Source of the DNA: a virus
Reading direction: 5' to 3' (one strand)
DNA: 64,000 nt
Virus record (IMG/VR): IMGVR_UViG_3300049845_000291
Span: 88,209 to 152,208 of that record
The translations under genes and the position numbers were made by a program. Below, one piece after another: positions 1 to 64,000 of this stretch. Each line of letters opens with the position of its first letter. The first letter of the stretch is position 1. The notes beneath the pieces are model-generated. The model was not told where the DNA came from and made no database searches. It was given only the letters and a program-made list of their open reading frames with translations.

Positions 1-4
1 CTCA

Positions 5-2065
5 TCAGCCCACCTCTGTAATTTCATAGCTAGACACGAGAGCCCCGCCAAGATCGTTTCCGGCGCTTGTTGAATTGACATACCAAGTTCCAGAGCCCGC
101 ACCAATACCAACACGCATTGAGTACGTGATTTGATTAGTGGTGGCTGGACTATCAGACACCGCTAGCGTAATTGTTGTTGGGCGACCGCCACCAGTGGCG
201 TACCAGACCGCAGATCCAATGTTAAGGGACCCACGAAAGAGCGAAGCAATAACGATGCGGTTTGAGGTGCTGCTGTCAACCGTAAATGGTACCGTGAACT
301 TCATTGTTGAAGTTGACTTTGACGGCGAAATTGCGGTGCTCCAGATCTCCGATCCTTCAGTGATCGTAGGGGTAGTGTTATCGTAAGGGACAGCTGACGT
401 ACCTGAAGTCGACGGAATTATTCCCGTGTAGACCGCAAGAATACCGACGCCGCCTGAAACAACCGTGCCGATTTGATACCACTGTCCGTTTTGGTAGATT
501 TCTGTCGCATTGAGCGTGCTGTTGTACCTAATTTCGCCATTGAGCGGCACTGCTGGCCGCTCAGCTGTTGTTCCAGTTGGAACAACCACACCCTCTGTTC
601 CAGGAAGAACCGGATTTGGTGCTATGGCAACGGTTGGGTTGGCTGAGGTTCCTGCTCCATCTGCGACCGTGATCTGATTGGTCGTTCCTTGAATGGCGCG
701 GGTTGCCCATGTGTCCGCACCTGTGCGGACAGCAATACCCGTTGTGGTAAGCCCCTCAACTGCCGCTAGATCGTTAGCAAGAGCAAATGTTGGATTTCCA
801 CCAACACCAGCAGGGTGGGTGATGGTGATACCGGATGCTGGAGCCGTTAGTGAACGTGCTGCCCAAGTGTCTACATCAATTCGCGTGTAGAAACCGGTGC
901 CATTGAGCGTTTCGATGGCAGCGAGATCATTTGCAAGAGCAAAAACCAGCGTCCCGGCAGAAGTTATAGGGGCGCCAGTAATTGTCAACCCAGCTGCAGG
1001 CTGTGTCACATCTACAGAGGTAACGGTTCCATTTCCTGCTGATGCGTACTCCAAAGCAGTACCAGCGGCATTGACCCTGAGCACCTGCAGTGCTGTTCCG
1101 ATCGTTGCGAGTCCTGTTCCACCATTTGCAGTCGGAATAATGCCGCTCAGTGCAATTGTTGGGTTAGCGGTGCTACCATCAGCAACTGAGATGGTGATAT
1201 TCTGTCCACCAACTAAAGTGCGGGTTGCCCATGTGTCCGCGCCCGTACGTACCGCGATGCCCGTTGTGGTAAGCCCCTCAACTGCCGCTAGATCGTTAGC
1301 GAGCGTGAAGACCAGTGTACCAGCTGTAGTGATTGGCGAACCGCTGATCGTGAAGCCGGCTGTTGGAGCCGTTGCCGCAACCGAGGTAACGGTGCCAGTG
1401 CCACCAGTTTGGGCGCTGTTAACCCATGCCACACCGTTATATGACAGCACCTGCCCATTAGTTGGAGAGCTGATGATGACATCAGACAGGTCATCTAAAG
1501 ACAGAGAGATAGCTGCAGGTGCCACGGAGACCACACGACCAAATGTGTCAGTCGTGAAGACAGGAACCGAGTTAGCTGAACCGTAGGTTCCAGCTGCGCC
1601 GGCGGGAACCAGGTTGATTGTCGGATTGCCTGCAATCCCGTCACCATTATCGACGACAACGTTACCAGCGGTCCCGGTAAGAACGCGGGTGACCCACGTA
1701 TCAGCTCCAATCCTAGATGCGAGACCAGAACTAGACAGACCTTCTAGAGCGGCAAGGTCATTTGCCAGCGTGAATGTTAGCGTGCCAGCATTTTGAATAG
1801 GCCCACCAGAAATGGTGAGACCGGAAGATGGTTGAACAACGTTGATCTCAACGTCGCCATTTTGCAGGTGCCAATTCCAACTGGCGTCAGATTCGCCTGA
1901 CTTGATGTAAAGTTCGCCGTTGTCTCTTAGAAAGAGAGAACCACGCGGAGCTGGCGTGCCAGCTCCGACGCTTGGATCGACGTTCCCTGAAAAGATCGCG
2001 ATGTCAGTTTCAGTGAATGCAAGACCATTCTCGAACTGAAACGCTAGTGATAGATCTGTCGCCAT
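5..2065 (-). CDS. Virion fibre/structural protein with repeated LANDLAAVEGL modules
   Basis: 686 aa, Thr/Gly/Ala-rich; several copies of the GTVTSV...LVFxLANDLAA(V/L/I)E...DTWAxR module; GTTAERP...GEIRYN motif typical of phage fibres. Confidence 0.75.
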   Translation of the reverse strand: MATDLSLAFQFENGLAFTETDIAIFSGNVDPSVGAGTPAPRGSLFLRDNGELYIKSGESDASWNWHLQNGDVEINVVQPSSGLTISGGPIQNAGTLTFTLANDLAALEGLSSSGLASRIGADTWVTRVLTGTAGNVVVDNGDGIAGNPTINLVPAGAAGTYGSANSVPVFTTDTFGRVVSVAPAAISLSLDDLSDVIISSPTNGQVLSYNGVAWVNSAQTGGTGTVTSVAATAPTAGFTISGSPITTAGTLVFTLANDLAAVEGLTTTGIAVRTGADTWATRTLVGGQNITISVADGSTANPTIALSGIIPTANGGTGLATIGTALQVLRVNAAGTALEYASAGNGTVTSVDVTQPAAGLTITGAPITSAGTLVFALANDLAAIETLNGTGFYTRIDVDTWAARSLTAPASGITITHPAGVGGNPTFALANDLAAVEGLTTTGIAVRTGADTWATRAIQGTTNQITVADGAGTSANPTVAIAPNPVLPGTEGVVVPTGTTAERPAVPLNGEIRYNSTLNATEIYQNGQWYQIGTVVSGGVGILAVYTGIIPSTSGTSAVPYDNTTPTITEGSEIWSTAISPSKSTSTMKFTVPFTVDSSTSNRIVIASLFRGSLNIGSAVWYATGGGRPTTITLAVSDSPATTNQITYSMRVGIGAGSGTWYVNSTSAGNDLGGALVSSYEITEVG
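698..1300. repeat. Near-identical ~80-bp direct repeat inside the fibre gene (about 698-779 and 1220-1300)
   Basis: gcgggttgcccatgtgtccgc...ccgttgtggtaagcccctcaactgccgctagatcgttagc occurs twice. Confidence 0.8.
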
Positions 2066-2090
2066 TCACAATCTCTTCAGGTGCTGTTCA

Positions 2091-3425
2091 TTAGAACGCG
2101 GCGATAGCTGAGATTCGCTGGGCCTTGACGTCAACGGCTGCGGTTGATTGGACGTTCAGCACAAGCGAACCACCCGACAGCGTAACAGTCGCTTGGAACC
2201 CAGTGATGTTTCCACCGCGGGTGAGAGCGGCAAAGATCGTCGAATCAACGCTGGTACCATTGTGCATCGCGAAGACCTTGAAGGAACGGATGCGGGTTGG
2301 GGTGGCGGTTTCACGAACGTAGACATCCCACTCGGCAGCAACTGCAGCAACGGTATCGACCGCAGAGATCGAGGTGACGTTGGTCAGCGTGGTGGTCAGG
2401 CTGGTAGCCGCGATGGCTGCGTCAAGCTTGCCAACAGCTGCGGTGACACTGTCGCCATCAACGATGTAGTTGTTGGTGCTGTAGTCAGGAGTGCCAACCC
2501 CGGCGGTCTTACCGAGATAATCGTTGATCGAGGCAACTTCACCATCTAGCGCAGTAACGTTCTGGTTGACGGTGTTGGCTGCAAGAATGACTTCGCCGTT
2601 TGCAACGGTACCGCCGATCTCAGCATCGAGCTTACCAATGGCAACTTCAAGGTTGTCACCGTCAGCGACGATGTTGACCGAGCTGTAGTCTGGCAGCTCG
2701 TTGCCAGCACCAGTCTTGCCCATGAAGGCATTGGCAAATGCCGATTCAGCATCAAGCTTACCAATGCCAGTTTCCAGGCTGTCGCTATTGGCAACTACTG
2801 TGGTGCTGGTGTAGGTTGGGAGCTCGTTACCTGGACCATCTTTACCGATGAAGGCGCGAATGAAGGCGTCCTCGTCAGAGGCGGAGCCCTGAATCCAGAT
2901 CCAGTCCGTACCGTCGTACTGGTAAGTCTTGCCAGCGTCAACACCGCCAACAACGTAGGTGGTGTCACCAGAAGATTCTGGGTTCAAGTCTTCTGTGAGA
3001 GTCCAGTTGCCAGACGTGCCGCTGACAACGAAGATGTTCTTGTTGCCGGTGACGCTTGCGCCAAGGATCCGCATACCGAGCGTGACTGGAACGCCCTGGA
3101 TCAGGTCATCGGCGTCAAGATCGGCCTTCAGGCTCGCGACATCGGTTGCCGTCGTGTCGATGACCGAAACCGGTTCACGCCAGGAAAGACCCGAAGACGC
3201 AACTGTGTTGACATAGTCCTCAGTTGCAATCTTCTTCCACTTGTCAGTGCCGACACCAGCGGCAACCTTCATGTAAAGGTCGCCGGAGGTGGTATCCGTG
3301 AAGTACGAACCGCGTGGGGCGGTGGAAGTATCACCGGAAGCGCCTGGAGCGCCTGCGCCGGTGAGGAATTGCGCTGCTTCATCGAGCTCAAGGCCACGAT
3401 AAATGCGGAAGAAATCTGCTGCCAT
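2091..3425 (-). CDS. Virion structural protein with PxYxSxxxVxxxDxLxxxxGKLDA repeats and a C-terminal beta domain
   Basis: 444 aa; three GKLDA repeats; AGGAG SD and CTAAATA late promoter upstream. Confidence 0.7.
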   Translation of the reverse strand: MAADFFRIYRGLELDEAAQFLTGAGAPGASGDTSTAPRGSYFTDTTSGDLYMKVAAGVGTDKWKKIATEDYVNTVASSGLSWREPVSVIDTTATDVASLKADLDADDLIQGVPVTLGMRILGASVTGNKNIFVVSGTSGNWTLTEDLNPESSGDTTYVVGGVDAGKTYQYDGTDWIWIQGSASDEDAFIRAFIGKDGPGNELPTYTSTTVVANSDSLETGIGKLDAESAFANAFMGKTGAGNELPDYSSVNIVADGDNLEVAIGKLDAEIGGTVANGEVILAANTVNQNVTALDGEVASINDYLGKTAGVGTPDYSTNNYIVDGDSVTAAVGKLDAAIAATSLTTTLTNVTSISAVDTVAAVAAEWDVYVRETATPTRIRSFKVFAMHNGTSVDSTIFAALTRGGNITGFQATVTLSGGSLVLNVQSTAAVDVKAQRISAIAAF

Positions 3426-3462
3426 AGTGTGTCTCCTACTGGATCCTAAGGATCAATGCCTC

Positions 3463-3469
3463 TATTTAG
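3463..3469 (-). promoter_or_regulatory. T4-like late promoter CTAAATA
   Basis: Intergenic, upstream of a structural gene; same motif recurs before other structural genes. Confidence 0.65.
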
Positions 3470-4180
3470 TCAATGTTGAATGCGGGTGACAGTAACTTCG
3501 ACGTCGAATGCCTCGTCGTTCTGCCAAACCAGTCTGATCTTTTTTAGGGCCGTGTCCAACACAATGCTGGCCGTTCCCAAAAACCGGTCGCCAACTCGCG
3601 AGCTGACATTCCAAGTTCCTGATTCAAGGTCATTCAACAAGTCACCGCGGACATTGCATAGAACCTCGAAGGTTGTTGAGTTGAAGTTCGACGGCGCATA
3701 CAGCGTCACGAAGAACTTGAAGCCGCGTTTTGTCGAGCTGTAATCAGCTTCATCGACGATCGCGGTCTGTGCGCCAAGTACGGTACTTGTTGATGTTCCA
3801 CCGGGCACGTCTCCAGCACCAGTCGAAACAGGCAGCTGCATTGCGCGCTGCATCGTCTCGGCTGTGACGCGATGGTCGACAAGCGTCTCATTTCCAACGG
3901 CGCTGGACCAAGCTTGCGCCGTTGTCCCTTCCATTCCACGATCTGAAAGGCTAAAGTACAGCGTATCGCCAACGCGCTGCGTGACCTTGATGATCTCACG
4001 GGTGGTGGCCGCCTGGTCTTCAAGCGTGACTAGGAAGTACTCGCCAGGCCCTGGATTTGGGAACAGCGCACCATACCCCGCCATCACCGTCAATGACGTT
4101 GAAGTCGCGCTAATAGGTGCGGTCAGGAGGCTGACCGCGTTGTTCGAAAACAGCTGAACCTCTGAAAGCGATACTGGCAT
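3470..4180 (-). CDS. Virion structural/tail protein
   Basis: N-terminal FSNNAxSxLxAxIxxxxTSL...EIIKVT...RGxEGTTAxAW domain common in phage tail proteins. Confidence 0.65.
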   Translation of the reverse strand: MPVSLSEVQLFSNNAVSLLTAPISATSTSLTVMAGYGALFPNPGPGEYFLVTLEDQAATTREIIKVTQRVGDTLYFSLSDRGMEGTTAQAWSSAVGNETLVDHRVTAETMQRAMQLPVSTGAGDVPGGTSTSTVLGAQTAIVDEADYSSTKRGFKFFVTLYAPSNFNSTTFEVLCNVRGDLLNDLESGTWNVSSRVGDRFLGTASIVLDTALKKIRLVWQNDEAFDVEVTVTRIQH

Positions 4181-4380
4181 TATGCTCTCACTTTTCCTTG
4201 GTGTTCAGCAAGAACCTGTAGGAATCGCTGCTTCGACATCGTCGAATCAACTGCTTCCTTAAAGGCATCGACCTGATCAAGAGGCACCAGCACCTCTAAA
4301 CGATCGATCCCATGTTGAATCTTAAAGACTCGAAATGGCCTTTTACTTAGCGTGTTGTTTAGGTCCGCGATGAGCTTCAT
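4180..4380 (-). CDS. Hypothetical protein (66 aa)
   Basis: Overlap-coupled to neighbours on both sides. Confidence 0.6.
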   Translation of the reverse strand: MKLIADLNNTLSKRPFRVFKIQHGIDRLEVLVPLDQVDAFKEAVDSTMSKQRFLQVLAEHQGKVRA

Positions 4381-4838
4381 CGAGCCCCCAAGTACTCAGC
4401 GTAAGTGGAAAGTACCGCGCGAATGGAATGTCCACGCCCAGATGGTGACTCGATCTGCGTGACCTGCTTCAGCGGCAGAGTTTTCAGGTCCCCAGCCTCA
4501 TCTTCGCCATGCACCTGAAGCCCTTCGGCTAGCCTGGTCTTGACGAGCTTGTAAGCTTTGAGGCGGATCTTGAGCTGCCCGAAGAACACAATGTCGTCAG
4601 GCTGCGGAAGGTGAACCTTGCGCGAGAAGGCACCGACTGTTTCAAAGGCCCCACCATCAGGGTGAACAGGGGTCTTATTGATCCCGATGATGTCCTTGAA
4701 GGACACCGCCAAAGGCTCGGGGCCGTCCTGCTCTACGAAGACGGCTGGACTAGCACGGTACGGTGCGTACGATAGAACGCGCAAGACTTTCTTGTCTCGC
4801 GTCGTGATCGTGTCATTTTTGATTGGAACGACGAGCAT
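4377..4838 (-). CDS. Hypothetical protein (153 aa), probably late
   Basis: ORF preceded by GTAAATA and an AAGGA SD. Confidence 0.6.
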   Translation of the reverse strand: MLVVPIKNDTITTRDKKVLRVLSYAPYRASPAVFVEQDGPEPLAVSFKDIIGINKTPVHPDGGAFETVGAFSRKVHLPQPDDIVFFGQLKIRLKAYKLVKTRLAEGLQVHGEDEAGDLKTLPLKQVTQIESPSGRGHSIRAVLSTYAEYLGAR

Positions 4839-4858
4839 GCTAACCTAGGTCCTTCCTG

Positions 4859-4865
4859 TATTTAC
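4859..4865 (-). promoter_or_regulatory. Late promoter-like GTAAATA
   Basis: Intergenic TAAATA core inside the short palindrome cctgta-tt-tacagg. Confidence 0.5.
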
Positions 4866-4875
4866 AGGTGCTAGG

Positions 4876-5049
4876 CTATTTCACGTTCAGCTCGTCGTCG
4901 TCATCCTTAAGGTCATCGAGCTCCTCTTCGAGTAGCTCTTCCTCTAGATCGCGCAGGTACTGCTTAAATGAAGCACGTCGCTTGCGCGCACCTTCATCAA
5001 AAACCTTGTCCTTTTTCTTGCGACTACGTGTGTCGACGTGGCTTCCCAT
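4876..5049 (-). CDS. Small basic/acidic protein (57 aa), below the ORF-track cutoff
   Basis: Manual translation MGSHVDTRSRKKKDKVFDEGARKRRASFKQYLRDLEEELLEEELDDLKDDDELNVK; fills the gap between genes. Confidence 0.6.
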   Translation of the reverse strand: MGSHVDTRSRKKKDKVFDEGARKRRASFKQYLRDLEEELLEEELDDLKDDDDELNVK

Positions 5050-5075
5050 TCCCAACCTGCATGTTACGAGGCTCC

Positions 5076-5555
5076 TTATTTATCGCCTTCAGCAGGTGTA
5101 CGGGTGTCCAGCACCCAAAGAGTGCTGTCAGGAAGGTAGCGTGAGATCAGGGCGCTGACAACCTGCCAGTCAGCGCCGCCCAGGCCGCAGCCGATTAGTG
5201 GGTGATGGCAATCAGCAGAGGTAAGGCTCAAACCTTGCAGCTGCCAGGCCAGGGTGGCAAGTGCTTCATCGAGGGCGTCGTACGACGTGTACCGACGCTT
5301 CTCGCGGCCGTAATACCGCTGACCGAACAGGTTCGCCACGTAAAGATCGGGAGTTACCTTCAAGACCTGAACCAGACCAAGCAGCTCATGGTCTGAAAAG
5401 AGCTTGCAGCGCTCCTCGTACCGCTCCCAGACAATGGGGTACTTGGCGCGCAGCTCCTTTGCAATCCCGGAGGCCATGACTCCCTGGCAGTTCACCTGGT
5501 GCATGATGACGCCTTTGGTGACGCCTGTAACGAGATTGCCGTTCACGATCTTCAT
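5076..5555 (-). CDS. Macrodomain ADP-ribose hydrolase (DarG/TARG1/T4 Tk.4-like)
   Basis: MKIVNGNL, HQVNCQGVMASGIAK, VANLFGQ and PLIGCGLGGADW motifs. Confidence 0.85.
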   Translation of the reverse strand: MKIVNGNLVTGVTKGVIMHQVNCQGVMASGIAKELRAKYPIVWERYEERCKLFSDHELLGLVQVLKVTPDLYVANLFGQRYYGREKRRYTSYDALDEALATLAWQLQGLSLTSADCHHPLIGCGLGGADWQVVSALISRYLPDSTLWVLDTRTPAEGDK

Positions 5556-5642
5556 GGCGACGACCGGTGCATCCGGTCTCCTTGGTGGTTGGTACTGTGT
5601 CGGTAGCGATTCGGTGTCACCGGCGTCGTCTGGTGTCGTCGG

Positions 5643-6092
5643 TCAGGCGTCTGCATATTCCTTGGAGATTGACAGGAACTCGATTCGATCGAGCTCCCGC
5701 TGCAGCCGCTCCTCGGTCTTGACCGCGCGCTTCATGATCCTGAGCAAGGCGTACGCCAGGTCACGGTACTCGTGCCCAAGGTACTCGTGCGCCACGCTGC
5801 CGTCGCCTTTCCAGGACAAGCAGTAATCGATGACCTGCTCAATCAACAGGTGCTTGTCGGCGATGTTCTCGATCTTCGGTTCGTCAACAGCCCTGAGCGC
5901 CCGCTCATCGGCAACTCGCTTCGCGACTTCCTTGGAGAACAGCTCGTTCTCATGACAGCGTGAAAACGAGAACTTCAGGGTCTCATCGCCGTTGCGCTCA
6001 AACCGAAGACACACGCCGCCCTTTGGGTCAGTTTCGATCTCACAACGCTCAAGGTTCAGTCGAACAGGTCGTACATACCGATAGAAGATCAT
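5643..6092 (-). CDS. Hypothetical protein (149 aa)
   Basis: ORF in operon context with typical codon usage. Confidence 0.65.
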   Translation of the reverse strand: MIFYRYVRPVRLNLERCEIETDPKGGVCLRFERNGDETLKFSFSRCHENELFSKEVAKRVADERALRAVDEPKIENIADKHLLIEQVIDYCLSWKGDGSVAHEYLGHEYRDLAYALLRIMKRAVKTEERLQRELDRIEFLSISKEYADA

Positions 6093-6093
6093 G

Positions 6094-7026
6094 TCAAGCT
6101 GCCATTTCAGCCTTGATGGGCGGGTGGGGGTTGTAGTTCAGGACGTTGAAGTTCGCTGTCGTGAACTGGTCGAAACGCGGCACGTCGCCATTGATCTCAA
6201 TGATCGGCGGAACTCGGGTCGTCCTCCTAAGCTGCTCACGCACTTGATCAAAGTGATTGTGGTAAATGTGCGTGTCGCCCAGCACCATAATCAACCGATC
6301 AGCGATGCAGCCCGTCGTGTACGCCAACATGTACGTCAACAGGGCGTACGACGCGATGTTGAATGGCAGCCCGAGGAACGAGTCCACTGAGCGCTGGTAC
6401 ATCTGGCACGACAGCCGACGATCAGAGGTCACGAAGAACTGCGCGAACATGTGGCACGGTGGCAAGGCCATCTGGTCGAGCTCACCTGGGTTCCAGGCGC
6501 TAAGCACGATTCGGCGGTCCGTTGGGTTGTTCACAAGCTTGTCGGCGACCTGCTGCAGCTGATCGATCTGTGACTTCAGGACCTTCGCCCCGAAGTACGT
6601 CGTGCTGCCATCATCATGCGTCAGGTAGTCCTCGTACCCGTGAAGGCGGAAACTTTGCCAGTTCCGCCACTGCACACCGTACACGCGCCCCAGATCACCT
6701 TTGAAGGCCGGTTTGAAGCTCGAGCCAGAGGTGTGCTCAGCGTTCGGAGACCAGATCGTCTTCTTCTCTGGATCACGCGTCCCATGAAGCAGCTCAGCAA
6801 GGCGACGTTCGTCACCACTGCCCTCGATGAACCAAAGCAGCTCGGTCAGCACGGCCTTGAATGGCACTCGCTTCGTGGTTGCCAGCGGCAACATGCCGCC
6901 CAGCAGCTCAATCTCCAGGCGCTCACCGAACAGCGCCCTGGTTCCAACACCAGTCCGATCCATGCGGTCATCACCATGACGTAGGATCTTGTCGTACAAC
7001 GCAAGCAGTTGATCTTCCCAGAACAT
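6094..7026 (-). CDS. thyA: Thymidylate synthase (canonical, dUMP-specific)
   Basis: DRTGVGT, ELLWF, LGRVYGVQWR, MALPPCH, YQRSVDSFLGLPFNIASY (Asn specificity residue), GDTHIY. Confidence 0.95.
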   Translation of the reverse strand: MFWEDQLLALYDKILRHGDDRMDRTGVGTRALFGERLEIELLGGMLPLATTKRVPFKAVLTELLWFIEGSGDERRLAELLHGTRDPEKKTIWSPNAEHTSGSSFKPAFKGDLGRVYGVQWRNWQSFRLHGYEDYLTHDDGSTTYFGAKVLKSQIDQLQQVADKLVNNPTDRRIVLSAWNPGELDQMALPPCHMFAQFFVTSDRRLSCQMYQRSVDSFLGLPFNIASYALLTYMLAYTTGCIADRLIMVLGDTHIYHNHFDQVREQLRRTTRVPPIIEINGDVPRFDQFTTANFNVLNYNPHPPIKAEMAA

Positions 7027-7544
7027 TATTCGATCCTCTTAATATTGGAGATTGGGACCTCGGTGACCAACCAGACCCCGTTGTCGGCTTGATAGAACGG
7101 ACACAACATGGACCTTGTGCTGATCTCAAGCAGCACCAGATCGCGTTTACGTCGGCCCCCGACGGCCCGTGCGTCGTCTTGGTTCTCTGAGAGATGGACG
7201 TGATGCCGCCTCATGCTCCGCAGTCCCTGCTTTTGGATGGTCTCCCAGGCCTGGTCATTGGTGCCATGGAAGAGCACAGGCGGCGGGGTCTTGATCGCGT
7301 ACTTGACGCGCACCAGAGGTGTGCTGTGCCCTTGTACTGCCCGGATCTTCGTTCGATCCGCGTTCAGCGCGTACCGCTGCTTGTCGTCCTGCTCAACGAT
7401 CTGCAGGATCTCGTCCAACTGCAGCGCGGTGTTTTGCAGAAGCTGCTCGATCGACACCCAACCCTGGGTGTCGATCGAGAGGTTTGCGGCTTCGGGCTTG
7501 TGCCGCAGCAGGTACGACAGGTACTTTGACGACTCGGTAAGCAT
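7026..7544 (-). CDS. kptA: NAD-dependent RNA 2'-phosphotransferase (KptA/Tpt1)
   Basis: SKYLSYLLRH, DKQRY, IRAVQGHS, LFHGT, RHHVHLS and NGVWL motifs. Confidence 0.92.
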   Translation of the reverse strand: MLTESSKYLSYLLRHKPEAANLSIDTQGWVSIEQLLQNTALQLDEILQIVEQDDKQRYALNADRTKIRAVQGHSTPLVRVKYAIKTPPPVLFHGTNDQAWETIQKQGLRSMRRHHVHLSENQDDARAVGGRRKRDLVLLEISTRSMLCPFYQADNGVWLVTEVPISNIKRIE

Positions 7545-7550
7545 GCGCCG

Positions 7551-7559
7551 ATTTTAGCA
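7551..7559 (-). promoter_or_regulatory. Extended -10 promoter TGcTAAAAT, 6 nt upstream of the kptA ATG (leaderless)
   Basis: TGn-TAAAAT-cggcgc-ATG with no SD in between. Confidence 0.55.
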
Positions 7560-7590
7560 TCGCGCTGCTTTCCGAGCCCCAACGATTGGG

Positions 7591-8127
7591 TTATGTCATT
7601 GGATCGGCTAGCTGATCTGCTAAGCGAAGCAGTTGGATGGCCGTTCCGACGATGCCTTCCGCCACCGTGGTCATGCGCAGGTCGTCGAAGCTTTCACGGT
7701 TACCGGCGACGTTCAGCACACCGATCTTGGAGGCCACAACGAAGGTGGCAAGCTCACGTGCAGACTTGTCGACGAGGCCGGACCACACGGTCCCGCCCGT
7801 AGAGTTCTTCAGATGCTCGGAAACGTCGATCACCAGCACGGGCTTGTTCGCGCGCCTGCACTGGTTCACGGTCAAGACCGAGCCCGGCGATGAGAGCTTC
7901 CACGAGATCAGGACCGTACCGTCGGAATCCGCGATGTTCCGGATCGTACGAGAGCGCAGGTCACCGCTTGCTTTCAGGTTCAGGAGTTGCAGCAGCGGAT
8001 TCGGCCCCTTTGCCGTCTGGAACCCATCCGGTGCGGTGCCGCCGGTCGGCACGCTTTCCTTGAAGGCCGCGATCAAGCCGCCCTGGTCCGCGCCGGTCTG
8101 CCCGCCGCTGATGATCTTGCGAAGCAT
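7591..8127 (-). CDS. SLOG-superfamily protein (putative molybdenum-carrier/YpsA-like)
   Basis: KIISGGQTGADQGGL, RTIRNIADSDGT, GSxLT and LNVAGNRES motifs. Confidence 0.8.
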   Translation of the reverse strand: MLRKIISGGQTGADQGGLIAAFKESVPTGGTAPDGFQTAKGPNPLLQLLNLKASGDLRSRTIRNIADSDGTVLISWKLSSPGSVLTVNQCRRANKPVLVIDVSEHLKNSTGGTVWSGLVDKSARELATFVVASKIGVLNVAGNRESFDDLRMTTVAEGIVGTAIQLLRLADQLADPMT

Positions 8128-8136
8128 GAGATGCCC

Positions 8137-8973
8137 TTAGGTGTTTGACCTGGTGGCATTATACAGCTCTTCAACCTTCTTGGGATCAATTTCTGTAACG
8201 GGCTGGAAGCGTGGCACGAGTCGCAGATACAGATCTCCACGGCCGGCTGTGGAGTCGCGGTTCCAGTTCCAGTACCCTCGGCCGGCGACCTTCAGGCGCT
8301 GCGTTCGGTACTCGAACGCGCTTGGCACGCGAACCTCGAGCTCCTTGTCGAGGAAGTCCTTGACCTTGATCCAAGAACCAACCATCATGTCGATCGCGTT
8401 GACCTCGACTGGCAGCTCAAGATCGCCGCTGTAGAACATGCCGTTTGGGCTGCCCATCATGCGGAACTCAAAGGGCTCGGTCCGAATGCCGATCCGGACG
8501 ATGATACGACGAACGCGATCACCATCTGGGATTTGGTCCTCGTACGCCACCCCATGTGGCAGTCCCTGTCGAACATTGTACGACACGCTGCGCCCGTTGA
8601 TGTTGATCGGAACACTGCAGCCCTCGTACGCCATCTTGAGCGTCAGCCCAAGGGTCACGGTAGGAGTGAACTCTTGGCGGTGCGCCTCATGGAAGGCCCG
8701 CAGGATCTCGTCGATCTCGCTTGGGCTGCCAGCAAACGACCATGACCCATGTGGCCCACGTTGTGGTCCTCGCTGTGCGCGATCCGCTGCACCGCTGGTG
8801 ATCTGCTCGTACGCCTCGCTGATCTGCTTGAACTTGACCTCGGCAGCGGCCTTCTCAGCCGCGTCTGTGAACTTGTCAGGATGGTGCTTCTGTGCAGCGC
8901 GACGATAAGCTTTCTTGATGTCCTCTTCGCTGTCGCCGCGCTTGACGCCAAGGACTTCGTATGGATCAGTCAA
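8137..8973 (-). CDS. DnaJ/CbpA-like co-chaperone
   Basis: J-domain DPYEVLGV...KAYR...HPDK...FKQISEAY; C-terminal DnaJ_C-like GRGDLY. Confidence 0.9.
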
Positions 8974-9341
8974 GCCCAGTCTCCATTTCGGTATTTCGTG
9001 ATCACGGTGAGCATCAAGTACGTTGGGATCATCAGCATGATGAACAGTGTGCTGAGACCAAAGAACGAGTTGTACAGCAGGTACGTCAAGATCCCGACGT
9101 TGATGACCACCCCGAGCGCGATTTTGCCGACCTTGGTCGGCTTACCACGCAATGCCTTGTGGATGTTTGACGTGTTGTCGGTCAGGTACATGATGAGCAG
9201 GAAGCCCAGTATGGCGCTGATCATCAGGCCAATCAGCACGATCCAGACACCGAACAGGTACAAGAAGGCGCCGTGACCAGTGACCTCATGAAGAGCCAGC
9301 AGGCTCGGCGAGACCAGGATCAGCAGATCAGACAGTTTCAT
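8970..9341 (-). CDS. Membrane protein
   Basis: Several hydrophobic segments; probable start MKLSD. Confidence 0.6.
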
Positions 9342-9606
9342 AGCACCCACCCAGCACGCCCTGCGCGTCGATCCATTCGTCAGAGCCTCGACGCAGCACG
9401 TGACCATCAGCGATGATCGTGATTTGCAGCGGCTTCAGCCAGTCCTTGTACTTGGCCTCGTCCTCATGGCGCTTGAGAAACGCCTGAAGTGCATCTCGTT
9501 CAGCTGGTAGGCTGAAGCGAGCATGGACGCTTGGTTCGTACTCATACACGCAACCAAGCGACACATTCAAGGTCTCTGGTCGATAGATGACGTACAACAA
9601 GTTCAT
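9328..9606 (-). CDS. Hypothetical protein
   Basis: ATGA-coupled ORF. Confidence 0.55.
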   Translation of the reverse strand: MNLLYVIYRPETLNVSLGCVYEYEPSVHARFSLPAERDALQAFLKRHEDEAKYKDWLKPLQITIIADGHVLRRGSDEWIDAQGVLGGCYETV

Positions 9607-9884
9607 GCCTTCTCCTCGTACTCGATTGGGTGCCCAAGTGCGTCTAGCACCACTACCAGGTCCTGCAGGGTGAAACCAGCGTCCAGCGACTTATACAGCA
9701 GCAGCTCTTCTGGGTACGGCCAGACAGCTTCTTGCACGATGGAGAGCGTGGGTGGGTCGATCACTCGATCGACCGTGATCTTGATCATCGGGCCGGCGTG
9801 GCCACCAAGATCCTCTAGGTTTGGGGCTACAACCGTATCCCCATCGTTGATCTCGTTGCCTTTACGGCTTGAAAGAGTTCCCAT
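9603..9884 (-). CDS. Hypothetical protein
   Basis: ORF coupled to the next gene. Confidence 0.5.
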   Translation of the reverse strand: MGTLSSRKGNEINDGDTVVAPNLEDLGGHAGPMIKITVDRVIDPPTLSIVQEAVWPYPEELLLYKSLDAGFTLQDLVVVLDALGHPIEYEEKA

Positions 9885-9949
9885 GTTCGGTCCCCGTCGT
9901 CATGCCGTATCTTACGCATCGACGACGAGAACTTACAGGAAACAGAGGA

Positions 9950-10495
9950 TCAGTACGAGATCAGCTGATCGTACGCGTCAGTCTTTCGGTCCTTGAACTG
10001 TAGGAAGAAGAACCGCAGGACGTCATGCATCACCTTCTGGACAGCTGGCGGCAGGCTCTTGTACTGCTCCAGGTTGTTCAGCGGCATGGCGTCGACGTTG
10101 AACACCGCGGCCACGAACTCGCGCTCGGCCACCGCTGTGATCCTGAGCTGGCCTTGCTTGAACAGCATCAGGAGCGTCGGCTCACGGTTCACGAGCACGC
10201 AGTACTCGACGAAGTCCATGCAGTCGTCGGCCTCAGTGATCGTGATCTTCGAGTTGACCTTGATCCCTTCAGTCCGACCAGAGACGTATCCCCAACCCAT
10301 GAACTTGACCGGTGTCTCCACCTTAGGGATGCGTTGCCACGGGACCAAGGAACGCAACGAGTACGCGTGCGCCTTGAGCAGGGTGATCGCGGCGGTGAGC
10401 TCGCCGTCCGACATAGTGGCCTTAGGCGGTGGCGGCTTCGGTGTCGCCGGCGTCGCCTCGTGTCGCCGGAACAGTGCCAGAAAGTTCTTGAGCAT
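9950..10495 (-). CDS. Hypothetical protein
   Basis: Starts MLKNFL immediately after the topoisomerase stop. Confidence 0.6.
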   Translation of the reverse strand: MLKNFLALFRRHEATPATPKPPPPKATMSDGELTAAITLLKAHAYSLRSLVPWQRIPKVETPVKFMGWGYVSGRTEGIKVNSKITITEADDCMDFVEYCVLVNREPTLLMLFKQGQLRITAVAEREFVAAVFNVDAMPLNNLEQYKSLPPAVQKVMHDVLRFFFLQFKDRKTDAYDQLISY

Positions 10496-10496
10496 G

Positions 10497-11840
10497 TTAG
10501 AACGGCAGCTTGAGCGCCTTGAGCTCACGTTTGAACATCTCGACCGCGCTGTCGTTCTGCAGGCCGGCCAGGTCTTGCTTCAGGTTCTCGACGTCCTGCT
10601 CGAGCTCCTTGATCTTGTCGTGTGTCAGGTTCCGCATCGGCATGGCCAGCAGCTCGTCGTGCCGTTCAAACCCCTCGTTCACCAACCGCGCGACCAGCTC
10701 CTTGTTCGGTGTGTCACGGAAGAACTTGTAGTTCGCCAGGTAGAACCGAATGAAGCGGATCTTGAGCGAGGCCCAGGCGATGTCAGCCGAGATCTTGCGT
10801 AGCAGCGCCTGCCGACGGTCCTCGTACCGAGCGGTACGCCACTCAGTCCAGTGCTTGAGCAGGTCCTCGACGCTCTCAAACCTGGTCAGGATCCCTTCGC
10901 CGTCCCACACCGTCAGGTTCTCGGTCGCGCGTGACACGAGCTTGAAGAGCTTCTTAAGCTCCTCATCGGTCTTCTGCAGCGTGCTGCGCGGCACGCGGAT
11001 CACGAACTCGAACCCGTTCTTGTCTGACAGGTTGTCGTAATCGGTGATGACGCCACGATCTTCGAGCTTGTCGAGATGTGCCTTGTACTGGTCGCTCTGC
11101 AAGCCAATCGGGAGCTCGGTCACCGTGATGGTGCAGGTCCGACCTTCCTTGACGGTGTACTTGCCTTCGATCACGACCTGACCAGTCTCGCGATCGCGAC
11201 TGATGGTCCCAGCAAACCCGCGCCACCATGGCGTCAGGGTGTGCGGCTTCAGCGCCCGCCCGTCAAGAACCTTGAGGATTGCGGCGCGCAGCTCCTCTGG
11301 GTTGTACGCCAGGATGTTGGTGCTGTGCCCGGTGCCCATGCCCTCGGCCCCGTTCACCAGGACCAGCGGGAGAATGGGACAGAAGAACCGTGGCTCGACG
11401 GCCATGCCGTTCGACATCACGTGCTCGAAGATCAGGTCATCGTCCTTGCGGATGAGCTGGCGAAACCATGGGGCGAGCTTGGTCTTGATGTACCGTGAAG
11501 CTGAGGCGCGCTTGTTCAGCCGATCACCGAACTGACCGAACTTCTCGAACAACGGGATGTTGTTGCTGCCAGCGAAGTCCTGCGCCAGACCAACGATCGT
11601 GCCCTCGAGCGACCCGACGCCATGGTGGTAATCGGTGGTGCTGGCCGCGGCGGCCGCGATGCGCTCGACAGTGTCCTTGTCGACGTTCTCACCGCGCTTC
11701 ATCATGCCCCAGACCGCCTTGCGGTGCGCCTGCTTCATGCCGTCCCCGATGAAGGGGATGCCACGCACGTTCGAGTGCGCGCTGTACAGGCGCAGCTTGT
11801 CGTCGATGAACTCCGACGCGGAGAGTACTTGATGGGTCAT
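10497..11840 (-). CDS. DNA topoisomerase II, DNA-breakage subunit (T4 gp52/GyrA-like)
   Basis: RGIPFIGDGMKQAHRK, YHHG, GQFG, ASRY (catalytic Tyr), LPLVLVNGAEGMGTG, ITELP. Confidence 0.93.
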   Translation of the reverse strand: MTHQVLSASEFIDDKLRLYSAHSNVRGIPFIGDGMKQAHRKAVWGMMKRGENVDKDTVERIAAAAASTTDYHHGVGSLEGTIVGLAQDFAGSNNIPLFEKFGQFGDRLNKRASASRYIKTKLAPWFRQLIRKDDDLIFEHVMSNGMAVEPRFFCPILPLVLVNGAEGMGTGHSTNILAYNPEELRAAILKVLDGRALKPHTLTPWWRGFAGTISRDRETGQVVIEGKYTVKEGRTCTITVTELPIGLQSDQYKAHLDKLEDRGVITDYDNLSDKNGFEFVIRVPRSTLQKTDEELKKLFKLVSRATENLTVWDGEGILTRFESVEDLLKHWTEWRTARYEDRRQALLRKISADIAWASLKIRFIRFYLANYKFFRDTPNKELVARLVNEGFERHDELLAMPMRNLTHDKIKELEQDVENLKQDLAGLQNDSAVEMFKRELKALKLPF

Positions 11841-11851
11841 AGTTGATTGTA

Positions 11852-12115
11852 TCATCGCATCGTTGTAGGGGTCAGCACGCACGGCACGATCTCGAGAACC
11901 GGAGAGACCTGGCTGTTCGAGCGCTCAACGCGACGACCAAGGTTCCACCAGATCGGAGTACGCCGAAGCAAGTCATTCATGCGGTCAAGTGCCTCTTGCG
12001 CCTGGATGCTTGTATGGAAGATGTGTGCGGTGTCAAAGGTCCCTAGTGCCACCCACCGAGTGGACTCAAGCCAGCTACCGCTGACCGCGTCTCGAATGGC
12101 GTACATGTGTCTCAT
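11852..12115 (-). CDS. Hypothetical protein (start uncertain)
   Basis: ORF between the two topoisomerase subunit genes. Confidence 0.45.
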   Translation of the reverse strand: MRHMYAIRDAVSGSWLESTRWVALGTFDTAHIFHTSIQAQEALDRMNDLLRRTPIWWNLGRRVERSNSQVSPVLEIVPCVLTPTTMR

Positions 12116-12194
12116 ACCGTTCCTCGGTACTGGCCGCAGGCCGCACAGAACCTGAGCTCCTTCATGTTCAGCTCTGACGGCAGCGGAAAGATCA

Positions 12195-12563
12195 TCACTT
12201 CGACTCCTTCTTGGCCTTGACCTTCTTTTCGCGTTCGTTGAAGAACTGAGAGCACAGATCATCGGTCAAGGAGTTCATGTGTGAGATCAGCGACAGCACG
12301 TCGCGGATCTCACCAGCGATGAAGAACTCCTTGACCTTCATGGAGCTCGTCTGCAGCAGCCTGATGGTGGCGCCGCGACGCTCACCAAGCGAAACGCGTC
12401 GGCCAGTCGTGACGTTGATCGAGTACAGGTACTCAGTTGACGAGAGCTTTGGATAGACCTTGAAGCTCTCATCACCAGCCACGACGTGCGTGCCGTCATC
12501 GCTTAGCGAGTACTCCTTGAGCACCCGACCGTTTGGTGCGCGAACGGTGCCGGCTCGCATCAC
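12195..12563 (-). CDS. Hypothetical protein
   Basis: Overlaps the stop of the topoisomerase large subunit. Confidence 0.6.
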   Translation of the reverse strand: MMRAGTVRAPNGRVLKEYSLSDDGTHVVAGDESFKVYPKLSSTEYLYSINVTTGRRVSLGERRGATIRLLQTSSMKVKEFFIAGEIRDVLSLISHMNSLTDDLCSQFFNEREKKVKAKKESK

Positions 12564-14449
12564 TCCTCCACGTGGAAGTACCGGATGTTTTCCAGCCAGA
12601 CCTTGCGCTCGTCTTGGAAGGTGTTGCCGAACACGAGCTCGAACTTCTCGAGGTCAGCGGCCTCGAGCTCCGTGACGCGGACCAGGTACCTCTCGCGATT
12701 CTCAAGGAAGCGCTCGAAGATCTCGGTGTCGAAGCCGCCAAGACCCTTGTAGTACTCGGCCTTGTGCTTCGGCGCCTTGAGGGCCCAGGCCTTGTATTCG
12801 TCCTCGGTGAAGAACTCGTGGATCTCACCGCGGCCCGTTGTTGCGATGTACAGCGGGGTGTTCATGCGGTAGATCACGCCGAGCTTAAACAGCTCAGGCC
12901 AGTACTTGGCCCAGAACGACAGCAACAGCGATGAGATGTGGAAGCCATCGAGGTCCTGGTCACTTAGGATCACGAGCTTGCCGAACCGCAGCTGCGTGAC
13001 CGAGTGCACCGTTTCGCCGATCTGCAAACCAGTGACCGTGAGCATGTTCGCGATCTCGTTGTTCGCGATCACCTCCTTGATCTCGGCATCGTACACATTC
13101 AGCGGCTTGCCTCGCAAGCTGAACGAGCCGATGTACTTGTTCTTGCCGCGTGCGGACTGGATGGAGTTCCGAGCTGAGTCACCCTCGGTGAAGTACAGCT
13201 CGCACAGGTGCCGATCGCGCTTCTCGACCGCGTCATCGAACTTGTCGACACGCTTTGGGTTCGTCTTGGCCGCTTCCTTGTTCAGCTTCCGCAGCTCAGC
13301 CAGCTCAGCCGCCTTCTGCTTGGCCTCCACCCAGTCCAGCACCGCTTGGATGATCGGGGACTTGATCAACTTCTTGACCATAGCCTCGGGCACGGACCAC
13401 GTGGTCTTGTACGTGCCAGGCTGGCTGATCATGTTCTCCTTGGTCTGCGACGAGAACTTCGGGCGGTTGATGTTCGCGCTGATGTACACGCGGATGTGAT
13501 TCCGAATGTCAGCAGGCTTGACCTCGACCTTATGCTTTTTCTTGATGTACTCGCGCACCGCTTCCGTGATCTGGTCGGTGACGTACCAGACATGCGTGCC
13601 ACCTTGGTAGGTCTCGACGGAGTTCACGAAGCTGACCTGCTCGAAGCCGTCGCTGTGTGACACGCCGACCTTCCAGTCCTCGGTGTCATCGTACACGTAC
13701 TCGTCGGTGTACAGCGCGATGTAGTCCCCGAAGTCGCGAATCAGGATGCGCTCGCCGTTCACGTAGAACTTGACCTTTGGATTGCACGCCGCGGCGTCGG
13801 CAATCTTCTTGGTCATCTTGAGCGCATGATCGGCGTCGAGCCCCTTGAGCTTGAAGAACGTGTAATCGGGCACGAACGAGATCTTCGTGCGGTTCTTCCC
13901 GTCAGGCTTGATCTTCGGCTCGGTGCGCTCGCGCATACCGTTGAAGAAATCCTGAGTGAGGACCTTCTTGCCGTCGCAGCTCTCGACGCGAAAGTGCGTG
14001 CTCAGGATGTTGGTGAGCGTGCTGCCGACACCGTTCGTGCCGATGAGCTGCTGGTCTTCGGCGTCGTTGAAGTTCGAGCCAGCCCGTAGGTTCGAGAACA
14101 CGGTCTCGGCGACGTACGTACCGGTCTGCGGGTGCTTCTCAACCGGGATACCGCGACCGTTGTCGGTCACACTGATCATGCCGCTCTGATCGAAGTCCAC
14201 GCGAATCGAATCGAGCACGGTTGGTGCGCGGCGATGCTCGTCAATCGCGTTGTCGAGAATCTCGCTGAAGATCTTGACGAGCGCCGGGATGTACGAGATC
14301 CGACGCTTAACCATCTTCTTCGCGGCTGGATCGTACACCCACTCCTCGGAGGTGCTGAGCTCGGTCGAGCCGGCGTACATGCCTGTGCGACGGCGTACGT
14401 GCTCAATCTCGTCGAGCACCTGATATGTTTGGGCGATGTGCTTGGTCAT
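12560..14449 (-). CDS. DNA topoisomerase II ATPase/TOPRIM subunit (T4 gp39+gp60 fused, GyrB-like)
   Basis: EHVRRRTGMYAGS, EILDNAIDE, DNGRGIP, GTNGVG, TEGDSA, LRGKPLN, DQDLDG, YYKGLG. Confidence 0.95.
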   Translation of the reverse strand: MTKHIAQTYQVLDEIEHVRRRTGMYAGSTELSTSEEWVYDPAAKKMVKRRISYIPALVKIFSEILDNAIDEHRRAPTVLDSIRVDFDQSGMISVTDNGRGIPVEKHPQTGTYVAETVFSNLRAGSNFNDAEDQQLIGTNGVGSTLTNILSTHFRVESCDGKKVLTQDFFNGMRERTEPKIKPDGKNRTKISFVPDYTFFKLKGLDADHALKMTKKIADAAACNPKVKFYVNGERILIRDFGDYIALYTDEYVYDDTEDWKVGVSHSDGFEQVSFVNSVETYQGGTHVWYVTDQITEAVREYIKKKHKVEVKPADIRNHIRVYISANINRPKFSSQTKENMISQPGTYKTTWSVPEAMVKKLIKSPIIQAVLDWVEAKQKAAELAELRKLNKEAAKTNPKRVDKFDDAVEKRDRHLCELYFTEGDSARNSIQSARGKNKYIGSFSLRGKPLNVYDAEIKEVIANNEIANMLTVTGLQIGETVHSVTQLRFGKLVILSDQDLDGFHISSLLLSFWAKYWPELFKLGVIYRMNTPLYIATTGRGEIHEFFTEDEYKAWALKAPKHKAEYYKGLGGFDTEIFERFLENRERYLVRVTELEAADLEKFELVFGNTFQDERKVWLENIRYFHVEE

Positions 14450-14455
14450 GAGGCT

Positions 14456-14461
14456 ATTATA
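14456..14461 (-). promoter_or_regulatory. -10 element TATAAT, 6 nt upstream of the topoisomerase ATG (leaderless)
   Basis: TATAAT-agcctc-ATG. Confidence 0.6.
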
Positions 14462-14464
14462 GCG

Positions 14465-14740
14465 TCAGCGCTCGAGCTCGCTTAGTTGCCTGATGTGCAC
14501 TCGGGAGGCCTTGGTGACCTCGAGCATCCGTTGAAACTCGAGGCCAACTGCCCGATAACCGACGTGAGAGTACGACTCGTACTCGTCAGGCACCGGTCCC
14601 GTGCGCCCCGCAAGTTCCCTGGTAAGAAATTGATCCGCGGCGGCCTTGTTCTCGAAGATGTAGTACCCATCAGGCCGCACGCCCCAACCACGCTCGTGCT
14701 CGGTGATCTCAAGCACGTACACCGACGAGGTCGGTGTCAT
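14465..14740 (-). CDS. Conserved phage hypothetical protein
   Basis: EHERGWGVRPDG...PDEY motif. Confidence 0.6.
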   Translation of the reverse strand: MTPTSSVYVLEITEHERGWGVRPDGYYIFENKAAADQFLTRELAGRTGPVPDEYESYSHVGYRAVGLEFQRMLEVTKASRVHIRQLSELER

Positions 14741-15177
14741 CAGAACCTCGCCTTGACGAGCGTGCTGGCCATGGCGCCGTCGTACTGGCCGCCGGCCCGT
14801 TCCTTGAGAAGCTTCATGATCTCACCGACGCTCTTGGCGCCGTTCTGCACGAGCTGGTCGATCAGCGCTCCCAGCGCCGCTTCATCGAGCTGCTGTGGGA
14901 GGTACCGCAGCAAGACGTGCTTCTCGTACTCGAGATCGAGCTCGCGGTCGTCGGCACGACCGGCTAGGACCTTCAGGGACTCGTCGATGTTCTTGACGGT
15001 TTTCTTGACGGCCGCCACGACCTCGGCATCAGTTGGCTCGTGTCCCGTGTTCTTGGCTTGGGTTTCGAGCTCACCGATCAAGGTTGTCAAGGTGGCGGCG
15101 GTCTTGTGCTGGCGGGCCTTCCTTGCGGTCAGCGCGTCAGCCTTGATGGTGCTCAGCAGGCTCATTGGCTCCTCCAT
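14740..15177 (-). CDS. GatB/YqeY-domain protein
   Basis: IKAD...ARKAR...LxxLIGE...DAEVV...E..VL..YLPQQL...GEIMKLLK...DG pattern. Confidence 0.85.
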   Translation of the reverse strand: MEEPMSLLSTIKADALTARKARQHKTAATLTTLIGELETQAKNTGHEPTDAEVVAAVKKTVKNIDESLKVLAGRADDRELDLEYEKHVLLRYLPQQLDEAALGALIDQLVQNGAKSVGEIMKLLKERAGGQYDGAMASTLVKARF

Positions 15178-15225
15178 TGGTGTCGTTGAACAATAACACC
15201 TGTGTGCACCATCTGGTGCCTGATC

Positions 15226-16044
15226 CTAGGACGATGTCACCAGGTCTTTGACACGACTCGGCGCCCACCACACGGTTCGACCGTGCCGGTCGGAGTACGA
15301 CTCCACCGGCTCGCCGTAGTGCCCACGCTGTTGGCCGTAGCACACGTTCCGGTACGAGGCGCCGTTGATCAACGGATGGCGGTCCTCGAGTGCCGAGTGG
15401 CTCAGGTCGTACAGCGCACACCAGATCTTGACGCGCTCGGTGCCAGTGATGCTTGTTGCGGCCCGGCGCGGATCGATCTGAGCCATGTACAGTCCATCGG
15501 CCCGCAGGTAGTTCCCACAGCCGGCGGCAATCCGCTGGTCGAGCAGCGCCTCGGCGATGGTCACGTTCTTGCCGAACCGGTTCAGCCGTTCCTCGAACTG
15601 CGGGATGCACAGCTGAAGCTGTTCTGCCGGGGTCATGATGTCCGGCCCGAGCTCGTTCAGCTTGCGCTTCGCCTCAGCGAGGGACACGACCTTGAACGTG
15701 CCAAAGTTCCGCGGGTCACAGAAGCACAGGAACTGCGGGCTGCCCTCGAGCTCGAGCTCGATCCGCAGGTGCTGCAGCGAGTTCGTGTGCTCCAGGTACC
15801 ACCAGCCCGTCATGCCGAGGGTGCTGAGCACCGCGAAGCGCTCGTTCCCCTTCATGAAGTACAGCACGATCAGCTTGCCCTTGACCTTGATGCGCTCCAG
15901 GAAAGCGCCCTCGATGTTCGAGATCTCGGGGATGGGGGCGCGCATGTACCGACCGCTCTTGATCGACACACGCTTCACAGTGCGGCCAATGACCGGTTGC
16001 ACGTGAGTTCGTGCCACGTGCAGCACCTCAGGTCCTTCGGGCAT
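15226..16044 (-). CDS. Fpg/Nei DNA glycosylase-AP lyase with zinc-less finger
   Basis: MPEGPEV N-terminus, KGK, LGMTG, DPRNFG, LGPD, H2TH LLDQRIAAGCGNYLR, GRTVWWAP without four Cys. Confidence 0.92.
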   Translation of the reverse strand: MPEGPEVLHVARTHVQPVIGRTVKRVSIKSGRYMRAPIPEISNIEGAFLERIKVKGKLIVLYFMKGNERFAVLSTLGMTGWWYLEHTNSLQHLRIELELEGSPQFLCFCDPRNFGTFKVVSLAEAKRKLNELGPDIMTPAEQLQLCIPQFEERLNRFGKNVTIAEALLDQRIAAGCGNYLRADGLYMAQIDPRRAATSITGTERVKIWCALYDLSHSALEDRHPLINGASYRNVCYGQQRGHYGEPVESYSDRHGRTVWWAPSRVKDLVTSS

Positions 16045-16082
16045 GGGATCTTCCAGGTTCTTGATGAGCTCGAGAAATTCGG

Positions 16083-16304
16083 TCATATGAGGTACCACAG
16101 GGTGTCGGCGGCCGCGACCAACAGGCCAAGAACTCCCAGGGTCAGCATCACGTTTCGGAGGAAATCTGAACTTTGGTCCCCGCCAAAGATGGTCTCGTGG
16201 CTTTTCACGTGTGTACGGTGCGCGAAGAACGCGATGCCAAAGCACATGAGCGGCCAGATCCAGGATGCCAGGACCTTGATGAGCTCGTGGTCGATGTCCA
16301 TCAC
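16083..16304 (-). CDS. Small membrane protein
   Basis: Two hydrophobic stretches; coupled ORF. Confidence 0.55.
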   Translation of the reverse strand: MMDIDHELIKVLASWIWPLMCFGIAFFAHRTHVKSHETIFGGDQSSDFLRNVMLTLGVLGLLVAAADTLWYLI

Positions 16305-16576
16305 GCTCGATGCTCCTTGAGGTAACGGTTCTTGGCAGGCACCAACGGCACGAAACCGGGCTTGATGGCCGGCAGATGCATCTTCAGCGCGAGCTGGTTG
16401 TCAGCGAAGTGCTCGTGCAGGAAGTGCACGAGCCGGTCCTTGGCCGCGAGCAACCGAACCGTGGTCAGATCGGACTTGGGGACCTTGAGGAAGATCTGCA
16501 CGTCGACGCCGTGCGGCTTGGCGCGCTTCGTGAAGGTCCCAACGTGCCCGTGAATGGAGATGTCGATGTAGCTCAT
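16301..16576 (-). CDS. Hypothetical protein
   Basis: ORF in operon context. Confidence 0.55.
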   Translation of the reverse strand: MSYIDISIHGHVGTFTKRAKPHGVDVQIFLKVPKSDLTTVRLLAAKDRLVHFLHEHFADNQLALKMHLPAIKPGFVPLVPAKNRYLKEHRA

Positions 16577-16595
16577 TGCTTGCAGCCAAAGCCCA

Positions 16596-16880
16596 TCAGA
16601 ACCCCAGGCGCTTCAGGTCGGCGTTCAGGTACCTGCCCATGACCTGCGAGCCGTCGAACGTGACGTACTCGACATCGTGCACATCACGGACGACCTGCGG
16701 GTTGGTCCACGCGGCACCGGCGTTGATCGCACGGACGAGACGCTCGGCCAGCAGTCGGCTCTTGCCGCAGCTCATGCCGAACCTGGTGCTCAGCTCCGGA
16801 CGCTCGTTGCATTTGGACTCGACGACGAAATGGCCGTCGTCGGCAGTCTTGATGAAGGCGGTGAGGGTCAGCGTGCTCAT
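16596..16880 (-). CDS. Hypothetical protein (probably leaderless)
   Basis: TGaTATGAT-gcaaggc-ATG; starts MSTLTL. Confidence 0.6.
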   Translation of the reverse strand: MSTLTLTAFIKTADDGHFVVESKCNERPELSTRFGMSCGKSRLLAERLVRAINAGAAWTNPQVVRDVHDVEYVTFDGSQVMGRYLNADLKRLGF

Positions 16881-16899
16881 GCCTTGCATCATATCATGA

Positions 16900-16930
16900 A
16901 CCTGTAACGACCGGTTTGGTCGTTACAGGT
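16900..16930. promoter_or_regulatory. Perfect 13-bp inverted repeat (operator or terminator) acctgtaacgacc-ggttt-ggtcgttacaggt
   Basis: Read directly; lies just after the stop of the sugar operon and just upstream of a promoter. Confidence 0.7.
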
Positions 16931-16931
16931 G

Positions 16932-18557
16932 TCACGTGGTGTACTGTGTGTCTGAGAACACCTCGTTCGGCGTCAAGCCCTGCAACAGGAGCTGACCAAT
17001 GGACAACCCGTGGTAGTGCGCCGCCACTGACTTCACTGGATCGTTCTTGATGTACTGCGCCAAGCCGATCCAGATCACCGCCAGCCAGAGGTAATGCACC
17101 TCGGTGAAGCGCTCCATGAGCAAAGCACAGCCGCCCAAATCCGGCTTGGGGATCTTGAACTTCATCCCCCAGCTCGCACCGTGAACGCCATTGTGGTCCA
17201 GATGGAACTCACGCGAGTAGTTGAACAGGTCGTACCCGCTGAGCGCGTACGCCAGCTTTGCGATGTCGTACTCTGGTACGCCGTACGTCTTGGTCTGACC
17301 AAAGTACCCGCGTGGATCGATCAGCGTGATCTCCAGCGTGTCGGGATCGATCATGCTGTTCGACATCTGCAGGTCACCATGGATCATGCTCATGGTGTTG
17401 ACGCCTTGGTAGTGCTTGGCGAGCTTCTCATACAGCCCGTTAATGATCTCCAGCGGAGACATGCGTAGGTACAGTCCATTGACGTTCTGAACCGGGCCGA
17501 AGGCATCGATGACGCCAGCAATCTCACGGTACCGATTCAGGAGCTTCTCATGCGCCTCGATCTTGACATCACGCTGCACGATCTCGGTGGTGAACTCTTC
17601 CTTGATGCTGTGCAGCCTATCTGCTTGGTCAAAAAGGCGGCGCAGCACGAGGCGTCTGTTCTCAGCATCAAGGGTCCCCCAGTGCTGCCAGACTGGGACA
17701 CCTTTGACCTTGCTCATCACGAACGAGTCGCGGTCCATCGACACCCAGACCTTTGGCCGGCGGACCAATGTCCGCCGACGGTCGAGTTCCTCGTACCACG
17801 CGATCTCTTTCTTGATGAGCTGCTCGCCTTGGGTGTTCAACGCGCGCTTGAGCACCAGGTCTCCATGGATCTCAACCGAGTTGAACGAACGAGCGGCGTC
17901 GGCCGTTGAGCGAACGCGCTCAAGCTTTGGCTTGTCACCCCAGTCAATGATCGACGGCATGGGGAGCTGGAACACACCGTCCTTGGAGTACTGTGTAAGC
18001 AGCTCGACAAAGTCTTGGCCCTTGGTGTACGGCTTCGGGTGGTACTCAGCCACCGCGTACACACCGAAAAGCCCGCCACGACCGTCCTCTCGCAGCACTG
18101 GGACCTTGTGCTTGACACCGGGTCGATCAGCAAGATCGTATCGGTTTGGGTGATCGTAGTTCGTGAACGCGACGGCCTCGTGCCCAACAAGATCCTCTGG
18201 GCGGAAGTGCTCACCAGGCAGCACATCACACCAGGTGAAGAGCACTGGACTGCCTTCAAGATGCTGGCATGAGCTGAAGATCGCGTGCGCCGAGCCATGC
18301 GCGCCATCGACTGTCACAACATGAAAGGGCAGCTCTGGTTGCGACGCCCCAAAGTACATGTTGTAGTACTCGCGGACCAGCGTCCGGTAGCTGGAGTGCA
18401 CGATCACCGTGATTGAACTGGCGTACTGCGTCCAGTACTCGATCTGCTTGACAAAGCCAGTTTCCTTCCCGATGTTCACGAAGAACTTTGGGATGTGGTT
18501 CGTGAGGGGAGCAAGGCGGCTTCCAAGCCCGCCGGCGACGATGACGACGTTCATCAT
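16932..18557 (-). CDS. Sugar-phosphate nucleotidyltransferase fused to an APH/choline-kinase-like phosphotransferase
   Basis: N-terminal VVIVAGGLGSRLxPLT..IPK, TWCD, DWGD; C-terminal IHGDLxxSNxM..LIDPRG..YDIAKL. Confidence 0.88.
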   Translation of the reverse strand: MMNVVIVAGGLGSRLAPLTNHIPKFFVNIGKETGFVKQIEYWTQYASSITVIVHSSYRTLVREYYNMYFGASQPELPFHVVTVDGAHGSAHAIFSSCQHLEGSPVLFTWCDVLPGEHFRPEDLVGHEAVAFTNYDHPNRYDLADRPGVKHKVPVLREDGRGGLFGVYAVAEYHPKPYTKGQDFVELLTQYSKDGVFQLPMPSIIDWGDKPKLERVRSTADAARSFNSVEIHGDLVLKRALNTQGEQLIKKEIAWYEELDRRRTLVRRPKVWVSMDRDSFVMSKVKGVPVWQHWGTLDAENRRLVLRRLFDQADRLHSIKEEFTTEIVQRDVKIEAHEKLLNRYREIAGVIDAFGPVQNVNGLYLRMSPLEIINGLYEKLAKHYQGVNTMSMIHGDLQMSNSMIDPDTLEITLIDPRGYFGQTKTYGVPEYDIAKLAYALSGYDLFNYSREFHLDHNGVHGASWGMKFKIPKPDLGGCALLMERFTEVHYLWLAVIWIGLAQYIKNDPVKSVAAHYHGLSIGQLLLQGLTPNEVFSDTQYTT

Positions 18558-19177
18558 GCCACCCCACTTTCGGCCTTGAGCATCGCCCCAAGGGCACCGT
18601 CAGGGTGCAGCTTGAGGAAGTCCATGCGCTGGAAGTTCAGCCCATGCGAAACTTGGACCGCAATGCAGTCCAAGATGCACAGCAACGCGGTGGTGCTGGT
18701 AGTGGGAGCCAGCCCGTGCTCATCGCCCTCGACGACCGCTCCGATGCACAGCTCGCGGTGCACATGCGGATTTCGAGGCTTTGTTGGCTTGCAGTGAATC
18801 AGGATCTGCTTGACGTTCGGTCGAATGACCGTCACGTGCTGGATCGTCTCTAGCATCTCTCGAGTTGTGCCAGAACGCGAGATGTGGATAATCAGATCCT
18901 CATGCCCGATATGACCGTAATCTCCGTGTCCGGTATGGGCGGTGTTTAGGTACAGAGACGGGATACCTAGGCTCGCCATGGTTTCGCTGATTTTGGCAGC
19001 GATGTTGGCGTTCTTGCCAACACCCGTGATGATCACACGAGCTCGATATTCTTTACGGGCCGTCTCGAGGACGTCTTGAACAATTGCTTCGTATTCTGCT
19101 GAAGCAACGACAGGCTTCAGCGCCAAGAGCGCTGAAGCCTGTCGTTCAATGTTTGTAAGAGCTAGACTGTTACCCAT
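18554..19177 (-). CDS. SIS-domain arabinose-5-phosphate isomerase (KpsF/GutQ/KdsD-like, no CBS domains)
   Basis: VIITGVGK..IAAK, HGDYG, ISRSGTTRE, LAPTTSTTA, D.IAV, F...HPDGALG. Confidence 0.88.
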   Translation of the reverse strand: MGNSLALTNIERQASALLALKPVVASAEYEAIVQDVLETARKEYRARVIITGVGKNANIAAKISETMASLGIPSLYLNTAHTGHGDYGHIGHEDLIIHISRSGTTREMLETIQHVTVIRPNVKQILIHCKPTKPRNPHVHRELCIGAVVEGDEHGLAPTTSTTALLCILDCIAVQVSHGLNFQRMDFLKLHPDGALGAMLKAESGVA

Positions 19178-19179
19178 GT

Positions 19180-19200
19180 TGCCTCCTAATCTAGGAGGCA
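19180..19200 (-). promoter_or_regulatory. Hairpin sequestering the Shine-Dalgarno of the isomerase gene
   Basis: Minus strand reads TGCCTCCTA-gat-TAGGAGGCA-acATG. Confidence 0.7.
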
Positions 19201-19211
19201 ATTGTAACCGA
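19201..19211 (-). promoter_or_regulatory. Promoter core TCGGTTACAAT
   Basis: -10-like TACAAT; TTGATA 16 nt upstream; identical 11-mer at 39451-39461. Confidence 0.6.
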
Positions 19212-19265
19212 GACTAGCTCTCTATCAACTCAATTCTCGGATCAAGAAGTGCGAGGACTGGCGCT

Positions 19266-20009
19266 TCATTTGCGCTCGAACCTCGACAAGATGTCCTTCC
19301 TGAACTTTTCCTCGGTGGAGCTCATCCACGACGCAGGCGCCACCCCGTCAGGTTCCAGGTACTCCATGATCGACATGTTGTGCGATCGGTTCAGGTACCA
19401 ACCGGCGGCCAGGTGCTTCGCCTCCTCGATCGCGTCGCCGCCCAACAGGATCGCGAACATCATGATCTCGCGGTTGAAGTGCGAGAGCTGCTCGTGCAGG
19501 TGGTCGCTGAGCTGATGCCAGGCCTCGACGTTGTCGACGCTCGCCAGCACCATGACCGTGTACAGGGTGACCAATCTGGACTGGATGACGGCGGCATTGC
19601 GTTTGGCCTGGCGGAACGCGCCCTCAACTGTGTTGGTCTCCGTTTTGTACGGTTGCTTGGTGCAACCGGCGCCCTTCAGGCGGTCCAGGGCGGCCTTCGG
19701 CATGTCGAAGTACGGGAGCGCGGTGCTCTTCGAGCCGTGAATCAACAGCTCGTCGAGCCACTCGTCGATGAACTGCATGTACGGGTCAGTTTCGTCCTTC
19801 ATGAACTTGGCGGGCCAATCGACCGAATTCATGATGGCATGACCTGAGACTGCGGCCAGCGAGTGCCGAGCCTTGAGCGCGAACTCCGGCAAGTTCCGTC
19901 GACCGACAAGATGCACACCGTTCAGGACGAACTTGAGCGCCTCGGACAGCAGGACGCAGCGGCCGATCAGCACCTGCCGATCGACCTGAGAGTTCAGGTA
20001 CTCGTTCAT
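19266..20009 (-). CDS. Hypothetical protein (247 aa)
   Basis: Long ORF, coupled start. Confidence 0.65.
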   Translation of the reverse strand: MNEYLNSQVDRQVLIGRCVLLSEALKFVLNGVHLVGRRNLPEFALKARHSLAAVSGHAIMNSVDWPAKFMKDETDPYMQFIDEWLDELLIHGSKSTALPYFDMPKAALDRLKGAGCTKQPYKTETNTVEGAFRQAKRNAAVIQSRLVTLYTVMVLASVDNVEAWHQLSDHLHEQLSHFNREIMMFAILLGGDAIEEAKHLAAGWYLNRSHNMSIMEYLEPDGVAPASWMSSTEEKFRKDILSRFERK

Positions 20010-20464
20010 GCGGCGACCTTGAAGAACAGCGGTTGTCGCGGGTCCATGTACTCGGTGTCGTACTTCTCGTCACCAGGGAAGTTGCCCTCCTTGTCAGGCA
20101 TCACGATCTGCACAACCGGTACCGTGGTGCCGTAGTACTGATCAGCCTGCACGAAGTACTCCGTGCGCATGAGATCCTCGTTCTCGTTCGTGCGCTTGAA
20201 CAGCACGGGGAGATTCGCCCAGCGCTCGTCCGGCAGATCGAACTGCAACGGCCAACCGTCACGGATCTTGGAGGCAACCTCGTTGATGATCACGCACGCC
20301 AGGTCGGGGCGCAGGCCGACGATCATGAGCTCGAAGCCGAAGGCCTTGTCGCTGAACAGCCCGATCGTGTACGCGAACGGGTGCTTGCCATCGGCAACCC
20401 CGATCACCGTGTGCCCGTAGGAGCTGATGTCTTCGAGAATCTTGGCCAAGAGTCGGTCGTGCAT
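20006..20464 (-). CDS. DUF4262-like protein
   Basis: GHTVIGV...PFAYTIGL...ELMIVGL...QIVMPDKEGNFP...QP pattern. Confidence 0.75.
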   Translation of the reverse strand: MHDRLLAKILEDISSYGHTVIGVADGKHPFAYTIGLFSDKAFGFELMIVGLRPDLACVIINEVASKIRDGWPLQFDLPDERWANLPVLFKRTNENEDLMRTEYFVQADQYYGTTVPVVQIVMPDKEGNFPGDEKYDTEYMDPRQPLFFKVAA

Positions 20465-20466
20465 GA

Positions 20467-20817
20467 TCAGTTCTCCGTCAAAAAGTCGACCAAAAAGTGC
20501 GCGTCATCAGCCGTCAGCATCACCATGTTGCCGCGCGCGGCCTTGGCTAAGCTGATCAAGGTGATGGCGCGCTCGGAACGAAACGCTGACGCCAGCTCAA
20601 TGTGCTTCAGGTCAGAGTTCCCGTTGCTCTTCATCCAGGAGTAGGCCTGCTCCCAGGTCTTGAAGCGGTTGCCGAACAAGGTGATTCGAGTCCCGACCAT
20701 GCTCTCGCACAGCTGTCTGACCTCAACCTCAGCGCTGGCTCGCTCCTCGGCGAGATAACGCTCGCAGGCCGCCCGCAGTCGCTCGGGCTCGATCACGGTG
20801 AAGCTCTTGATTCCCAT
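20467..20817 (-). CDS. Hypothetical protein
   Basis: Probable start MGIKSF overlapping the upstream stop. Confidence 0.6.
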   Translation of the reverse strand: MGIKSFTVIEPERLRAACERYLAEERASAEVEVRQLCESMVGTRITLFGNRFKTWEQAYSWMKSNGNSDLKHIELASAFRSERAITLISLAKAARGNMVMLTADDAHFLVDFLTEN

Positions 20818-21287
20818 CACGCCAACCTGAAGGACTTGAGGAGCTTGATGAAGCTGTACTCGCTGGAACCTTGACCCCAGTTCCTGTTGGCGGCTGGGTT
20901 GTCGACGTTCACGTGCTCGTACGCCTCCGGAATGTTGGTCAGGCCATCCATGATCGGGCGAACATCGTACAGCTCGGCGGGCACGACCACCGCCACTGCC
21001 GTGGTGGCGCACGCCAAGGACGGTCCATCTTCCTTGAAACGCACGACGGGCAGGGTGAGGGCGTTCTCGGCCAACACCTGCAGAGCGGTGTACAGGCCGT
21101 CCAGCTCCATGCTGTTCCCGCCGTTGCAGATGATGATGGTCTTGTGCTCATACGCCCAGCGCAGCGCCAGCTGTCGCTGGACCGTACGGTCCTCGTACTT
21201 GGTCAACATCTCGGAGACACAGTGCGCGGTCTGCAAACCGAGCTGCAGCTGCGACAGGTAGTAATTGGTGAAGGAGTACAGGCGCAT
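20817..21287 (-). CDS. Peptidyl-tRNA hydrolase 2 (PTH2)-like phage protein
   Basis: YLSQLQLGLQTAH, W...HKTIIICNGG, FKED..L....TAVAVV. Confidence 0.6.
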   Translation of the reverse strand: MRLYSFTNYYLSQLQLGLQTAHCVSEMLTKYEDRTVQRQLALRWAYEHKTIIICNGGNSMELDGLYTALQVLAENALTLPVVRFKEDGPSLACATTAVAVVVPAELYDVRPIMDGLTNIPEAYEHVNVDNPAANRNWGQGSSEYSFIKLLKSFRLA

Positions 21288-21736
21288 CACTTGTCCAGTT
21301 GTTGTTTCAAAGCTCGCTCTTGAATCTTTTGACGTTCGATCTTTTCCCACATGTCGGCGCAGTCGCTTTGGGTTTGCTTGATGTCGCCGACCGTGATTGG
21401 TCGTTGCCATTGCGCGGCACGGCGCACGATCGTGTTGTCAAAGCACGAGTCGGCCAGACGGGCTGCACGAATCTCCTCAGGCGTCGCATCACGTGTGAGA
21501 TGCCAGTTCCACATGAAAATGGAACCAAAGAAGAACACGATGACCTGTAAAATGGTGCCGCCCCAGAAACCGTCACTGCTCTTGTTCGCAAAGGTTCTAA
21601 ACCAAGCGCGATAGAACCAGAAGACCCAGACCGGCGGCAGCAGGTACATGATGAAAGTTAGCACCTTCGTGATGACCAGCATCAGCCGCCTGGATCGTCT
21701 GATCCAGAGACGCTGGGTTGCAATCGACATCGACAT
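21287..21736 (-). CDS. Membrane protein
   Basis: Two hydrophobic helices. Confidence 0.6.
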   Translation of the reverse strand: MSMSIATQRLWIRRSRRLMLVITKVLTFIMYLLPPVWVFWFYRAWFRTFANKSSDGFWGGTILQVIVFFFGSIFMWNWHLTRDATPEEIRAARLADSCFDNTIVRRAAQWQRPITVGDIKQTQSDCADMWEKIERQKIQERALKQQLDK

Positions 21737-21918
21737 CACTTGTCCTTGAAGAACTTCGTGCCAAGCAGCGCGTTCACGGCAATCGATGCCACGATGATCA
21801 CGAAGGCCACCAGTGCGCCAAGGAGCATTCCATGTACAGGTCGACCGAAGACCAAGCCGGCCACACCGGTCAGCACCATCCAAAGGACAACGAAGGCGGT
21901 GATGAACGTGCGGTTCAC
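21736..21918 (-). CDS. Small membrane protein
   Basis: 60 aa, two transmembrane-like segments. Confidence 0.6.
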   Translation of the reverse strand: MNRTFITAFVVLWMVLTGVAGLVFGRPVHGMLLGALVAFVIIVASIAVNALLGTKFFKDK

Positions 21919-21919
21919 A

Positions 21920-22246
21920 TCAGTCTCCCGAGTCGATGTCGAAAGTCGAGTGACAATGCTTGCATGTGTACACCGTGTAGCACCTGCCAGCGCTGCGACC
22001 CGTGTATTCGTGCAGACAGCCTTGGTCTGTCCCTGGCCTGGTCTTGGTGTACCCCAAGGCCTTCATGGACATGGTCTGTCCGCCGCAGTTGTCGCAGGTC
22101 TTGGTGTCGGTATCGGGATCGTAGTATGACAGACCGCCCTTCCAGGTCCGCATCCAGGCGTCGCCATCCGCCAACTTGACGCGCGTCGTGCCATTGCACG
22201 CAGGACAGACCGAGCAGCCTTTGGGGATTTCCAGGTTCGGGTTCAT
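21920..22246 (-). CDS. Zinc-finger protein (DnaJ CxxCxG-like)
   Basis: CPACNG, CDNCGG, C-H, CKHC. Confidence 0.65.
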   Translation of the reverse strand: MNPNLEIPKGCSVCPACNGTTRVKLADGDAWMRTWKGGLSYYDPDTDTKTCDNCGGQTMSMKALGYTKTRPGTDQGCLHEYTGRSAGRCYTVYTCKHCHSTFDIDSGD

Positions 22247-23634
22247 TCGGTCACCACCACGTCAAAGATCGCATGGTCATTGTACAGCTGCTTGAAGAAC
22301 CAGTGGTACTCTTCAGGGGTTCGAGCTTCGAGGACCCTCGCGTGAATCGGGTCAGGGTAGCGATTGCTCGTGTACTGCTGGTGTCCACCATACGTATTCG
22401 TGAATGAGGTCTCAAAGTCGTGGTTGACGGCGACAGCCCTGAGGGAGTTTTCCTCGAGAATCGCCGGCAGCGCGTACGCGACCTTACGCCGCCAACCTCG
22501 GAAGGTACTGCCACCAAGCGTTCCCATGTCGCTGTACAGTTGGTCCTGGATCACGAAGACGGCACCAGCACTCGGCCACCAGCCATAGTCTGACCAGTTG
22601 TCATGCGGCAGCTTTGCCATGGCGGCCTGCACGCGCTTCCAGCGCTCTTCCGTCCACGGTCGGAGCTTGAGCACTGGGTTCTTGATCGGCTTGGCGGACA
22701 AGGTGACCCAAGCCGCGGTGGTTGCCGAGCTCGCAAAGAACACCGAGCACTCGTGTAGCCTTGCGATGTTTGGCGCGCCATTGAGTACCAGGTCATTTGC
22801 CGGGGGTGCTTCATCGAGCTCCTTGGCAAATGATGCTTGTCGGTAAAGTACCACCGCCGGCGTCTCACCGATCTCACGCTGGTCATTCACATCCTCGCTC
22901 AAGCGCACGATGGCCTCGTACTTGACACTGGGTTTGGCCGCGTACTTGTACATCCAGGCGGTGGCTGGCCGGAGCTGCTTGGCGCCATCGATCTCTGGGA
23001 AATGGACCTTAGCCTCGGCCACGTCCTTGTCGACGTAGTTCACGATGGAGGCATGGACCTCGCCGATGAACAGCGCCACCGTGCCGTCCTGCATTAGGTA
23101 CAGCTTGCCGGGTTGACGGGTCTTCAGGTTCGCCGGGCGCTTGAGCTCCTCAGCGGCCTTGATGGCGTTCTGGTACTCCTCGGAGTTCTCGTGCAGCAGC
23201 ACGTTGTCGCCACCCGACCTGGCCAGGATGCACTTGCCGGGGATCAAGCCGCCCGCCTGCAGACCACAGGTCTGGATCAGCGCCATCAGGTTTCGAGACT
23301 GGATCTCGAGCTCGTACCCCAGCGGATCCATGACACGCCAGACCACGTTCCCTCCACCCCAGTACGTGCGCTTGATGTCGTCGGTGATGACCCATCCCGC
23401 ACGCAGCTCGTTGTCCAGGACCTTGAGCTCGCCGTTCTTGGCCTGTTGACCCCAACCCAAGGTCCAGTTCTTGACGGTCTCCTGGCGCTTGCGACCCGCG
23501 GCGTTGTCCTCATACGGGGTCGCAAACCCAAGCGGTGCCTCTCCCGCGTTGTGCTTGATCCCCACATAGAGCTTGGAGAAGATCTTGAGCGCGGCATTGC
23601 GCTCGTACTGGAAGCTGTACAGAACTTGCGTCAT
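22243..23634 (-). CDS. Conserved large-phage hypothetical protein
   Basis: PLGFATPYE...VMDPLGYELEI...NL..LI N-terminal domain. Confidence 0.7.
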   Translation of the reverse strand: MTQVLYSFQYERNAALKIFSKLYVGIKHNAGEAPLGFATPYEDNAAGRKRQETVKNWTLGWGQQAKNGELKVLDNELRAGWVITDDIKRTYWGGGNVVWRVMDPLGYELEIQSRNLMALIQTCGLQAGGLIPGKCILARSGGDNVLLHENSEEYQNAIKAAEELKRPANLKTRQPGKLYLMQDGTVALFIGEVHASIVNYVDKDVAEAKVHFPEIDGAKQLRPATAWMYKYAAKPSVKYEAIVRLSEDVNDQREIGETPAVVLYRQASFAKELDEAPPANDLVLNGAPNIARLHECSVFFASSATTAAWVTLSAKPIKNPVLKLRPWTEERWKRVQAAMAKLPHDNWSDYGWWPSAGAVFVIQDQLYSDMGTLGGSTFRGWRRKVAYALPAILEENSLRAVAVNHDFETSFTNTYGGHQQYTSNRYPDPIHARVLEARTPEEYHWFFKQLYNDHAIFDVVVTE

Positions 23635-23674
23635 GAGTGGGCGAAGAATACAGGCATTAGGTGACAAATAGCGT

Positions 23675-24220
23675 TCAGAGCGGCCGTAGGGTCAGTGGCC
23701 GCTCGTCTTCTGGCTTGCTGTTCAGCAACACGTACGGGGCCAGTTTTGGGGGCGGCTCGGACGGCTCCTCGGCGACGATAGGGGCCTCAGGCGACACCGA
23801 ACCGACGACGGTGATAGGGCCCTCATCGGCCGAGCTGGTGTCACCGGCCCACTCCAGGTACACGTCGAAATCGACGTACGACCCATCACGCGGCAGCAGC
23901 TCGTCCGGGATCTCGTCCGGTGTCAGCTCCTGGCCCTCGGTCACGTCGTACACGAACTGGTTGGCTTGGACCTTGAAGACCTGCCGGGCCGTGAGGATCG
24001 CGTTACGCAAGGTGATGGCCTCGTCCAGCTTCTTGGACAGGACCTTGACGAGCGTCTCATGCGTCACGGGCACGACCAGCCAGGTCACGAACTCCGTGGT
24101 CTCGTCCTGCCAGATCATCAGAAAGTTCTGCTCGATCGTGGGATCGACCCAGTGCTCGAGCAGTGGTCGATCGTAGTACGACAGCGTCTCAACGTGCTTC
24201 AGGGTTTCAGCGAACTTCAT
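23675..24220 (-). CDS. Hypothetical protein
   Basis: Acidic ORF with YYDRPLL motif. Confidence 0.6.
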   Translation of the reverse strand: MKFAETLKHVETLSYYDRPLLEHWVDPTIEQNFLMIWQDETTEFVTWLVVPVTHETLVKVLSKKLDEAITLRNAILTARQVFKVQANQFVYDVTEGQELTPDEIPDELLPRDGSYVDFDVYLEWAGDTSSADEGPITVVGSVSPEAPIVAEEPSEPPPKLAPYVLLNSKPEDERPLTLRPL

Positions 24221-24429
24221 GTGATCTCCACCGTCCTCATGCACAGCGCCAGGACCTCATCGTACGACCTGCACTTCAGCGCCGCCGCGGAGAACTCCTT
24301 GGCCGCTTCCTTGTGGCCGGCGCGCTTGAGCGCCATGCTCACGGTGCCGATGATCGAGAACACGTTCCCGTCAGAGTTCGAGAGCTGGACCTCGATGTCA
24401 GGGAACTTGATGTCGGTGCTGTCACTCAC
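24217..24429 (-). CDS. Conserved small phage protein
   Basis: DGNVFSIIG.V..ALKRAG...SYDEVL motif. Confidence 0.65.
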   Translation of the reverse strand: MSDSTDIKFPDIEVQLSNSDGNVFSIIGTVSMALKRAGHKEAAKEFSAAALKCRSYDEVLALCMRTVEIT

Positions 24430-25961
24430 TTGGACTCCTTCTTCGGCAGCTCGATCAACACGAGCTCAGACTTCGCGCGGGTTGCCGCAACGTAGCACAG
24501 GTTGTTTTCCTGCTCGACCTCCCAGGCCTGACGAGCCCAGGCGCTGGGGCCAGATTGCAGCCACACAACGCGGTTCCACTCGCGGCCCTTGCTCTTGTGG
24601 ATCGAGCTGAACAGCACGGCCTTGGCGTCACCTTCCTCGGTGAAGATCGCGTCGATCTCTTGGCAGACACGGTCGACGGGGTTGGCGCAGTCCGGATCGA
24701 TGGCCAGCACTCGATTCACGATCGTGACCAGGCAGTTCACCTTGTCCTCGACCGCGGCGGCCTTGGCCTCCTGCTCCTTGACACGGTACTTGGCGGACTC
24801 GCGCTCCGAGTACGTGGCGAGCTTATCCAGCAGCGCGGTCAGCTTCTTGACCTTCCAGCGACGCGCCAGAACCTTCAGCCCGTTCCCGATCTCGCGGCCT
24901 TCGACCTTGGCGGGGATGCCAGCGGCGATGAACTTGTACACGTACTCGAGCAGCGGCGCGTTGAAGCGGCACAGGATGGCATCACCAGGCGTCGCGACAT
25001 TCGACAGGTTCTCGATCGTGTCGGTCTTGACGGTGCCGTCCGGCGCGCTGTCGGCGGCTTGGATGTGGTTCACCCACTGTTGAGCGTACGTGACGACGCT
25101 CTTGGGGCAGCGGAACGTCGTGGTCAGCGGCAGCTGCTTGGCGTTCACGGCCTTGGCGATCAGATCGAGGCTGTCGGCGTCGGCACCGGTGAAGCCGTAG
25201 ATCGCTTGGTGACGATCACCGACAGCGACCAGGCGGCCGCCTCGCTTCAGCATCCGCAGGGCGAGCAGGCGACGCGTCTCGTTCGTGTCCTGGGCTTCGT
25301 CGATCAGCACCCAGTCATGTTCGAACATGCGCACGTTGTGCACGAGCGGCGCGTAGATCATGTCGTCGAAGTCCACGACCTCGGTGTCGCGCTCGATCGA
25401 GCGCGCCAGGGTCTTGCGCGCGAGCTGGATGATCAGGCGGGAGTTGTCGACACCGGTGTCCTCATCGTACACCTCGACGTCGAAGTGCTCGACCAGGTCC
25501 ATCCAGACGTTGAAGTCCTCGGCACGCTTGGTCAGACCGACACCGGCTTGCTTGGCCAGCGAGACCAGCTGCAGGACGGGGCCTTCGAAGTTCTTGTACC
25601 CGGCTTCGGGGTTGCGCTCGCACGCGGCGCGGAAGATCTCGCGGCACTTGTACCCGTCGACCTGCACCTTCGGTGCAGCGCGGCGCCAGGCCTTGAAACC
25701 GGCGGCGTGCATCGTGCTGATGAACAGGCCTTGACGCTGCGGCGCACGGGCTTGGATCTCCTCGGCGATCTTCTTGTTGTACGCACCGAAGAAGATCGAG
25801 CCGTTCATCAGGCTCAGACCGTGGATCAGGGTGCTGGTCTTACCAGCACCAGCGACCGCTTCGAGGATGCAGGACCCGATGCCGTTGATGATCCAGTCGA
25901 AGAAGACCGACTGCTGCGGCGAGGGTTGGAAGACTGCGGCGATGGCGTTCGGCGTATGCAT
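24426..25961 (-). CDS. UvrD/Rep-family SF1 helicase
   Basis: EAVAGAGKTS, DFDDM, LIDEAQD, VGDRHQAIYGFTGA, TFRCP, SIHKSKGREW, YVAATRAK. Confidence 0.93.
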   Translation of the reverse strand: MHTPNAIAAVFQPSPQQSVFFDWIINGIGSCILEAVAGAGKTSTLIHGLSLMNGSIFFGAYNKKIAEEIQARAPQRQGLFISTMHAAGFKAWRRAAPKVQVDGYKCREIFRAACERNPEAGYKNFEGPVLQLVSLAKQAGVGLTKRAEDFNVWMDLVEHFDVEVYDEDTGVDNSRLIIQLARKTLARSIERDTEVVDFDDMIYAPLVHNVRMFEHDWVLIDEAQDTNETRRLLALRMLKRGGRLVAVGDRHQAIYGFTGADADSLDLIAKAVNAKQLPLTTTFRCPKSVVTYAQQWVNHIQAADSAPDGTVKTDTIENLSNVATPGDAILCRFNAPLLEYVYKFIAAGIPAKVEGREIGNGLKVLARRWKVKKLTALLDKLATYSERESAKYRVKEQEAKAAAVEDKVNCLVTIVNRVLAIDPDCANPVDRVCQEIDAIFTEEGDAKAVLFSSIHKSKGREWNRVVWLQSGPSAWARQAWEVEQENNLCYVAATRAKSELVLIELPKKESK

Positions 25962-25968
25962 GACCTGC

Positions 25969-26017
25969 ATCATACCACGCCGGTCGGTCAACCTGTAACG
26001 ACTCCCCGGCCGTTACA
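25969..26017 (-). promoter_or_regulatory. Extended -10 TGgTATGAT plus upstream palindrome TGTAACG-N10-CGTTACA
   Basis: Shares acctgtaacgac with the element at 16900. Confidence 0.6.
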
Positions 26018-26543
26018 ACTTGACGGTGTTGTGCAGCGAGGCGGCGCGACGATCGAAGTAGTACGCGTCTTTGCCGGTTTTGATTGGTCGCCCCGGTGCG
26101 TTCAAGAGCTTCTTGAACGAGATCGCGCCCTTGTACTTAACCTCCTGATGCGAGGGGCTCGTGTACTCGAAGGAATGGATCAAGACGTCGCCACCGTCCT
26201 TCACGATGTTGCTCCAGCACACATGCTCGTCCCAGGCGATGGTGTGGGTGCCGCTCAAGATGAGCTTTCCTCCCTGGCAGAACCAAGTCGCGGCCTTGTC
26301 GTCTTCAAGGATGCCATTCACGATACGGTCGTAGTTCGCCTTGCCAAACGACGGCTCAAAGGGCACCCCACGCCTGATGAGCTCCATGCTGTGCTCGTAC
26401 TCAACGGCGAGACCCAATCGCCAGCGACCTTTGCGCTCCTCGTTCAAGATCCTGTGCGCTTGAGCCCAGAGCTCAGTTTCTTCGTTCGCGAGCTCTACCG
26501 CATCGTTGGTGATCGGCAGGATTTCGTTGTACTGCAGCCTCAC
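26013..26543 (-). CDS. Hypothetical protein
   Basis: GTGA-coupled to the methyltransferase gene. Confidence 0.6.
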   Translation of the reverse strand: MRLQYNEILPITNDAVELANEETELWAQAHRILNEERKGRWRLGLAVEYEHSMELIRRGVPFEPSFGKANYDRIVNGILEDDKAATWFCQGGKLILSGTHTIAWDEHVCWSNIVKDGGDVLIHSFEYTSPSHQEVKYKGAISFKKLLNAPGRPIKTGKDAYYFDRRAASLHNTVKL

Positions 26544-27358
26544 GCTTGAGCTCGACGGCGCCAGATCTTTGGCATCCGATTGAAGCCGTCAAAGACCTTG
26601 TCGAAATGCATCTCGATCGCCTTAGTGGTGATACGGCGGGCCTGTCGAAAGCCAACCAATCCATGCCCCTCGATATCGTACGTGTCGAAGTGCCCGATGT
26701 TTTCCGAGCTGCCATTAAAGCCGGAGCTCTCGGCCAAGTAACCACCAGGCTTCACGAGCCTGAGCAGCTCTCTCACGTGTGCCAGAGGATCGGTGTAGTG
26801 CTCAAGCACCTCGAATGACAACACCAGGTCGTATTGCTTCTCTGGAAAGGTGCTGTGCAGCTTAACGGGTGGCAGTCCGAAAAACTGCAGGGCGTGCTGC
26901 ATGTACCTCGCCTGCGCCTCGTTATCGTTGAAAGCCTCGATTTTCTCGAAGCCATTGAGCTTCATGTGCGCCGTCGTAAGACCGCAACCGTTATACATGT
27001 CTAGCACGTCCATCTCGGCCGGCTTTGCCCCCTCGTACCAGATCCCTTGAGTCACCCTGGTGTCAATAACACGGCCACCAATGACGTTTCCAGGCTTGTG
27101 GCGCCCGAAGTACTTGATTACCCCACCTGTGCAGGCCTTCGACTTCTCGAAGCAATGGATGCCCTCGTAGTTGTACTGCGGATCTCGATACACCGAGTAG
27201 TCCGGCCGACCTGACTTCAGGGACGCGGTCCATTGGTCATGCAGGCGACTCTTGATCGTGAACATGTCGTCCTCAAGGTCAGCGTAAGTCTCGTACGACG
27301 TTCCTTCGAACGCGTTTGTGAGCTCGACGATTTCCTTCGGCGAGATGTTCGTTGTCAT
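26540..27358 (-). CDS. Class I SAM-dependent methyltransferase
   Basis: VLDMYNGCG motif I; YDLVLSFEVLEH..DP......L.RLVKPGGYL. Confidence 0.85.
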   Translation of the reverse strand: MTTNISPKEIVELTNAFEGTSYETYADLEDDMFTIKSRLHDQWTASLKSGRPDYSVYRDPQYNYEGIHCFEKSKACTGGVIKYFGRHKPGNVIGGRVIDTRVTQGIWYEGAKPAEMDVLDMYNGCGLTTAHMKLNGFEKIEAFNDNEAQARYMQHALQFFGLPPVKLHSTFPEKQYDLVLSFEVLEHYTDPLAHVRELLRLVKPGGYLAESSGFNGSSENIGHFDTYDIEGHGLVGFRQARRITTKAIEMHFDKVFDGFNRMPKIWRRRAQA

Positions 27359-27360
27359 AG

Positions 27361-27846
27361 TCAGCGTCTTTGGAAGGTTGGTGCAGCCAGCTTCATCTTT
27401 GGCAGCTTAGCTTGCAGCTTCAGGATGTGGCGCTCCATCTCGAGAATCAGATCTTCCTTGGTCTGCACGCCGTAGAACCGCATCAAGCGCTCGAGGTCAC
27501 GGTCCTCGAGTGTCGGCCCGATGAGCTCTTCGTTCTGGATCGTGTTCGTTTCTGGGGTGCCTTCGATCGGATCGATGTACCAGATCTTCGATACCCCTGG
27601 CCCATCGGGGACCGCCAAGCACTCCGTCTCGTACGTGCCGTACATGGAGCGGTGATAGAACGTGTGCGTGCTCTGCACCAGGTGCAGCTGGTCCAGATGC
27701 ACACGACGCTCAACCTCACCAGAGTCGTACTGATCGGGCGATCGAACGATAGCAAAGCCGCCCTCCAACGATCGACCTCGATGAGCAGCTCGTCCATCAT
27801 CCCAGGATCTCGTTGAACTCAAAGAGCTCGAAGGTCTCATGTCCAC
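27361..27846 (-). CDS. Hypothetical protein (start uncertain, possibly MYGTYE)
   Basis: C-terminal half looks coding; a competing ORF lies at 27483-27800. Confidence 0.4.
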   Translation of the reverse strand: MDMRPSSSLSSTRSWDDGRAAHRGRSLEGGFAIVRSPDQYDSGEVERRVHLDQLHLVQSTHTFYHRSMYGTYETECLAVPDGPGVSKIWYIDPIEGTPETNTIQNEELIGPTLEDRDLERLMRFYGVQTKEDLILEMERHILKLQAKLPKMKLAAPTFQRR

Positions 27847-28075
27847 GACAGCGCTGGTTCACGAACCCAGCGATTTCTCTTCTTGCGTGGTTTAACCGCC
27901 CGCCATCGAGGAACCGATTGACATTCTTACGTAGCTCCACCAGCTCGTGGCCGATGCCCCATCCTTCGGTGACCTTCTCGATGTTCTCGACGATCTTGAG
28001 CAGCTCTTCCCGCCCACTGGCTCGGTACAGCCTCACGTTCCCATACGACATCCAGACCAGGATCAATTGAACCAC
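27797..28075 (-). CDS. Hypothetical protein
   Basis: Overlap-coupled ORF. Confidence 0.5.
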   Translation of the reverse strand: MVQLILVWMSYGNVRLYRASGREELLKIVENIEKVTEGWGIGHELVELRKNVNRFLDGGRLNHARREIAGFVNQRCRGHETFELFEFNEILG

Positions 28076-28629
28076 CTCGGACGCTTAGAGTCACCAGTCA
28101 TGCGGTTCCACTGACGGAACCACCCCTCAACCTGAACCATCAGAACACGATCGTTCTGGTTATGAGCTTGTGATTCGAGCTCGGTCATCATCGTCCAGAA
28201 CGAGCTGATCACGTCCTTATGCATGGACGGTTTGATCTTGTTCAGCTCGATCGCACCACCCTGCCGGCCTTGAACCAAGAGGAACTGCGATGCGTTCAGC
28301 CACTTGGTGACGCGAATCGCGCGTTCGGCGATCGGCAGGATCTGTGATCCCCGCAGCTTCTTGCCCTGATGCCATTGATCATTGTCCATGCGGAGCGCGA
28401 TCCAGACGTCAAACGACTCATCTTCCTGATTGAAGGTCTGGAACGATTTGAAGTACTTTGCGGGGTGCCAATCTCTGGTCCAGTCATTGATCCTGACGAT
28501 GTCGCTCGTGAGACGGCGGTCAATTGTGCCAAGAAGACGCAGCATGATCACCCCGTACTGCTGGTGATGGAACTGCTTCAGCGGCGCCGCGTCACCAACC
28601 AACCGCTCCTCGGCCAGCCCGGTGTTCAC
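28063..28629 (-). CDS. Hypothetical protein
   Basis: GTGA-coupled ORF. Confidence 0.55.
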   Translation of the reverse strand: MNTGLAEERLVGDAAPLKQFHHQQYGVIMLRLLGTIDRRLTSDIVRINDWTRDWHPAKYFKSFQTFNQEDESFDVWIALRMDNDQWHQGKKLRGSQILPIAERAIRVTKWLNASQFLLVQGRQGGAIELNKIKPSMHKDVISSFWTMMTELESQAHNQNDRVLMVQVEGWFRQWNRMTGDSKRPRWFN

Positions 28630-29132
28630 AGCAGCTCCTGCAGCTCAGCGACCAGGCTCTCGATGCGCAGCGCATTCCTCGAGCGCAGCGCCTTCGTGGG
28701 GTACACGACCTTCTCCTTGGAGACCAGGATCGATCCCTCGGGCGGCGTCAGGAAGTCTACCAGGTCGAGCGCGCAGTCGTACACGTCCTGCAGCCCAGCG
28801 GCGTGGCCTTCGGACCAGGCCTTCGAGTACAGCAGCTCTCGCATCGGGTGCTGCTCGATGTCGAGGTCCTTGAAGAGATCATGCTTGAAGCGTTCGTACA
28901 TCTCGCGCTCCAGCGTCGCGTACTTCTCGCGCGCGGCCTTGAAGGCCTGCTCGTCGACGACGGTCTCGACGACGCAGTGCTTCAGGTCCGGGCCGAGGGT
29001 CTGCTTGCGCACCGGGACCTTGTCGCCGGGGTTCTGTTGCCAGCACAGCACGCCGCGGTTGTACCAGTACTTGGTCTGGAAGGCCGACTTGGACGGGTAG
29101 TCCATCGGGACCTTGTAGTCCTTGAAGTTCAT
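28626..29132 (-). CDS. Conserved phage hypothetical protein
   Basis: FKHDL...LYSKAWSEGHAAG motif. Confidence 0.6.
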   Translation of the reverse strand: MNFKDYKVPMDYPSKSAFQTKYWYNRGVLCWQQNPGDKVPVRKQTLGPDLKHCVVETVVDEQAFKAAREKYATLEREMYERFKHDLFKDLDIEQHPMRELLYSKAWSEGHAAGLQDVYDCALDLVDFLTPPEGSILVSKEKVVYPTKALRSRNALRIESLVAELQELL

Positions 29133-29416
29133 CCTTGCTCTCCGTTGGCATCTGTGTAGAAGAACCACTCGTCGATGGTCCAGATGTCCGGCGGAAAGTA
29201 CTGGTCCTTGCCGCCGACACGATGGAAGAAGTCGGACGTGTCGAACGACCGGTTCAGGTACGAGAAGGTGCCAACCTTCGCGGCCCATGCCGCCTCAGCC
29301 GCCTCCTGGAATTCCAGGAGCGCATCCTCTTTCGAGGGGTGGACGATCGGCACGACGCGCTCACATGAGTACGTGCAACCATCGCCAATGGTGTGGATCA
29401 GGACCAGCTTGCTCAT
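29129..29416 (-). CDS. Hypothetical protein (probably leaderless)
   Basis: TACAAT-gctcac-ATG; GDGCTYSCE motif. Confidence 0.6.
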   Translation of the reverse strand: MSKLVLIHTIGDGCTYSCERVVPIVHPSKEDALLEFQEAAEAAWAAKVGTFSYLNRSFDTSDFFHRVGGKDQYFPPDIWTIDEWFFYTDANGEQG

Positions 29417-29457
29417 GTGAGCATTGTACCCCGATCTAGGGGTGACCTTGTAACGTG

Positions 29458-30129
29458 TTACGAGAGCACGATGTACTTTGCGGTCTTGTCGCCTCGAGCC
29501 AGCAGCGCGGCGAAGCGGTGGTACCCGTCAATCAGACGCGGCGAGCCGTCAGGGCGGCGGTGAACAACGCCGACGGGAATTCCCGCCGCGAACTCGTACT
29601 GCGTGCCGCGTTTGGCGCGCATGTACTCATCATTCCCCACGAGCCCATCGAGTGCCAGTTCTTCGATCTCGACGTTCTTGCACTCGTTGATCACGTCGAG
29701 CACGAAGGAGTACTCAGCCTCCAGGACCTTGCGGATCTTTTGGAGGTCGCTCTCCAGGTTCAAGATCTCGTTGATTGCTGGCAACAGGTCGTGTGCACCC
29801 TCAAAGGTGATGTCGTCGATCTCTTCGCCGTAGTACCCACCCGTCACGGAGATGGAGAACTTTTCTGGCTCGTACGCCTTGTGCAGACGGAGCAGACGGT
29901 CGATGCAGTACATCTCAATCGTGCTGGCCGTGTCATGCACGAAACGGAGGCGCTTTCCTCCAGTCTGCTTTTGGACCTCGATCAGCCCCTCAAGATTTAC
30001 TGAGGTGGTGCGCAGGTTCTCGTACCGACCACAGCGACAGATCGAGTCACAACCAGCTTCTTCGCAGTTCGTCACGTACTCATAGTCGTACTCGACCGCG
30101 TACCGGGCCTGAAGGGACGCCAACCTCAT
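29458..30129 (-). CDS. Protein with C-terminal ParB/Srx-like domain and N-terminal Cys cluster
   Basis: PVGVV...LIDGYHRFAA; CEEAGCDSICRC. Confidence 0.65.
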   Translation of the reverse strand: MRLASLQARYAVEYDYEYVTNCEEAGCDSICRCGRYENLRTTSVNLEGLIEVQKQTGGKRLRFVHDTASTIEMYCIDRLLRLHKAYEPEKFSISVTGGYYGEEIDDITFEGAHDLLPAINEILNLESDLQKIRKVLEAEYSFVLDVINECKNVEIEELALDGLVGNDEYMRAKRGTQYEFAAGIPVGVVHRRPDGSPRLIDGYHRFAALLARGDKTAKYIVLS

Positions 30130-30605
30130 CGAATTCCCCTTGGATGCAGCATGATGGCCTTGATTCGCTCGATGCCAAGATCAAGATCATCAAAGAGCTC
30201 CAGATGTTGGAACATCGAGCACAGCACCTGGACATTCCCGCGCCGCCAAAAGCCAGGTGGGCAGACCACCACCGTCCGTACCCCAACGCCAGCCAGAAGC
30301 CCAAGCTCCAGCAGTGAGATCGGTGATTGGGTGCCAGGCTGCAAGTACATCAGCACTGCCGTGCTGGTGCGAATGTAGTCCAGCTCCCACCGCACCTGGG
30401 TCTCAAACTCCTTGTTTGTGATGTCTTGGACCCATGACGCGTTCCACACCGGCCGGCGAGGATTCAAGACCGTGCAGTCAAGATCTGCTAGCTCGCTGAT
30501 GACGCGTGCTTGCCAGTCTACAGCTAGGCCCTGTTCAATCGAACCGGCCAAGAACACAGCCGGCGGCGACACCGCGCCGCGCTCTGGAGCGACTAGGACC
30601 TTCAT
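30126..30605 (-). CDS. Nucleoside 2-deoxyribosyltransferase-like / nucleotide N-glycosidase
   Basis: VFLAGSI...DWQ, NPRR, QVRWEL, SPISLLELG, FWRRGNV. Confidence 0.85.
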   Translation of the reverse strand: MKVLVAPERGAVSPPAVFLAGSIEQGLAVDWQARVISELADLDCTVLNPRRPVWNASWVQDITNKEFETQVRWELDYIRTSTAVLMYLQPGTQSPISLLELGLLAGVGVRTVVVCPPGFWRRGNVQVLCSMFQHLELFDDLDLGIERIKAIMLHPRGIR

Positions 30606-30883
30606 CCAAAGCGCTTCTCAAGCAGCTCGGCGGCAGCAGCCAGCCCACGCTTGTACAGGGTCTTTGGGGTGCTGGCAAAGACCTGGCGGGCAACGTACTC
30701 GTTGCTCAGCACGGCGCCGCTGGCGGTGATCTTGTACGACACCGGCTGACGCTTGATGCGGCCACGTAGCACAATGGTGCCGTTCTTGACCTGACGGCCA
30801 GAGCTTGTGAACTTCAGTCCACGATTCAGGAGCTCCTGCGCCTCTTTGGTTTGCAGGGCCGCGAGCACGTTCTTGACAGTCAT
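30602..30883 (-). CDS. Hypothetical basic protein
   Basis: Coupled ORF. Confidence 0.55.
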   Translation of the reverse strand: MTVKNVLAALQTKEAQELLNRGLKFTSSGRQVKNGTIVLRGRIKRQPVSYKITASGAVLSNEYVARQVFASTPKTLYKRGLAAAAELLEKRFG

Positions 30884-31104
30884 GATGACCTCACTTGACT
30901 TTGTTCAACGATTTGAAGGAGCGCCTTCAGCCGCTCCGCGAACTGACCAATCTCTTCAGGATTGATCGACCAGCGTTGTGTTTGCAGCACGATGTACGGA
31001 CCGCCTCCTGCATCGGCGATCTCAACGTGCAGCTCATGAATAGGTTCATTGCTGCAGCTGTCAGGATCTTGCGTCAGCAGGAACTTGGCACCATCTATCC
31101 TCAT
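30880..31104 (-). CDS. Hypothetical protein
   Basis: Coupled ORF with DAGGGPYIVL motif. Confidence 0.55.
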   Translation of the reverse strand: MRIDGAKFLLTQDPDSCSNEPIHELHVEIADAGGGPYIVLQTQRWSINPEEIGQFAERLKALLQIVEQSQVRSS

Positions 31105-31778
31105 CGATAGATCTCCGAACGGTTGTTGCGGATCACAACAACCTGCTGGAAATCAGTGAGCGCCTTGTCCAGGTCTTCACCTGAGAGGACCCCGTCCCAG
31201 ATCATGCCATTGCCCCAGCCCCGTTCCTCATCGAGGACTGATTTGAGACGCTTGTTGTTGGTGTCGACTATCTTGCGAATCCTGGCCGTGAGCGACCGCA
31301 TGGAGCACTCCCCGAGCTCCCCGTAGATCGCGCGAATGATCTCTTGAGAGGTGCGATCGGTCAGCCGCTGAAGCCTGACCGGTTCAGGTGTGCTCACGTA
31401 CAACGTCACCATCTGCCAGCCCTTGGAGCCACAGTACTTGCGGTAGATCTCAAGGCCATTGGGCTCCAAGATCACGATTGGGGGAGGAAGACCGGGTGCC
31501 AGCTTCGACTCCATCTCCTTGTGTGTCACCCCGTACCGCACACCGTTGAAGGTCACCAGCTCGGCAAAGAGCCCCTCAGCCTCCATTTCACGAGAGCGAT
31601 CGGTCGTGATGAAGAAGTAATCAACGCCTTCACGCTCATCGACACGAGGCATGCGGTCCGTTGTGCTGACGATTCGTTCACACCCAAGCTTCGTGACCAG
31701 CGCCTCAAGGAGGTAGCTCTTTCCAGAGCAAGTTGGTGCGGTGATCGTGATTAGGGTCGGGTACTTGAATTTGATCAT
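31101..31778 (-). CDS. Guanylate-kinase-like (d)NMP kinase
   Basis: APTCSGKS P-loop; VSTTDRMPRVDEREGVDYFF; E...FNGVRYG. Confidence 0.88.
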   Translation of the reverse strand: MIKFKYPTLITITAPTCSGKSYLLEALVTKLGCERIVSTTDRMPRVDEREGVDYFFITTDRSREMEAEGLFAELVTFNGVRYGVTHKEMESKLAPGLPPPIVILEPNGLEIYRKYCGSKGWQMVTLYVSTPEPVRLQRLTDRTSQEIIRAIYGELGECSMRSLTARIRKIVDTNNKRLKSVLDEERGWGNGMIWDGVLSGEDLDKALTDFQQVVVIRNNRSEIYR

Positions 31779-31807
31779 AGACAGCCTCGTGAGTACATGA
31801 TGAATTG

Positions 31808-32290
31808 TTACATTTGCTTGGGCTGCAGGAACTTGATCAGGGGATAAGGATCACGGGCGTGAAACCGTTTCCAGGCTTGGGGGTGATGGACTTGGAGAAC
31901 GTCGATACCAGCACCTTTGGCCCACTTGGAGGCGTTTGCCCCCAAGCAGATCCGCCGCCCCCATGGCAGGTCCAAGTACCTTGAATCGGTGTCATTGCCG
32001 TTGAAGTCAGCTGCGTTCAACCAGCCAAGCTGATCTTCAGGCACGCCGGCTCGCTCAAGTTGAATGTTCAGCCACAGTGAGCAGTTTTCAAGGGCGCCAA
32101 ACGGAGTGTAATGAAAGTTCGGATCGTTCGGAGCAGATGGTGCTGGGCGATCACCAATCAGCAGCAGCTGTCCTTTCGGAACCCACTGACCTGCTTGCAT
32201 CGCGAGAAATCGCCTCTTTCGGAAGGCGACCCGCATGATAAGGGCATGCTGCAGGTCTGGATCGAGGCGCTTGAAGGCGTTCAGTGCCAT
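31808..32290 (-). CDS. Minimal uracil-DNA-glycosylase-superfamily protein
   Basis: LLIGDRP, PF, WLNA, ICLGANA and HHPQ match the UDG-like motif order. Confidence 0.65.
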   Translation of the reverse strand: MALNAFKRLDPDLQHALIMRVAFRKRRFLAMQAGQWVPKGQLLLIGDRPAPSAPNDPNFHYTPFGALENCSLWLNIQLERAGVPEDQLGWLNAADFNGNDTDSRYLDLPWGRRICLGANASKWAKGAGIDVLQVHHPQAWKRFHARDPYPLIKFLQPKQM

Positions 32291-32550
32291 CAGTCGTACT
32301 CGTGCAGCTCTTCATCTTCGTCGTCGCCACCGCGCATCGCGCTCTTGATCTCGGCATCAGACATCGGCTGGAAGCCAACGACGGTGCCGCAATCTAGGCA
32401 GATCTCCATGTCAATGTAGTCACCGCCACAGACACCAGTGATGTCAGGCGGATAGTCGTCGCGCTCGAGCCGCAGGTGCGGCACAGACGTGAAGCACAGG
32501 TCGTTGACCTTGCCGTTGATGCTCAGAACTCGGGTGTGGTTGCAGGCCAT
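32290..32550 (-). CDS. Small Cys-containing hypothetical protein
   Basis: C.H...GGDY....ICLDCG. Confidence 0.6.
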   Translation of the reverse strand: MACNHTRVLSINGKVNDLCFTSVPHLRLERDDYPPDITGVCGGDYIDMEICLDCGTVVGFQPMSDAEIKSAMRGGDDEDEELHEYD

Positions 32551-33668
32551 TTGAAGGTGCTCAGGGTGTTGACGAAGTTCTCGCAGAACTGAACTGGATC
32601 CCAGCCAAGGGCCAGCCGCTGTTCCTCGATGATGGTTTGACGGGTCTCCGGCGAGCTCTTGATCAACCGTAGCAGGTCAACCAGCATCGCCTGGTCCCTG
32701 ACGTACAGATACTCATGCGCCGCGGTGCCTTTCGGGTAGATCCGTCGGCTCTTGTCGATGTTGGCGTCGATGAACACGATGTTCCCAGCGGCGATGCACT
32801 CGGCAACGCGCTGTGGAATCAGATCGAGGCTCTCGTACGATGGGTCACCAGTCACCAGATGCGCCAGCGCGCCTTGCATCTTTGGCAGTACGTCGCCGTA
32901 CTTCACCATACCAGTGAACTGCGGGTACCGCTTGACAGGAAGCTTGCCGATCTTCGGATGCTTCTCGAAGTCGGTCTCGTCGATCTTACCGAAGATCTCA
33001 ACGCTGATGTCGTCTGGCAGACCACAGTACCACTTGTACAGGTTTGGGATGCGCCGGCCGCCGCGTGCGGTTCCGCCGTACATCAGGTCAACGGTGGGGT
33101 GCTCAGCAGGCGGCAGCCACGGGTTGAGCAGCGGGAATCGATCCATTGGGTAGTGCACGATCTGCCCAAGGGGGACGCCTTTCTTTGGCCAGTCCGCCTT
33201 CACGGCGAGCAGCGCGTACGGTTGCGAGACCAAGTGGATCGGCTTCTGGATCAGGATCTCGTCTTTGGTGTACTTCGTGCCCCACGGCTTCTTCTCGACG
33301 TTCTCCCAGATCTGAACGAACGGCAGCTCCGGATCACACATCAAGTACACCACCGGGCCAGTGAACGTGTTGATCAGCCGGTAGTTCGCGATCTGCTCGG
33401 CGTCCTCAGCGCCACCGAAGAAGTTCACGTTCCCGTTGATGACGCACAACACATCCAGCTGCTGCAGCACCGATGGATCTGTCTCCATGATCTGGTGCCA
33501 GTGCAGGCTCTCGTGCAGAGTGTCCTTCTTCAGGATTTTGGTGAACACGTGCACCTCAGCGCCACCATTTCGCAGGGCCTTGCAGATGCTGATGGCCTCA
33601 CCCGAGGTCACTGAGTTGTCAAGGTCCCACAGAATGCGGGCACCCAGCTTCAAAACACCGATCTTCAT
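32523..33668 (-). CDS. DNA glycosyltransferase homologous to T4 beta-glucosyltransferase (BGT)
   Basis: Colinear with T4 BGT as I recall it: INGNVNFFGG~VNSSINFFGG, YLMCDPELP~YLFTDIRLP, WENVEKKPW~WPNVKNRPW, YGGTARGGRR~YGGSFRSGQR, QRVAE~LRVWE. Confidence 0.88.
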   Translation of the reverse strand: MKIGVLKLGARILWDLDNSVTSGEAISICKALRNGGAEVHVFTKILKKDTLHESLHWHQIMETDPSVLQQLDVLCVINGNVNFFGGAEDAEQIANYRLINTFTGPVVYLMCDPELPFVQIWENVEKKPWGTKYTKDEILIQKPIHLVSQPYALLAVKADWPKKGVPLGQIVHYPMDRFPLLNPWLPPAEHPTVDLMYGGTARGGRRIPNLYKWYCGLPDDISVEIFGKIDETDFEKHPKIGKLPVKRYPQFTGMVKYGDVLPKMQGALAHLVTGDPSYESLDLIPQRVAECIAAGNIVFIDANIDKSRRIYPKGTAAHEYLYVRDQAMLVDLLRLIKSSPETRQTIIEEQRLALGWDPVQFCENFVNTLSTFKWPATTPEF

Positions 33669-34267
33669 CAGTTCTCCAGGGCCTCAGCAATGATGTCTTC
33701 TTTGCGGCGGAAACCACCAACGCCGCGATCAGTGACACACACGACGCGCTTGTCGCGGATGATCGAGCTCTCGAAGGCCGCCATGAACAGCTCTTGCTCT
33801 TTCTCGCGCTTCGTGATGTCAAAGGACTCGCCATCATCAACGAAATGCGATGAGACCGAGAAGTCCTCAGTCAACAGGATCAGCCGGATGCTGCCAACCT
33901 CATGCAACCGGAAGGCCCGCTCGAGCTCAAACACGTACGCGCCGTCATACCCACGGTACAGCGGTGCGTACACGTTCTCACCGAGATGCGCTCGGTTGCA
34001 GATCATGTGCGCGTACGGGGCCGAGGACAGCATCGTGAACAGGTTCCTGAACGAGCGTTCCTGGTACTCGCGCAGGGCGTACATGCGCTCCTCGGTCTCG
34101 TTCAGGTTCTGACGATGGTACGGACCACCAAGATAGCAGCTCAGGACCTTGGGCTTCGAGAAATGCAGGACCTCGTGGTACCCACGCTTGTGCAGGATCC
34201 CGTCAATCAGGGTGTCCTTGCCAAGACGGTCCAGGCCCTCAATCAGGTACTTGTTCACGACACTCAT
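33668..34267 (-). CDS. Thymidylate-kinase-like dNMP kinase
   Basis: IEGLDRLGKDT P-loop; ICNRAHLGE.VY..LYRG. Confidence 0.8.
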   Translation of the reverse strand: MSVVNKYLIEGLDRLGKDTLIDGILHKRGYHEVLHFSKPKVLSCYLGGPYHRQNLNETEERMYALREYQERSFRNLFTMLSSAPYAHMICNRAHLGENVYAPLYRGYDGAYVFELERAFRLHEVGSIRLILLTEDFSVSSHFVDDGESFDITKREKEQELFMAAFESSIIRDKRVVCVTDRGVGGFRRKEDIIAEALEN

Positions 34268-34560
34268 GGGATGGTGATCTCCAGAAAGTTATGAGACACG
34301 CGGTCGATGCGGTTCCCGTTTGCGTCCATGATCTCGACGTGGAAGTCGACCGTGTCACATGCCGCCAGCATGAACTTGTCGTCTCTGATGTTCTCGATCT
34401 TATCAATGAGCTGGAACGCTGCTTCCCGGTACTTGTTCCCACGCCCAAGACGAATGCAGCACACCAGCGCCGAGATCAACTCAAGCTCCTCAACCGAGAG
34501 GGCATGCAGCGACAGCGTGCCCTCTTCCTCATCGGGCCTGGAGCTGATGACCCGAGTCAT
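34264..34560 (-). CDS. Hypothetical protein
   Basis: Probable start MTRVIS. Confidence 0.55.
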   Translation of the reverse strand: MTRVISSRPDEEEGTLSLHALSVEELELISALVCCIRLGRGNKYREAAFQLIDKIENIRDDKFMLAACDTVDFHVEIMDANGNRIDRVSHNFLEITIP

Positions 34561-34561
34561 G

Positions 34562-35722
34562 TCAGAAGCCGATTTTCCTGGTACGACGCTGCACGCTGAC
34601 GCGCTGACCGAAGATCTCAGCCAACGTGAACTCCGAGCCATCACGCAGGTCGATGCCAACGTCCGACGCCACGTTCAAGGCCTCAGCGCGAGTCATTGGC
34701 CGGAACTCGACCACATCGAAGCAACGACCCGGACGCATGAGCGCCTCGTCGATGTCACGGATCGACGGCAGGTTCGTGCTGAACACGAGCTTCTTGCCTT
34801 CAGCGCTGATCAGACCATCAGACACGTTCAGGAACCGGTGCATCATCGTGTTCCCATCAGTGCGCGCCTTGAGGAACGTGTCTGCGTCCTCCATGATCAT
34901 GAACCTGGTATCGCTCTCGATGAAGTTCGCGAAGATCCCGTCGCTGTTCATGACGCGCTCATCGTACGTGACCTTGGCATCGCCACCTGAGCGGTGGATC
35001 AGGTTCTTGATGAAGGTCGTCTTGCCGGTGCCAGGCGGGCCGATCAAGATCAGCACACTGGCCGAGCTGTTCAGGTACTCGTCGATGTACTCGGGCAGCG
35101 GCTTCGGCAGCCACGGGTACGCCGAGTTGATCGCCGGGCGGAAGTTCAGCGGCACGTTGATGCTGTTTCCGCGCTCGTTGTACACCCACTCGATCAGGTT
35201 CTCGGCACGCTTGTACATGCCGTCCATGCGCTCAACGAAGGCCTTGACCTCCTTTGGGTCGCCGTTGAGCTCCAGATCAAGCTTGCCACGCTGCAGGGCA
35301 GCCTCAACCATGCCCCAAGGGAACAGCATGACCGCACGGTTTGGCGAGAAGAAGTTGTACCGCTCCGTCAGGTCGGTGACCCAGTCACGAAGCTGGATCG
35401 TGACATCGATCATCCATGTACCCTCTTGCGCCAAGGTGTTACGGTTGTTCTCGAGCGAGCTCCGCATGAACGAGGAAGCCAGCCACTCATCCGGACCGTA
35501 CGCGCCAAAGATCACGCCGGTGTCGATGTTGTTTTCATTCATGAGATGTGCATCATCCATGCAGGTGTCAAGATGGTCTCTATTGATCAGAGGACGTTCA
35601 CGTTTGATTCGACGACGGCGCTTATCAACGCGTCTGACAGCCTGTAAACCTGTGGTTTTAGTGCTTCGCCTGATTCGACCGAGATCAACTGGGTCGAGGT
35701 CGATGTCATCATCGTCATCCAT
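34562..35722 (-). CDS. AAA+ ATPase (probably leaderless)
   Basis: GPPGTGKT, IMEDAD, FLNVSDG, STN, DEALMRPGRCF; TACAAT-6nt-ATG. Confidence 0.9.
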   Translation of the reverse strand: MDDDDDIDLDPVDLGRIRRSTKTTGLQAVRRVDKRRRRIKRERPLINRDHLDTCMDDAHLMNENNIDTGVIFGAYGPDEWLASSFMRSSLENNRNTLAQEGTWMIDVTIQLRDWVTDLTERYNFFSPNRAVMLFPWGMVEAALQRGKLDLELNGDPKEVKAFVERMDGMYKRAENLIEWVYNERGNSINVPLNFRPAINSAYPWLPKPLPEYIDEYLNSSASVLILIGPPGTGKTTFIKNLIHRSGGDAKVTYDERVMNSDGIFANFIESDTRFMIMEDADTFLKARTDGNTMMHRFLNVSDGLISAEGKKLVFSTNLPSIRDIDEALMRPGRCFDVVEFRPMTRAEALNVASDVGIDLRDGSEFTLAEIFGQRVSVQRRTRKIGF

Positions 35723-35763
35723 TTGAGCATTGTACGCGATCGACTTTGTTCTGGAACTTGAAT

Positions 35764-37503
35764 TTAGGTTCCAAGCATGGACACAAACCGGGTATCGAAC
35801 TCGTCACTCCACTCGTTATTCTTTGCTGTCCACAAGCGTTGGATGTTTGTGTCCAGGAAGTACGTGGTGGCCCAGTCCTCAGGCGACCGAACCGAGCGAC
35901 CAGCGCCCTGGACCAGCTTCATGGTGCACAGCAGGTTGTAGATGTCTGGCCATTTGTCGAGGATCTCTTTCATGCGCGCTTCACCCAGCGATCCAAATGG
36001 GGCCTTGACGATGATCTGGTACCTGCTCAGATCACCAGCAAGGTCAAGGCCCTCAAAGCCACTTGGCGTCAGCAGGATCGCCGGGCCCTTGTGGTTCTTG
36101 AAGGTCTGCAGTACGTCGGCCAGCTTCTGGCCACGCTGGTGCTCAACGAGCCGGGTGTTGAGCCCCATGCCTTGGAGCATCTGCGCGATGCCCTCGGTCA
36201 GCGCAAACGACGGCGCCAGCACGATGCCGCGCTCGCCCTTGTCCGTGTGGTGCTTTGCGATCTCATACACCGTGGCTTGAAGCTTCTTGACGACTGATGG
36301 CTCCTTGAGTGTGCTGTAGCTCAGGTTCTGCGGCTTGTAGAACAGGACCTTCTTGTTCTCACGTGGAAAGGTCGGTGGCAGGCGCACGTGCTTAGCATTA
36401 TCGAGGGTCAGCGTGCGACGCGCGTACTGCTCGCTGAGCGTGGCGCTCATCAGCAGGTTGTACCGAGCGTTGATCAGGTTCTCGAACATGTCGCCAACGA
36501 AGATCGGCTTGACGCTGACCTCGTGCTCGTGCTGCCCGTATTTTGGCTCCTTCGGCTTGTACTCGAAGGCGTGCGGGTACCCGTACTCGATCAGGTCGTT
36601 GATCTTGCACCCGAGGCCATGGTACTTCTTGGACAGCCGAGACAGCTCTAGGTACTTCTTCTGGTTGTGGATCGCCCTTTCGGCTTGGTTTCGCGCGGCC
36701 TCATGAACTTGGCCGTACGCATCAGCCAAGGCCATCAGGTGCTGCATGTAATTGTCACGTGTGATGTCACCCGAGATCAGATCGCCGGCCACGTTCCGCA
36801 GGATCTTGAAGACCTCGGTGCTGCCAAGGGTCAACGTCTGGTTGATCTCCTCCGCCATCTTCTTGAGCCGAGAGTCGCTGAAGTAGATCGCGTTGTGCTC
36901 AGTGAACAGGTCGTTCAGCATGTGTGCTTCATCGAACACGCACACCGTGCGAGCCGGAAGCATCTGCGTGAACATCCGGTCGATGAAGTAATAGGAATAG
37001 TTCGTGATCAGGTGCCGAGCCTTGTCACGCATCCGCTTCTGGAGCGCGAAATCGCAGCCGTCACAGAAGATCTTGATCTGCTCATCCATACCCTCCTTCT
37101 GGAACAGACGGAGGGCACAGACCTCAGCGGTCTGAACCTCAGATGGCGTGCTCAGGGCGGCGCACTCGAAGTTCCCAGCGCCCTTGAACATCCTGAACCG
37201 GGTATCAAGCGGATCACGTCCTTCTTGGAAGGTCCGATGGTACTGCTCACTGAGCACGTTCGTCGGTGTCAACAAGAAGCTGGCGCCGACGTGGGCATCT
37301 GGGTGGTGCAGTCGATGCAGTGCCTCGGCAACCACCGCGCCGATGATGGACTTGCCAGTGCCAGTTGGCGCTGATAGGATCACGGTCTTGTGTCCCTCAT
37401 CGAGGAACGACGTCAGGATGGTGTTGATGTCCTGCACCTGTCTTCCGCGCGGCTTGTACCCGACCGCGTCATAGGCCTCAATGATTTGCTTTTCGTATTT
37501 CAT
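35764..37503 (-). CDS. DinG/XPD-family SF2 helicase
   Basis: SAPTGTGKS, KG..NFEC, Cys cluster, DEAH, MSATL, EGLDL, QGAGRSVR. Confidence 0.9.
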   Translation of the reverse strand: MKYEKQIIEAYDAVGYKPRGRQVQDINTILTSFLDEGHKTVILSAPTGTGKSIIGAVVAEALHRLHHPDAHVGASFLLTPTNVLSEQYHRTFQEGRDPLDTRFRMFKGAGNFECAALSTPSEVQTAEVCALRLFQKEGMDEQIKIFCDGCDFALQKRMRDKARHLITNYSYYFIDRMFTQMLPARTVCVFDEAHMLNDLFTEHNAIYFSDSRLKKMAEEINQTLTLGSTEVFKILRNVAGDLISGDITRDNYMQHLMALADAYGQVHEAARNQAERAIHNQKKYLELSRLSKKYHGLGCKINDLIEYGYPHAFEYKPKEPKYGQHEHEVSVKPIFVGDMFENLINARYNLLMSATLSEQYARRTLTLDNAKHVRLPPTFPRENKKVLFYKPQNLSYSTLKEPSVVKKLQATVYEIAKHHTDKGERGIVLAPSFALTEGIAQMLQGMGLNTRLVEHQRGQKLADVLQTFKNHKGPAILLTPSGFEGLDLAGDLSRYQIIVKAPFGSLGEARMKEILDKWPDIYNLLCTMKLVQGAGRSVRSPEDWATTYFLDTNIQRLWTAKNNEWSDEFDTRFVSMLGT

Positions 37504-37742
37504 CAGATGGCCCGAATTTCGGCGATGAAGGTGTCAGCCCCAGTGTCGCCACTAAAGAGCCATTCTACCTCCTTCATCACCAGTGCCATTTCACGCGCGC
37601 GGCTCACGATCACCTCGAGTTCCTCGAGCACCTCAGGGCCGAAGTCCTGAACCCACTCCTTGTCGCCACGTAGGTCGCGTTCCAGCTCGTCTGCGAACTG
37701 GTGCACGCGCATGTACGCGTAATCAAAGTGCCCACCGCTCAT
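37503..37742 (-). CDS. Conserved small phage protein
   Basis: MSGGHFDY...EWLFSGDTG. Confidence 0.6.
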   Translation of the reverse strand: MSGGHFDYAYMRVHQFADELERDLRGDKEWVQDFGPEVLEELEVIVSRAREMALVMKEVEWLFSGDTGADTFIAEIRAI

Positions 37743-37756
37743 GAAAGCCCCTTGTG

Positions 37757-37763
37757 CTAAATA
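37757..37763 (+). promoter_or_regulatory. Late promoter CTAAATA for the homing endonuclease
   Basis: Directly upstream of the GIY-YIG ORF. Confidence 0.55.
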
Positions 37764-37776
37764 GGCCATAATCTAT

Positions 37777-38460
37777 ATGACCGTCACTATGAACCACTAC
37801 ACCTATTGTATTGTTTTCCCAGCTATTCCACGACTTTATATCGGGGTTAGGTCTTACAATGGCCCGCCAACTCAGGACGACTACCGCTCTTCATCGAAGA
37901 AAGTGAAGGCTCTCATCAAGGAAGGTTTTCAATATACCATCTCCATAATCGCCACACACGCCACTCGTGCAGAAGCAGAGGCTGAAGAGATTGCTCTCCA
38001 TGATATTTTCGATGTTGCGCGTAATCCATATTTCCTGAATGGCGCCAAGGCCAGACATGGAGGCTTCACACGCGCTGGGGTTCCTTCTGATCAGAAAGGC
38101 CGAACTTATGAGGAACTCTTCGGCATCGAAGAGGCGGCGCGTAAGAGACTCAACTTACAGCAAAAGTTGAGGAACAGGGTCTTCTCGAAAAAGACTAAGG
38201 CCAAAATGGCTGCCTCACACGCAGATGTATCAGGCCCACTAAACCCTCGTGCTATTTCTGGAGCCTTGGAACTTTCTGGCAAGATCCTTTTGGAATATCA
38301 GACAAAAGCTGAACTTGTTCGGTGGTGCCTTGACAATGATGTTCCGCACCGCCCTATCCTAAGGCTTAGGACAGGCGATGCTTATCTGCCCAACATCACC
38401 CCGCGTAATGCGAAGTTCAAGCGTTGGTTTGGTCTTCGTGTTCTGGAACCCCAAAGATAA
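37777..38460 (+). mobile_element. Free-standing GIY-YIG (Seg-like) homing endonuclease
   Basis: YTY...LYIGVR...YRSSS...E...N pattern; NUMOD3-like SKKTKAKMAASH; opposite strand and visibly AT-richer than its flanks. Confidence 0.8.
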
Positions 38461-39424
38461 CGTGCATGGCTTCATCACGTTCACCAAAACACATTAGCAC
38501 GAGATTCTGCCAATAAGGTGTAAGCAATTCCCATGCGCCAACGTCCTCAAACGCGAAATCCTTGCTGGCACCGGCAGCCTGCCAAGCAGCTTCAATTCCA
38601 ACAAGCCCCGTGAGAATTTCATCTGAAAAAACGTCCATCTTGATCATCGGCATCTCAAGTGCGCGTTCGTCTTTGATGATGGCCTCAGCCATAGAAAAAT
38701 GGCGCGAGTAAATGTGCATCGAGCCAGCGTTGTGGTAGTACACGCCAAGCTCCAGATCAGGCCAGTGCCGACGAAGCTCGAGCATCATGGCCTCCTGCAG
38801 CATGGTGAACTGGAAGACATCGTTCGTGAACCCGAGGATGATGTCGTTCGATCGCATGTTCACGATCAGGTGCAGCCGGTTCTCACGAATCAACCACTGC
38901 AGCGTGAAGGTGCAGGGCACGTCCTTGTTGCCCACGTGCCGATCACTCGGCACGTGGATGCTCATCACGGCTTGACGGGTGTCCTTGTCGCGGGCCAGGG
39001 CCAGGATGGTCTCCTGCCACTGGTTGATGGGCTCAGGCTTGGACAGCGTGCTGGCTTTGGTGCTGAATGCAGGCAGCTTACTGTGTCCGAACAGCCGGGT
39101 GCCGTAGTTCGAGTTCACGGTACCGGCGGGATAGAGCTCATTGTCACCTAGGTTCCGAATGCCGTCCCAGAACTTGGCGTACGGCAGAATGCCGGCTGGG
39201 TCGTTTGAGCCGCTGATGTACCAGATGAACTCGCCAAGCAAGTACTTCAGGCTGGTCTTGCGGTCGGCATAGTTGATGATCCGATTTCGTGGATCACCGA
39301 GCGTGATGTTGTAGTTCAGGAGCTCCTTCGTCGTGGTGCCCCGTGGGTGCGATTCCATACCGTGATGCATCAGATGCATCAGGCAGGTGCGAAAGTCATG
39401 ATTGAGTTGGTTGTTTTGCTGCAT
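38417..39424 (-). CDS. dCMP hydroxymethylase-like thymidylate-synthase paralog (T4 gp42-like)
   Basis: VNSNYG, DTRQA, DVPCT..LQWLIR, VNMRSND...GFTND (Asp), NAGSMHIYSRHF, compared with T4 gp42 MRSND..FGFRND and GSLHVYSRHF. Confidence 0.85.
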   Translation of the reverse strand: MQQNNQLNHDFRTCLMHLMHHGMESHPRGTTTKELLNYNITLGDPRNRIINYADRKTSLKYLLGEFIWYISGSNDPAGILPYAKFWDGIRNLGDNELYPAGTVNSNYGTRLFGHSKLPAFSTKASTLSKPEPINQWQETILALARDKDTRQAVMSIHVPSDRHVGNKDVPCTFTLQWLIRENRLHLIVNMRSNDIILGFTNDVFQFTMLQEAMMLELRRHWPDLELGVYYHNAGSMHIYSRHFSMAEAIIKDERALEMPMIKMDVFSDEILTGLVGIEAAWQAAGASKDFAFEDVGAWELLTPYWQNLVLMCFGERDEAMHVIFGVPEHEDQTNA

Positions 39425-39450
39425 GGTGATACCTCATGAGATTTTTGTCA

Positions 39451-39461
39451 ATTGTAACCGA
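39451..39461 (-). promoter_or_regulatory. Promoter core TCGGTTACAAT
   Basis: Identical to 19201-19211; GAGG SD downstream. Confidence 0.6.
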
Positions 39462-39498
39462 TCTGGAGTCCAACTCGCCCTTGAGTAAGGATCAGCGT

Positions 39499-39505
39499 CT
39501 AAATA
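39499..39505 (+). promoter_or_regulatory. Late promoter CTAAATA
   Basis: Upstream of a fibre gene that has a GGAG SD. Confidence 0.65.
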
Positions 39506-39533
39506 GGTGAAACCAACTCCACTCGGAGCGCAA

Positions 39534-42500
39534 ATGTCATTCAAGAACCTGACCGGTACCGCCCTGATCGGATACGGCCCAAATCTCCCGAGCTCCACGG
39601 CAACTCCTGATGGCAGCTTGTTCTACAAGACCGTGACCAATGTTGAGGGATCACGCGGGTTGTATGTGTTCGGCTTCATTCCAGACAATGACGCGGTCAC
39701 ACCCGGCGGACAGGTAGCACAGGGATGGACCCTGGCCGTGAACACCGCAGGTCTTGACGCAGACACCCTGGACGGCCAGGACAGCTCCGCTTTCCAGCCG
39801 GCCGACAGCGATTTGAGCGCGCTGGCAGGCACCAGCACCACCGGTTTCTACGTTCGGACTGGAACCGGCACCTCAGCAACAAGAACCCTGACTTTCGGTG
39901 CGGGTCTTTCTAGCACAAACGCCGCGGGTCTGTCAGGAAATCCGCTGATCTCGATTGACCAAGCCTCGTTGTCGCTTGGTAGCATTGGTGGTACACTACC
40001 TGTCACCAAGGGTGGAACTGGGTTGACGGCCGCGGTCGCTGGCGGCATTCTGTACGGCACAAGCACCTCGGCTGTTGCTTTCTTCCCGGCTGGCACTGCG
40101 ACCCAGGTGCTCACGAGCACAGGTTCGGGCTTGCTGTGGCAGGACCAATCTAACCTGGCGGTTGGTTCAGCGACAACCGCCAGCACCGCAACGTCCGCGA
40201 CCAGCGCAAACAACGCCGCGACGCTGACAACGACACGCACGTTCAACCTGTCCGGTGTCACGACAGGCGGCGCTCAGAACTTCAACGGTTCGCAGAACGT
40301 GACCATCACGATCACCGCGGTGCCAGCAAGCTTGCTGACTGGCACAATTGCAAGTGACCGGCTGTCGGGTACGTACACAAACGCCTCAATTGGTGGGTCA
40401 GCAGGTTCCGCAGCACAGCTCTCAACAGCGCGAACGATCTCGATCACTGGTGGTGTTTCAGGTTCGGCAACCTTCGATGGATCAGCAAACATCACGATCA
40501 ACACCACGCTGGATGGCGCGAACCACACGCACAGCCAGTACGCGGCGCTTGCTGGCGCCGACTTTACCGGTCCTGTTGACGTAGGTGCAAACATCATCTT
40601 GTCGGCATCAGCTGGTTCAGGCACCTTTACGCGGCTGATCGCCACCGAGGGAACCTCGGGTGCGGCAGCTGCTGACTCAGCAGCAGATACCCTGGTGTTG
40701 GAAAGCAACACAAGCGCCGGCATAACTTTCCGCACACCAAACGCGCAGTACGGAGCGCTGTACTTTGCTGACACCGGTTCAGCATCCTCTGGTCAACTGC
40801 GGTACACTCACAGCACAGATGCGTTCACCCTGTACACGGGTGGCTCATCGCGCTTTACCTTGAGCAACACGCTGCTTGATCTTTCGGTACCACTGACAAG
40901 CTCTGGCACCGTCACGGGTAGTAACCTGACCACGACGGGTGCTGTTACCGCTGGTTCTGTGAGTACGACAGGGGCCATCTCTGGTGGAAGTGTTTCAACA
41001 ACGGGTGCAGTGAGTGGTGGCACGGTGACAGCCACCACCTCGATCAGCACTGGCACGATCTCCCTGACGAGCTCTAACGGCCAAATCAGCGCAACGCGCA
41101 TGGTTCTGAGTGAAGGAGCATCAGGCTCAGTTACCCCATCAACAGCCGCTGATACGCTGGTAATCGAAAGTAGCGGCACTGTTGGTATGACCTTTAGGAC
41201 GCCAACGTCAACATCTGGCACCGACCACTTTGGCGCCATTTACTGGGCCGATCCAGCCTCTGCAGCTGCTGGTCAGATTCGGTACACCCACACCCCTGAC
41301 GCGTTCACAATGTACACGAACGGCGGTCTGCGTCTGACATTGAACAGCACAACTCTGCACACCACCGTGCCGATCGGCATTGGTACCGACTCGCCAGCAC
41401 GCGCGCTTGACGCTCGTTCTGGTTCGTTTGCCTCGAACCAGAACTTCGGCCTGCAGATCGCGAGCCCTGCGGCACAGTGGCGTGCGCAGTTCAACATCAA
41501 GTCCGATGGTGTTGGTTCTCCACGCACCACTATTGACGCAGTTGGTGGTAACTCGAGCGAGTTGAACGAGGTTGTAGCCTTCAACTCATCTGGTCGCATG
41601 CTGCTCCCGATGAATATCCCATCAACTACCACAAACACCGGTACGTTGGTGGTGACTGGCGGGGTTGGCATCTCTGAGAACCTCAGAGTTGGCGGTAACA
41701 TTTTTGGCAACGGTGCAAACATCACGTCGCTCGATGCAGACAACCTAACCACAGGCACCGTGGCCAACGAACGAATTTCGGGAGCGTACAACGGTTTCTC
41801 TGTCGTGACAGCTTCAACCGCGTTCATTGGGCCAGCGGGCGATAACAGCAACCCAACCTTTAGATTCTCAGGAGATGCCAATACGGGCATCTACCGCTCC
41901 GCTGCTAACACGATTGGATTTGCTAGCGCTGGCACACTGGTCGCAAGTATTGCTTCTGGTGGCAACATGACGCTCAATGGTCGAATCTTGGTTGGGCTAG
42001 GATCCAACTCGTTGCCATCTATCTCGTTTGGATCTGACGACAACACCGGCTTCTACCGAACAGGAACGGCTGACACCATCGGCGCGTCAGTTGGTGGTAC
42101 TCAGGTAGCGACCTTCAATGCGGCTGGCCTTTCAGTCGGCGGCACGACAGGTCTTACTGTGTCCGGGAAGGTGCTCGCGGCTATTGGTGATGCCACGGCT
42201 CCAACGATCTCCTTTAGTACAGACGATGACACTGGTTTCTTCAGGCCAGCCACAGCCAACACCATTGGTGTCACGGTGGGTGGAGCCCTGGAGGCAACCT
42301 TTAGCGCCACTGGACTTGACGTCAGTGGTAAGGTGCTCGTTGCAAACGGACTAGCCACTGCCCCGACTTTGACCTTTACGAACGACGACAACACGGGGTT
42401 CTTCCGACCAACCACGGCTGACACCCTTGGTGTCACGACAGGTGGCACCCTGGCCGCAACATTTGATGCAACGGGGAACTTCACGGCCGTTGGCAACGTC

Positions 42501-42797
42501 ACCGCTTACTCGGATCGGCGACTGAAGAAAGACATCGAGACCATTAGCTCGCCACTTAACCGCGTCAACACACTTCGTGGTGTGAACTTCACTCGTGTTG
42601 ATGGCGGCAAGCGTGGCACGGGTCTCATTGCTCAAGATGTCCAGAAGGTCCTGCCTGAGGCCGTGTTGACCGATGAAGAAGGCATGCTATCCGTCGCGTA
42701 CGGCAACATGGTTGGTCTGCTCGTTGAGGCCATCAAGGAACAGCAGCGTCAGATCGAAGAGCTGAAAGACCAAGTCGCCCAGCTTGCCCGAGGTTGA
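39534..42797 (+). CDS. Fibre protein with C-terminal peptidase S74 intramolecular chaperone
   Basis: Ser/Thr/Gly-rich; repeated P.ISF..DxxTGF.R modules; AYSDRRLKKDI...GLIAQDV...VAYGN...LVEAIKE. Confidence 0.88.
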   Translation: MSFKNLTGTALIGYGPNLPSSTATPDGSLFYKTVTNVEGSRGLYVFGFIPDNDAVTPGGQVAQGWTLAVNTAGLDADTLDGQDSSAFQPADSDLSALAGTSTTGFYVRTGTGTSATRTLTFGAGLSSTNAAGLSGNPLISIDQASLSLGSIGGTLPVTKGGTGLTAAVAGGILYGTSTSAVAFFPAGTATQVLTSTGSGLLWQDQSNLAVGSATTASTATSATSANNAATLTTTRTFNLSGVTTGGAQNFNGSQNVTITITAVPASLLTGTIASDRLSGTYTNASIGGSAGSAAQLSTARTISITGGVSGSATFDGSANITINTTLDGANHTHSQYAALAGADFTGPVDVGANIILSASAGSGTFTRLIATEGTSGAAAADSAADTLVLESNTSAGITFRTPNAQYGALYFADTGSASSGQLRYTHSTDAFTLYTGGSSRFTLSNTLLDLSVPLTSSGTVTGSNLTTTGAVTAGSVSTTGAISGGSVSTTGAVSGGTVTATTSISTGTISLTSSNGQISATRMVLSEGASGSVTPSTAADTLVIESSGTVGMTFRTPTSTSGTDHFGAIYWADPASAAAGQIRYTHTPDAFTMYTNGGLRLTLNSTTLHTTVPIGIGTDSPARALDARSGSFASNQNFGLQIASPAAQWRAQFNIKSDGVGSPRTTIDAVGGNSSELNEVVAFNSSGRMLLPMNIPSTTTNTGTLVVTGGVGISENLRVGGNIFGNGANITSLDADNLTTGTVANERISGAYNGFSVVTASTAFIGPAGDNSNPTFRFSGDANTGIYRSAANTIGFASAGTLVASIASGGNMTLNGRILVGLGSNSLPSISFGSDDNTGFYRTGTADTIGASVGGTQVATFNAAGLSVGGTTGLTVSGKVLAAIGDATAPTISFSTDDDTGFFRPATANTIGVTVGGALEATFSATGLDVSGKVLVANGLATAPTLTFTNDDNTGFFRPTTADTLGVTTGGTLAATFDATGNFTAVGNVTAYSDRRLKKDIETISSPLNRVNTLRGVNFTRVDGGKRGTGLIAQDVQKVLPEAVLTDEEGMLSVAYGNMVGLLVEAIKEQQRQIEELKDQVAQLARG

Positions 42798-42813
42798 GGT
42801 CGGCGACACCAGA

Positions 42814-42847
42814 ATCACCCGAGGGAGCTTGAAGCTCCCTCGGTGAT
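42814..42847. terminator. Stem-loop between convergent genes
   Basis: atcac-c-cgagggagct-tga-agctccctcg-gtgat. Confidence 0.6.
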
Positions 42848-42880
42848 ATGTCTTGTGTCCGAAGCTCCGGGTGTCACCGG

Positions 42881-43774
42881 TCACTCGTACGACTTCAGCT
42901 CGTCTGGGACCTTGAACTTCAGGCGCTTGATGTTACGAACGGCGTCCTTGAAGATCGCAGGCGCCTCGTCCTTCCGATGTCGCTTGATCAGCTCGATCAG
43001 TGACTCGACGCTCATGAGCTGGTTGGCATTGACCTTACCACCGAACAGGAGCTTAGCAAACTTCTCAGGATCACGAATGACATCAGGAGACTTGTCGAAA
43101 GTTTCCTTGCGCCCAAGTTCCTTGATGACCTGTTCTACCTGGTCTGGGTCGACCTTCTCAACACCCTTGACCCGGCCCTTGCCGTCCTTACGCTTAGGTG
43201 CGACCTTGAAGATCCGCTCAACCCCATCAATCAGCTTGTACGAGCGTGAAGCTCGAGCCACGTCATTTCCGTTCTCATCCTTGATGCGCACATCCTTGCC
43301 AGGCTCCATTGAGAACTTCAGCAGGCTGTGCAGCAGCTCGTTTCGAACGCCGCTCTTGTGCTTCGAGAACTCGGACGAGTGATGGGAGAACTTGGCCCAC
43401 TTCAGGTCAGGCACAAACATCAGATCGACCTGAACCTTCCTGCCATCAAAGGTCGGCACGGCAAATGAGTACGTGTTCCCACCGATCTCAACTGGCTTTG
43501 CGCCTGTGAGCTCGGTGAGCTTGTCTAATACGATCTGCCGATCGATCTCATCGGTCTGGATCGCAAGATCGACGTCTCCGCTCTCGTCCTGATGGCCATT
43601 GTACGTCAGACGTCCGGATCCTAGCAGCCGATCCTTCAGCTGCTCGACAGGCAAACCGGTGGCGGCTGACACGTGCTTGAAAGCCGCCACCATATCGCGT
43701 TTGGTAGCTGGCACGGTGCCAAGGCTCTTGGTTGCCTTGCCACCTTCTAACAGGAACTGTTTGAACGTGATCAT
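42881..43774 (-). CDS. Pol-beta-superfamily nucleotidyltransferase-like protein with putative capsid-targeting N-terminus
   Basis: LLGSG...SGDVDL...VQVDLM; N-terminus MITFKQFLLE; late promoter upstream. Confidence 0.65.
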   Translation of the reverse strand: MITFKQFLLEGGKATKSLGTVPATKRDMVAAFKHVSAATGLPVEQLKDRLLGSGRLTYNGHQDESGDVDLAIQTDEIDRQIVLDKLTELTGAKPVEIGGNTYSFAVPTFDGRKVQVDLMFVPDLKWAKFSHHSSEFSKHKSGVRNELLHSLLKFSMEPGKDVRIKDENGNDVARASRSYKLIDGVERIFKVAPKRKDGKGRVKGVEKVDPDQVEQVIKELGRKETFDKSPDVIRDPEKFAKLLFGGKVNANQLMSVESLIELIKRHRKDEAPAIFKDAVRNIKRLKFKVPDELKSYE

Positions 43775-43780
43775 GGTTCC

Positions 43781-43816
43781 TATTTAGAGGGGACCAGATT
43801 GACCGTGCACTAAATA
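43781..43816. promoter_or_regulatory. Back-to-back late promoters CTAAATA (43781-43787 minus, 43810-43816 plus)
   Basis: Each motif points toward its divergent ORF. Confidence 0.65.
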
Positions 43817-43841
43817 CAAGGTACCACAGCTCGGAAAGCTC

Positions 43842-46800
43842 ATGAAGATCTTCGGCATTCGTCTCCAAGAAGGCACCCAGATCACCAATTTGACGGTGGG
43901 CTCTGGAACCTCATTTCCCACCTCCCCGAATGAGGGTGAGCTCTTCTTTAGGTCAGATGCTAGTCTGCTGACTCGAGGTCTTTGGCTGTATGTTGGAGGA
44001 AACTGGGATCGAATTGCAAGCACTGACAGCTTGACTGTCCCGAACGGTGCTTCTCTTCCTGCGCAAGCCCAGGAAGGTGACATCTTCTTCAGGAACTCGA
44101 ACGACTCGAACGAGGGCCTGTACGTGTACTCCAACGGCGCTTGGGGTACCGTTGGCACGTCCGCAAATGAGCTTGAAGCCGAGATCTCAAAGTCAGTTCC
44201 TCCCGGTTCGATTGGGCAGGTACCATTCATCTCGGTTGATGGTACCCGTGAAACCGAGCAAGGGTACACGGTCATCCCTGGGCAGTTCATCGAAAGTGAC
44301 GCAGAGCTGACGGAAGCACAGACACGGATCGTCAGTCAAGAAGACATCTTCAATGAGTGGTACCGGTTCTCGCACCAAGCAAGCGCTGGCGGCACCCTGA
44401 CAAGAACCGCAAACGTTTCAAGATTCCAATTCACCTCATCGAATCTTGCAACAGTTTCTGCATCATTCCCAGTTGGTTCAACGATCCAAGTTGTCTCGGT
44501 AGGTAACCCAAGCTTCAACGGAACGTGGACGGTTAGCGCTGTTTCTGCTTCAGGCCAGAACCACGTGGTGTTCTGGAACCAGGAAGCGGCAGATGCAACC
44601 TCGGTAACTGGCATCATTCAGCTCGATAGCCTACAACCCGCTTACCCTGCCGAACTCACAGCATGGAGCTATGACGCGATCAATGATCGTGTTGTGTGTA
44701 CTGTCAACAGCGATTCTCACCTTGGTTTTATCAGCCAAAATCGCTTCTCATCGTACGAGCACGAGGTTGTACTGCGCTCAACCAATTCCGATGATGATAG
44801 CATTGGTGTCGTTCTGGCGTGGGCGGTTGTTGGTGGTCGAGAGTACACGCTGACTGCAATTCGCAGCACAGGTGGCCAGGGCTTTACGTGGCGGGTTGTT
44901 TACAACTTCAGTCGATCAGATTCGATTACCGTTCAAGACAAGACCACAGAGGTTAAGTGGGGCAACGGTGGATATGGCGCTACTGCTGGCGCGGCCGGGT
45001 ATGTCGCGAACGCAGCACTAGGTGGCTGGGATGATTTTCCAGCCGGCACACGAGTCAAGATCACACGCGACAACGATATCTTCACTGTCCAGACCTCTGA
45101 CCTTGGAGAAAGCACATACGTCTCGGCGGCGACAATTACCGTCGATTTGACTTCGGCGGCGTACCTTGAGAAGTTCCGTGGTCCGCGTGAGATTGGTTAC
45201 TCCACAAGCTCACAAGCCAGCAGCTCATTCGAGATCCTGAGCTTCAGTGACAGTGCGAACGACATCTACGACATTCGAAATGGCAACGTCTACAGGTACG
45301 TTGTTGACTCCTGGGAGCTGCAGCCATTCACCCTCACCGAGGCTATTGGCCCTGGTAAGCTGCTGTACGACATCTATACTGAGAAGCTGTTTTGGATGGA
45401 TCCGATTCTTGGCGCGACCAAGATCGGTGATCGATACGTGGCGCGCCATGGCGACACGATGGATGGACCATTGGTCGTCACCACCAATACCACGGAAACG
45501 GCTGTTAGGATCACACAGACAGGCGCAGGCGCAGCACTTCTTGTCGAGGATTCGGCCAACCCCGATAGCACCCCGTTCACTGTGTTGTCTGATGGCAAGG
45601 TGCTAATCGGATCTGACACAGTCAGGACCGCAAGCTCTGGTATTGTGCCTCAGTTGCAGTTGAACACAAACAACACGAACATTGGCGCCGCGTTCAACAT
45701 CTTTGGCACGACTGCTCTAGGTTCGGCGCTGTACTTCTTGAAGACCAGAAGCACTGTTCCAAGTGATCATTCTGCCGTGCTTTCAAATGACGCGCTTGGT
45801 AGCTTGATCTTTGAAGGATCTGACGGTGTTGGATTCTTCCGTGGTGCCTTGATTCAATCGGTCGTTGACGCCACGCCAGCAACCGGATCAGTTCCAGCTG
45901 CACTGGTGTTTAGCACGACGGCTGCTGGCGATGCATCTCCAACTGAACGCCTGCGGATCTCTTCAGCTGGTGCGCTTCGTGTCTCGAGCAGCTTTGGTAT
46001 TGCGGGACAGGTTCTGACAAGCCAAGGAAGCTCGGCTCCACCCCAATGGACCACACCACCTGGATCGGGCACCGTTACCTCAGTTGCGATCGAACCAGCT
46101 GGCGTTGGCATCTCAGTTAGCGGCTCTCCGATCACGAGCTCTGGCACGATCACCATCACGTCGAATGCGACGAACAGCAACACACCAAGCACCATTGTTG
46201 CTCGAGATGGATCTGGGAACTTCAGTGCTGGCGTCGTCACGGTCGGTCAGCTTTCACTCCCGTCGAATGCCAGCATTAGGACTTTCAGCTCCGGCGATCC
46301 AATCGTCAACGGTCTAACAACCAACTCCGATTTTGGTCTATTGATTGATGGCGTGTCCAATGGACACGTTGTGGTCGCGCTTGATTCGAACGACGATGAA
46401 GAGTCGTTCTACGTGATGTCGTACACCACCGACAACAGCACGTCAGCTAACAAAGCTATGACGAACGTGGCGCTGCGCGTCACGCGTCAGGGCAACATGA
46501 CCGTGTCAGGCTCAATGACCGGTACACAGGTCAATCTGCCAGTTTCTCAGACCGCAACCGCAACACTGACCACGAGCACCACGGCCGCTGGTCAAGTCCT
46601 GGCAACGTTCCCATCGGCTACATATCGAAGCGCCAAGTTCCTGGTTCAGATCTCATCTGGTACATCGCACCAGATCACTGAGCTGAACATGGTTCACAAT
46701 GGAACAACGGTGTTCATGACCGAATTCGGTACAGTGAACACCAGCAGCGATCTGGCAAGCTTTGCCGCTGACGTATCAGGTGGCAATGTTCGTCTTCTCA

Positions 46801-46859
46801 CGACGCCGGCCAACGCCGTCACAACTTACAAGGTGGTTCGCACGTCGATCACCGCTTAA
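43842..46859 (+). CDS. Large virion structural/fibre protein (1005 aa)
   Basis: P..P.EGELFFR repeats; central DDDSIGVV domain; C-terminal YRSAKFLVQI...HNGT domain. Confidence 0.78.
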   Translation: MKIFGIRLQEGTQITNLTVGSGTSFPTSPNEGELFFRSDASLLTRGLWLYVGGNWDRIASTDSLTVPNGASLPAQAQEGDIFFRNSNDSNEGLYVYSNGAWGTVGTSANELEAEISKSVPPGSIGQVPFISVDGTRETEQGYTVIPGQFIESDAELTEAQTRIVSQEDIFNEWYRFSHQASAGGTLTRTANVSRFQFTSSNLATVSASFPVGSTIQVVSVGNPSFNGTWTVSAVSASGQNHVVFWNQEAADATSVTGIIQLDSLQPAYPAELTAWSYDAINDRVVCTVNSDSHLGFISQNRFSSYEHEVVLRSTNSDDDSIGVVLAWAVVGGREYTLTAIRSTGGQGFTWRVVYNFSRSDSITVQDKTTEVKWGNGGYGATAGAAGYVANAALGGWDDFPAGTRVKITRDNDIFTVQTSDLGESTYVSAATITVDLTSAAYLEKFRGPREIGYSTSSQASSSFEILSFSDSANDIYDIRNGNVYRYVVDSWELQPFTLTEAIGPGKLLYDIYTEKLFWMDPILGATKIGDRYVARHGDTMDGPLVVTTNTTETAVRITQTGAGAALLVEDSANPDSTPFTVLSDGKVLIGSDTVRTASSGIVPQLQLNTNNTNIGAAFNIFGTTALGSALYFLKTRSTVPSDHSAVLSNDALGSLIFEGSDGVGFFRGALIQSVVDATPATGSVPAALVFSTTAAGDASPTERLRISSAGALRVSSSFGIAGQVLTSQGSSAPPQWTTPPGSGTVTSVAIEPAGVGISVSGSPITSSGTITITSNATNSNTPSTIVARDGSGNFSAGVVTVGQLSLPSNASIRTFSSGDPIVNGLTTNSDFGLLIDGVSNGHVVVALDSNDDEESFYVMSYTTDNSTSANKAMTNVALRVTRQGNMTVSGSMTGTQVNLPVSQTATATLTTSTTAAGQVLATFPSATYRSAKFLVQISSGTSHQITELNMVHNGTTVFMTEFGTVNTSSDLASFAADVSGGNVRLLTTPANAVTTYKVVRTSITA

Positions 46860-46888
46860 TTCAAGCTTGCTATAGAGGAAAGTGAATC

Positions 46889-49800
46889 ATGGCAACAAAC
46901 CGCAGCTTCGTCGCTAAGAACGGCCTTGACAACAACGGCAACCCGATCACCGGTGCCGGTACAGTCGGGTCATCGCTTCAGGTCTCAGGCGCTCACGCGC
47001 TGACCTTCACCCTTGCTGGTCCAACCACTGTCTCGCTGCCCACATCTGGCACCCTGGTCACGAGCACGCAGATCTCCGCGCTCTCAACTGCCACATCAGC
47101 GAACACACCGAACACCATTGTTCAGCGTGACGGCTCTGGGAACTTTAGTGCTGGCACTGTGACATTGACTGGCCTGACGACATCGGCCTTGTCAGTCAGC
47201 ACATCTGGCATTCCTCTGTTCAGCCACCCAACAGCCATCCAGCTTGAGCTGCGTGAGGGTGATCAAACGCTACCAGCTGGTCGTTGGCGCTTCACGGTTG
47301 ACGGCGACATCCTGAGTGTTCGACACAACACAGCGGTCGCTGGGGACTTCACCACTTACGTCTCCCCGATCTCGTTCAGCAGCACGAACAACGTCACCAT
47401 CCCAAACAACTTGCTGGTTAGTGGCACGATCACTGGCACCCTGTCAGGGAACGCCAGCACCGCAACCGCCCTACAGACCGGACGTACGTTCTCTGTTTCT
47501 GGTGACGCCACTGGCACGTCAACCGCCTTCACTGGAACGGCCGACGCCACAATCCCGGTAACTCTGGCGACGGTGAACAGCAACGTCGGCTCGTTTGGCA
47601 CCGCGTCTCAAGTCAGCACCTTCACGGTGAACGCGAAAGGCCTGATCACCGCGGCCTCGAACACCAACATCGCGATTGCTGCTGGTGCAGTCACGTCTGG
47701 CACCTTCGCCGATGCTCGCATTGCTGCTTCCAATGTGACGCAGCACCAGGCGGCGCTGACCATCGCTGAGACGCAGATCACCGACGGCGCGCTCTTGGCT
47801 CGCAACGCCGGCAACGAGACCATCTCGGGCACGTGGACCTTCAGCAACAACGTCACCGTGCCGTTGGTACCAACGGCTGACAGCCACGCGGCTTCGAAGC
47901 AGTACGTTGACAACATGGCCGCTGGCGTTGCGCCACAGGAATCGGTACGCGCCGCAACGACGGCTGCCATCACCCTGTCTGGCACACAGACAGTTGACGG
48001 TGTGGCGCTGATCGCTGGTGATCGCGTGCTGGTTAAGGACCAGGGCACCGCGTCACAGAACGGCATCTATGTCGTAGCGGCCGGCGCTTGGACACGCGCT
48101 ACTGACTTTGACGGCTCACCGACTAACGAGGTCACTCAAGGCGATCTGATCTTCGTTGAACTTGGAACCGTGAACGCAAACACCTCATGGGTGTTGTTGA
48201 CGGCTAACCCAATCACTGTTGGCACGAGCGCGCTGAACTTCTCGATCTTCAGTCGTTCTGCTGACCTGAACGCCGGCAACGGCCTGACGCGTTCAGGTAA
48301 CACCATCAACGTTGTCACGGCCTCCACCGCTCGCATCGTTGTCAACGCCGACAACATCGATCTGGCAACCGCTGGTACGGCTGGCACCTATCGTTCGGTG
48401 ACGACCGATGCATACGGCCGCGTCACGGCCGGTACTAACCCAACGACGCTGTCTGGATACGGCATCACGGACGCGCAACCTCTTGACGCCGATCTGACCG
48501 CCATTGCTGGTCTTGTTGGTACCTCTGGTTTGCTTCGTAAGGTGGGCACGGATTCTTGGTCACTTGACACCGCCACGTACCTGACTGGTAACCAGTCGAT
48601 CAGCTTGACGGGTGATGCAACTGGTACTGGCGCAACCTCCATCGCGGTAACACTGGCCAACACGGCAGTGACGCCAGCTTCTTATGGCTCGGCCACCCAG
48701 GTCGGTACCTTCACTGTTGACTCGAAGGGCCGTCTGACGGCCGCATCGAACACGACGATCGCGATTCCAACCTCTGCTGTCACATCTGGCACCTTCGCTA
48801 ATGCGCGCATTGCTGCCTCGAACGTCACGCAACACCAAGCTGCGCTGACCATTGCTGAGACGCAGATCACTGACGGCGCGTTGCTCGCTCGTGTTGGTGA
48901 CGACGAGACAATTTCCGGGAACTGGGCGTTCAGCAACAACGTCACCGTGCCGCTGGTGCCAACCGCGCTGGCGCACGCCGCTTCTAAGCAGTACGTTGAC
49001 AACTCGCTGCAGGGCCTGCAAAGCAAGCCATCAGTTCGCGCCGCCACAACCGCCAACCTGACCGCTACGTACTCGAACGGTAGCGCTGGTGTTGGTGCCA
49101 CCCTGACTGGTACTGGCACGCTGCCGACCATTGATGGTGTGACCCTGACAACTGGAGACGGGGTGCTGGTCAAGAACCAGACGGCATCGCTGCAAAACGG
49201 CCGATACAACGTCACGACCGTTTCTCCGAACTGGGTGCTGACCCGCTGCGGCCTGTGCGATGAGAACGACGAGATCCCTGGTGCTTACATCTTTGTCACG
49301 GATGGCAGTACGCTCAAGAACACTGGTTGGGTGCTATCGGTCGCAAGCCCGTCAACATTCGTAGTTGGCACCGACGCCATCACTGTGGTTCAGTTCTCTG
49401 GGGCAGGAGAATACACTGCGGGTGCAGGCCTTGCGCTGTTTGGTAATACCTTCAGCGTCGGCACAGCGTCAGCAGCTCGCATCGTGGTCAACGCGGACAC
49501 CATCGACCTGGCAACTGTTGGTACCGCGGGCACCTATCGCTCTGTCACGACTGACGCATATGGTCGTGTCACGGCTGGCACGAACCCAACGACGTTGTCT
49601 GGATATGGCATCACGGATGCGCAACCTCTTGATGCCGACCTGACCTCCATCGCAGGTCTTGCTGGTACCTCTGGTTTGTTGCGCAAGACCGCAGCAAATA
49701 CCTGGTCGCTGGACACCAATACGTACATCACCGGTAACGAGACCATCACCCTGTCAGGTGATGTCACCGGGTCTGGCAGCACTGCGATTACCGCCACGTT

Positions 49801-52800
49801 GGCTAACACAGCTGTCACGGCTGGGTCTTACGGAACTGCATCACAAGTCCCAACGATCACTGTTGACTCGAAAGGCCGCTTGACCGCGGCGTCGAACACC
49901 GCCATCGCCATCGCGGCAACCGCCGTAACGTCAGGCACGTTCAACAACGCACGAATTGCCGCTTCAAACGTCACCCAACACCAGGCAGCACTCACGATTC
50001 TGGAGAGCCAGATCACCGACGGCACTGTGTTGGCCCGTAATGCAGGTGATGAGGCGATCTCCGGGAACTGGACGTTCAACAACAACGTCGCGGTGCCGCT
50101 TGTACCGACGGCCGACGGCCACGCCGCTTCCAAGCAGTACGTTGACAACGCGATCACCGGCCTGGACATGAAGCAGTCGGTGCATGCGGCCACCACCGCG
50201 AACATCACGCTGTCTGGCACACAAACGGTTGACGGCGTTGCTCTTATTGCCGGCGATCGAGTGCTGGTCAAGAACCAGACAACCGCTTCACAGAACGGAA
50301 TCTACGTTGTTTCAGCCGGGTCTTGGACCCGCTCAATTGATGCCGATGATGCTGCTGAAGTGACCTCAGGTCTGTATGTCTTCGTTGAAGAAGGCACGGC
50401 AAACGGTGATACTGGTTGGGTCCTGAGCACCAATGACCCGATCACGATCGGCACCACCGCCCTGACCTTTGTCCAATTCAGCGGCCTTGGTCAGGTTACC
50501 GCTGGAGCCGGCATGACCAAGACCGGTAACACGCTGGATGTTGGCACAGCTTCTACGGCTCGCATTGTTGTCAACGCGGACAACATCGACCTGGCAACTG
50601 TCACCGATGGTGGCGGTGGTTCATTCCTGAAGTTCACGCGTGACACCTATGGTCGTGTCACTGGCACCAGCGCTGTAGTCGCGGCAGACATCAACAGCCT
50701 GGTTAGCACGACGTATGTCACTCGCTCTGCTGACACGATGACTGGCGCGCTTGGTGTGGTTGCTGGTACCGCTGGCGCTCCTGGTCTTTACATCGTTGGC
50801 GACACCAACACCGGTATCAACCAAGCAACGGGGGCTGACACCCTGGCTATCAGCACTGGTGGAACAAACCGCCTTGTTGTAAACAGCATCGGCACCGCCA
50901 TCAATGCATCTGGAAACGCTGCTACCCGTGTTCAGTTCGAGCTTGGTGGCAACCAGCTCTTGACAGGTTCTGCCGGATCGTACATCGGTATCGGGGCGTA
51001 CTGGGACACGGGGTGGAAGAACTCGGTCACTGGCAACGGCGGCATCGTCATCCGAAATGAAAGTGGCGGCACGATGCAGTTCATGACGGGCGACTCAACT
51101 GAAGTTGCAGGCACCGTCATTCCCGGATTCACGACAAGGATGGCGATCAACGGAGCTGGACAAGTTTCGATCTCCAGCGCAGCTGCTTCAACATCCACAG
51201 CCACCGGCGCCCTTACGGTTGCGGGTGGTGTTGGTGTTGGCGGTGCGATCTATGCAGCTAGCTTCAACGGCCCGCTGACGGGCAACGTCACTGGCAACGT
51301 GACAGGCACGGTCAGCGGCAACGCTGGCAGCGCCACTGTGCTGCAGACAACTCGCACGTTCAACCTGTCTGGTGTCACTACGGGTGGTGCCCAGAACTTT
51401 AACGGCTCGCAGAACGTCGTCATCAACGTGACGGCCGTTCCAACCTCGCTGCTGACTGGCGTCATTGCTGATGCTCAGATCTCCGGTGCATACTCTGGCA
51501 TCACGAACTTGAGCATGTCAGGCAACCTGACAATTACCTCGAGCTCCGCGTCGCAGATCTTCATGAACAGCCCAACTGTTCAAGGGGCATATCAGTTCAC
51601 GCAGGTCGGCGGCTTGAACCGTTGGGTTTGGGGCGCAAATAGCACCGCCGAAACAGGTTCCAACGCAGGTTCGAACTTCTTCATCCAGCGGTACACTGAC
51701 GCTGGCGCCATCATCGACGTGCCGCTGAGCATCACGCGCTCGTCTGGCCAGGTCGTGATTCCAAACGGCTCTGGTATCGCGCAGCTGAACGCTTCAAACC
51801 TGTCAAGCGGCACCGTTGCTGATGCGCGTTTGTCATCAAACGTGGCGTTGCTAAACGCCACCCAGACCTTCACAGGACAGAAGACCTTCAACCAGGCGTT
51901 GTTGATGGGCTCAACAACGCTCTTCAACATCAACGGCTCTACTCCCGGTGGCCAGATCAACGGTCTGTATGTTGCCGATCTTGGTGGCACGGTCGGCACA
52001 ACGAACAACCCAACCTTTACCGCCGCGATTGCCGGTCAGATCGATTCGAGCCGCTCAGTGGCCGTATCTGTTGACGGCGCTGGTAATCTCTGGGGCTTCC
52101 GCTCGCACTCCAGTGCTGGCACCTATGTCTGGAACTCGAAGGTCGTCAACGCTGATCAACTCACAACGGCCCGCACTATTGCGCTGTCGGGTGCTGCAAC
52201 CGGTACTGCAACCTCGTTCAACGGCTCAGCAAACATCACGATCCCAGTAACGGCGCTGAACGCGTCGAACCTGACAACCGGTACGGTCCCAACCGCACGT
52301 CTTGGCACCGGAACTGCTGACAGCACCACGTACCTGCGTGGTGACGGCACGTGGGCAGCTGGTATCGCTGGAGTGACGAGCATCACGATCGCCGGCTCTA
52401 ACGGCATCGGTGTTTCGAACCCAACGATCACCAGCACCGGCACGGTGACGCTGTCGCTTGGCGACATCACGCCGACCACGGTTCGTGTGCCTGATGGCAC
52501 TGTGGCGCTGCCATCCATCACCTTTGCTTCCGACCTCGACACCGGCATCTATCGTTCTGGTACCAACATCCTGGCCTTCACGACTGGTGGTACGCAGGCC
52601 ATGACGCTCGACGCGTCAGGAAACACGAACATCATTGGTCGTCTGGGTGTGCTTGATGGCACACCAAACACCAGCGTGGTCGCCAACCTTGCCGGTACCT
52701 TCACTGCAAATGCCGGGCGCTATGGCATTCAGAACCTTGTTACGCTCACCAATGAGGCGTTGACAACGGATCGCACCTCATTTGGTGCTTTCAACCGCAT

Positions 52801-55800
52801 TGAGACGCAAGTTCAAAACGGGGTCGCATTCTCACTGAACATTGAAGGTGCCCGAAACCTGGCGCAGACAAGTGCCGCCGGCGGAAACTCGATTGATGGT
52901 GAAGGCGCGCTGATTGGCGCCACAAACTACGCGCTGCACCAAACCGCGGATGTTACCTTCACGCGTATGGAGAACGTGTACGGTGCTCAGAACCTGGCAA
53001 TTGTTTCTGGTGCTACCGCAATTGGTGATAACACATACGGCTCAGTCAACACAGCGCAAGCTTCAGGTGCTGGAAGCATAATTACAACGGCGATGGGTGT
53101 CCGTTCTCGTGTCATTGCAAGCAACGCAACTTCCAGCATCACGACCGGACACCTGTTCTACGGTGACATGTCAGCCACCGGCACGATCACTAACCGATAC
53201 GGCCTGTACATCGCCACCGCAATCAACAACTACGTCGCTGGTGGCTTCCAGATCGCCGGCACCGCAGCAACTGGCACCAACACGCATGGTCTTGGTGTTG
53301 GTATCGCTCCATCCGGAACCACTGGCACGATTCGCACGTCAAGCCAGATTTTTACGTACGCGTCAGATACTGTGTCGGCCCCTGGTTACTCTTGGGACGG
53401 CGACCCCAACACTGGCATGTTCCGCCCGGCTGAAGATATTCTTGCGTTCACGGCAGGTGGAACAGAGACCATGCGTCTTGAACCAACGCAGGTGCTGATC
53501 GGTGCAACGACCGGTCAGGTGACCGCCGGTACTGATTCTCGTGTGCAAATCCATGGTTTGACAAACGCGCTTAGCTCGTTGTCGATCGCCCGGCACAATG
53601 CTGATGCTTCGGGCGCGCTGCTCTATCTTGGCAAGTCTCGTGCAACATCAGTTGGCGGAATCACCGCTGTCGTCGCAAACGACATTCTTGGCAACATCAT
53701 TTGGGCCGGTGGTGACAACGCCGCAATGTCTTCTGGTGCAACAATCCGGGCAGTTGCAACTCAAACGTGGAGTACCACGGCCCGCGGTACAGCGCTGGAA
53801 TTGCAGACTACTGCTGACAGCACTACAACGCAGGTTACCAGGTTGCAAGTCTTGCAAACTGGTCAGATCACGATGCCCGCAAACATTGCGGCAACATCAA
53901 CAACGACTGGTACGCTGGTCGTAACTGGTGGTGTTGGTGTTAGTGGCACGATCCACGCTGGTGCGTTTGACGGCGACTTGACTGGCAATGCAACAACGGC
54001 CACCACCCTGCAGACAACTCGTTCGATTGGCTTGTCTGGTGTCACTGCAACGGCACAGAACTTCAACGGTTCAGCGAACATCACGATTCCTATCACCGCA
54101 GTTCCGGCCTCTTTGCTGACCGGCACGATCGCTGATGCTCGTATCAGCGGCTCGTATACTGGCTTGACAAACCTGACCGGCACTGGCACTGTTGACTTCT
54201 CACGCTTCATCGGAAATGGCGCAGACAGTGCTTCGGCCCCATCGTTCTCATGGACCGGTGACCTGGACACCGGCATCTATACCCCGGCTGCCAACCAGGT
54301 TGCGGTCAGCACTGGCAACAGTCAAGCAGCGCTGTTTACTTCCAGCCGTGTCACTGTGACGCCATTGCTGCAGGCCTCAAACGGTGTTGCAATGGGCAGC
54401 GCCGTAAACCCAGTGTACGAGATCAACCTGGACTTTGGCTCTGATGTGGCAGGCACGTGGCGCAAGATTATCGGTGCGACCCTACAAGATACTCAGTTCT
54501 CGACGCACGGATTCGTGATCGAGATCGAGGATCCAGGTTCTAACATCGCTTCAGCGAACACCGTGAACTCAATTGAGCGCGAACGGTTCTATGTTGCGAT
54601 GGTTCGTGCTGAAAGCACGACGCTCAACACACCAGATGCCTGCTACGTAACTGGCCCAAGTAATCGTATCCGTGCCATCAAGACGGCGATCGGCACGTAT
54701 GAGGTGCAAATCCAGAACGATTCGCAGTTCCGTGAGTACCGCGTCAGCATCTCAACCTACGCGTCAAACGGCTCGCACACGATCACGTACTTTGATGGTA
54801 CTGCTGGTGGTACCGCCACGGGCACCTATGCTGCAACTGTAGGCACTGCAACTGAGTGGTTCCAGCAGGTCAAGCTTGCTTCGACAACGGCTTCATCTTC
54901 AACGACAACTGGCGCCCTCACGGTGGCAGGTGGTGTTGGGGTCGCTGGACAAGTCACAGCTGCTACCTTCTCCGGCTCCGGTGCCGCGCTAACATCTCTG
55001 AACGCGTCGAACTTGTCGTCTGGTACCGTTCCAAATGCACGTATCTCTGGTTCATATGATGGTATTGATGTTCTAACAGCCAACGACTTCATTGCAGCAT
55101 CTGGAGGTGTGGCGCTTCGCATGAAGGACAGCACTGGTGCAACAGGTGTTGCAACGCTGGTCTATTCTGATGGCGCAGATTTCTACTTCCTGTTGACGAA
55201 CAGTGGTGACGCCAACGGCACCTGGAACACGCTCCGTCCGTTTAGGTTCAGCAAGACCACCGGTTTGGTCCAGATGGCCCACGGTTTAACTGTGACAGGC
55301 ACGGTGACTGGCACTACCTTCTCTGGTTCTGGTGCTTCGTTGACCTCGCTGAACGCGTCGAACCTGTCAACAGGCACGGTTGGCACGGCCCGTCTTGGTA
55401 GTGGCACCGCGAATAGCACAACCTTCCTGCGTGGCGACGGCACTTGGGCGGTTCCAACAGCATCGGGCGATCTGACACCGACATCAGTGACATCATCCGG
55501 CTCAATCATTGGCACCACGAACCTAATTGCGCGTGGTGGTGGCACTGGTGCTGAAGGTGGTCAGCTCGTTCTCGGGTACGGCAACAACTTGGCCACGGCC
55601 ATCACCGGACAGGCAAACAACACCTGGAACCTGGACGTCGTCACCAGCGACTTCCGCATCTTCCGCTTGAACAGCGCCGGCACGGCTTTGACGGCCGTTC
55701 AAATCTCTGAGGCAGGCAGCGCCGCGTTCCAAGGGAACATCGCGTCGACCACGACTGGAACCGGTACGATTGTTGTGACTGGTGGTGTTGGTGTCAGCGG

Positions 55801-56977
55801 ACAGGTTACGGCCGGTGCCTTCTCTGGTTCTGGCGCTTCGCTGACGTCTCTGAACGCGTCGAACCTTGGATCTGGTACGGTACCAGATGCACGGATCTCT
55901 GGTGCGTACTCGGGTATCACGACGTTGACGCTGACCTCTGGCTTGATCCTCCCAGATGGATCGGCCGCGACCCCCGCGATCCGATTCACCAATGACACTG
56001 ACACTGGTATCTGGCTTGGTGCTGTTGGTGACATGCGCTTCTCAGTTGGCGGGTCAGCTCGGATGACGATGACGGCTACCGAGATCTCAACGGCTAACGG
56101 AGCCGCATGGACCGGTAACGGCTCTGGCCTGGCGAACCTGAATGCGTCGAACTTGACATCTGGCACTATCCCAGATGCACGGATCTCTGGTGCGTACACT
56201 GGTATCACGACCCTTTCTATCACCAGCAACCTGACAGTTCAGCCAAGTACCACGACGCATGGGTACACGCAGATCGTTCCCGGTAACGCCACTAACTCTG
56301 GCTACATCGCCTTCCATGCCTTCACTTCAGGGGTTCGTCAGGGCTACATCGGGTATTCAGCTACGAACTCGACACTGGACGCCGGCACCATCCCATATGT
56401 TGCAGGAACGCACGCCTTTACCGGCACGATCAGCGGCAACGGCTCAGGTCTTACCACCTTGAACGCGTCGAACTTATCATCGGGAACAGTCCCAGATGCA
56501 CGGATCTCTGGTGCGTACTCGGGTATCACGACGTTGACGCTGACCTCTGGCTTGATCCTCCCAGATGGCACAAGTGGAACGCCAGCTATTCGCTTCACGT
56601 CTGACACGAACTGCGGTATCTATCGACACACCACCGACACAGTCGGTGTGAACACCGCGTTGTACGTGAACGGCGAAATCACGGCGTTCTCTGATCGTCG
56701 TGTTAAGACGAACGTCGAGTCGGTGCCAGATGCGCTGCTTAAGGTGCAGGCTATCCGAGGCGTCACATACGAGCGGACCGACCTGGAAGATGGCAAGCGC
56801 TACGCTGGTGTGATTGCTCAAGAAGTTGAGCAGGTCTTGCCAGAGGTTGTCCGCACTGGTGATGATGGCATGAAGTCCGTGAACTACGACGGTCTGTCTG
56901 CCCTGTTGATCGAGGCTATCAAGGAGCTGTCCGACAAGGTCAAGGCCCTTGAAGCCAAACTTGCAAAGTACGAGTAA
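46889..56977 (+). CDS. Giant fibre protein (3362 aa) with S74 chaperone
   Basis: Three tandem units of about 370 aa (ASKQYVD, GDRVLVK.Q, QNG.Y); many LNASNL..GTV..AR repeats; AFSDRRVK. Confidence 0.9.
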   Translation: MATNRSFVAKNGLDNNGNPITGAGTVGSSLQVSGAHALTFTLAGPTTVSLPTSGTLVTSTQISALSTATSANTPNTIVQRDGSGNFSAGTVTLTGLTTSALSVSTSGIPLFSHPTAIQLELREGDQTLPAGRWRFTVDGDILSVRHNTAVAGDFTTYVSPISFSSTNNVTIPNNLLVSGTITGTLSGNASTATALQTGRTFSVSGDATGTSTAFTGTADATIPVTLATVNSNVGSFGTASQVSTFTVNAKGLITAASNTNIAIAAGAVTSGTFADARIAASNVTQHQAALTIAETQITDGALLARNAGNETISGTWTFSNNVTVPLVPTADSHAASKQYVDNMAAGVAPQESVRAATTAAITLSGTQTVDGVALIAGDRVLVKDQGTASQNGIYVVAAGAWTRATDFDGSPTNEVTQGDLIFVELGTVNANTSWVLLTANPITVGTSALNFSIFSRSADLNAGNGLTRSGNTINVVTASTARIVVNADNIDLATAGTAGTYRSVTTDAYGRVTAGTNPTTLSGYGITDAQPLDADLTAIAGLVGTSGLLRKVGTDSWSLDTATYLTGNQSISLTGDATGTGATSIAVTLANTAVTPASYGSATQVGTFTVDSKGRLTAASNTTIAIPTSAVTSGTFANARIAASNVTQHQAALTIAETQITDGALLARVGDDETISGNWAFSNNVTVPLVPTALAHAASKQYVDNSLQGLQSKPSVRAATTANLTATYSNGSAGVGATLTGTGTLPTIDGVTLTTGDGVLVKNQTASLQNGRYNVTTVSPNWVLTRCGLCDENDEIPGAYIFVTDGSTLKNTGWVLSVASPSTFVVGTDAITVVQFSGAGEYTAGAGLALFGNTFSVGTASAARIVVNADTIDLATVGTAGTYRSVTTDAYGRVTAGTNPTTLSGYGITDAQPLDADLTSIAGLAGTSGLLRKTAANTWSLDTNTYITGNETITLSGDVTGSGSTAITATLANTAVTAGSYGTASQVPTITVDSKGRLTAASNTAIAIAATAVTSGTFNNARIAASNVTQHQAALTILESQITDGTVLARNAGDEAISGNWTFNNNVAVPLVPTADGHAASKQYVDNAITGLDMKQSVHAATTANITLSGTQTVDGVALIAGDRVLVKNQTTASQNGIYVVSAGSWTRSIDADDAAEVTSGLYVFVEEGTANGDTGWVLSTNDPITIGTTALTFVQFSGLGQVTAGAGMTKTGNTLDVGTASTARIVVNADNIDLATVTDGGGGSFLKFTRDTYGRVTGTSAVVAADINSLVSTTYVTRSADTMTGALGVVAGTAGAPGLYIVGDTNTGINQATGADTLAISTGGTNRLVVNSIGTAINASGNAATRVQFELGGNQLLTGSAGSYIGIGAYWDTGWKNSVTGNGGIVIRNESGGTMQFMTGDSTEVAGTVIPGFTTRMAINGAGQVSISSAAASTSTATGALTVAGGVGVGGAIYAASFNGPLTGNVTGNVTGTVSGNAGSATVLQTTRTFNLSGVTTGGAQNFNGSQNVVINVTAVPTSLLTGVIADAQISGAYSGITNLSMSGNLTITSSSASQIFMNSPTVQGAYQFTQVGGLNRWVWGANSTAETGSNAGSNFFIQRYTDAGAIIDVPLSITRSSGQVVIPNGSGIAQLNASNLSSGTVADARLSSNVALLNATQTFTGQKTFNQALLMGSTTLFNINGSTPGGQINGLYVADLGGTVGTTNNPTFTAAIAGQIDSSRSVAVSVDGAGNLWGFRSHSSAGTYVWNSKVVNADQLTTARTIALSGAATGTATSFNGSANITIPVTALNASNLTTGTVPTARLGTGTADSTTYLRGDGTWAAGIAGVTSITIAGSNGIGVSNPTITSTGTVTLSLGDITPTTVRVPDGTVALPSITFASDLDTGIYRSGTNILAFTTGGTQAMTLDASGNTNIIGRLGVLDGTPNTSVVANLAGTFTANAGRYGIQNLVTLTNEALTTDRTSFGAFNRIETQVQNGVAFSLNIEGARNLAQTSAAGGNSIDGEGALIGATNYALHQTADVTFTRMENVYGAQNLAIVSGATAIGDNTYGSVNTAQASGAGSIITTAMGVRSRVIASNATSSITTGHLFYGDMSATGTITNRYGLYIATAINNYVAGGFQIAGTAATGTNTHGLGVGIAPSGTTGTIRTSSQIFTYASDTVSAPGYSWDGDPNTGMFRPAEDILAFTAGGTETMRLEPTQVLIGATTGQVTAGTDSRVQIHGLTNALSSLSIARHNADASGALLYLGKSRATSVGGITAVVANDILGNIIWAGGDNAAMSSGATIRAVATQTWSTTARGTALELQTTADSTTTQVTRLQVLQTGQITMPANIAATSTTTGTLVVTGGVGVSGTIHAGAFDGDLTGNATTATTLQTTRSIGLSGVTATAQNFNGSANITIPITAVPASLLTGTIADARISGSYTGLTNLTGTGTVDFSRFIGNGADSASAPSFSWTGDLDTGIYTPAANQVAVSTGNSQAALFTSSRVTVTPLLQASNGVAMGSAVNPVYEINLDFGSDVAGTWRKIIGATLQDTQFSTHGFVIEIEDPGSNIASANTVNSIERERFYVAMVRAESTTLNTPDACYVTGPSNRIRAIKTAIGTYEVQIQNDSQFREYRVSISTYASNGSHTITYFDGTAGGTATGTYAATVGTATEWFQQVKLASTTASSSTTTGALTVAGGVGVAGQVTAATFSGSGAALTSLNASNLSSGTVPNARISGSYDGIDVLTANDFIAASGGVALRMKDSTGATGVATLVYSDGADFYFLLTNSGDANGTWNTLRPFRFSKTTGLVQMAHGLTVTGTVTGTTFSGSGASLTSLNASNLSTGTVGTARLGSGTANSTTFLRGDGTWAVPTASGDLTPTSVTSSGSIIGTTNLIARGGGTGAEGGQLVLGYGNNLATAITGQANNTWNLDVVTSDFRIFRLNSAGTALTAVQISEAGSAAFQGNIASTTTGTGTIVVTGGVGVSGQVTAGAFSGSGASLTSLNASNLGSGTVPDARISGAYSGITTLTLTSGLILPDGSAATPAIRFTNDTDTGIWLGAVGDMRFSVGGSARMTMTATEISTANGAAWTGNGSGLANLNASNLTSGTIPDARISGAYTGITTLSITSNLTVQPSTTTHGYTQIVPGNATNSGYIAFHAFTSGVRQGYIGYSATNSTLDAGTIPYVAGTHAFTGTISGNGSGLTTLNASNLSSGTVPDARISGAYSGITTLTLTSGLILPDGTSGTPAIRFTSDTNCGIYRHTTDTVGVNTALYVNGEITAFSDRRVKTNVESVPDALLKVQAIRGVTYERTDLEDGKRYAGVIAQEVEQVLPEVVRTGDDGMKSVNYDGLSALLIEAIKELSDKVKALEAKLAKYE
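47560..50660 (+). repeat. Three tandem ~1.1-kb diverged repeat units within the giant fibre gene (boundaries approximate)
   Basis: ARIAASNVTQHQAALTI and HAASKQYVDN each occur three times. Confidence 0.8.
55883..56568 (+). repeat. Identical 77-bp direct repeat (55883-55959 and 56492-56568)
   Basis: ccagatgcacggatctctggtgcgtactcgggtatcacgacgttgacgctgacctctggcttgatcctcccagatgg occurs twice. Confidence 0.85.
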
Positions 56978-56980
56978 GCC

Positions 56981-57583
56981 ATGCCAGTACCAACCACAAA
57001 CGTGACCTTCAGCTCAATTCAGACTGAGTTTGGGGGTTCCAATCCGATCTCCATCAGTGAGTACTACCGAGGTGGGGCTTTGGTGCCAGCCGGCACTGCC
57101 ACCTCGGCAACTGACGGAACCCCCATTTCAACCTCGGGGTTGATTCGAGTTGGGATGTTTAGAGGAACCAGTGCGGCCCCAACGGGCATGATTCCAAGCT
57201 CTTATGGCACTATCTTCCACAACACCATCTCACCAGTCAATGCTTTTGCAGCACTTAGATTCAACTCGAGTGGGCAGGCCTTTGAGTTGATTGGGGCATC
57301 TCCTGCGGTGGCTGCCCCAAACTGGTATGAACCCACAACCACCGGAATCGGAAACTCGTACTGGATCAGGATACGTCGGGTCAGTGGGTCCGCAACAGGT
57401 TACGTTGGGGCCACCGTAAACACCTGGCTGCAGATGAGCAGCACTCGTGAGATTGGGCATCTTATCGATGGCCCCTCAGATTTCATTACGGCACTTTACG
57501 AGATTGATTTTTCCACATCATCCGGTGGCACGCCTATCGTCGGGGTATCTGACGTTGAGATCAACGTGATCAAGGAGTTCTAA
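56981..57583 (+). CDS. Fibre-tip/adhesin-like protein
   Basis: N-terminal IQTEFGGSNPISISEYYRGG module; directly follows an S74 fibre. Confidence 0.65.
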   Translation: MPVPTTNVTFSSIQTEFGGSNPISISEYYRGGALVPAGTATSATDGTPISTSGLIRVGMFRGTSAAPTGMIPSSYGTIFHNTISPVNAFAALRFNSSGQAFELIGASPAVAAPNWYEPTTTGIGNSYWIRIRRVSGSATGYVGATVNTWLQMSSTREIGHLIDGPSDFITALYEIDFSTSSGGTPIVGVSDVEINVIKEF

Positions 57584-57603
57584 GTTGACCTAGGACCTTC
57601 AGA

Positions 57604-57610
57604 CTAAATA
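57604..57610 (+). promoter_or_regulatory. Late promoter CTAAATA
   Basis: Intergenic, upstream of a fibre gene. Confidence 0.65.
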
Positions 57611-57635
57611 GGACGTTGAATCAAGGTCGCATCCC

Positions 57636-60600
57636 ATGTTCATTGATCGTCCAAATATCGTAGAAGGCTCCTTCATCCTGAACGCTACGGTGCAGAGCGG
57701 AAACGCTTCTGCTCAAGCCGCGCTGAACCCAACCCCAGGTGAGCTGTTCTTTAGAACTGATACGGGTGTCCTGCAGATCTATGGTGCCAGCTTCACGTGG
57801 GAAACGATCTCCACTAGTGGGACTCTGACAACTCATGTCAATGACACAGCACTGCACCTGACGTCGGCCCAAAACACGTTGTTGGACGGCTTGGCCTCCA
57901 CGTTGACGGCAACCGAGCTGAACTACGTCGATGGCGTGACATCACCGATCCAGACGCAGCTAAATGCGCTTGCTGAACACACGACCGATGCCACAATCCA
58001 CGTCACATCAGCTCAGAAAACGTTGCTTGACGGGCTTGCCGCCGGACTGACGGCAACCGAGCTGAACTACGTCGACGGTGTCACATCATCAATTCAGACA
58101 CAGCTCAACAACCGGATCTTGAAGTCTGGTGGTGATACGGTCACCGGCACCCTGACATTCAGCTCTGGCGCTAAGGTCACCGGCCTGCCTGCGCCAACGG
58201 CAGATACCGATGCCGCTAACAAGGCATACGTTGACGCGCTTGCCGGCGGCATCGACTGGAAACAAGCTGTCAAGGCCGCCACCACGGCTGCCATCACTCT
58301 GTCCGGACTGCAAACGATCGACGGCATCACGTTAATTGCTGGTGATCGTGTCCTGGTGAAGAATCAAGGCACGCTGTCGCAGAACGGTATCTACCTCGCC
58401 TCATCATCAGCCTGGACTCGTGCGGCAGACTACGATACCGCTCTGAAGGTCAGCCAAAGCGCGGTGTACGTGCTGGCTGGTGGCACGGTCAACGGACGTG
58501 GCTCCTTTGTCATGCCGAACACGATCAGTACCTTCCCTGGTGATGCGATCGAGTTCTTCCCGTTCAGCGGCCCTGTAATCAACACGGCTGGCAGCGGCAT
58601 CGACTTGGCAATCAACGGAACAGTGTCGGCGAAGATTTCCCGTGGACTGACCTTTGACGCTGGCGGCAACATCGAGATTCGCCCATATTCTGGACACCTA
58701 CTGCTGACCCTTGACGGAACGACCACCAGCACGAACGCCACGGCGCAGCTTGGTTTGGCCAACTCGGGCGTGACCGCAGGAACGTATCGTTCCGTGACCG
58801 TCGACGTCAAAGGCCGCGTTACTGCTGGATCAAACCCGACGACACTTGCTGGGTATGGCATCACGGACGCCCAAGCATCGAGCAACGACCTGTCTGCGAT
58901 TGCCGCACTTTCAACCACCGGAATCATGGTTCGGACTGGCACGGCTACGTACGCCACAAGAACCATTGCGCAAGGCACTGGGATCTCGATCACAAATGGG
59001 AACGGTGTCACGAACAGCGACATCACGATCGCCACCAATGGGACGGCCGCTAGCACCGCTAACACGCTCGTGCTGCGTGATAACAGCTCAAACTTCAGTG
59101 CAAACCAGATCACGTTGACTGGTGGCCTGTTGTTTGGTGGGAGCTTGGTGAACAACACGAGCACTGGTGACTGGGTACTTGGTGGAACCGCCACGACGTC
59201 TGGCACTGACACCGGACGTCTGATTCTTCGACCAACGTCAACCACCACAGTCGCTCGTGGGGCGTACATCATTTTGGCTGGTAATCAGGCTGTTACTGAT
59301 CCAGGTAGATTGACTCTGGCATCTGGTGACTCTGGCATTGTGTCGATCAACGGTGGTACCTTGGGCACCACGATCAGCGGCGCAGGTGGTCTGACGGTCA
59401 GCGGTGGTGTGATCACCGGCAACGGCTCTGGTCTGACGAACTTGGACGCAGGCGATCTGTCAACAGGGACGGTGCCTGTTGCTCGCCTTGGATCTGGTAC
59501 CGCGAACAGCGGCACCTTCTTGCGCGGTGACAACACATGGCAACCTGTCGGTGACGGCAGCGTGTCGACTGTTTCGGTCGTGACAGCGAACGGGATCTCA
59601 GGTACTGTCGCAAACGCGAGCTCAACACCAGCTATCACACTGACGCTTGGCGCCATCACGCCGACATCAGTTGCTGCAACGACCACAATCTCAGGCACTT
59701 CGATCTCCAGCTCGGTGCAGTTCCTTGCTATTGGAACTGATTCGGAAACGGTCCCAGGCTATTCCTGGACAGGTGACACAAATTGCGGCATGTTCAGGCC
59801 GGCAGCTGACACCATTGGTTTCACGACTGCTGGCACAGAGGCATTGCGCATTACCAGCACGAATCAGGTGCTGTTTGGTCATACCGCCCCCATCATTGCT
59901 CGCACTGGCACCACGGACTTCACGCCAACGGTTCAAAGCCCAGGCACAACCGGTGCCGCATCCAGCATCCTGCTGGCTCGTTACTCCGCAAACACCGGTG
60001 CGCCAGTTCTGTACCTCGGCAAGTCTCGAGGCGCAACTGTTGGAACTGCCGCGGCGGTGCTGAGCGGTGACGTGCTTGGCATGGTTTCGTTCCAGGCTGA
60101 TGATTCAGTTCGCCTGGCCGAAGCCGCACGGATCTCTTCGATTGCCACGGCAACTGGGCTTGTCGACGCGGTGTCAGCCCGTCTTGAGTTCTCCACTACC
60201 AATGCAGGGCAGACGCCAACGGCGCGCATGCGAATCGACGCCGATGGTGAGGTCACGATGCTGGCGGGCCTTGCTAGCACGACAGCCGGAACCGGTACCT
60301 TGGTGGTGACTGGTGGCGTTGGCGTGTCGGGCCAGGTTACGGCTGGCACGTTCAGCGGGAACGGTGCCGCGATCACGAACATCAACGCTGGTAACATCGC
60401 AACCGGCACGATTGCAAACGCCCGCACCACTGGAACGTCGACAAACGACATCAACACGCTGGTGCTGCGTGACGGTACTGGGAACTTTAGTGCCGGAACA
60501 ATCACGGCTACTGCCTTCTCTGGAGCTGGTGGATCGCTCACAAATTTGAACGCGTCGAACCTGGGATCAGGCACGGTTCCAGATGCTCGCATCAGCGGCT

Positions 60601-63600
60601 CATACACCGGGTTCACCGGCATCAGCATGACTGGCACGCTGACCAACGGCAGTGGTACCAACGGTCGCGTGCTGCTGCAGTCTGGAAATGCCACGAACTC
60701 TGGGTACATCGCCTTTCACTCGTTCACGAACAACATCCGTCAGGGATACATCGGGTACTCTGCTACCAGCGTTGCGACAGCTGACACAGGCACGATCCCA
60801 TACGTAGCCGGCATTCATGCCTTCACGGGCACGATCAGCGGCAACGGTGGGTCAATCACGAACTTGAGCGCTTCGAACTTGGCATCGGGCACCGTGCCCG
60901 ATGCCCGACTGTCTGGTTCGTACACCGGCCTGGCGAACATGACGGGTACTGGAAACGCATCATTTGATCGCTTCCTTGGCGACCCAACATCGCCACTCGC
61001 CACCTCCCCAACGTTCTCGTGGACCGGTGATGACAACACTGGCATGTACGCTCCAGGAGCTGACACCATTGGTTTCACGACTGCTGGAACTGAACGAGTT
61101 CGAATCACCAGCACAGGTACCGTTGGAATTGGAACTGGCACGAACGCACCAGATCGTGCACTTGACGTTAGGTCTGGTTCATTTGCATCGAGCCAGAACT
61201 TTGGCTTGCAGATCGCGAGCCCTGCAGGTCAGTGGCGCGCACAGTTCAACATCAAGTCCGACGCAGGTGGCGCACCTCGCACCACAATTGACGCGGTAGC
61301 TGGAAACTCTGGTACGCTGATCGAGGCAATCGCCATCAACAGCTCAGGCCGCGTGGCCATGCCCGCGGCCATCACTGCAACGAGCACGACGACTGGCACA
61401 CTGGTCGTCACTGGGGGTGCTGGATTCTCTGGTGATGTGTACGCAAGCAGTTTCAACGGCAGTGTTGCCGCCTCTAACCTGACGGGCACCATTGCTGACG
61501 CTCGCATTTCTGGCGCTTACAGCGGCATCACAACGTTGACACTGACCAGCGGACTGATTTTGCCAGACGGCTCGGCATCTGCCCCAGCTATTCGTTTCAC
61601 AAACGACGTCGACACCGGCATCTGGCTGCCAGCTGTAGGTGAGATTCGCATCGGCATTGCATCAGCCGGCCGTCTTGGGATCACCGAGACGGCGATCAGC
61701 GCATTGAACGGTGCGATCTTCACTGGCAACGGCTCTGGCCTGACGAACTTGGATGCAGGTAATCTGTCAACCGGCACGGTGTCAACGGCGCGCCTTGGAT
61801 CTGGCACCGCGAACAGCACAACCTTCCTGCGAGGTGACGGCACCTGGGCAACTGTTGGCGGCGGTAGTGTCTCATCCGTCTCGGTGGTTACCGCAAACGG
61901 CATCTCCGGCACGGTTGCAACGGCCACCACCACACCAGCCATCACGCTGAGCCTTGGGAACATCACGCCGACCTCTGTCACCAGCTCTGGCGACATCATC
62001 GCGACCAATGAGATGGTTGTGCGCGGCGGCGGAGTTGGAGGCGAAGGTGGTCAGCTTGTCCTTGGCTATGGCAACAACCTTGCTAGCGCGATCTCCGGTC
62101 AAGCAAACAACACCTGGAACCTGGACGTTGTCACCAGCGACTTCCGTATCTTCCGCTTGAACAGTGCTGGTACAGCGCTGACGGCCGTTCAGATCTCTGA
62201 GGCAGGTCGTGTCGATTTCCAAGGGAACATCGCGTCAACCACGACGGGAACTGGCACCATCGTCGTGACTGGTGGCGTTGGTGTGTCTGGTCAGGTCACA
62301 GCTAACTCTTTCTCAGGCACCACGCAGACCTTGAGCAGTGGGCTGATCCTGCCAGATGGAACTGTGTCGGCACCTGCGCTGCGCTTCACAAACGACTCGA
62401 ACACTGGCTTCTGGCTTGGCGGTGACGACGATCTTCGGATCGCAATTGGTGGCGCCTCGCGTGTCACTATGACTGCGTCAGCCATCTCGGTGGCAAACGG
62501 CGCGATCTGGACAGGCAATGGCTCGGGGTTGACACAGCTGAACGCGACGAACCTGTCTACCGGCACGGTCAACAACGCGCGAATCTCTGGTGCATATGAT
62601 GGCTTCACGACCGTCACCGTCAGCTCAGGCGTGATTCTTCCAGACGGCGGAGCCGGTACCCCATCCCTCAGGTTTACCAATGATGTGGACACCGGCATCT
62701 GGTTGCCAGCGGTTGGCGATATGCGTGTTGCGGTCGGCGGCGCCGGTCGTCTTGGGATCACTGAGACCGCGATCAGCGCGCTGAATGGAGCCGTTTTCAC
62801 AGGCAATGGTTCTGGCTTGACAACCTTGGATGCGGGGAACCTGTCATCTGGCACGGTGCCAAATGCTCGCATCTCTGGCGCATACTCAGGGATCACGACA
62901 CTTGACATCACCAGCAACCTGACTGTTCGCCCAACGACGAGCACGCACGGGTACACACAGCTCGTACCTGGAACGGCAGCCAACTCCGGGTACATCGCGT
63001 TCTTCTCTCATACCGGCGGAGTGCGTCAGGGGTACATTGGCTTCTCTGGCACTAACGCCGTCACTATCGACACGGGAACCATCCCATACGTCGCTGGCAC
63101 GCACTCATTCACTGGTGCAGTGACAGGAAATGGAAATGCTGGGTTCTTGACACTTCGTGCAAGCAACGGCGCCGCCGATGCTCCTACGATCTCATTCACC
63201 AACGATGACGATACAGGCCTGTTCAGGTCAGGCGCAAACGTGCTTGGTGTCACAACTGGCGGGACACTGGCCGCTACCTTTGACGCTGTTGGAAACTTCA
63301 CTGCCGTTGGCAACGTCACAGCGTACTCAGACCGGCGTCTCAAGAAAGACATTGAGCCGGTGTACAACGCGCTCCATAAGGTCGAGCAGCTCAATGGTGT
63401 GACCTTCAAACGCATCGACAACGATGAGTACGGTGTTGGTCTGATTGCACAAGAGGTTCAAGCTGTGGTGCCAGAGGCCGTCAAGACTGATGAGGACGGT
63501 ATGCTGTCTGTCGCTTACGGCAACCTGGTTGGTCTGCTCGTTGAGGCGATCAAGGACCTAAATAATGAGGTCAAGCTCCTGAAAGCGCAACTTGCTGCCA

Positions 63601-63614
63601 AGGACTCTAACTAA
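57636..63614 (+). CDS. Large fibre protein (1992 aa) with S74 chaperone
   Basis: Shares modules with the 39534 and 46889 fibres; AYSDRRLKKDI. Confidence 0.9.
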   Translation: MFIDRPNIVEGSFILNATVQSGNASAQAALNPTPGELFFRTDTGVLQIYGASFTWETISTSGTLTTHVNDTALHLTSAQNTLLDGLASTLTATELNYVDGVTSPIQTQLNALAEHTTDATIHVTSAQKTLLDGLAAGLTATELNYVDGVTSSIQTQLNNRILKSGGDTVTGTLTFSSGAKVTGLPAPTADTDAANKAYVDALAGGIDWKQAVKAATTAAITLSGLQTIDGITLIAGDRVLVKNQGTLSQNGIYLASSSAWTRAADYDTALKVSQSAVYVLAGGTVNGRGSFVMPNTISTFPGDAIEFFPFSGPVINTAGSGIDLAINGTVSAKISRGLTFDAGGNIEIRPYSGHLLLTLDGTTTSTNATAQLGLANSGVTAGTYRSVTVDVKGRVTAGSNPTTLAGYGITDAQASSNDLSAIAALSTTGIMVRTGTATYATRTIAQGTGISITNGNGVTNSDITIATNGTAASTANTLVLRDNSSNFSANQITLTGGLLFGGSLVNNTSTGDWVLGGTATTSGTDTGRLILRPTSTTTVARGAYIILAGNQAVTDPGRLTLASGDSGIVSINGGTLGTTISGAGGLTVSGGVITGNGSGLTNLDAGDLSTGTVPVARLGSGTANSGTFLRGDNTWQPVGDGSVSTVSVVTANGISGTVANASSTPAITLTLGAITPTSVAATTTISGTSISSSVQFLAIGTDSETVPGYSWTGDTNCGMFRPAADTIGFTTAGTEALRITSTNQVLFGHTAPIIARTGTTDFTPTVQSPGTTGAASSILLARYSANTGAPVLYLGKSRGATVGTAAAVLSGDVLGMVSFQADDSVRLAEAARISSIATATGLVDAVSARLEFSTTNAGQTPTARMRIDADGEVTMLAGLASTTAGTGTLVVTGGVGVSGQVTAGTFSGNGAAITNINAGNIATGTIANARTTGTSTNDINTLVLRDGTGNFSAGTITATAFSGAGGSLTNLNASNLGSGTVPDARISGSYTGFTGISMTGTLTNGSGTNGRVLLQSGNATNSGYIAFHSFTNNIRQGYIGYSATSVATADTGTIPYVAGIHAFTGTISGNGGSITNLSASNLASGTVPDARLSGSYTGLANMTGTGNASFDRFLGDPTSPLATSPTFSWTGDDNTGMYAPGADTIGFTTAGTERVRITSTGTVGIGTGTNAPDRALDVRSGSFASSQNFGLQIASPAGQWRAQFNIKSDAGGAPRTTIDAVAGNSGTLIEAIAINSSGRVAMPAAITATSTTTGTLVVTGGAGFSGDVYASSFNGSVAASNLTGTIADARISGAYSGITTLTLTSGLILPDGSASAPAIRFTNDVDTGIWLPAVGEIRIGIASAGRLGITETAISALNGAIFTGNGSGLTNLDAGNLSTGTVSTARLGSGTANSTTFLRGDGTWATVGGGSVSSVSVVTANGISGTVATATTTPAITLSLGNITPTSVTSSGDIIATNEMVVRGGGVGGEGGQLVLGYGNNLASAISGQANNTWNLDVVTSDFRIFRLNSAGTALTAVQISEAGRVDFQGNIASTTTGTGTIVVTGGVGVSGQVTANSFSGTTQTLSSGLILPDGTVSAPALRFTNDSNTGFWLGGDDDLRIAIGGASRVTMTASAISVANGAIWTGNGSGLTQLNATNLSTGTVNNARISGAYDGFTTVTVSSGVILPDGGAGTPSLRFTNDVDTGIWLPAVGDMRVAVGGAGRLGITETAISALNGAVFTGNGSGLTTLDAGNLSSGTVPNARISGAYSGITTLDITSNLTVRPTTSTHGYTQLVPGTAANSGYIAFFSHTGGVRQGYIGFSGTNAVTIDTGTIPYVAGTHSFTGAVTGNGNAGFLTLRASNGAADAPTISFTNDDDTGLFRSGANVLGVTTGGTLAATFDAVGNFTAVGNVTAYSDRRLKKDIEPVYNALHKVEQLNGVTFKRIDNDEYGVGLIAQEVQAVVPEAVKTDEDGMLSVAYGNLVGLLVEAIKDLNNEVKLLKAQLAAKDSN

Positions 63615-63625
63615 ACGGGTACGAC

Positions 63626-64000
63626 ATGCCACTTCAGACAACAGGCTCAATTTCTCTGCTGAACATTCAGGGAGAGTTCGGCGGCCCGGCCTCACCAATC
63701 TCACTTGGTTCATACAACCGAGGCGGCGCCAACGTGCCAGCTGGTACAGTCATTGGCACGGGTTCATTTCAGACTACACCGCTGACCCCAGCAAGCAACG
63801 TACAGATCACAGCAACAGCTGGCGCCACAATCCAGCTGTCAATGTTCTATGGCACCACCAAGCAAACCGTGACAGTGTACACGTCCAGCGGAACCTACAC
63901 TGTGCCGCTGGGTGTGACGTCGATTCAGGTTCTGATGGTCGGGGGCGGTGGTGGTGGCGGTGGCCCGATTGAGAACACTCGTGAGGGAGGTGGTGGTGGC
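63626..64000 (+). CDS. Fibre-tip/adhesin-like protein with glycine-rich domain (truncated by window end; absent from ORF track)
   Basis: Manual translation MPLQTTGSISLLNIQGEFGGPASPISLGSYNRGG...YTVPLGVTSIQVLMVGGGGGGGG; paralogous to 56981. Confidence 0.7.
   Translation, partial: MPLQTTGSISLLNIQGEFGGPASPISLGSYNRGGANVPAGTVIGTGSFQTTPLTPASNVQITATAGATIQLSMFYGTTKQTVTVYTSSGTYTVPLGVTSIQVLMVGGGGGGGGPIENTREGGGGG

Follow-up and report, generated by a model that had tools for sequence, protein, structure and literature searches.

A predicted T4-type hydroxymethylation and glycosyltransferase module together with an RB69-type arabinose-nucleotide supply in an uncultured jumbo phage

The window analyzed here is the final 64 kb of a virus contig of 152 kb, with a completeness rating of 43%, from an uncultured jumbo phage that is kin of Ralstonia phage RsoM2USA. 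It contains a T4-type gene module for the formation and glycosylation of 5-hydroxymethylcytosine (5hmC) together with an RB69-type supply of arabinose nucleotide, a pairing recognized in the initial annotation and found in no described phage in the literature, including PMC13326640 and PMC13390438. These genes led to the tentative proposal, with somewhat less than an even chance of holding as a whole, that 5hmC is made, that arabinose enters its glycan in DNA, and that a homolog of T4 BGT is the likeliest arabinosyltransferase. All five gene types first noted were located at their annotated positions or no more than a few bases away, all on the minus strand (Table 1).

Table 1. Genes and promoter-like elements in the 64-kb window
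Feature	Position	Strand	Evidence
Canonical thymidylate synthase	6094..7026	-	PF00303 E 1e-90; Leu143, Asp169, Asn177
AfhE-like bifunctional protein: sugar-1-phosphate nucleotidyltransferase (N-terminal) and APH-fold sugar kinase (C-terminal)	16932..18557	-	PF00483 + PF01636; phrog_4098 E 6.9e-107, full length
Arabinose-5-phosphate (A5P) isomerase, SIS domain only, KpsF/GutQ type	18554..19177	-	TIGR00393 E 2.8e-29; phrog_5670 E 2e-72
Promoter-like TCGGTTACAATTG, second copy, upstream of isomerase/AfhE operon	19199..19211	-	Exact 13-mer
Guanylate-kinase-like NMP kinase	31101..31778	-	PF00625 Guanylate_kin E 1.2e-12; TIGR03263 E 1.5e-17
T4 BGT (GT63) homolog, putative DNA glycosyltransferase	32523..33668	-	PF09198 E 4.6e-26; phrog_7922 E 3.9e-49
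Thymidylate-kinase-fold P-loop protein, 199 aa	33668..34267	-	P-loop EGLDRLGKDT; predicted fold
ThyA paralog, predicted 5hm-dCMP synthase	38417..39424	-	Pfam PF00303 Thymidylat_synt E 3e-24
Promoter-like TCGGTTACAATTG, copy upstream of ThyA paralog	39449..39461	-	Exact 13-mer

Predicted Synthesis of 5-Hydroxymethylcytosine

The ThyA paralog had been described as an Asp-type enzyme beside a normal ThyA, in agreement with its N177D exchange and with the canonical thymidylate synthase encoded in the same window. Its closest solved structures are the CMP hydroxymethylase MilA (5b6d, E 2.5e-24) and T4 dCMP hydroxymethylase (E 2e-15), and the dCMP-hydroxymethylase signature of Cys146, L143D, N177D and a retained Asp169 (E. 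coli ThyA numbering) is complete in the context 'KDVPCT ... MRSNDIILGFTND' and identical in 11 of 11 BGT-linked ThyA homologs checked. In this signature, Cys146 is the catalytic residue, N177D marks cytosine specificity, and L143D/E favors hydration over reduction. Previous studies showed that the catalytic-residue diagnostic separating 5-hydroxy-dCMP (5hodCMP) synthases from hydroxymethylases is D169N, with Asn at 169 in all tested 5hodCMP synthases (PMC13326640). The proven 5hodCMP synthase DLP3 gp80 as well as Entb_45 gp104 carry D169N and L143E, unlike the paralog, and Asn169 also occurs in 22 Straboviridae-type loci; because Asp169 is retained, the paralog is not of the D169N hydroxylase type represented by RB69 gp48 and DLP3 gp80. 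In the alignment to MilA and the T4 enzyme, positions TS-167 and TS-126, the determinants of deoxyribose preference, are occupied by Ser and Arg ('MRSND' and 'KDTRQ'), where MilA possesses Ala (A176) and Lys (K133) (PMC5175136). Based on these residues, the base made via the paralog is very probably 5hmC. The acceptor had initially been left as either 5-hydroxymethyl- or 5-hydroxycytosine; the former is predicted here, whereas the latter disagrees with the D169N diagnostic (PMC13326640). Further methylation had also been suggested, but this is not supported: the gene behind it, a SAM methyltransferase (26540-27358), had a homolog in none of the four relatives compared.

The BGT Homolog and the Nucleotide Kinases

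Residues 1-350 of the BGT homolog align with residues 1-327 of T4 BGT (1bgt) over the full length (E 1.8e-34). The family residues E22 and D100 (catalytic base) and the UDP-binding R191, R195, R269 and E272 are all kept, and the catalytic and UDP-binding residues are invariant across the clade alignment. Among the sequences checked, the BGT homolog is in every case accompanied by a hydroxymethylase-type ThyA homolog.

The stop codon of the preceding kinase gene and the BGT start share 1 nt, indicating translational coupling, and this kinase adjoins BGT throughout the RsoM2USA-like phage family. Searches of Pfam, NCBIfam and PHROG with the 199-aa kinase gene returned no match. The top Foldseek PDB matches of its AlphaFold model (moderate confidence, pLDDT 76.7) were thymidylate kinases with a probability of 1.0 and a TM of ~0.55, and the Walker A P-loop reads GLDRLGK(D/S)(T/S) in the family alignment. 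The protein is thus thymidylate kinase (TMK)-like by its P-loop and predicted fold, so the earlier label of a TMK-like kinase coupled to a BGT homolog can be kept on this footing. The second NMP kinase of the initial annotation was recovered as a guanylate-kinase-like gene, which is retained in AfhE-positive relatives and also in the related genomes G012 and G015.

The Arabinose-Donor Operon and Its Promoter-like Element

The extent of the isomerase gene is set by its true start, ATG 19177, ahead of which stands an AGGAGG ribosome-binding site. Its product is 49.5% identical to DLP3 gp83, and the gene overlaps the AfhE-like gene via ATGA, so that an A5P isomerase does adjoin an NTP-transferase/kinase fusion as annotated. 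The AfhE-like enzyme shares 34% identity with DLP3 gp82 over the full length, and its motifs GxGxRL, IHGD..SN and IDPRGYFG are invariant. Neither a homolog of the AfhF-type HAD phosphatase DLP3 gp81 nor a HAD motif-I protein was detected anywhere in the 152-kb contig, the AfhE vicinity included; two other AfhE lineages retain such a phosphatase, adjacent or fused.

The operon is placed amid replication and nucleotide genes, not structural genes. The 13-mer TCGGTTACAATTG has an expected count of 0.03 in the window, yet two exact copies are present, one ahead of the sugar operon and the other ahead of the hydroxymethylase gene, and nowhere else. Its core GTTACAAT otherwise stands before the DnaB-helicase and DNA polymerase B operons. 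The core also precedes both the hydroxymethylase gene and the sugar operon in the relatives G001 and G003. A promoter motif common to the sugar operon, the hydroxymethylase and replication genes points to DNA as the target, and the arabinose would probably go there.

Distribution and Phylogeny

The hydroxymethylase–kinase–BGT module is common to the whole RsoM2USA-like jumbo phage family, and the arabinose operon is confined to one monophyletic subclade of seven contigs (the window's own contig, G001, G002, G003, G005, G035 and G037; two complete). BGT lies 8-14 kb from AfhE in every AfhE-positive jumbo contig reaching far enough (7 contigs). At least six jumbo genomes that are complete or nearly so carry BGT, hydroxymethylase and kinase but no AfhE; by gene content, the AfhE-minus phages with this module include RsoM2USA, LR756500, G012, G015, G021 and G031. 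The 22 Straboviridae AfhE loci, in which D169N hydroxylase, HAD phosphatase and Aat transferases stand alongside, contain no BGT (0/22), in line with the earlier statement that RB69-type phages lack it. Independence of the sugar operon from BGT, named at the outset as evidence that would count against the combined pathway, was therefore observed in part, with BGT occurring without AfhE in jumbo genomes and AfhE without BGT in Straboviridae.

In the BGT phylogeny, the enzymes of AfhE-positive phages form a single clade with a support of 1.0 and a long stem. Of 21 clade-specific substitutions, 8 fall no more than 5 residues from a catalytic or donor-binding landmark, versus 3.5 expected (p = 0.015, post hoc). 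The changes are mainly conservative and the BGT identities parallel those of adjoining genes, so the co-occurrence of AfhE and BGT may reflect shared ancestry through one acquisition event.

Proposed Pathway and Alternative Explanations

Judging from its residue signatures, the ThyA paralog would convert dCMP to 5-hydroxymethyl-dCMP, which the TMK-fold and guanylate-kinase-like enzymes would carry towards the triphosphate, and 5hmC would be incorporated into DNA during replication in the T4 fashion. After replication, the BGT homolog is predicted by homology to add a sugar to the hydroxymethyl group. The BGT module occurs without arabinose genes in T4 and in the AfhE-minus jumbo phages, so the ancestral donor was presumably host UDP-glucose; linkage to genes for UDP-arabinose brings the donor of the present BGT homolog into question. 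One subclade, including the phage of the window, gained an RB69-type donor supply, homologous in sequence and putative in activity. The isomerase would convert ribulose-5-P to D-arabinose-5-P, and the AfhE-like enzyme would phosphorylate C1 and, once the 5-phosphate has been removed, yield UDP-D-arabinose. Arabinose would end in the glycan on 5hmC of DNA, with the clade-specific BGT homolog as the most likely arabinosyltransferase, an assignment that is itself tentative and falls short of even odds. A GT63 BGT-fold enzyme that switched its donor from host UDP-glucose to phage UDP-D-arabinose, giving a clade with arabinosyl-5-hydroxymethylcytosine, is possible and slightly more doubtful still. 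This product, which differs from the arabinosyl-5-hydroxycytosine found in RB69 and DLP3, was formerly claimed for RB69 and later withdrawn in favor of arabinosyl-5-hydroxycytosine. One point against the proposal is that a pocket for pyranose glucose would need to take arabinofuranose.

The alternative that survives best, though unlikely, is that BGT still glucosylates 5hmC from host UDP-glucose and that a GT4-like or unrecognized transferase uses UDP-arabinose to add a second sugar or to modify only some of the sites, so that the glycan on 5hmC would contain both glucose and arabinose. Two transferases are commonly used in T-even phages, and BGT is widespread without AfhE. A GT4-like gene (PF13692, GT4-conflict PF20706), the only other transferase found, is present in the AfhE-positive G001, G005, G035 and G037 and adjoins, in G001, G035 and G037, a HAD-family protein that might stand in for AfhF; its GT-B fold class is that of the Aat enzymes, and the known DNA arabinosyltransferases are all GT-B/GT4-like (PMC13326640). 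However, GT4 also occurs in the AfhE-minus G012 and RsoM2USA, and its sequences form two groups that do not match AfhE status, the G001 copy grouping with AfhE-minus phages. The G035 copy is frameshifted while the AfhE of G035 is intact, and the adjoining HAD protein is of the RNA-repair HAD_SAK_2 type. Moreover, over 70 kb separate the GT4 gene from the sugar operon, and the gene is absent from the 152-kb fragment of the window, which is 43% complete.

Somewhat less probable again is an operon that serves virion proteins or another glycan, with the hydroxymethylase and BGT forming a conventional glucosyl-5hmC system like that of T4. Among phages, AfhE and BGT each occur without the other, a dedicated arabinosyltransferase was not identifiable among the genes examined, and a third, distant lineage of AfhE has GT17, GT25 and methyltransferase genes as neighbors in what looks like a non-DNA glycan locus; glycoproteins have also been detected in virions of jumbo phage XacN1 (PMC5852040). 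Against this stand the location of the operon and the promoter element that it shares, here and in G001 and G003, with the hydroxymethylase and replication operons. In addition, the AfhE and isomerase homologs of Straboviridae, the one lineage studied experimentally, supply the donor for DNA arabinosylation (PMC13326640).

RB69-type chemistry in this jumbo phage, with the paralog forming 5-hydroxy-dCMP and arabinose ether-linked straight to C5, is very improbable: the arabinose supply genes do have homologs in RB69 and DLP3, and L143D and N177D are shared in kind with hydroxylases, but Asp169 is retained, the closest solved relatives of the paralog are hydroxymethylases, and tblastn with DLP3 gp76, gp77 and gp79 found no Aat homolog in G000, G001, G035 and G037. 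To our knowledge, 5hmC is also the sole partner of BGT-family enzymes.

Comparison with Known Systems

The T4 glucosyl-5hmC pathway likewise combines a hydroxymethylase-type ThyA homolog, a full-length BGT and NMP kinases, with hydroxymethylase and BGT in one gene neighborhood. In contrast, the BGT of the window is just 28% identical to T4 BGT, its hydroxymethylase is MilA-like rather than gp42-like, its kinases are TMK-fold and guanylate-kinase-like instead of gp1-like, and a non-glucose sugar nucleotide of its own is predicted in a ~340-kb jumbo phage chassis. The arabinosyl-5-hydroxycytosine pathway of RB69, DLP3 and HY126 shares the A5P isomerase and AfhE as an overlapping pair, and DLP3 gp78 has the same PDB neighbors as the TMK-fold kinase. 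Unlike these phages, whose genes form one tight cluster, the window has Asp169 and a BGT homolog, has neither an AfhF-type HAD beside AfhE nor an Aat homolog, and disperses its genes over 22 kb.

RsoM2USA, the uncultured LR756500 and the IMG/VR contigs G012 and G015 share the hydroxymethylase/TMK-fold kinase/BGT module, with BGTs 36-49% identical, whereas the isomerase/AfhE operon is missing there. In the published RsoM2USA genome the module is unannotated, and ORF2 is listed as 'hypothetical'. Rhizobium phage RL38J1, also outside the T4 group, likewise shapes the sugar nucleotide with which it glycosylates cytosine, combining hexosylated 5-hydroxycytosine with a phage-encoded UDP-galactopyranose mutase (PMC13326640). 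There, however, the acceptor is 5-hydroxycytosine, the sugars are hexoses and the GT-B transferases fall outside the BGT family. The pairing of T4-style and RB69-style genes in the jumbo phages studied here predicts a sugar-modified DNA base so far undescribed.

Gene content and neighbourhood

In an uncultured clade of jumbo phages, a T4-type route through 5-hydroxymethylcytosine (5hmC) and a homolog of the T4 beta-glucosyltransferase (BGT) is joined to an RB69-type UDP-arabinose supply, a combination whose product is predicted. The IMG/VR viral contig concerned spans 152,208 bp (GC ~57%, CheckV completeness 43%), and its final 64 kb constitute the window. Gene-by-gene comparison revealed long synteny with several metagenomic phage genomes of 310–343 kb, including the relatives G001 (94% complete), G005, G035 (98%) and G037 (100%, with terminal repeats), and a more remote kinship with the Ralstonia jumbo phage RsoM2USA. 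No blastn match to the kinase/BGT region was obtained among 50,697 phage records. Every gene named in the initial annotation, namely a ThyA paralog, the BGT homolog with its upstream kinase, a guanylate-kinase-like gene and a sugar operon, is present in the window. The pathway genes lie on the minus strand, within a block devoted to replication and nucleotide metabolism that also encodes subunits of topoisomerase II, helicases of the UvrD-like and XPD-like types and a glycosylase of the Fpg/Nei family.

Coordinates of features in the window
Feature	Position	Strand	Remarks
Canonical ThyA	6094-7026	-	Second ThyA of the window
Fpg/Nei-family DNA glycosylase	15226-16245	-	Fapy_DNA_glyco and H2TH domains
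AfhE-like fusion (N-terminal nucleotidyltransferase, C-terminal APH kinase)	16932-18557	-	34% identical to DLP3 gp82
SIS-only KpsF/GutQ-type isomerase	18554-19177	-	49.5% identical to DLP3 gp83
247-aa ORF, function unassigned	19266-20009	-	Directly upstream of the isomerase
Class I SAM methyltransferase	26540-27358	-
Nuc_deoxyri_tr2 gene (nucleoside 2-deoxyribosyltransferase/dNMP N-glycosidase-like)	30126-30605	-
Guanylate-kinase-like gene	31101-31778	-
Conserved 160-aa protein	31808-32290	-	No Pfam match
BGT homolog	32523-33668	-	End-to-end alignment with T4 BGT, E 1.8e-34
ThyA paralog	38417-39424	-	Pfam thymidylate synthase; nearest solved structures MilA CMP hydroxymethylase and T4 dCMP hydroxymethylase

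Several neighbouring genes were also recorded. The glycosylase, slightly downstream of the sugar operon and kept in G001, G005 and G035, likely starts at an internal Met that yields the canonical PEGPEV N-terminus. The Nuc_deoxyri_tr2 gene and the 160-aa protein, positioned between BGT and the remainder of the block, occur throughout the jumbo family, including members without AfhE (the kinase/nucleotidyltransferase of the RB69-type arabinose pathway), and could have a role in sanitising the nucleotide pool. Around the canonical ThyA, 5076-8127 (-) encodes a Tpt1/KptA RNA 2'-phosphotransferase (E 6e-45), a circularly permuted YpsA SLOG protein and, below threshold, a weak match to the Macro domain (E 5.5e-4), which together look like an NAD/ADP-ribose-related trio. 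Very large plus-strand ORFs lie at 39507-42797 (1096 aa), which ends in a Peptidase_S74 domain, an intramolecular chaperone usual in tail fibres or spikes, and at 46889-56977 (3362 aa).

The predicted modified base

RB69 and DLP3 arabinosylate 5-hydroxycytosine (Lee et al. 2026, PMC13326640), the precursor of which comes from a ThyA homolog with a diagnostic Asn at the E. coli Asp169 position (PMC13326640). Sequence alignment showed MRSQN...D in DLP3 gp80 (the 5-hydroxy-dCMP synthase), Entb_45 gp104 and all 22 Straboviridae-type loci fetched via AfhE; the window paralog reads MRSND...D, as in T4 gp42, with the catalytic Cys kept and Asp in the Leu143 position. The hydroxymethylase signature recurred in 11/11 BGT-linked ThyA homologs checked, a sample that spanned T4-like and jumbo phages and an Enterococcus phage. 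In MilA, the preference for CMP is set by Ala176 and Lys133 (PMC5175136), and the window paralog carries Ser and Arg at the equivalent sites, as in deoxynucleotide-using enzymes. Because Asp169, Asp at 143, the catalytic Cys and the deoxynucleotide-type Ser/Arg pair are all present, the product is predicted from sequence to be 5hm-dCMP. The 5-hydroxy-dCMP alternative is very unlikely, since Asp is kept where its defining Asn169 would stand.

Two hydroxymethylase lineages occupy the same locus in the jumbo family: a MilA-like one ("KDVPCT") in our contig (38417-39424), G001, G003, G005 and RsoM2USA, and a T4 gp42-like one ("SDFMCTNT") in G012 (175260-175841) and G015 (27738-28301), implying gene replacement with the chemistry retained.

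The kinase and the BGT homolog

Alignment with T4 BGT showed that the homolog retains Glu22, Asp100, Arg191/195 and Arg269/Glu272. Its start is overlapped by the stop of a 199-aa gene without a family match, which carries a P-loop (canonical GKST/GKSS in relatives) and whose predicted fold (pLDDT 76.7) most resembles thymidylate kinases; among these are 4s35 and 3kb2, structural neighbours likewise reported for the DLP3 kinase gp78. Sequence comparison of this kinase with the PDB, and by BLASTP with RsoM2USA ORF3 and DLP3 gp78, matched only the P-loop. ORF3, a heat-shock-like protein, was rejected as its homolog, which was located at RsoM2USA 6046-6567.

The predicted arabinose supply

The isomerase and the AfhE-like fusion overlap by ATGA, and the nucleotidyltransferase and kinase motifs of the fusion are invariant. 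No AfhF-type phosphatase was found by tblastn with the DLP3 HAD protein gp81 in our contig, G001, G035 or G037, and among all ORFs scanned for HAD motif I, only the HAD_SAK_2 protein of G001 matched. This absence leaves the donor pathway with a gap, which would have to be closed by the relatives' HAD_SAK_2 protein or by an enzyme of the host; the 120-aa ORF following AfhE in G001, a small protein without the HAD motif, was rejected. One candidate dCTPase, an NTP pyrophosphatase of the MazG type, occurs in G001, G005, G012, G015, G035, G037 and RsoM2USA and was not found on the 152-kb contig, which is 43% complete.

A family of kinase-like paralogs that stand alone and carry D.H..N and IDP motifs of the APH/protein-kinase type was observed at G001:110406-111086, G001:266107-267363 and G003:53598-54293, that of G003 directly 3' of AfhE.

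Two further genes were dropped from the pathway. The 247-aa ORF has no homolog in G001, G002, G003 or G005 and matched only weakly, and only once, in G037, at 24% identity (E 3.5e-7). The SAM methyltransferase invoked for further methylation of the base likewise has no homolog in these four relatives. Of the initial proposal that two strategies are combined, the joining of T4-type and RB69-type modules stood; the 5-hydroxycytosine option and the suggested further methylation were not supported.

Distribution of the two modules

A search of IMG/VR with a profile built from BGT homologs retrieved 33 contigs, among which AfhE was restricted to those with the closest BGTs (56–65% identity; G001, G002, G003 and G005); G035 and G037 were added by a separate AfhE-based scan. 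BGT lies 8–14 kb from AfhE in all seven AfhE-bearing jumbo contigs that reach far enough, a count that leaves out other AfhE-bearing fragments stopping short of this distance. The hydroxymethylase, TMK-fold kinase and BGT are kept in G012, G015 and RsoM2USA; in the first two of these an XPD-like helicase intervenes and the guanylate-kinase-like gene is also kept. The isomerase and AfhE were found in none of the three. Nor was AfhE found in G021 and G031, whose genomes are complete or nearly so, in the related phage LR756500, or in five cultured BGT-carrying phages. In Straboviridae, the sugar operon always accompanies the D169N enzyme, the gp81 HAD phosphatase, the arabinosyltransferase Aat1 and a TMK-like kinase, and BGT is never present at these loci.

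The combination of hydroxymethylase/BGT and arabinose supply is therefore real and clade-wide, and, as far as the searched collections and literature show, undescribed; coupling of the two modules is not obligate. The BGTs of AfhE-bearing phages group as a single clade (support 1.0) within a larger set from phages lacking AfhE, so the sugar operon was apparently acquired once onto a pre-existing 5hmC/BGT background.

The candidate arabinosyltransferase

To our knowledge, BGT-family enzymes all transfer glucose to 5hmC. Homologs of the DNA arabinosyltransferase Aat were not found by tblastn with DLP3 gp76, gp77 and gp79 in our contig, G001, G035 or G037. The sole other transferase found was a GT4-like protein (PF13692, GT4-conflict). 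In G001, G035 and G037 its gene lies at a distance of over 70 kb, in a region that the 152-kb contig lacks; an Endonuclease_NS gene (G001, G035) and a HAD_SAK_2 gene (all three) are its neighbours. GT4 also occurs in G012 and RsoM2USA (56053-57138), both without AfhE, and its sequences form two groups, {G001, G012, RsoM2USA} and {G005, G035, G037}, irrespective of AfhE status, so that it is rated below BGT. The G035 copy (G035:44706-45793) is frameshifted, with the N-terminal ~95 aa in one frame and the remainder in another, which could stem from misassembly, pseudogenisation or phase variation. A gene-presence profile (in G001 and G005, absent from G012, G015 and RsoM2USA) disclosed no further transferase, shadow ORFs and overall divergence having drowned its signal.

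BGT, by comparison, follows AfhE perfectly. Of 21 substitutions specific to the AfhE-bearing clade, eight fall near landmarks (Glu22, Asp100, Arg191/195, "GD", Arg269/Glu272) against 3.5 expected (p = 0.015, post hoc). Clade-specific residues in the window homolog include A/S19, V20, M110, P116, P208, N209, T273 and C291. These changes are conservative, and BGT diverges in step with neighbouring genes; shared ancestry may account for them. Given that no Aat homolog was found in these contigs, GT4 ignores AfhE and BGT tracks it, yet the changes are conservative, the BGT homolog is a tentative, modestly favoured arabinosyltransferase.

DNA or another target

Against an expectation of 0.03, the window holds two exact copies of the 13-mer TCGGTTACAATTG, one immediately upstream of the sugar operon and one immediately upstream of the hydroxymethylase. 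The core of this 13-mer, GTTACAAT, has five copies in the 152-kb contig, all intergenic and in sense orientation, the remaining three preceding a DnaB-like helicase operon, a gene of unknown function and an operon of DsbA-like protein and family-B DNA polymerase. In G001 and G003, the core likewise lies upstream of both the hydroxymethylase and the isomerase. This shared promoter-like element places the sugar operon in the class of replication genes and favours a DNA-directed role for arabinose.

As a promoter-like class, (C/T)GTTACAAT(TG) counts 5 sites in our contig, 25 in G001 and 10 in G003, preceding replication and nucleotide genes, often with GATCC/ATCCC ~30 nt upstream; in some copies TTGTAAC, an inverted repeat of the core, also lies upstream.

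Two points argue for arabinose being directed at a non-DNA target. In a third lineage, which is distant (27% identity) and was seen in L184:4215-9620 (IMGVR_UViG_3300020160_002053) and four similar contigs, AfhE neighbours a HAD-SIS fusion (phosphatase fused to isomerase), GT17, GT25 and a methyltransferase, resembling ordinary glycan synthesis; and glycoproteins are present in XacN1 virions.

Implications

Characterised phage DNA arabinosylation has so far always been on 5-hydroxycytosine, via Aat-type transferases (PMC13326640, PMC13390438), and arabinosyl-5hmC, formerly claimed for RB69, is now considered a misassignment (PMC13390438), so genuine arabinosyl-5hmC would be new. RsoM2USA (MG752970; ORF2, ORF6 and ORF10) encodes a BGT homolog, a TMK-fold kinase and a ThyA paralog with the hydroxymethylase signature, all unannotated; the published phage probably has glycosylated 5hmC in its DNA, unmentioned in its paper, and is flagged as a likely, hitherto unrecognised 5hmC-glycosylating jumbo phage. 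A BGT variant accepting a pentose donor would interest users of BGT for 5hmC labelling. If correct, the reading proposed here would add a cytosine hypermodification made by the hydroxymethylase/BGT route with phage-made UDP-arabinose. It would bear on how sensitivity to DNA glycosylases and to type IV (modification-dependent) restriction enzymes is predicted, and would mean that, in phage DNA modification, the modules for making the base, making the donor and transferring the sugar recombine between very distant phage groups.

Follow-up and report, generated by a model that had tools for sequence, protein, structure and literature searches.

A homolog of T4 beta-glucosyltransferase associated with arabinose-activation genes in an uncultured jumbo phage: a possible arabinosyltransferase of 5-hydroxymethylcytosine DNA

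The 381-aa protein analyzed here is, judging from alignments and a predicted structure, a full-length homolog of the phage T4 beta-glucosyltransferase (BGT) with intact catalytic residues, and it is very probably a BGT-family glycosyltransferase of hmC-DNA. It belongs to a BGT sub-clade whose phages also carry genes of the UDP-arabinose pathway. The reading as a whole, namely, an active BGT-family enzyme with 5hmC in DNA as the acceptor and UDP-arabinose made by the phage as the donor, is considered to have about an even chance of being correct. T4 BGT is the standard epigenomics reagent for tagging 5hmC, as well as a model of how phage DNA is disguised from restriction enzymes, CRISPR and DNA glycosylases.

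Results

Source phage and relatives

The window, i.e., the whole stretch of 64,000 nt that was analyzed, had a GC content of 54–62% and originated from an IMG/VR fragment of 152 kb with a completeness rating of 43%, the closest relatives of which were 310–343 kb in size; the description of the source as a large GC-rich phage in an earlier note on this DNA was therefore accurate. A megablast search with 8 kb against GenBank phages gave no match; the phage is known from metagenomes only. Related IMG/VR records were gathered with an alignment as the query, whereas a single-protein query gave only one locus. The comparison set consisted of 23 related BGT-bearing records, namely, five whole records of the sub-clade (BGT identity of at least 56%) and 18 others. 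The loci of the arabinose clade, which has no cultured member, were seven in number: the five whole records, the 38-kb contig behind locus L016 and the source genome. Genome G003 was complete within the sub-clade, whereas G007, G008, G010 and Ralstonia phage RsoM2USA (~345 kb) were complete outside it. The features identified in the window are listed in Table 1.

Table 1. Genes and promoter-like boxes identified in the window
Feature	Position	Strand	Product size or location	Basis of assignment
Fusion of sugar-1-P nucleotidyltransferase (N-terminal) and APH-type kinase (C-terminal)	16932..18557	(-)	541 aa	Pfam NTP_transferase + APH
Arabinose-5-phosphate isomerase (KpsF/KdsD/GutQ, SIS domain only)	18554..19177	(-)		Pfam SIS; NCBIfam kpsF (102 bits)/KdsD
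Promoter-like box TCGGTTACAATTG	19199..19211	(-)	About 22 nt upstream of the isomerase start	
Guanylate-kinase-like kinase	31101..31778	(-)	225 aa	Pfam Guanylate_kin (48 bits); phrog_1815
BGT-family (GT63) DNA glycosyltransferase, predicted	32523..33668	(-)	381 aa	Profile, fold, residue conservation
YorR/thymidylate-kinase-like P-loop nucleotide kinase	33668..34267	(-)	199 aa	Ortholog profile
Divergent thymidylate-synthase-family enzyme with a dCMP 5-hydroxymethylase signature	38417..39424	(-)	335 aa	PF00303 (86 bits)
Promoter-like box TCGGTTACAATTG, identical	39449..39461	(-)	About 24 nt upstream of the TS-like gene start	

The BGT homolog

The open reading frame proposed in the earlier note was recovered with exactly the same coordinates. 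Its product scored 91.9 bits against Pfam PF09198 (T4-Gluco-transf; cut-off 27) and matched phrog_7922 (beta-glucosyltransferase) over residues 1–351 (E-value = 3.9e-49), while its residues 1–350 were aligned by HMMER with residues 1–327 of T4 BGT (PDB 1bgt; E-value = 1.8e-34, identity = 28%), in agreement with the full-length homology that had been noticed by eye. The comparison with BGT structures that had been recommended pointed in the same direction: in the AF2 model (pLDDT 95.9, pTM 0.92) the protein had the two-Rossmann-domain GT-B fold of T4 BGT, and the best six PDB matches found by Foldseek were all T4 BGT (TM 0.80–0.88), the next fold being PimA (TM 0.50). The T4 BGT entries 1nzd and 1j39 (D100A/UDP-glucose) were among the PDB matches to the model.

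In T4 BGT, we take Asp100 to be the catalytic base, Glu22 to be catalytic, and Arg191, Arg195, Arg269 and Glu272 to bind UDP. According to the HMMER and MAFFT alignments, all of these have equivalents in the 381-aa protein, as had been claimed earlier: E22 and D100 correspond to E24 (TSGE) and D112 (MCD), R191/R195 to R202/R206 (TARGGRR), and R269/E272 to R287/E290 (QRVAE). In an alignment of 80 sequences of the family, R206 and R287 were invariant, and E24, D112, R202 and E290 were conserved in at least 90% of the sequences.

The loop preceding Glu24 and the GDPSYESLDL segment, both of which the earlier note had correctly singled out as different from T4, contained the sub-clade-specific substitutions V20, T273, S277 and L281 (MAFFT). 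M110 and P208/N209 were also among the positions specific to the sub-clade. At the position of T4 I256 the sub-clade had Thr, whereas Ile was found in all 32 other homologs and in T4. Altogether, 4 of the 60 constrained columns were altered in the BGT sub-clade versus 1 of 75 in the sister-clade control; the 56 columns that were kept included Glu24, Asp112 and the NGNVNFFGG loop. Between the clades, BGT identity dropped from ~60% to 45% and that of the neighboring helicase from ~70% to 47%, i.e., there was no excess change in BGT.

Among 1.84 billion representatives, the BGT family formed 219 clusters at the 50% identity level. The narrow distribution attributed to it earlier is thus valid in relative terms, but the family reaches well past the T-even phages. 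As such, the occurrence of BGT homologs in GC-rich jumbo phages is nothing new; ORF2 of RsoM2USA was listed previously as such a homolog on the basis of BLAST (PMC8504454).

Arabinose genes and the sugar donor

Of the three enzymes for UDP-arabinose that are known from phages RB69 and DLP3, the source phage encoded two. The isomerase, which likely starts with the ATG at position 19177 preceded by the ribosome-binding site AGGAGG, had an identity of 52% to RB69 gp55 over the full length (E-value = 6e-64). The 541-aa fusion protein was homologous to the UDP-arabinose pathway enzyme represented by DLP3 gp82, RB69 gp52:53 and HY126 AfhE (identity to DLP3 gp82 = 34% over the full length, E-value = 2e-73); in tblastn, similar sequences of DLP3, RB69 and other phages were found with a coverage of 96%, an identity of 32–36% and an E-value of about 1e-66. 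The HAD-type 5-phosphatase (AfhF; RB69 gp51/DLP3 gp81) had no tblastn or HMMER match in the source record or in the complete genome G003, and the histidine phosphatase that follows the AfhE-like gene in Tenacibaculum phage PTm5 was not found in the clade; a host enzyme, or else one that was not recognized, may perform this step.

The isomerase and the AfhE-type gene were present in five of the five whole sub-clade records, as well as in the 38-kb contig of L016 and in the source genome, and in none of the 18 other BGT-bearing records, including the complete G007, G008, G010 and RsoM2USA genomes. BGT and AfhE were never found together among the five cultured phages sampled. It should be noted that the co-occurrence of the arabinose genes with the BGT sub-clade is not statistically independent, since it goes back to one evolutionary transition within a single lineage; the type of the TS-like gene and several neighbors changed on the same branch.

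With RB69 gp46:47 and DLP3 gp76/77/79 as the queries, no homologs of the GT4 arabinosyltransferases were detected in the source record or in the complete G003 genome, and the Tmk proteins gp45/gp78 of RB69/DLP3 had no BLAST or HMMER match there either. A search with Glycos_transf_1 and Glyco_trans_1_4 revealed one weak GT-B protein per genome, and a GT2 protein was found in G004 only. Since, apart from the BGT homolog, no intact and universally present glycosyltransferase tracks the arabinose pathway, UDP-arabinose made by the phage would be the most likely donor of the BGT homolog, a proposal for which and against which the chances appear roughly balanced. Circumstantial support for a donor different from that of T4, as suggested in the earlier note, is given by the arabinose genes, their confinement to the sub-clade and the missing transferase of the RB69/DLP3 type in complete G003, and the sub-clade changes adjoin active-site motifs. 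Further support comes from the exact 13-mer TCGGTTACAATTG, which occurred twice in the whole window, before the sugar operon and before the TS-like gene; two copies of its 9-mer core were reached in 0 of 100 shuffles. The GTTACAAT box was located upstream of the isomerase gene in relatives too and may represent a general promoter type of the phage.

It is also possible, although we are inclined to doubt it, that the protein is an ordinary beta-glucosyltransferase that transfers host UDP-glucose to 5hmC in the manner of T4 BGT, while NDP-arabinose is destined for an unrecognized transferase (e.g., one adding a second sugar to glucosyl-hmC) or for a non-DNA use, such as glycosylation of the virion or host envelope. 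The 56 of 60 unchanged constrained columns, with all known catalytic and UDP-binding residues among them, would be just as compatible with a glucose donor that has not changed; the relatives devoid of arabinose genes, with BGTs 39–49% identical, presumably use UDP-glucose, and the transferases of the known arabinose phages are GT4-like and not BGT-like (PMC13326640). The weak second GT-B protein of the clade genomes is Glyco_trans_1_4-like, i.e., it belongs to the same broad superfamily as the arabinosyltransferases of RB69/DLP3; however, it is not clade-specific, being found in non-arabinose relatives as well, and it is interrupted by internal stops in two of the four clade genomes (G004 and G005), the arabinose genes of which are intact. 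The glucose donor is likewise opposed by the lack of an RB69/DLP3 arabinosyltransferase homolog in complete G003, by the position of the sugar operon 9–14 kb from BGT on the same strand and in the same nucleotide/DNA-modification region, and by the upstream box that the operon has in common with the TS-like gene.

Thymidylate synthase homolog and the acceptor base

The best PDB matches of the TS homolog were the CMP hydroxymethylase MilA (5b6d, E-value = 2.5e-24) and T4 gp42 (1b49, E-value = 2e-15). In a MAFFT alignment with T4 gp42, RB69 gp48, DLP3 gp80 and ThyA, the motifs NMRSNDIILGFTND and D-V-P-C were read; the former gives D169 and N177D, and L143D, E58, W80, Y94 and C146 were found as well. 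The TS homolog therefore has the combination that distinguishes the hydroxymethylase type (N177D, L143D/E and retained D169). L143D, D169 and N177D were present in all 33 BGT-linked TS homologs examined, which represented three sub-types, that of the source phage included, and the D169N substitution of the 5hoC type was absent from all 33. The diagnostic value of D169N for 5-hydroxycytosine was tested experimentally (PMC13326640).

Because the TS homolog has the hydroxymethylase signature and does not carry D169N, 5hmC is the most likely acceptor, and we hold it to be highly probable that 5hmC in DNA is the base that is glycosylated, the TS homolog being the presumed source of 5hmdCMP. The other acceptor envisaged in the earlier note, ho5C, was rejected because of the diagnostic residue D169 and a comparison of the motifs, and is retained here as a very unlikely alternative, according to which the long MilA-like TS homolog hydroxylates despite D169 and the BGT serves an arabinosyl-5hoC pathway like that of RB69/DLP3. 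In its favor, the clade replaced the T4 gp42-like enzyme of the sister clade by a longer TS homolog and gained the arabinose genes alongside, MilA is the best solved relative here as it is for RB69 gp48 and DLP3 gp80 (PMC13326640, Table 1), and the D169N rule was tested in one direction only (PMC13326640). However, MilA is itself a hydroxymethylase, the bit score of the TS homolog was higher against T4 gp42 (76) than against RB69 gp48 (45), and D169, W80 and the NSNYG and NMRSND..GF.ND motifs of T4 gp42 are kept, whereas the proven hydroxylases are devoid of these gp42 features (QN, no W80 loop); moreover, one signature is common to all BGT-linked TS homologs.

Neighboring kinases and the conserved module

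The stop codon of the YorR/thymidylate-kinase-like gene and the start codon of BGT overlapped by 1 nt. A profile of 23 kinase orthologs matched YorR (2axp/3kb2, E-value = 2.9e-4) in PDB, followed by thymidylate kinases, and the nearest Atlas clusters of the 199-aa kinase were viral Thymidylate_kin; phmmer searches of PDB with the 199-aa ORF and with a 160-aa ORF gave no matches. A Tmk/YorR-like kinase was located directly upstream of BGT in all seven arabinose-clade loci and in 14 of the 18 other loci, and a guanylate-kinase-like gene was found near BGT in both clades (7/7 and 11/18, respectively). The module conserved across the relatives comprised the TS-like, helicase, Tmk-like and BGT genes. 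The same kind of kinase adjoins the first glycosyltransferase gene in DLP3, RB69 and RL38J1 (PMC13326640), and the 199-aa protein is presumably the kinase for the modified dCMP. Neither a homolog of the T4 gp56 dCTPase nor a member of the MazG family was detected in the clade genomes, although a dCTPase may have escaped detection; the RsoM2USA NTP-PPase gave no match either. A Tet/JBP dioxygenase, which would represent another route to 5hmC, was not found either, although this is weak evidence, as the control was also without signal. That the protein does not modify DNA in the source phage, being a decayed or repurposed copy or acting on another hydroxyl-bearing substrate, is the least probable of the alternatives, for while a dCTPase was not found in the clade genomes, the protein is full-length with a high-confidence BGT fold and every key residue, is strongly conserved among more than 200 homologs, and has its gene linked to those of a nucleotide kinase and of a TS homolog specific for cytosine.

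Discussion

Proposed mechanism

In the reading preferred here, with phage-made UDP-arabinose as the donor, the BGT homolog would be an active inverting GT-B enzyme that glycosylates the hydroxymethyl group of 5hmC in the DNA of the phage itself after replication. The translationally coupled kinase of the Tmk/YorR type, aided by kinases of the host or by others of the phage, would convert 5hmdCMP to the triphosphate, and 5hmC would then be incorporated into DNA by the polymerase. The isomerase would produce arabinose-5-P from ribulose-5-P, from which the AfhE-type enzyme, acting as kinase and nucleotidyltransferase, would make NDP-arabinose. The BGT homolog would flip out 5hmC and move the sugar onto it from the UDP-sugar, with Asp112 as the catalytic base; with UDP-arabinose, the product would be beta-arabinosyl-5hmC. 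An earlier claim of this base in RB69 was later revised to arabinosyl-5-hydroxycytosine; such DNA would consequently be undocumented.

A more specific proposal, which we put forward tentatively and with somewhat more doubt than belief, is that the GT63/BGT sub-clade switched from UDP-glucose to phage-made UDP-arabinofuranose, that its DNA contains beta-arabinosyl-5-hydroxymethylcytosine, and that the switch is encoded by a small number of sub-clade-specific substitutions, namely, T4 I256T, the altered Glu22 loop and a Met two positions before the catalytic Asp.

The BGT family appears as a regular component of a large group of uncultured phages (~340 kb), in which it is accompanied by a synthase of the hmC type and by a Tmk-like kinase, and one of its sub-clades acquired UDP-arabinose genes that were hitherto known only alongside 5-hydroxycytosine and GT4-type transferases. 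If arabinose is what the BGT homolog uses, a DNA base would be new, an enzyme whose structure is well understood would have switched its donor in nature, and a candidate orthogonal tool for labeling 5hmC would be at hand; the donor specificity of the 5hmC-labeling enzyme would then be engineerable. If it uses glucose instead, another transferase is needed for the attachment of arabinose, and this would also be worth finding.

Comparison with known systems

The similarity to T4 BGT concerns the full-length homology, the two-domain GT-B fold, the catalytic Asp/Glu and the UDP-binding Arg/Arg/Arg/Glu, as well as the linkage to a cytosine-specific TS-family hydroxymethylase, the T4 b-gt gene adjoining gene 42. 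In contrast to T4 BGT, to which it is 28% identical, the protein of the source phage is ~30 residues longer, with a rewritten loop before Glu24 and Thr in place of Ile256, and its gene resides in a GC-rich jumbo phage of ~340 kb that presumably produces NDP-arabinose as well; the gene is coupled to that of a Tmk-like kinase, whereas T4 has a dNMP kinase of the gp1 type, and a gp56-type dCTPase was not found.

With the arabinosyl-5-hydroxycytosine pathway of RB69, DLP3 and HY126 (Lee et al., NAR 2026, PMC13326640), the source phage shares the isomerase, the AfhE-type fusion, a TS homolog acting on dCMP and a Tmk/YorR-like nucleotide kinase beside the first transferase. Meanwhile, the marks of that system, a D169N synthase and GT4-like arabinosyltransferases, were not found in the source phage: its TS homolog has D169 and its transferase is of the BGT family, and AfhF was not found.

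RsoM2USA and the complete G007, G008 and G010 genomes differ from the source phage in that they are without the isomerase and the AfhE-type gene, lie outside its BGT sub-clade and have TS homologs of other sub-types. RsoM2USA, through its ORF2, is nevertheless the nearest cultured relative (identity = 41%), being likewise a GC-rich jumbo phage in which the module of TS-like, Tmk-like kinase and BGT genes is located in the end region of the genome.

BGT Homolog and Its Distribution

The product of the gene under study is established as a member of the T4 beta-glucosyltransferase family (BGT, GT63) on four grounds (sequence, profile match, fold and active-site residues), which supports its reading as an intact BGT in the earlier note. 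The Pfam profile PF09198 (T4-Gluco-transf) was matched with 91.9 bits against a cut-off of 27, phrog_7922 ("beta-glucosyltransferase") spanned the whole protein (E-value = 3.9 × 10−49), and T4 BGT (PDB 1bgt) was aligned end to end (residues 1–350 to 1–327, E-value = 1.8 × 10−34), confirming the full-length likeness claimed by eye for an ORF of 381 aa whose position was also correct. According to this alignment and a MAFFT alignment of 57 homologs, all six catalytic and UDP residues named earlier are kept: T4 E22 and D100 correspond to E24 and D112, R191/R195 to R202/R206, and R269/E272 to R287/E290, and these positions were invariant or at least 90% conserved in 80 diverse homologs. When an AlphaFold2 model built from the homolog alignment (pLDDT 95.9, pTM 0.92) was compared with the PDB by Foldseek, T4 BGT entries took the first six places (TM 0.80–0.88), and PimA, the next fold, followed at a wide distance (TM 0.50). 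The protein is predicted to work like T4 BGT.

The window is the final 64 kb of a 152-kb IMG/VR record rated 43% complete, and a megablast search with 8 kb matched no GenBank phage closely. Among cultured phages, ORF2 of the Ralstonia jumbo phage RsoM2USA (344 kb) encodes the nearest BGT homolog (41% identity); on the strength of a BLAST match, its authors had named it "beta glucosyl transferase" and taken the analysis no further (PMC8504454). The family is of modest absolute size, 1.84 billion representatives yielding 219 clusters at 50% identity, yet it reaches far beyond the T-even phages, and contigs of 230–370 kb carry many of its members. A full BGT-family gene (PF09198, E-value = 4 × 10−63) was also found in the 85-kb Enterococcus phages nattely (locus L117, MT119360.1, 32432–33490, annotated as hypothetical), vipetofem and VFW; thus, BGT homologs are present in phages of Gram-positive hosts.

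Features of the window and of a related genome (window positions unless stated)
Feature	Position	Strand	Details
BGT homolog, 381 aa	32523–33668	minus	Pfam, PHROG, PDB, AlphaFold2
TS homolog, divergent	38417–39424	minus	Second thymidylate-synthase homolog, 5 kb from BGT gene
P-loop protein, 199 aa			Directly upstream of BGT; stop codon overlaps BGT start codon by 1 base
Arabinose-5-phosphate isomerase	18554–19177	minus	KpsF/KdsD/GutQ type, SIS domain only
Sugar-1-P nucleotidyltransferase + APH-type kinase fusion	16932–18557	minus	
Second GT-B candidate, 357 aa	G003:237597–238667 (L106:17597–18667)	minus	Glyco_trans_1_4-like, weak
AAA ATPase	34562–35722	minus	phrog_14322; between helicase and Tmk-like kinase
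ORF, 160 aa	31808–32290	minus	Immediately downstream of BGT
NDT-like protein (nucleoside 2-deoxyribosyltransferase)	30126–30605	minus	PF15891, 103 bits
Fpg/Nei-type DNA glycosylase	15226–16245	minus	Fapy_DNA_glyco + H2TH; just downstream of sugar operon
ThyA-side cluster	5076–8973	minus	
Canonical ThyA	6094–7026		
Tpt1/KptA RNA 2'-phosphotransferase	7026–7544		
YpsA SLOG protein	7591–8127		Circularly permuted
Macro domain	5076–5555		Weak
DnaJ	8137–8973		

Acceptor Base

The genome contains a canonical ThyA besides the divergent TS homolog, the best solved relatives of which were the CMP hydroxymethylase MilA and the T4 dCMP hydroxymethylase gp42. The DNA of phages RB69 and DLP3 carries arabosyl-5-hydroxycytosine (Lee et al., NAR 2026, PMC13326640). 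In that study, Asn at position 169 (E. coli ThyA numbering) distinguishes the 5hodCMP synthases, themselves TS homologs, from the hydroxymethylases, in which this residue is still Asp; N177D is the mark of cytosine specificity and L143D/E that of a non-methyl product (PMC13326640). In the alignment with the phage's own ThyA, T4 gp42, RB69 gp48 and DLP3 gp80, the segment NMRSNDIILGFTND of the TS homolog combined D169 with N177D, D occupied position 143, the T4 gp42 segment NMRSNDVVFGFRND was nearly the same, and the W80 and NSNYG segments were also kept. The two proven hydroxylases (RB69 gp48 and DLP3 gp80) had HMRSQN...QLD and no W80 loop. The hydroxymethylase signature was present in all 33 BGT-adjacent TS homologs of related loci, with three sequence sub-types, and D169N in none of the 33; consequently, BGT-family genes are consistently paired with hmC-type synthases. 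Judging by this tested diagnostic, 5hmC in DNA would be the best-supported and very probable acceptor, and the earlier hint at a ho5C acceptor is not supported. The BGT module is the same in sister jumbo clades, but the TS-family hydroxymethylase beside it differs (loci L023–L036 versus L008 and L016–L021), one type being T4 gp42-like (45–61% identity to gp42, ~220–290 aa) and the other long and MilA-like (~330–367 aa, with a C-terminal extension of ~85 aa), which represents gene replacement inside a conserved module.

Gene Neighbourhood

Besides BGT and the Tmk-like kinase (the 199-aa P-loop protein), the conserved module includes the TS homolog, a helicase and a guanylate-kinase-like gene; G003, a complete relative (342,591 bp, terminal repeats), has the same gene order. 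The kinase gene is the immediate upstream neighbour of BGT in 7/7 loci of the BGT sub-clade to which the gene under study belongs and in 14 of the 18 other loci. A profile of 23 orthologs of the 199-aa protein matched YorR in the PDB (2axp/3kb2, E-value = 2.9 × 10−4) and then thymidylate kinases, and look-up by protein language and structure led to viral thymidylate-kinase clusters. A "nucleotide kinase" of this kind, with YorR and Tmk as best structural matches, neighbours the TS homolog and the first transferase in DLP3, RB69 and RL38J1 (PMC13326640).

The AAA ATPase insertion was found in all seven loci of the arabinose clade, i.e., the BGT sub-clade that holds the gene under study together with isomerase and AfhE-type genes, and in none of 18 others. 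The 160-aa ORF had no match in Pfam and PDB sequence searches, and its nearest Atlas clusters and structures belonged to the uracil-DNA-glycosylase (UDG) superfamily; within 10-kb flanks, it occurred in 5/7 arabinose-clade loci versus 1/18 others (weak match). Only arabinose-clade loci have the NDT-like gene close to BGT (5/7 versus 0/18 others). MilB, the partner of MilA, belongs to the nucleoside 2-deoxyribosyltransferase superfamily, and viral NDT–Tmk fusion proteins exist in the Atlas; the NDT-like protein might be a nucleotide-pool hydrolase replacing dCTPase. The Fpg/Nei-type glycosylase has an N-terminal extension of ~67 aa, and the ThyA-side genes look like an NAD/ADP-ribose-related cluster.

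Arabinose Genes and the Sugar Donor

The isomerase had 52% identity to RB69 gp55 (E-value = 6 × 10−64), and the fusion was homologous over its full length to DLP3 gp82 and RB69 gp52:53 (E-values from ~1 × 10−66 to 2 × 10−73); the AfhE-type enzyme of phage HY126 was shown to make UDP-arabinose (PMC13326640). Whole-record searches of 23 BGT-bearing records revealed both genes in exactly the five with a BGT at least 56% identical to the gene under study and in none of the 18 others, including the complete genomes G007 (368 kb), G008 (343 kb) and G010 (345 kb) and RsoM2USA. Both were also present on the 38-kb contig behind locus L016, of the same sub-clade, and the arabinose-positive records formed one monophyletic clade in the BGT tree. 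Each of five cultured phages sampled from the two match lists had either BGT or the AfhE-type gene, never both, and no published description of their combination was found. An identical 13-mer, TCGGTTACAATTG, lies 22–24 nt upstream of the isomerase and TS homolog starts and nowhere else in the window (two copies of its 9-mer core were reached in 0 of 100 shuffles), and a GTTACAAT box precedes both genes in relatives.

Tenacibaculum phage PTm5 (227-kb jumbo; L118, AP019525.1, 121024–123962), in which a BGT homolog was not found, carries an AfhE-like gene, after which come a histidine phosphatase and a TS-family "pyrimidine hydroxymethylase". Its DNA probably bears an arabinose-type modification, the phosphatase being of a non-HAD kind.

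Homologs of the GT4-type arabinosyltransferases of RB69/DLP3 (queries RB69 gp46:47 and DLP3 gp76, gp77 and gp79) were absent from a complete arabinose-clade genome, and profile searches revealed only one other weak GT-B candidate, common to non-arabinose relatives. Its homologs were present in the related genomes G001, G004, G005, G007, G009, G010 and RsoM2USA (56155–57102), with internal stops in two of four clade genomes (G004 and G005), whose arabinose genes stay intact. This candidate may be a DNA glycosyltransferase for a second step, now in decay in the arabinose clade, or may have nothing to do with DNA.

The different donor speculated on in the earlier note is plausible: the donor inference as a whole is of moderate strength, and there is about an even chance that the BGT homolog transfers arabinose. 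Clade-specific replacements next to functional motifs may be taken as evidence for a retuned site, namely, the loop before Glu24 (TSGGxGE to AV(A/G)PGE or SVTSGE), a Met instead of Tyr/Leu at position −2 from the catalytic Asp, R-R-I-P-N in place of K-R-x-K-K after Arg206, and Thr at T4 I256, which is Ile in T4 and 32/32 other homologs and adjoins the invariant G-D...Y segment. Of the columns constrained in the other homologs, 4/60 were changed in the arabinose clade versus 1/75 in the sister-clade control; that 56 of the 60 were unchanged argues against a donor switch and for glucose as the BGT donor, with arabinose used elsewhere, a possible though somewhat doubtful explanation. BGT had also diverged no further than its neighbours, and the same branch saw changes in the type of TS homolog and in several neighbouring genes (AAA ATPase, UDG-like ORF, NDT-like gene). 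The co-occurrence of arabinose genes and BGT is a single evolutionary event and therefore not independent evidence. Further points against arabinose as the donor are that no phosphatase for the pathway was found (neither AfhF/HAD in this record and the complete genome G003 nor a PTm5-like histidine phosphatase in the clade) and no dCTPase in the arabinose-clade genomes searched.

Comparison with Known Systems

As a BGT family member, the gene is unsurprising; the novelty lies in the system, not in the BGT homolog alone. The predicted arabinosyl-hmC chemistry, and a donor switch that may have arisen naturally in an enzyme in wide use, are directly testable by simple assays. The system resembles two known ones and is identical to neither. 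It shares the hmC-type synthase and BGT with the T-even glucosyl-hmC pathway but differs from it in the Tmk-like kinase, the absence of a recognisable dCTPase and the arabinose pathway. The isomerase, the AfhE-type enzyme and the Tmk-like kinase are common to the RB69/DLP3 arabosyl-5hoC pathway, whereas AfhF was not found here and the synthase is of the hydroxymethylase type and the transferase of the BGT type.
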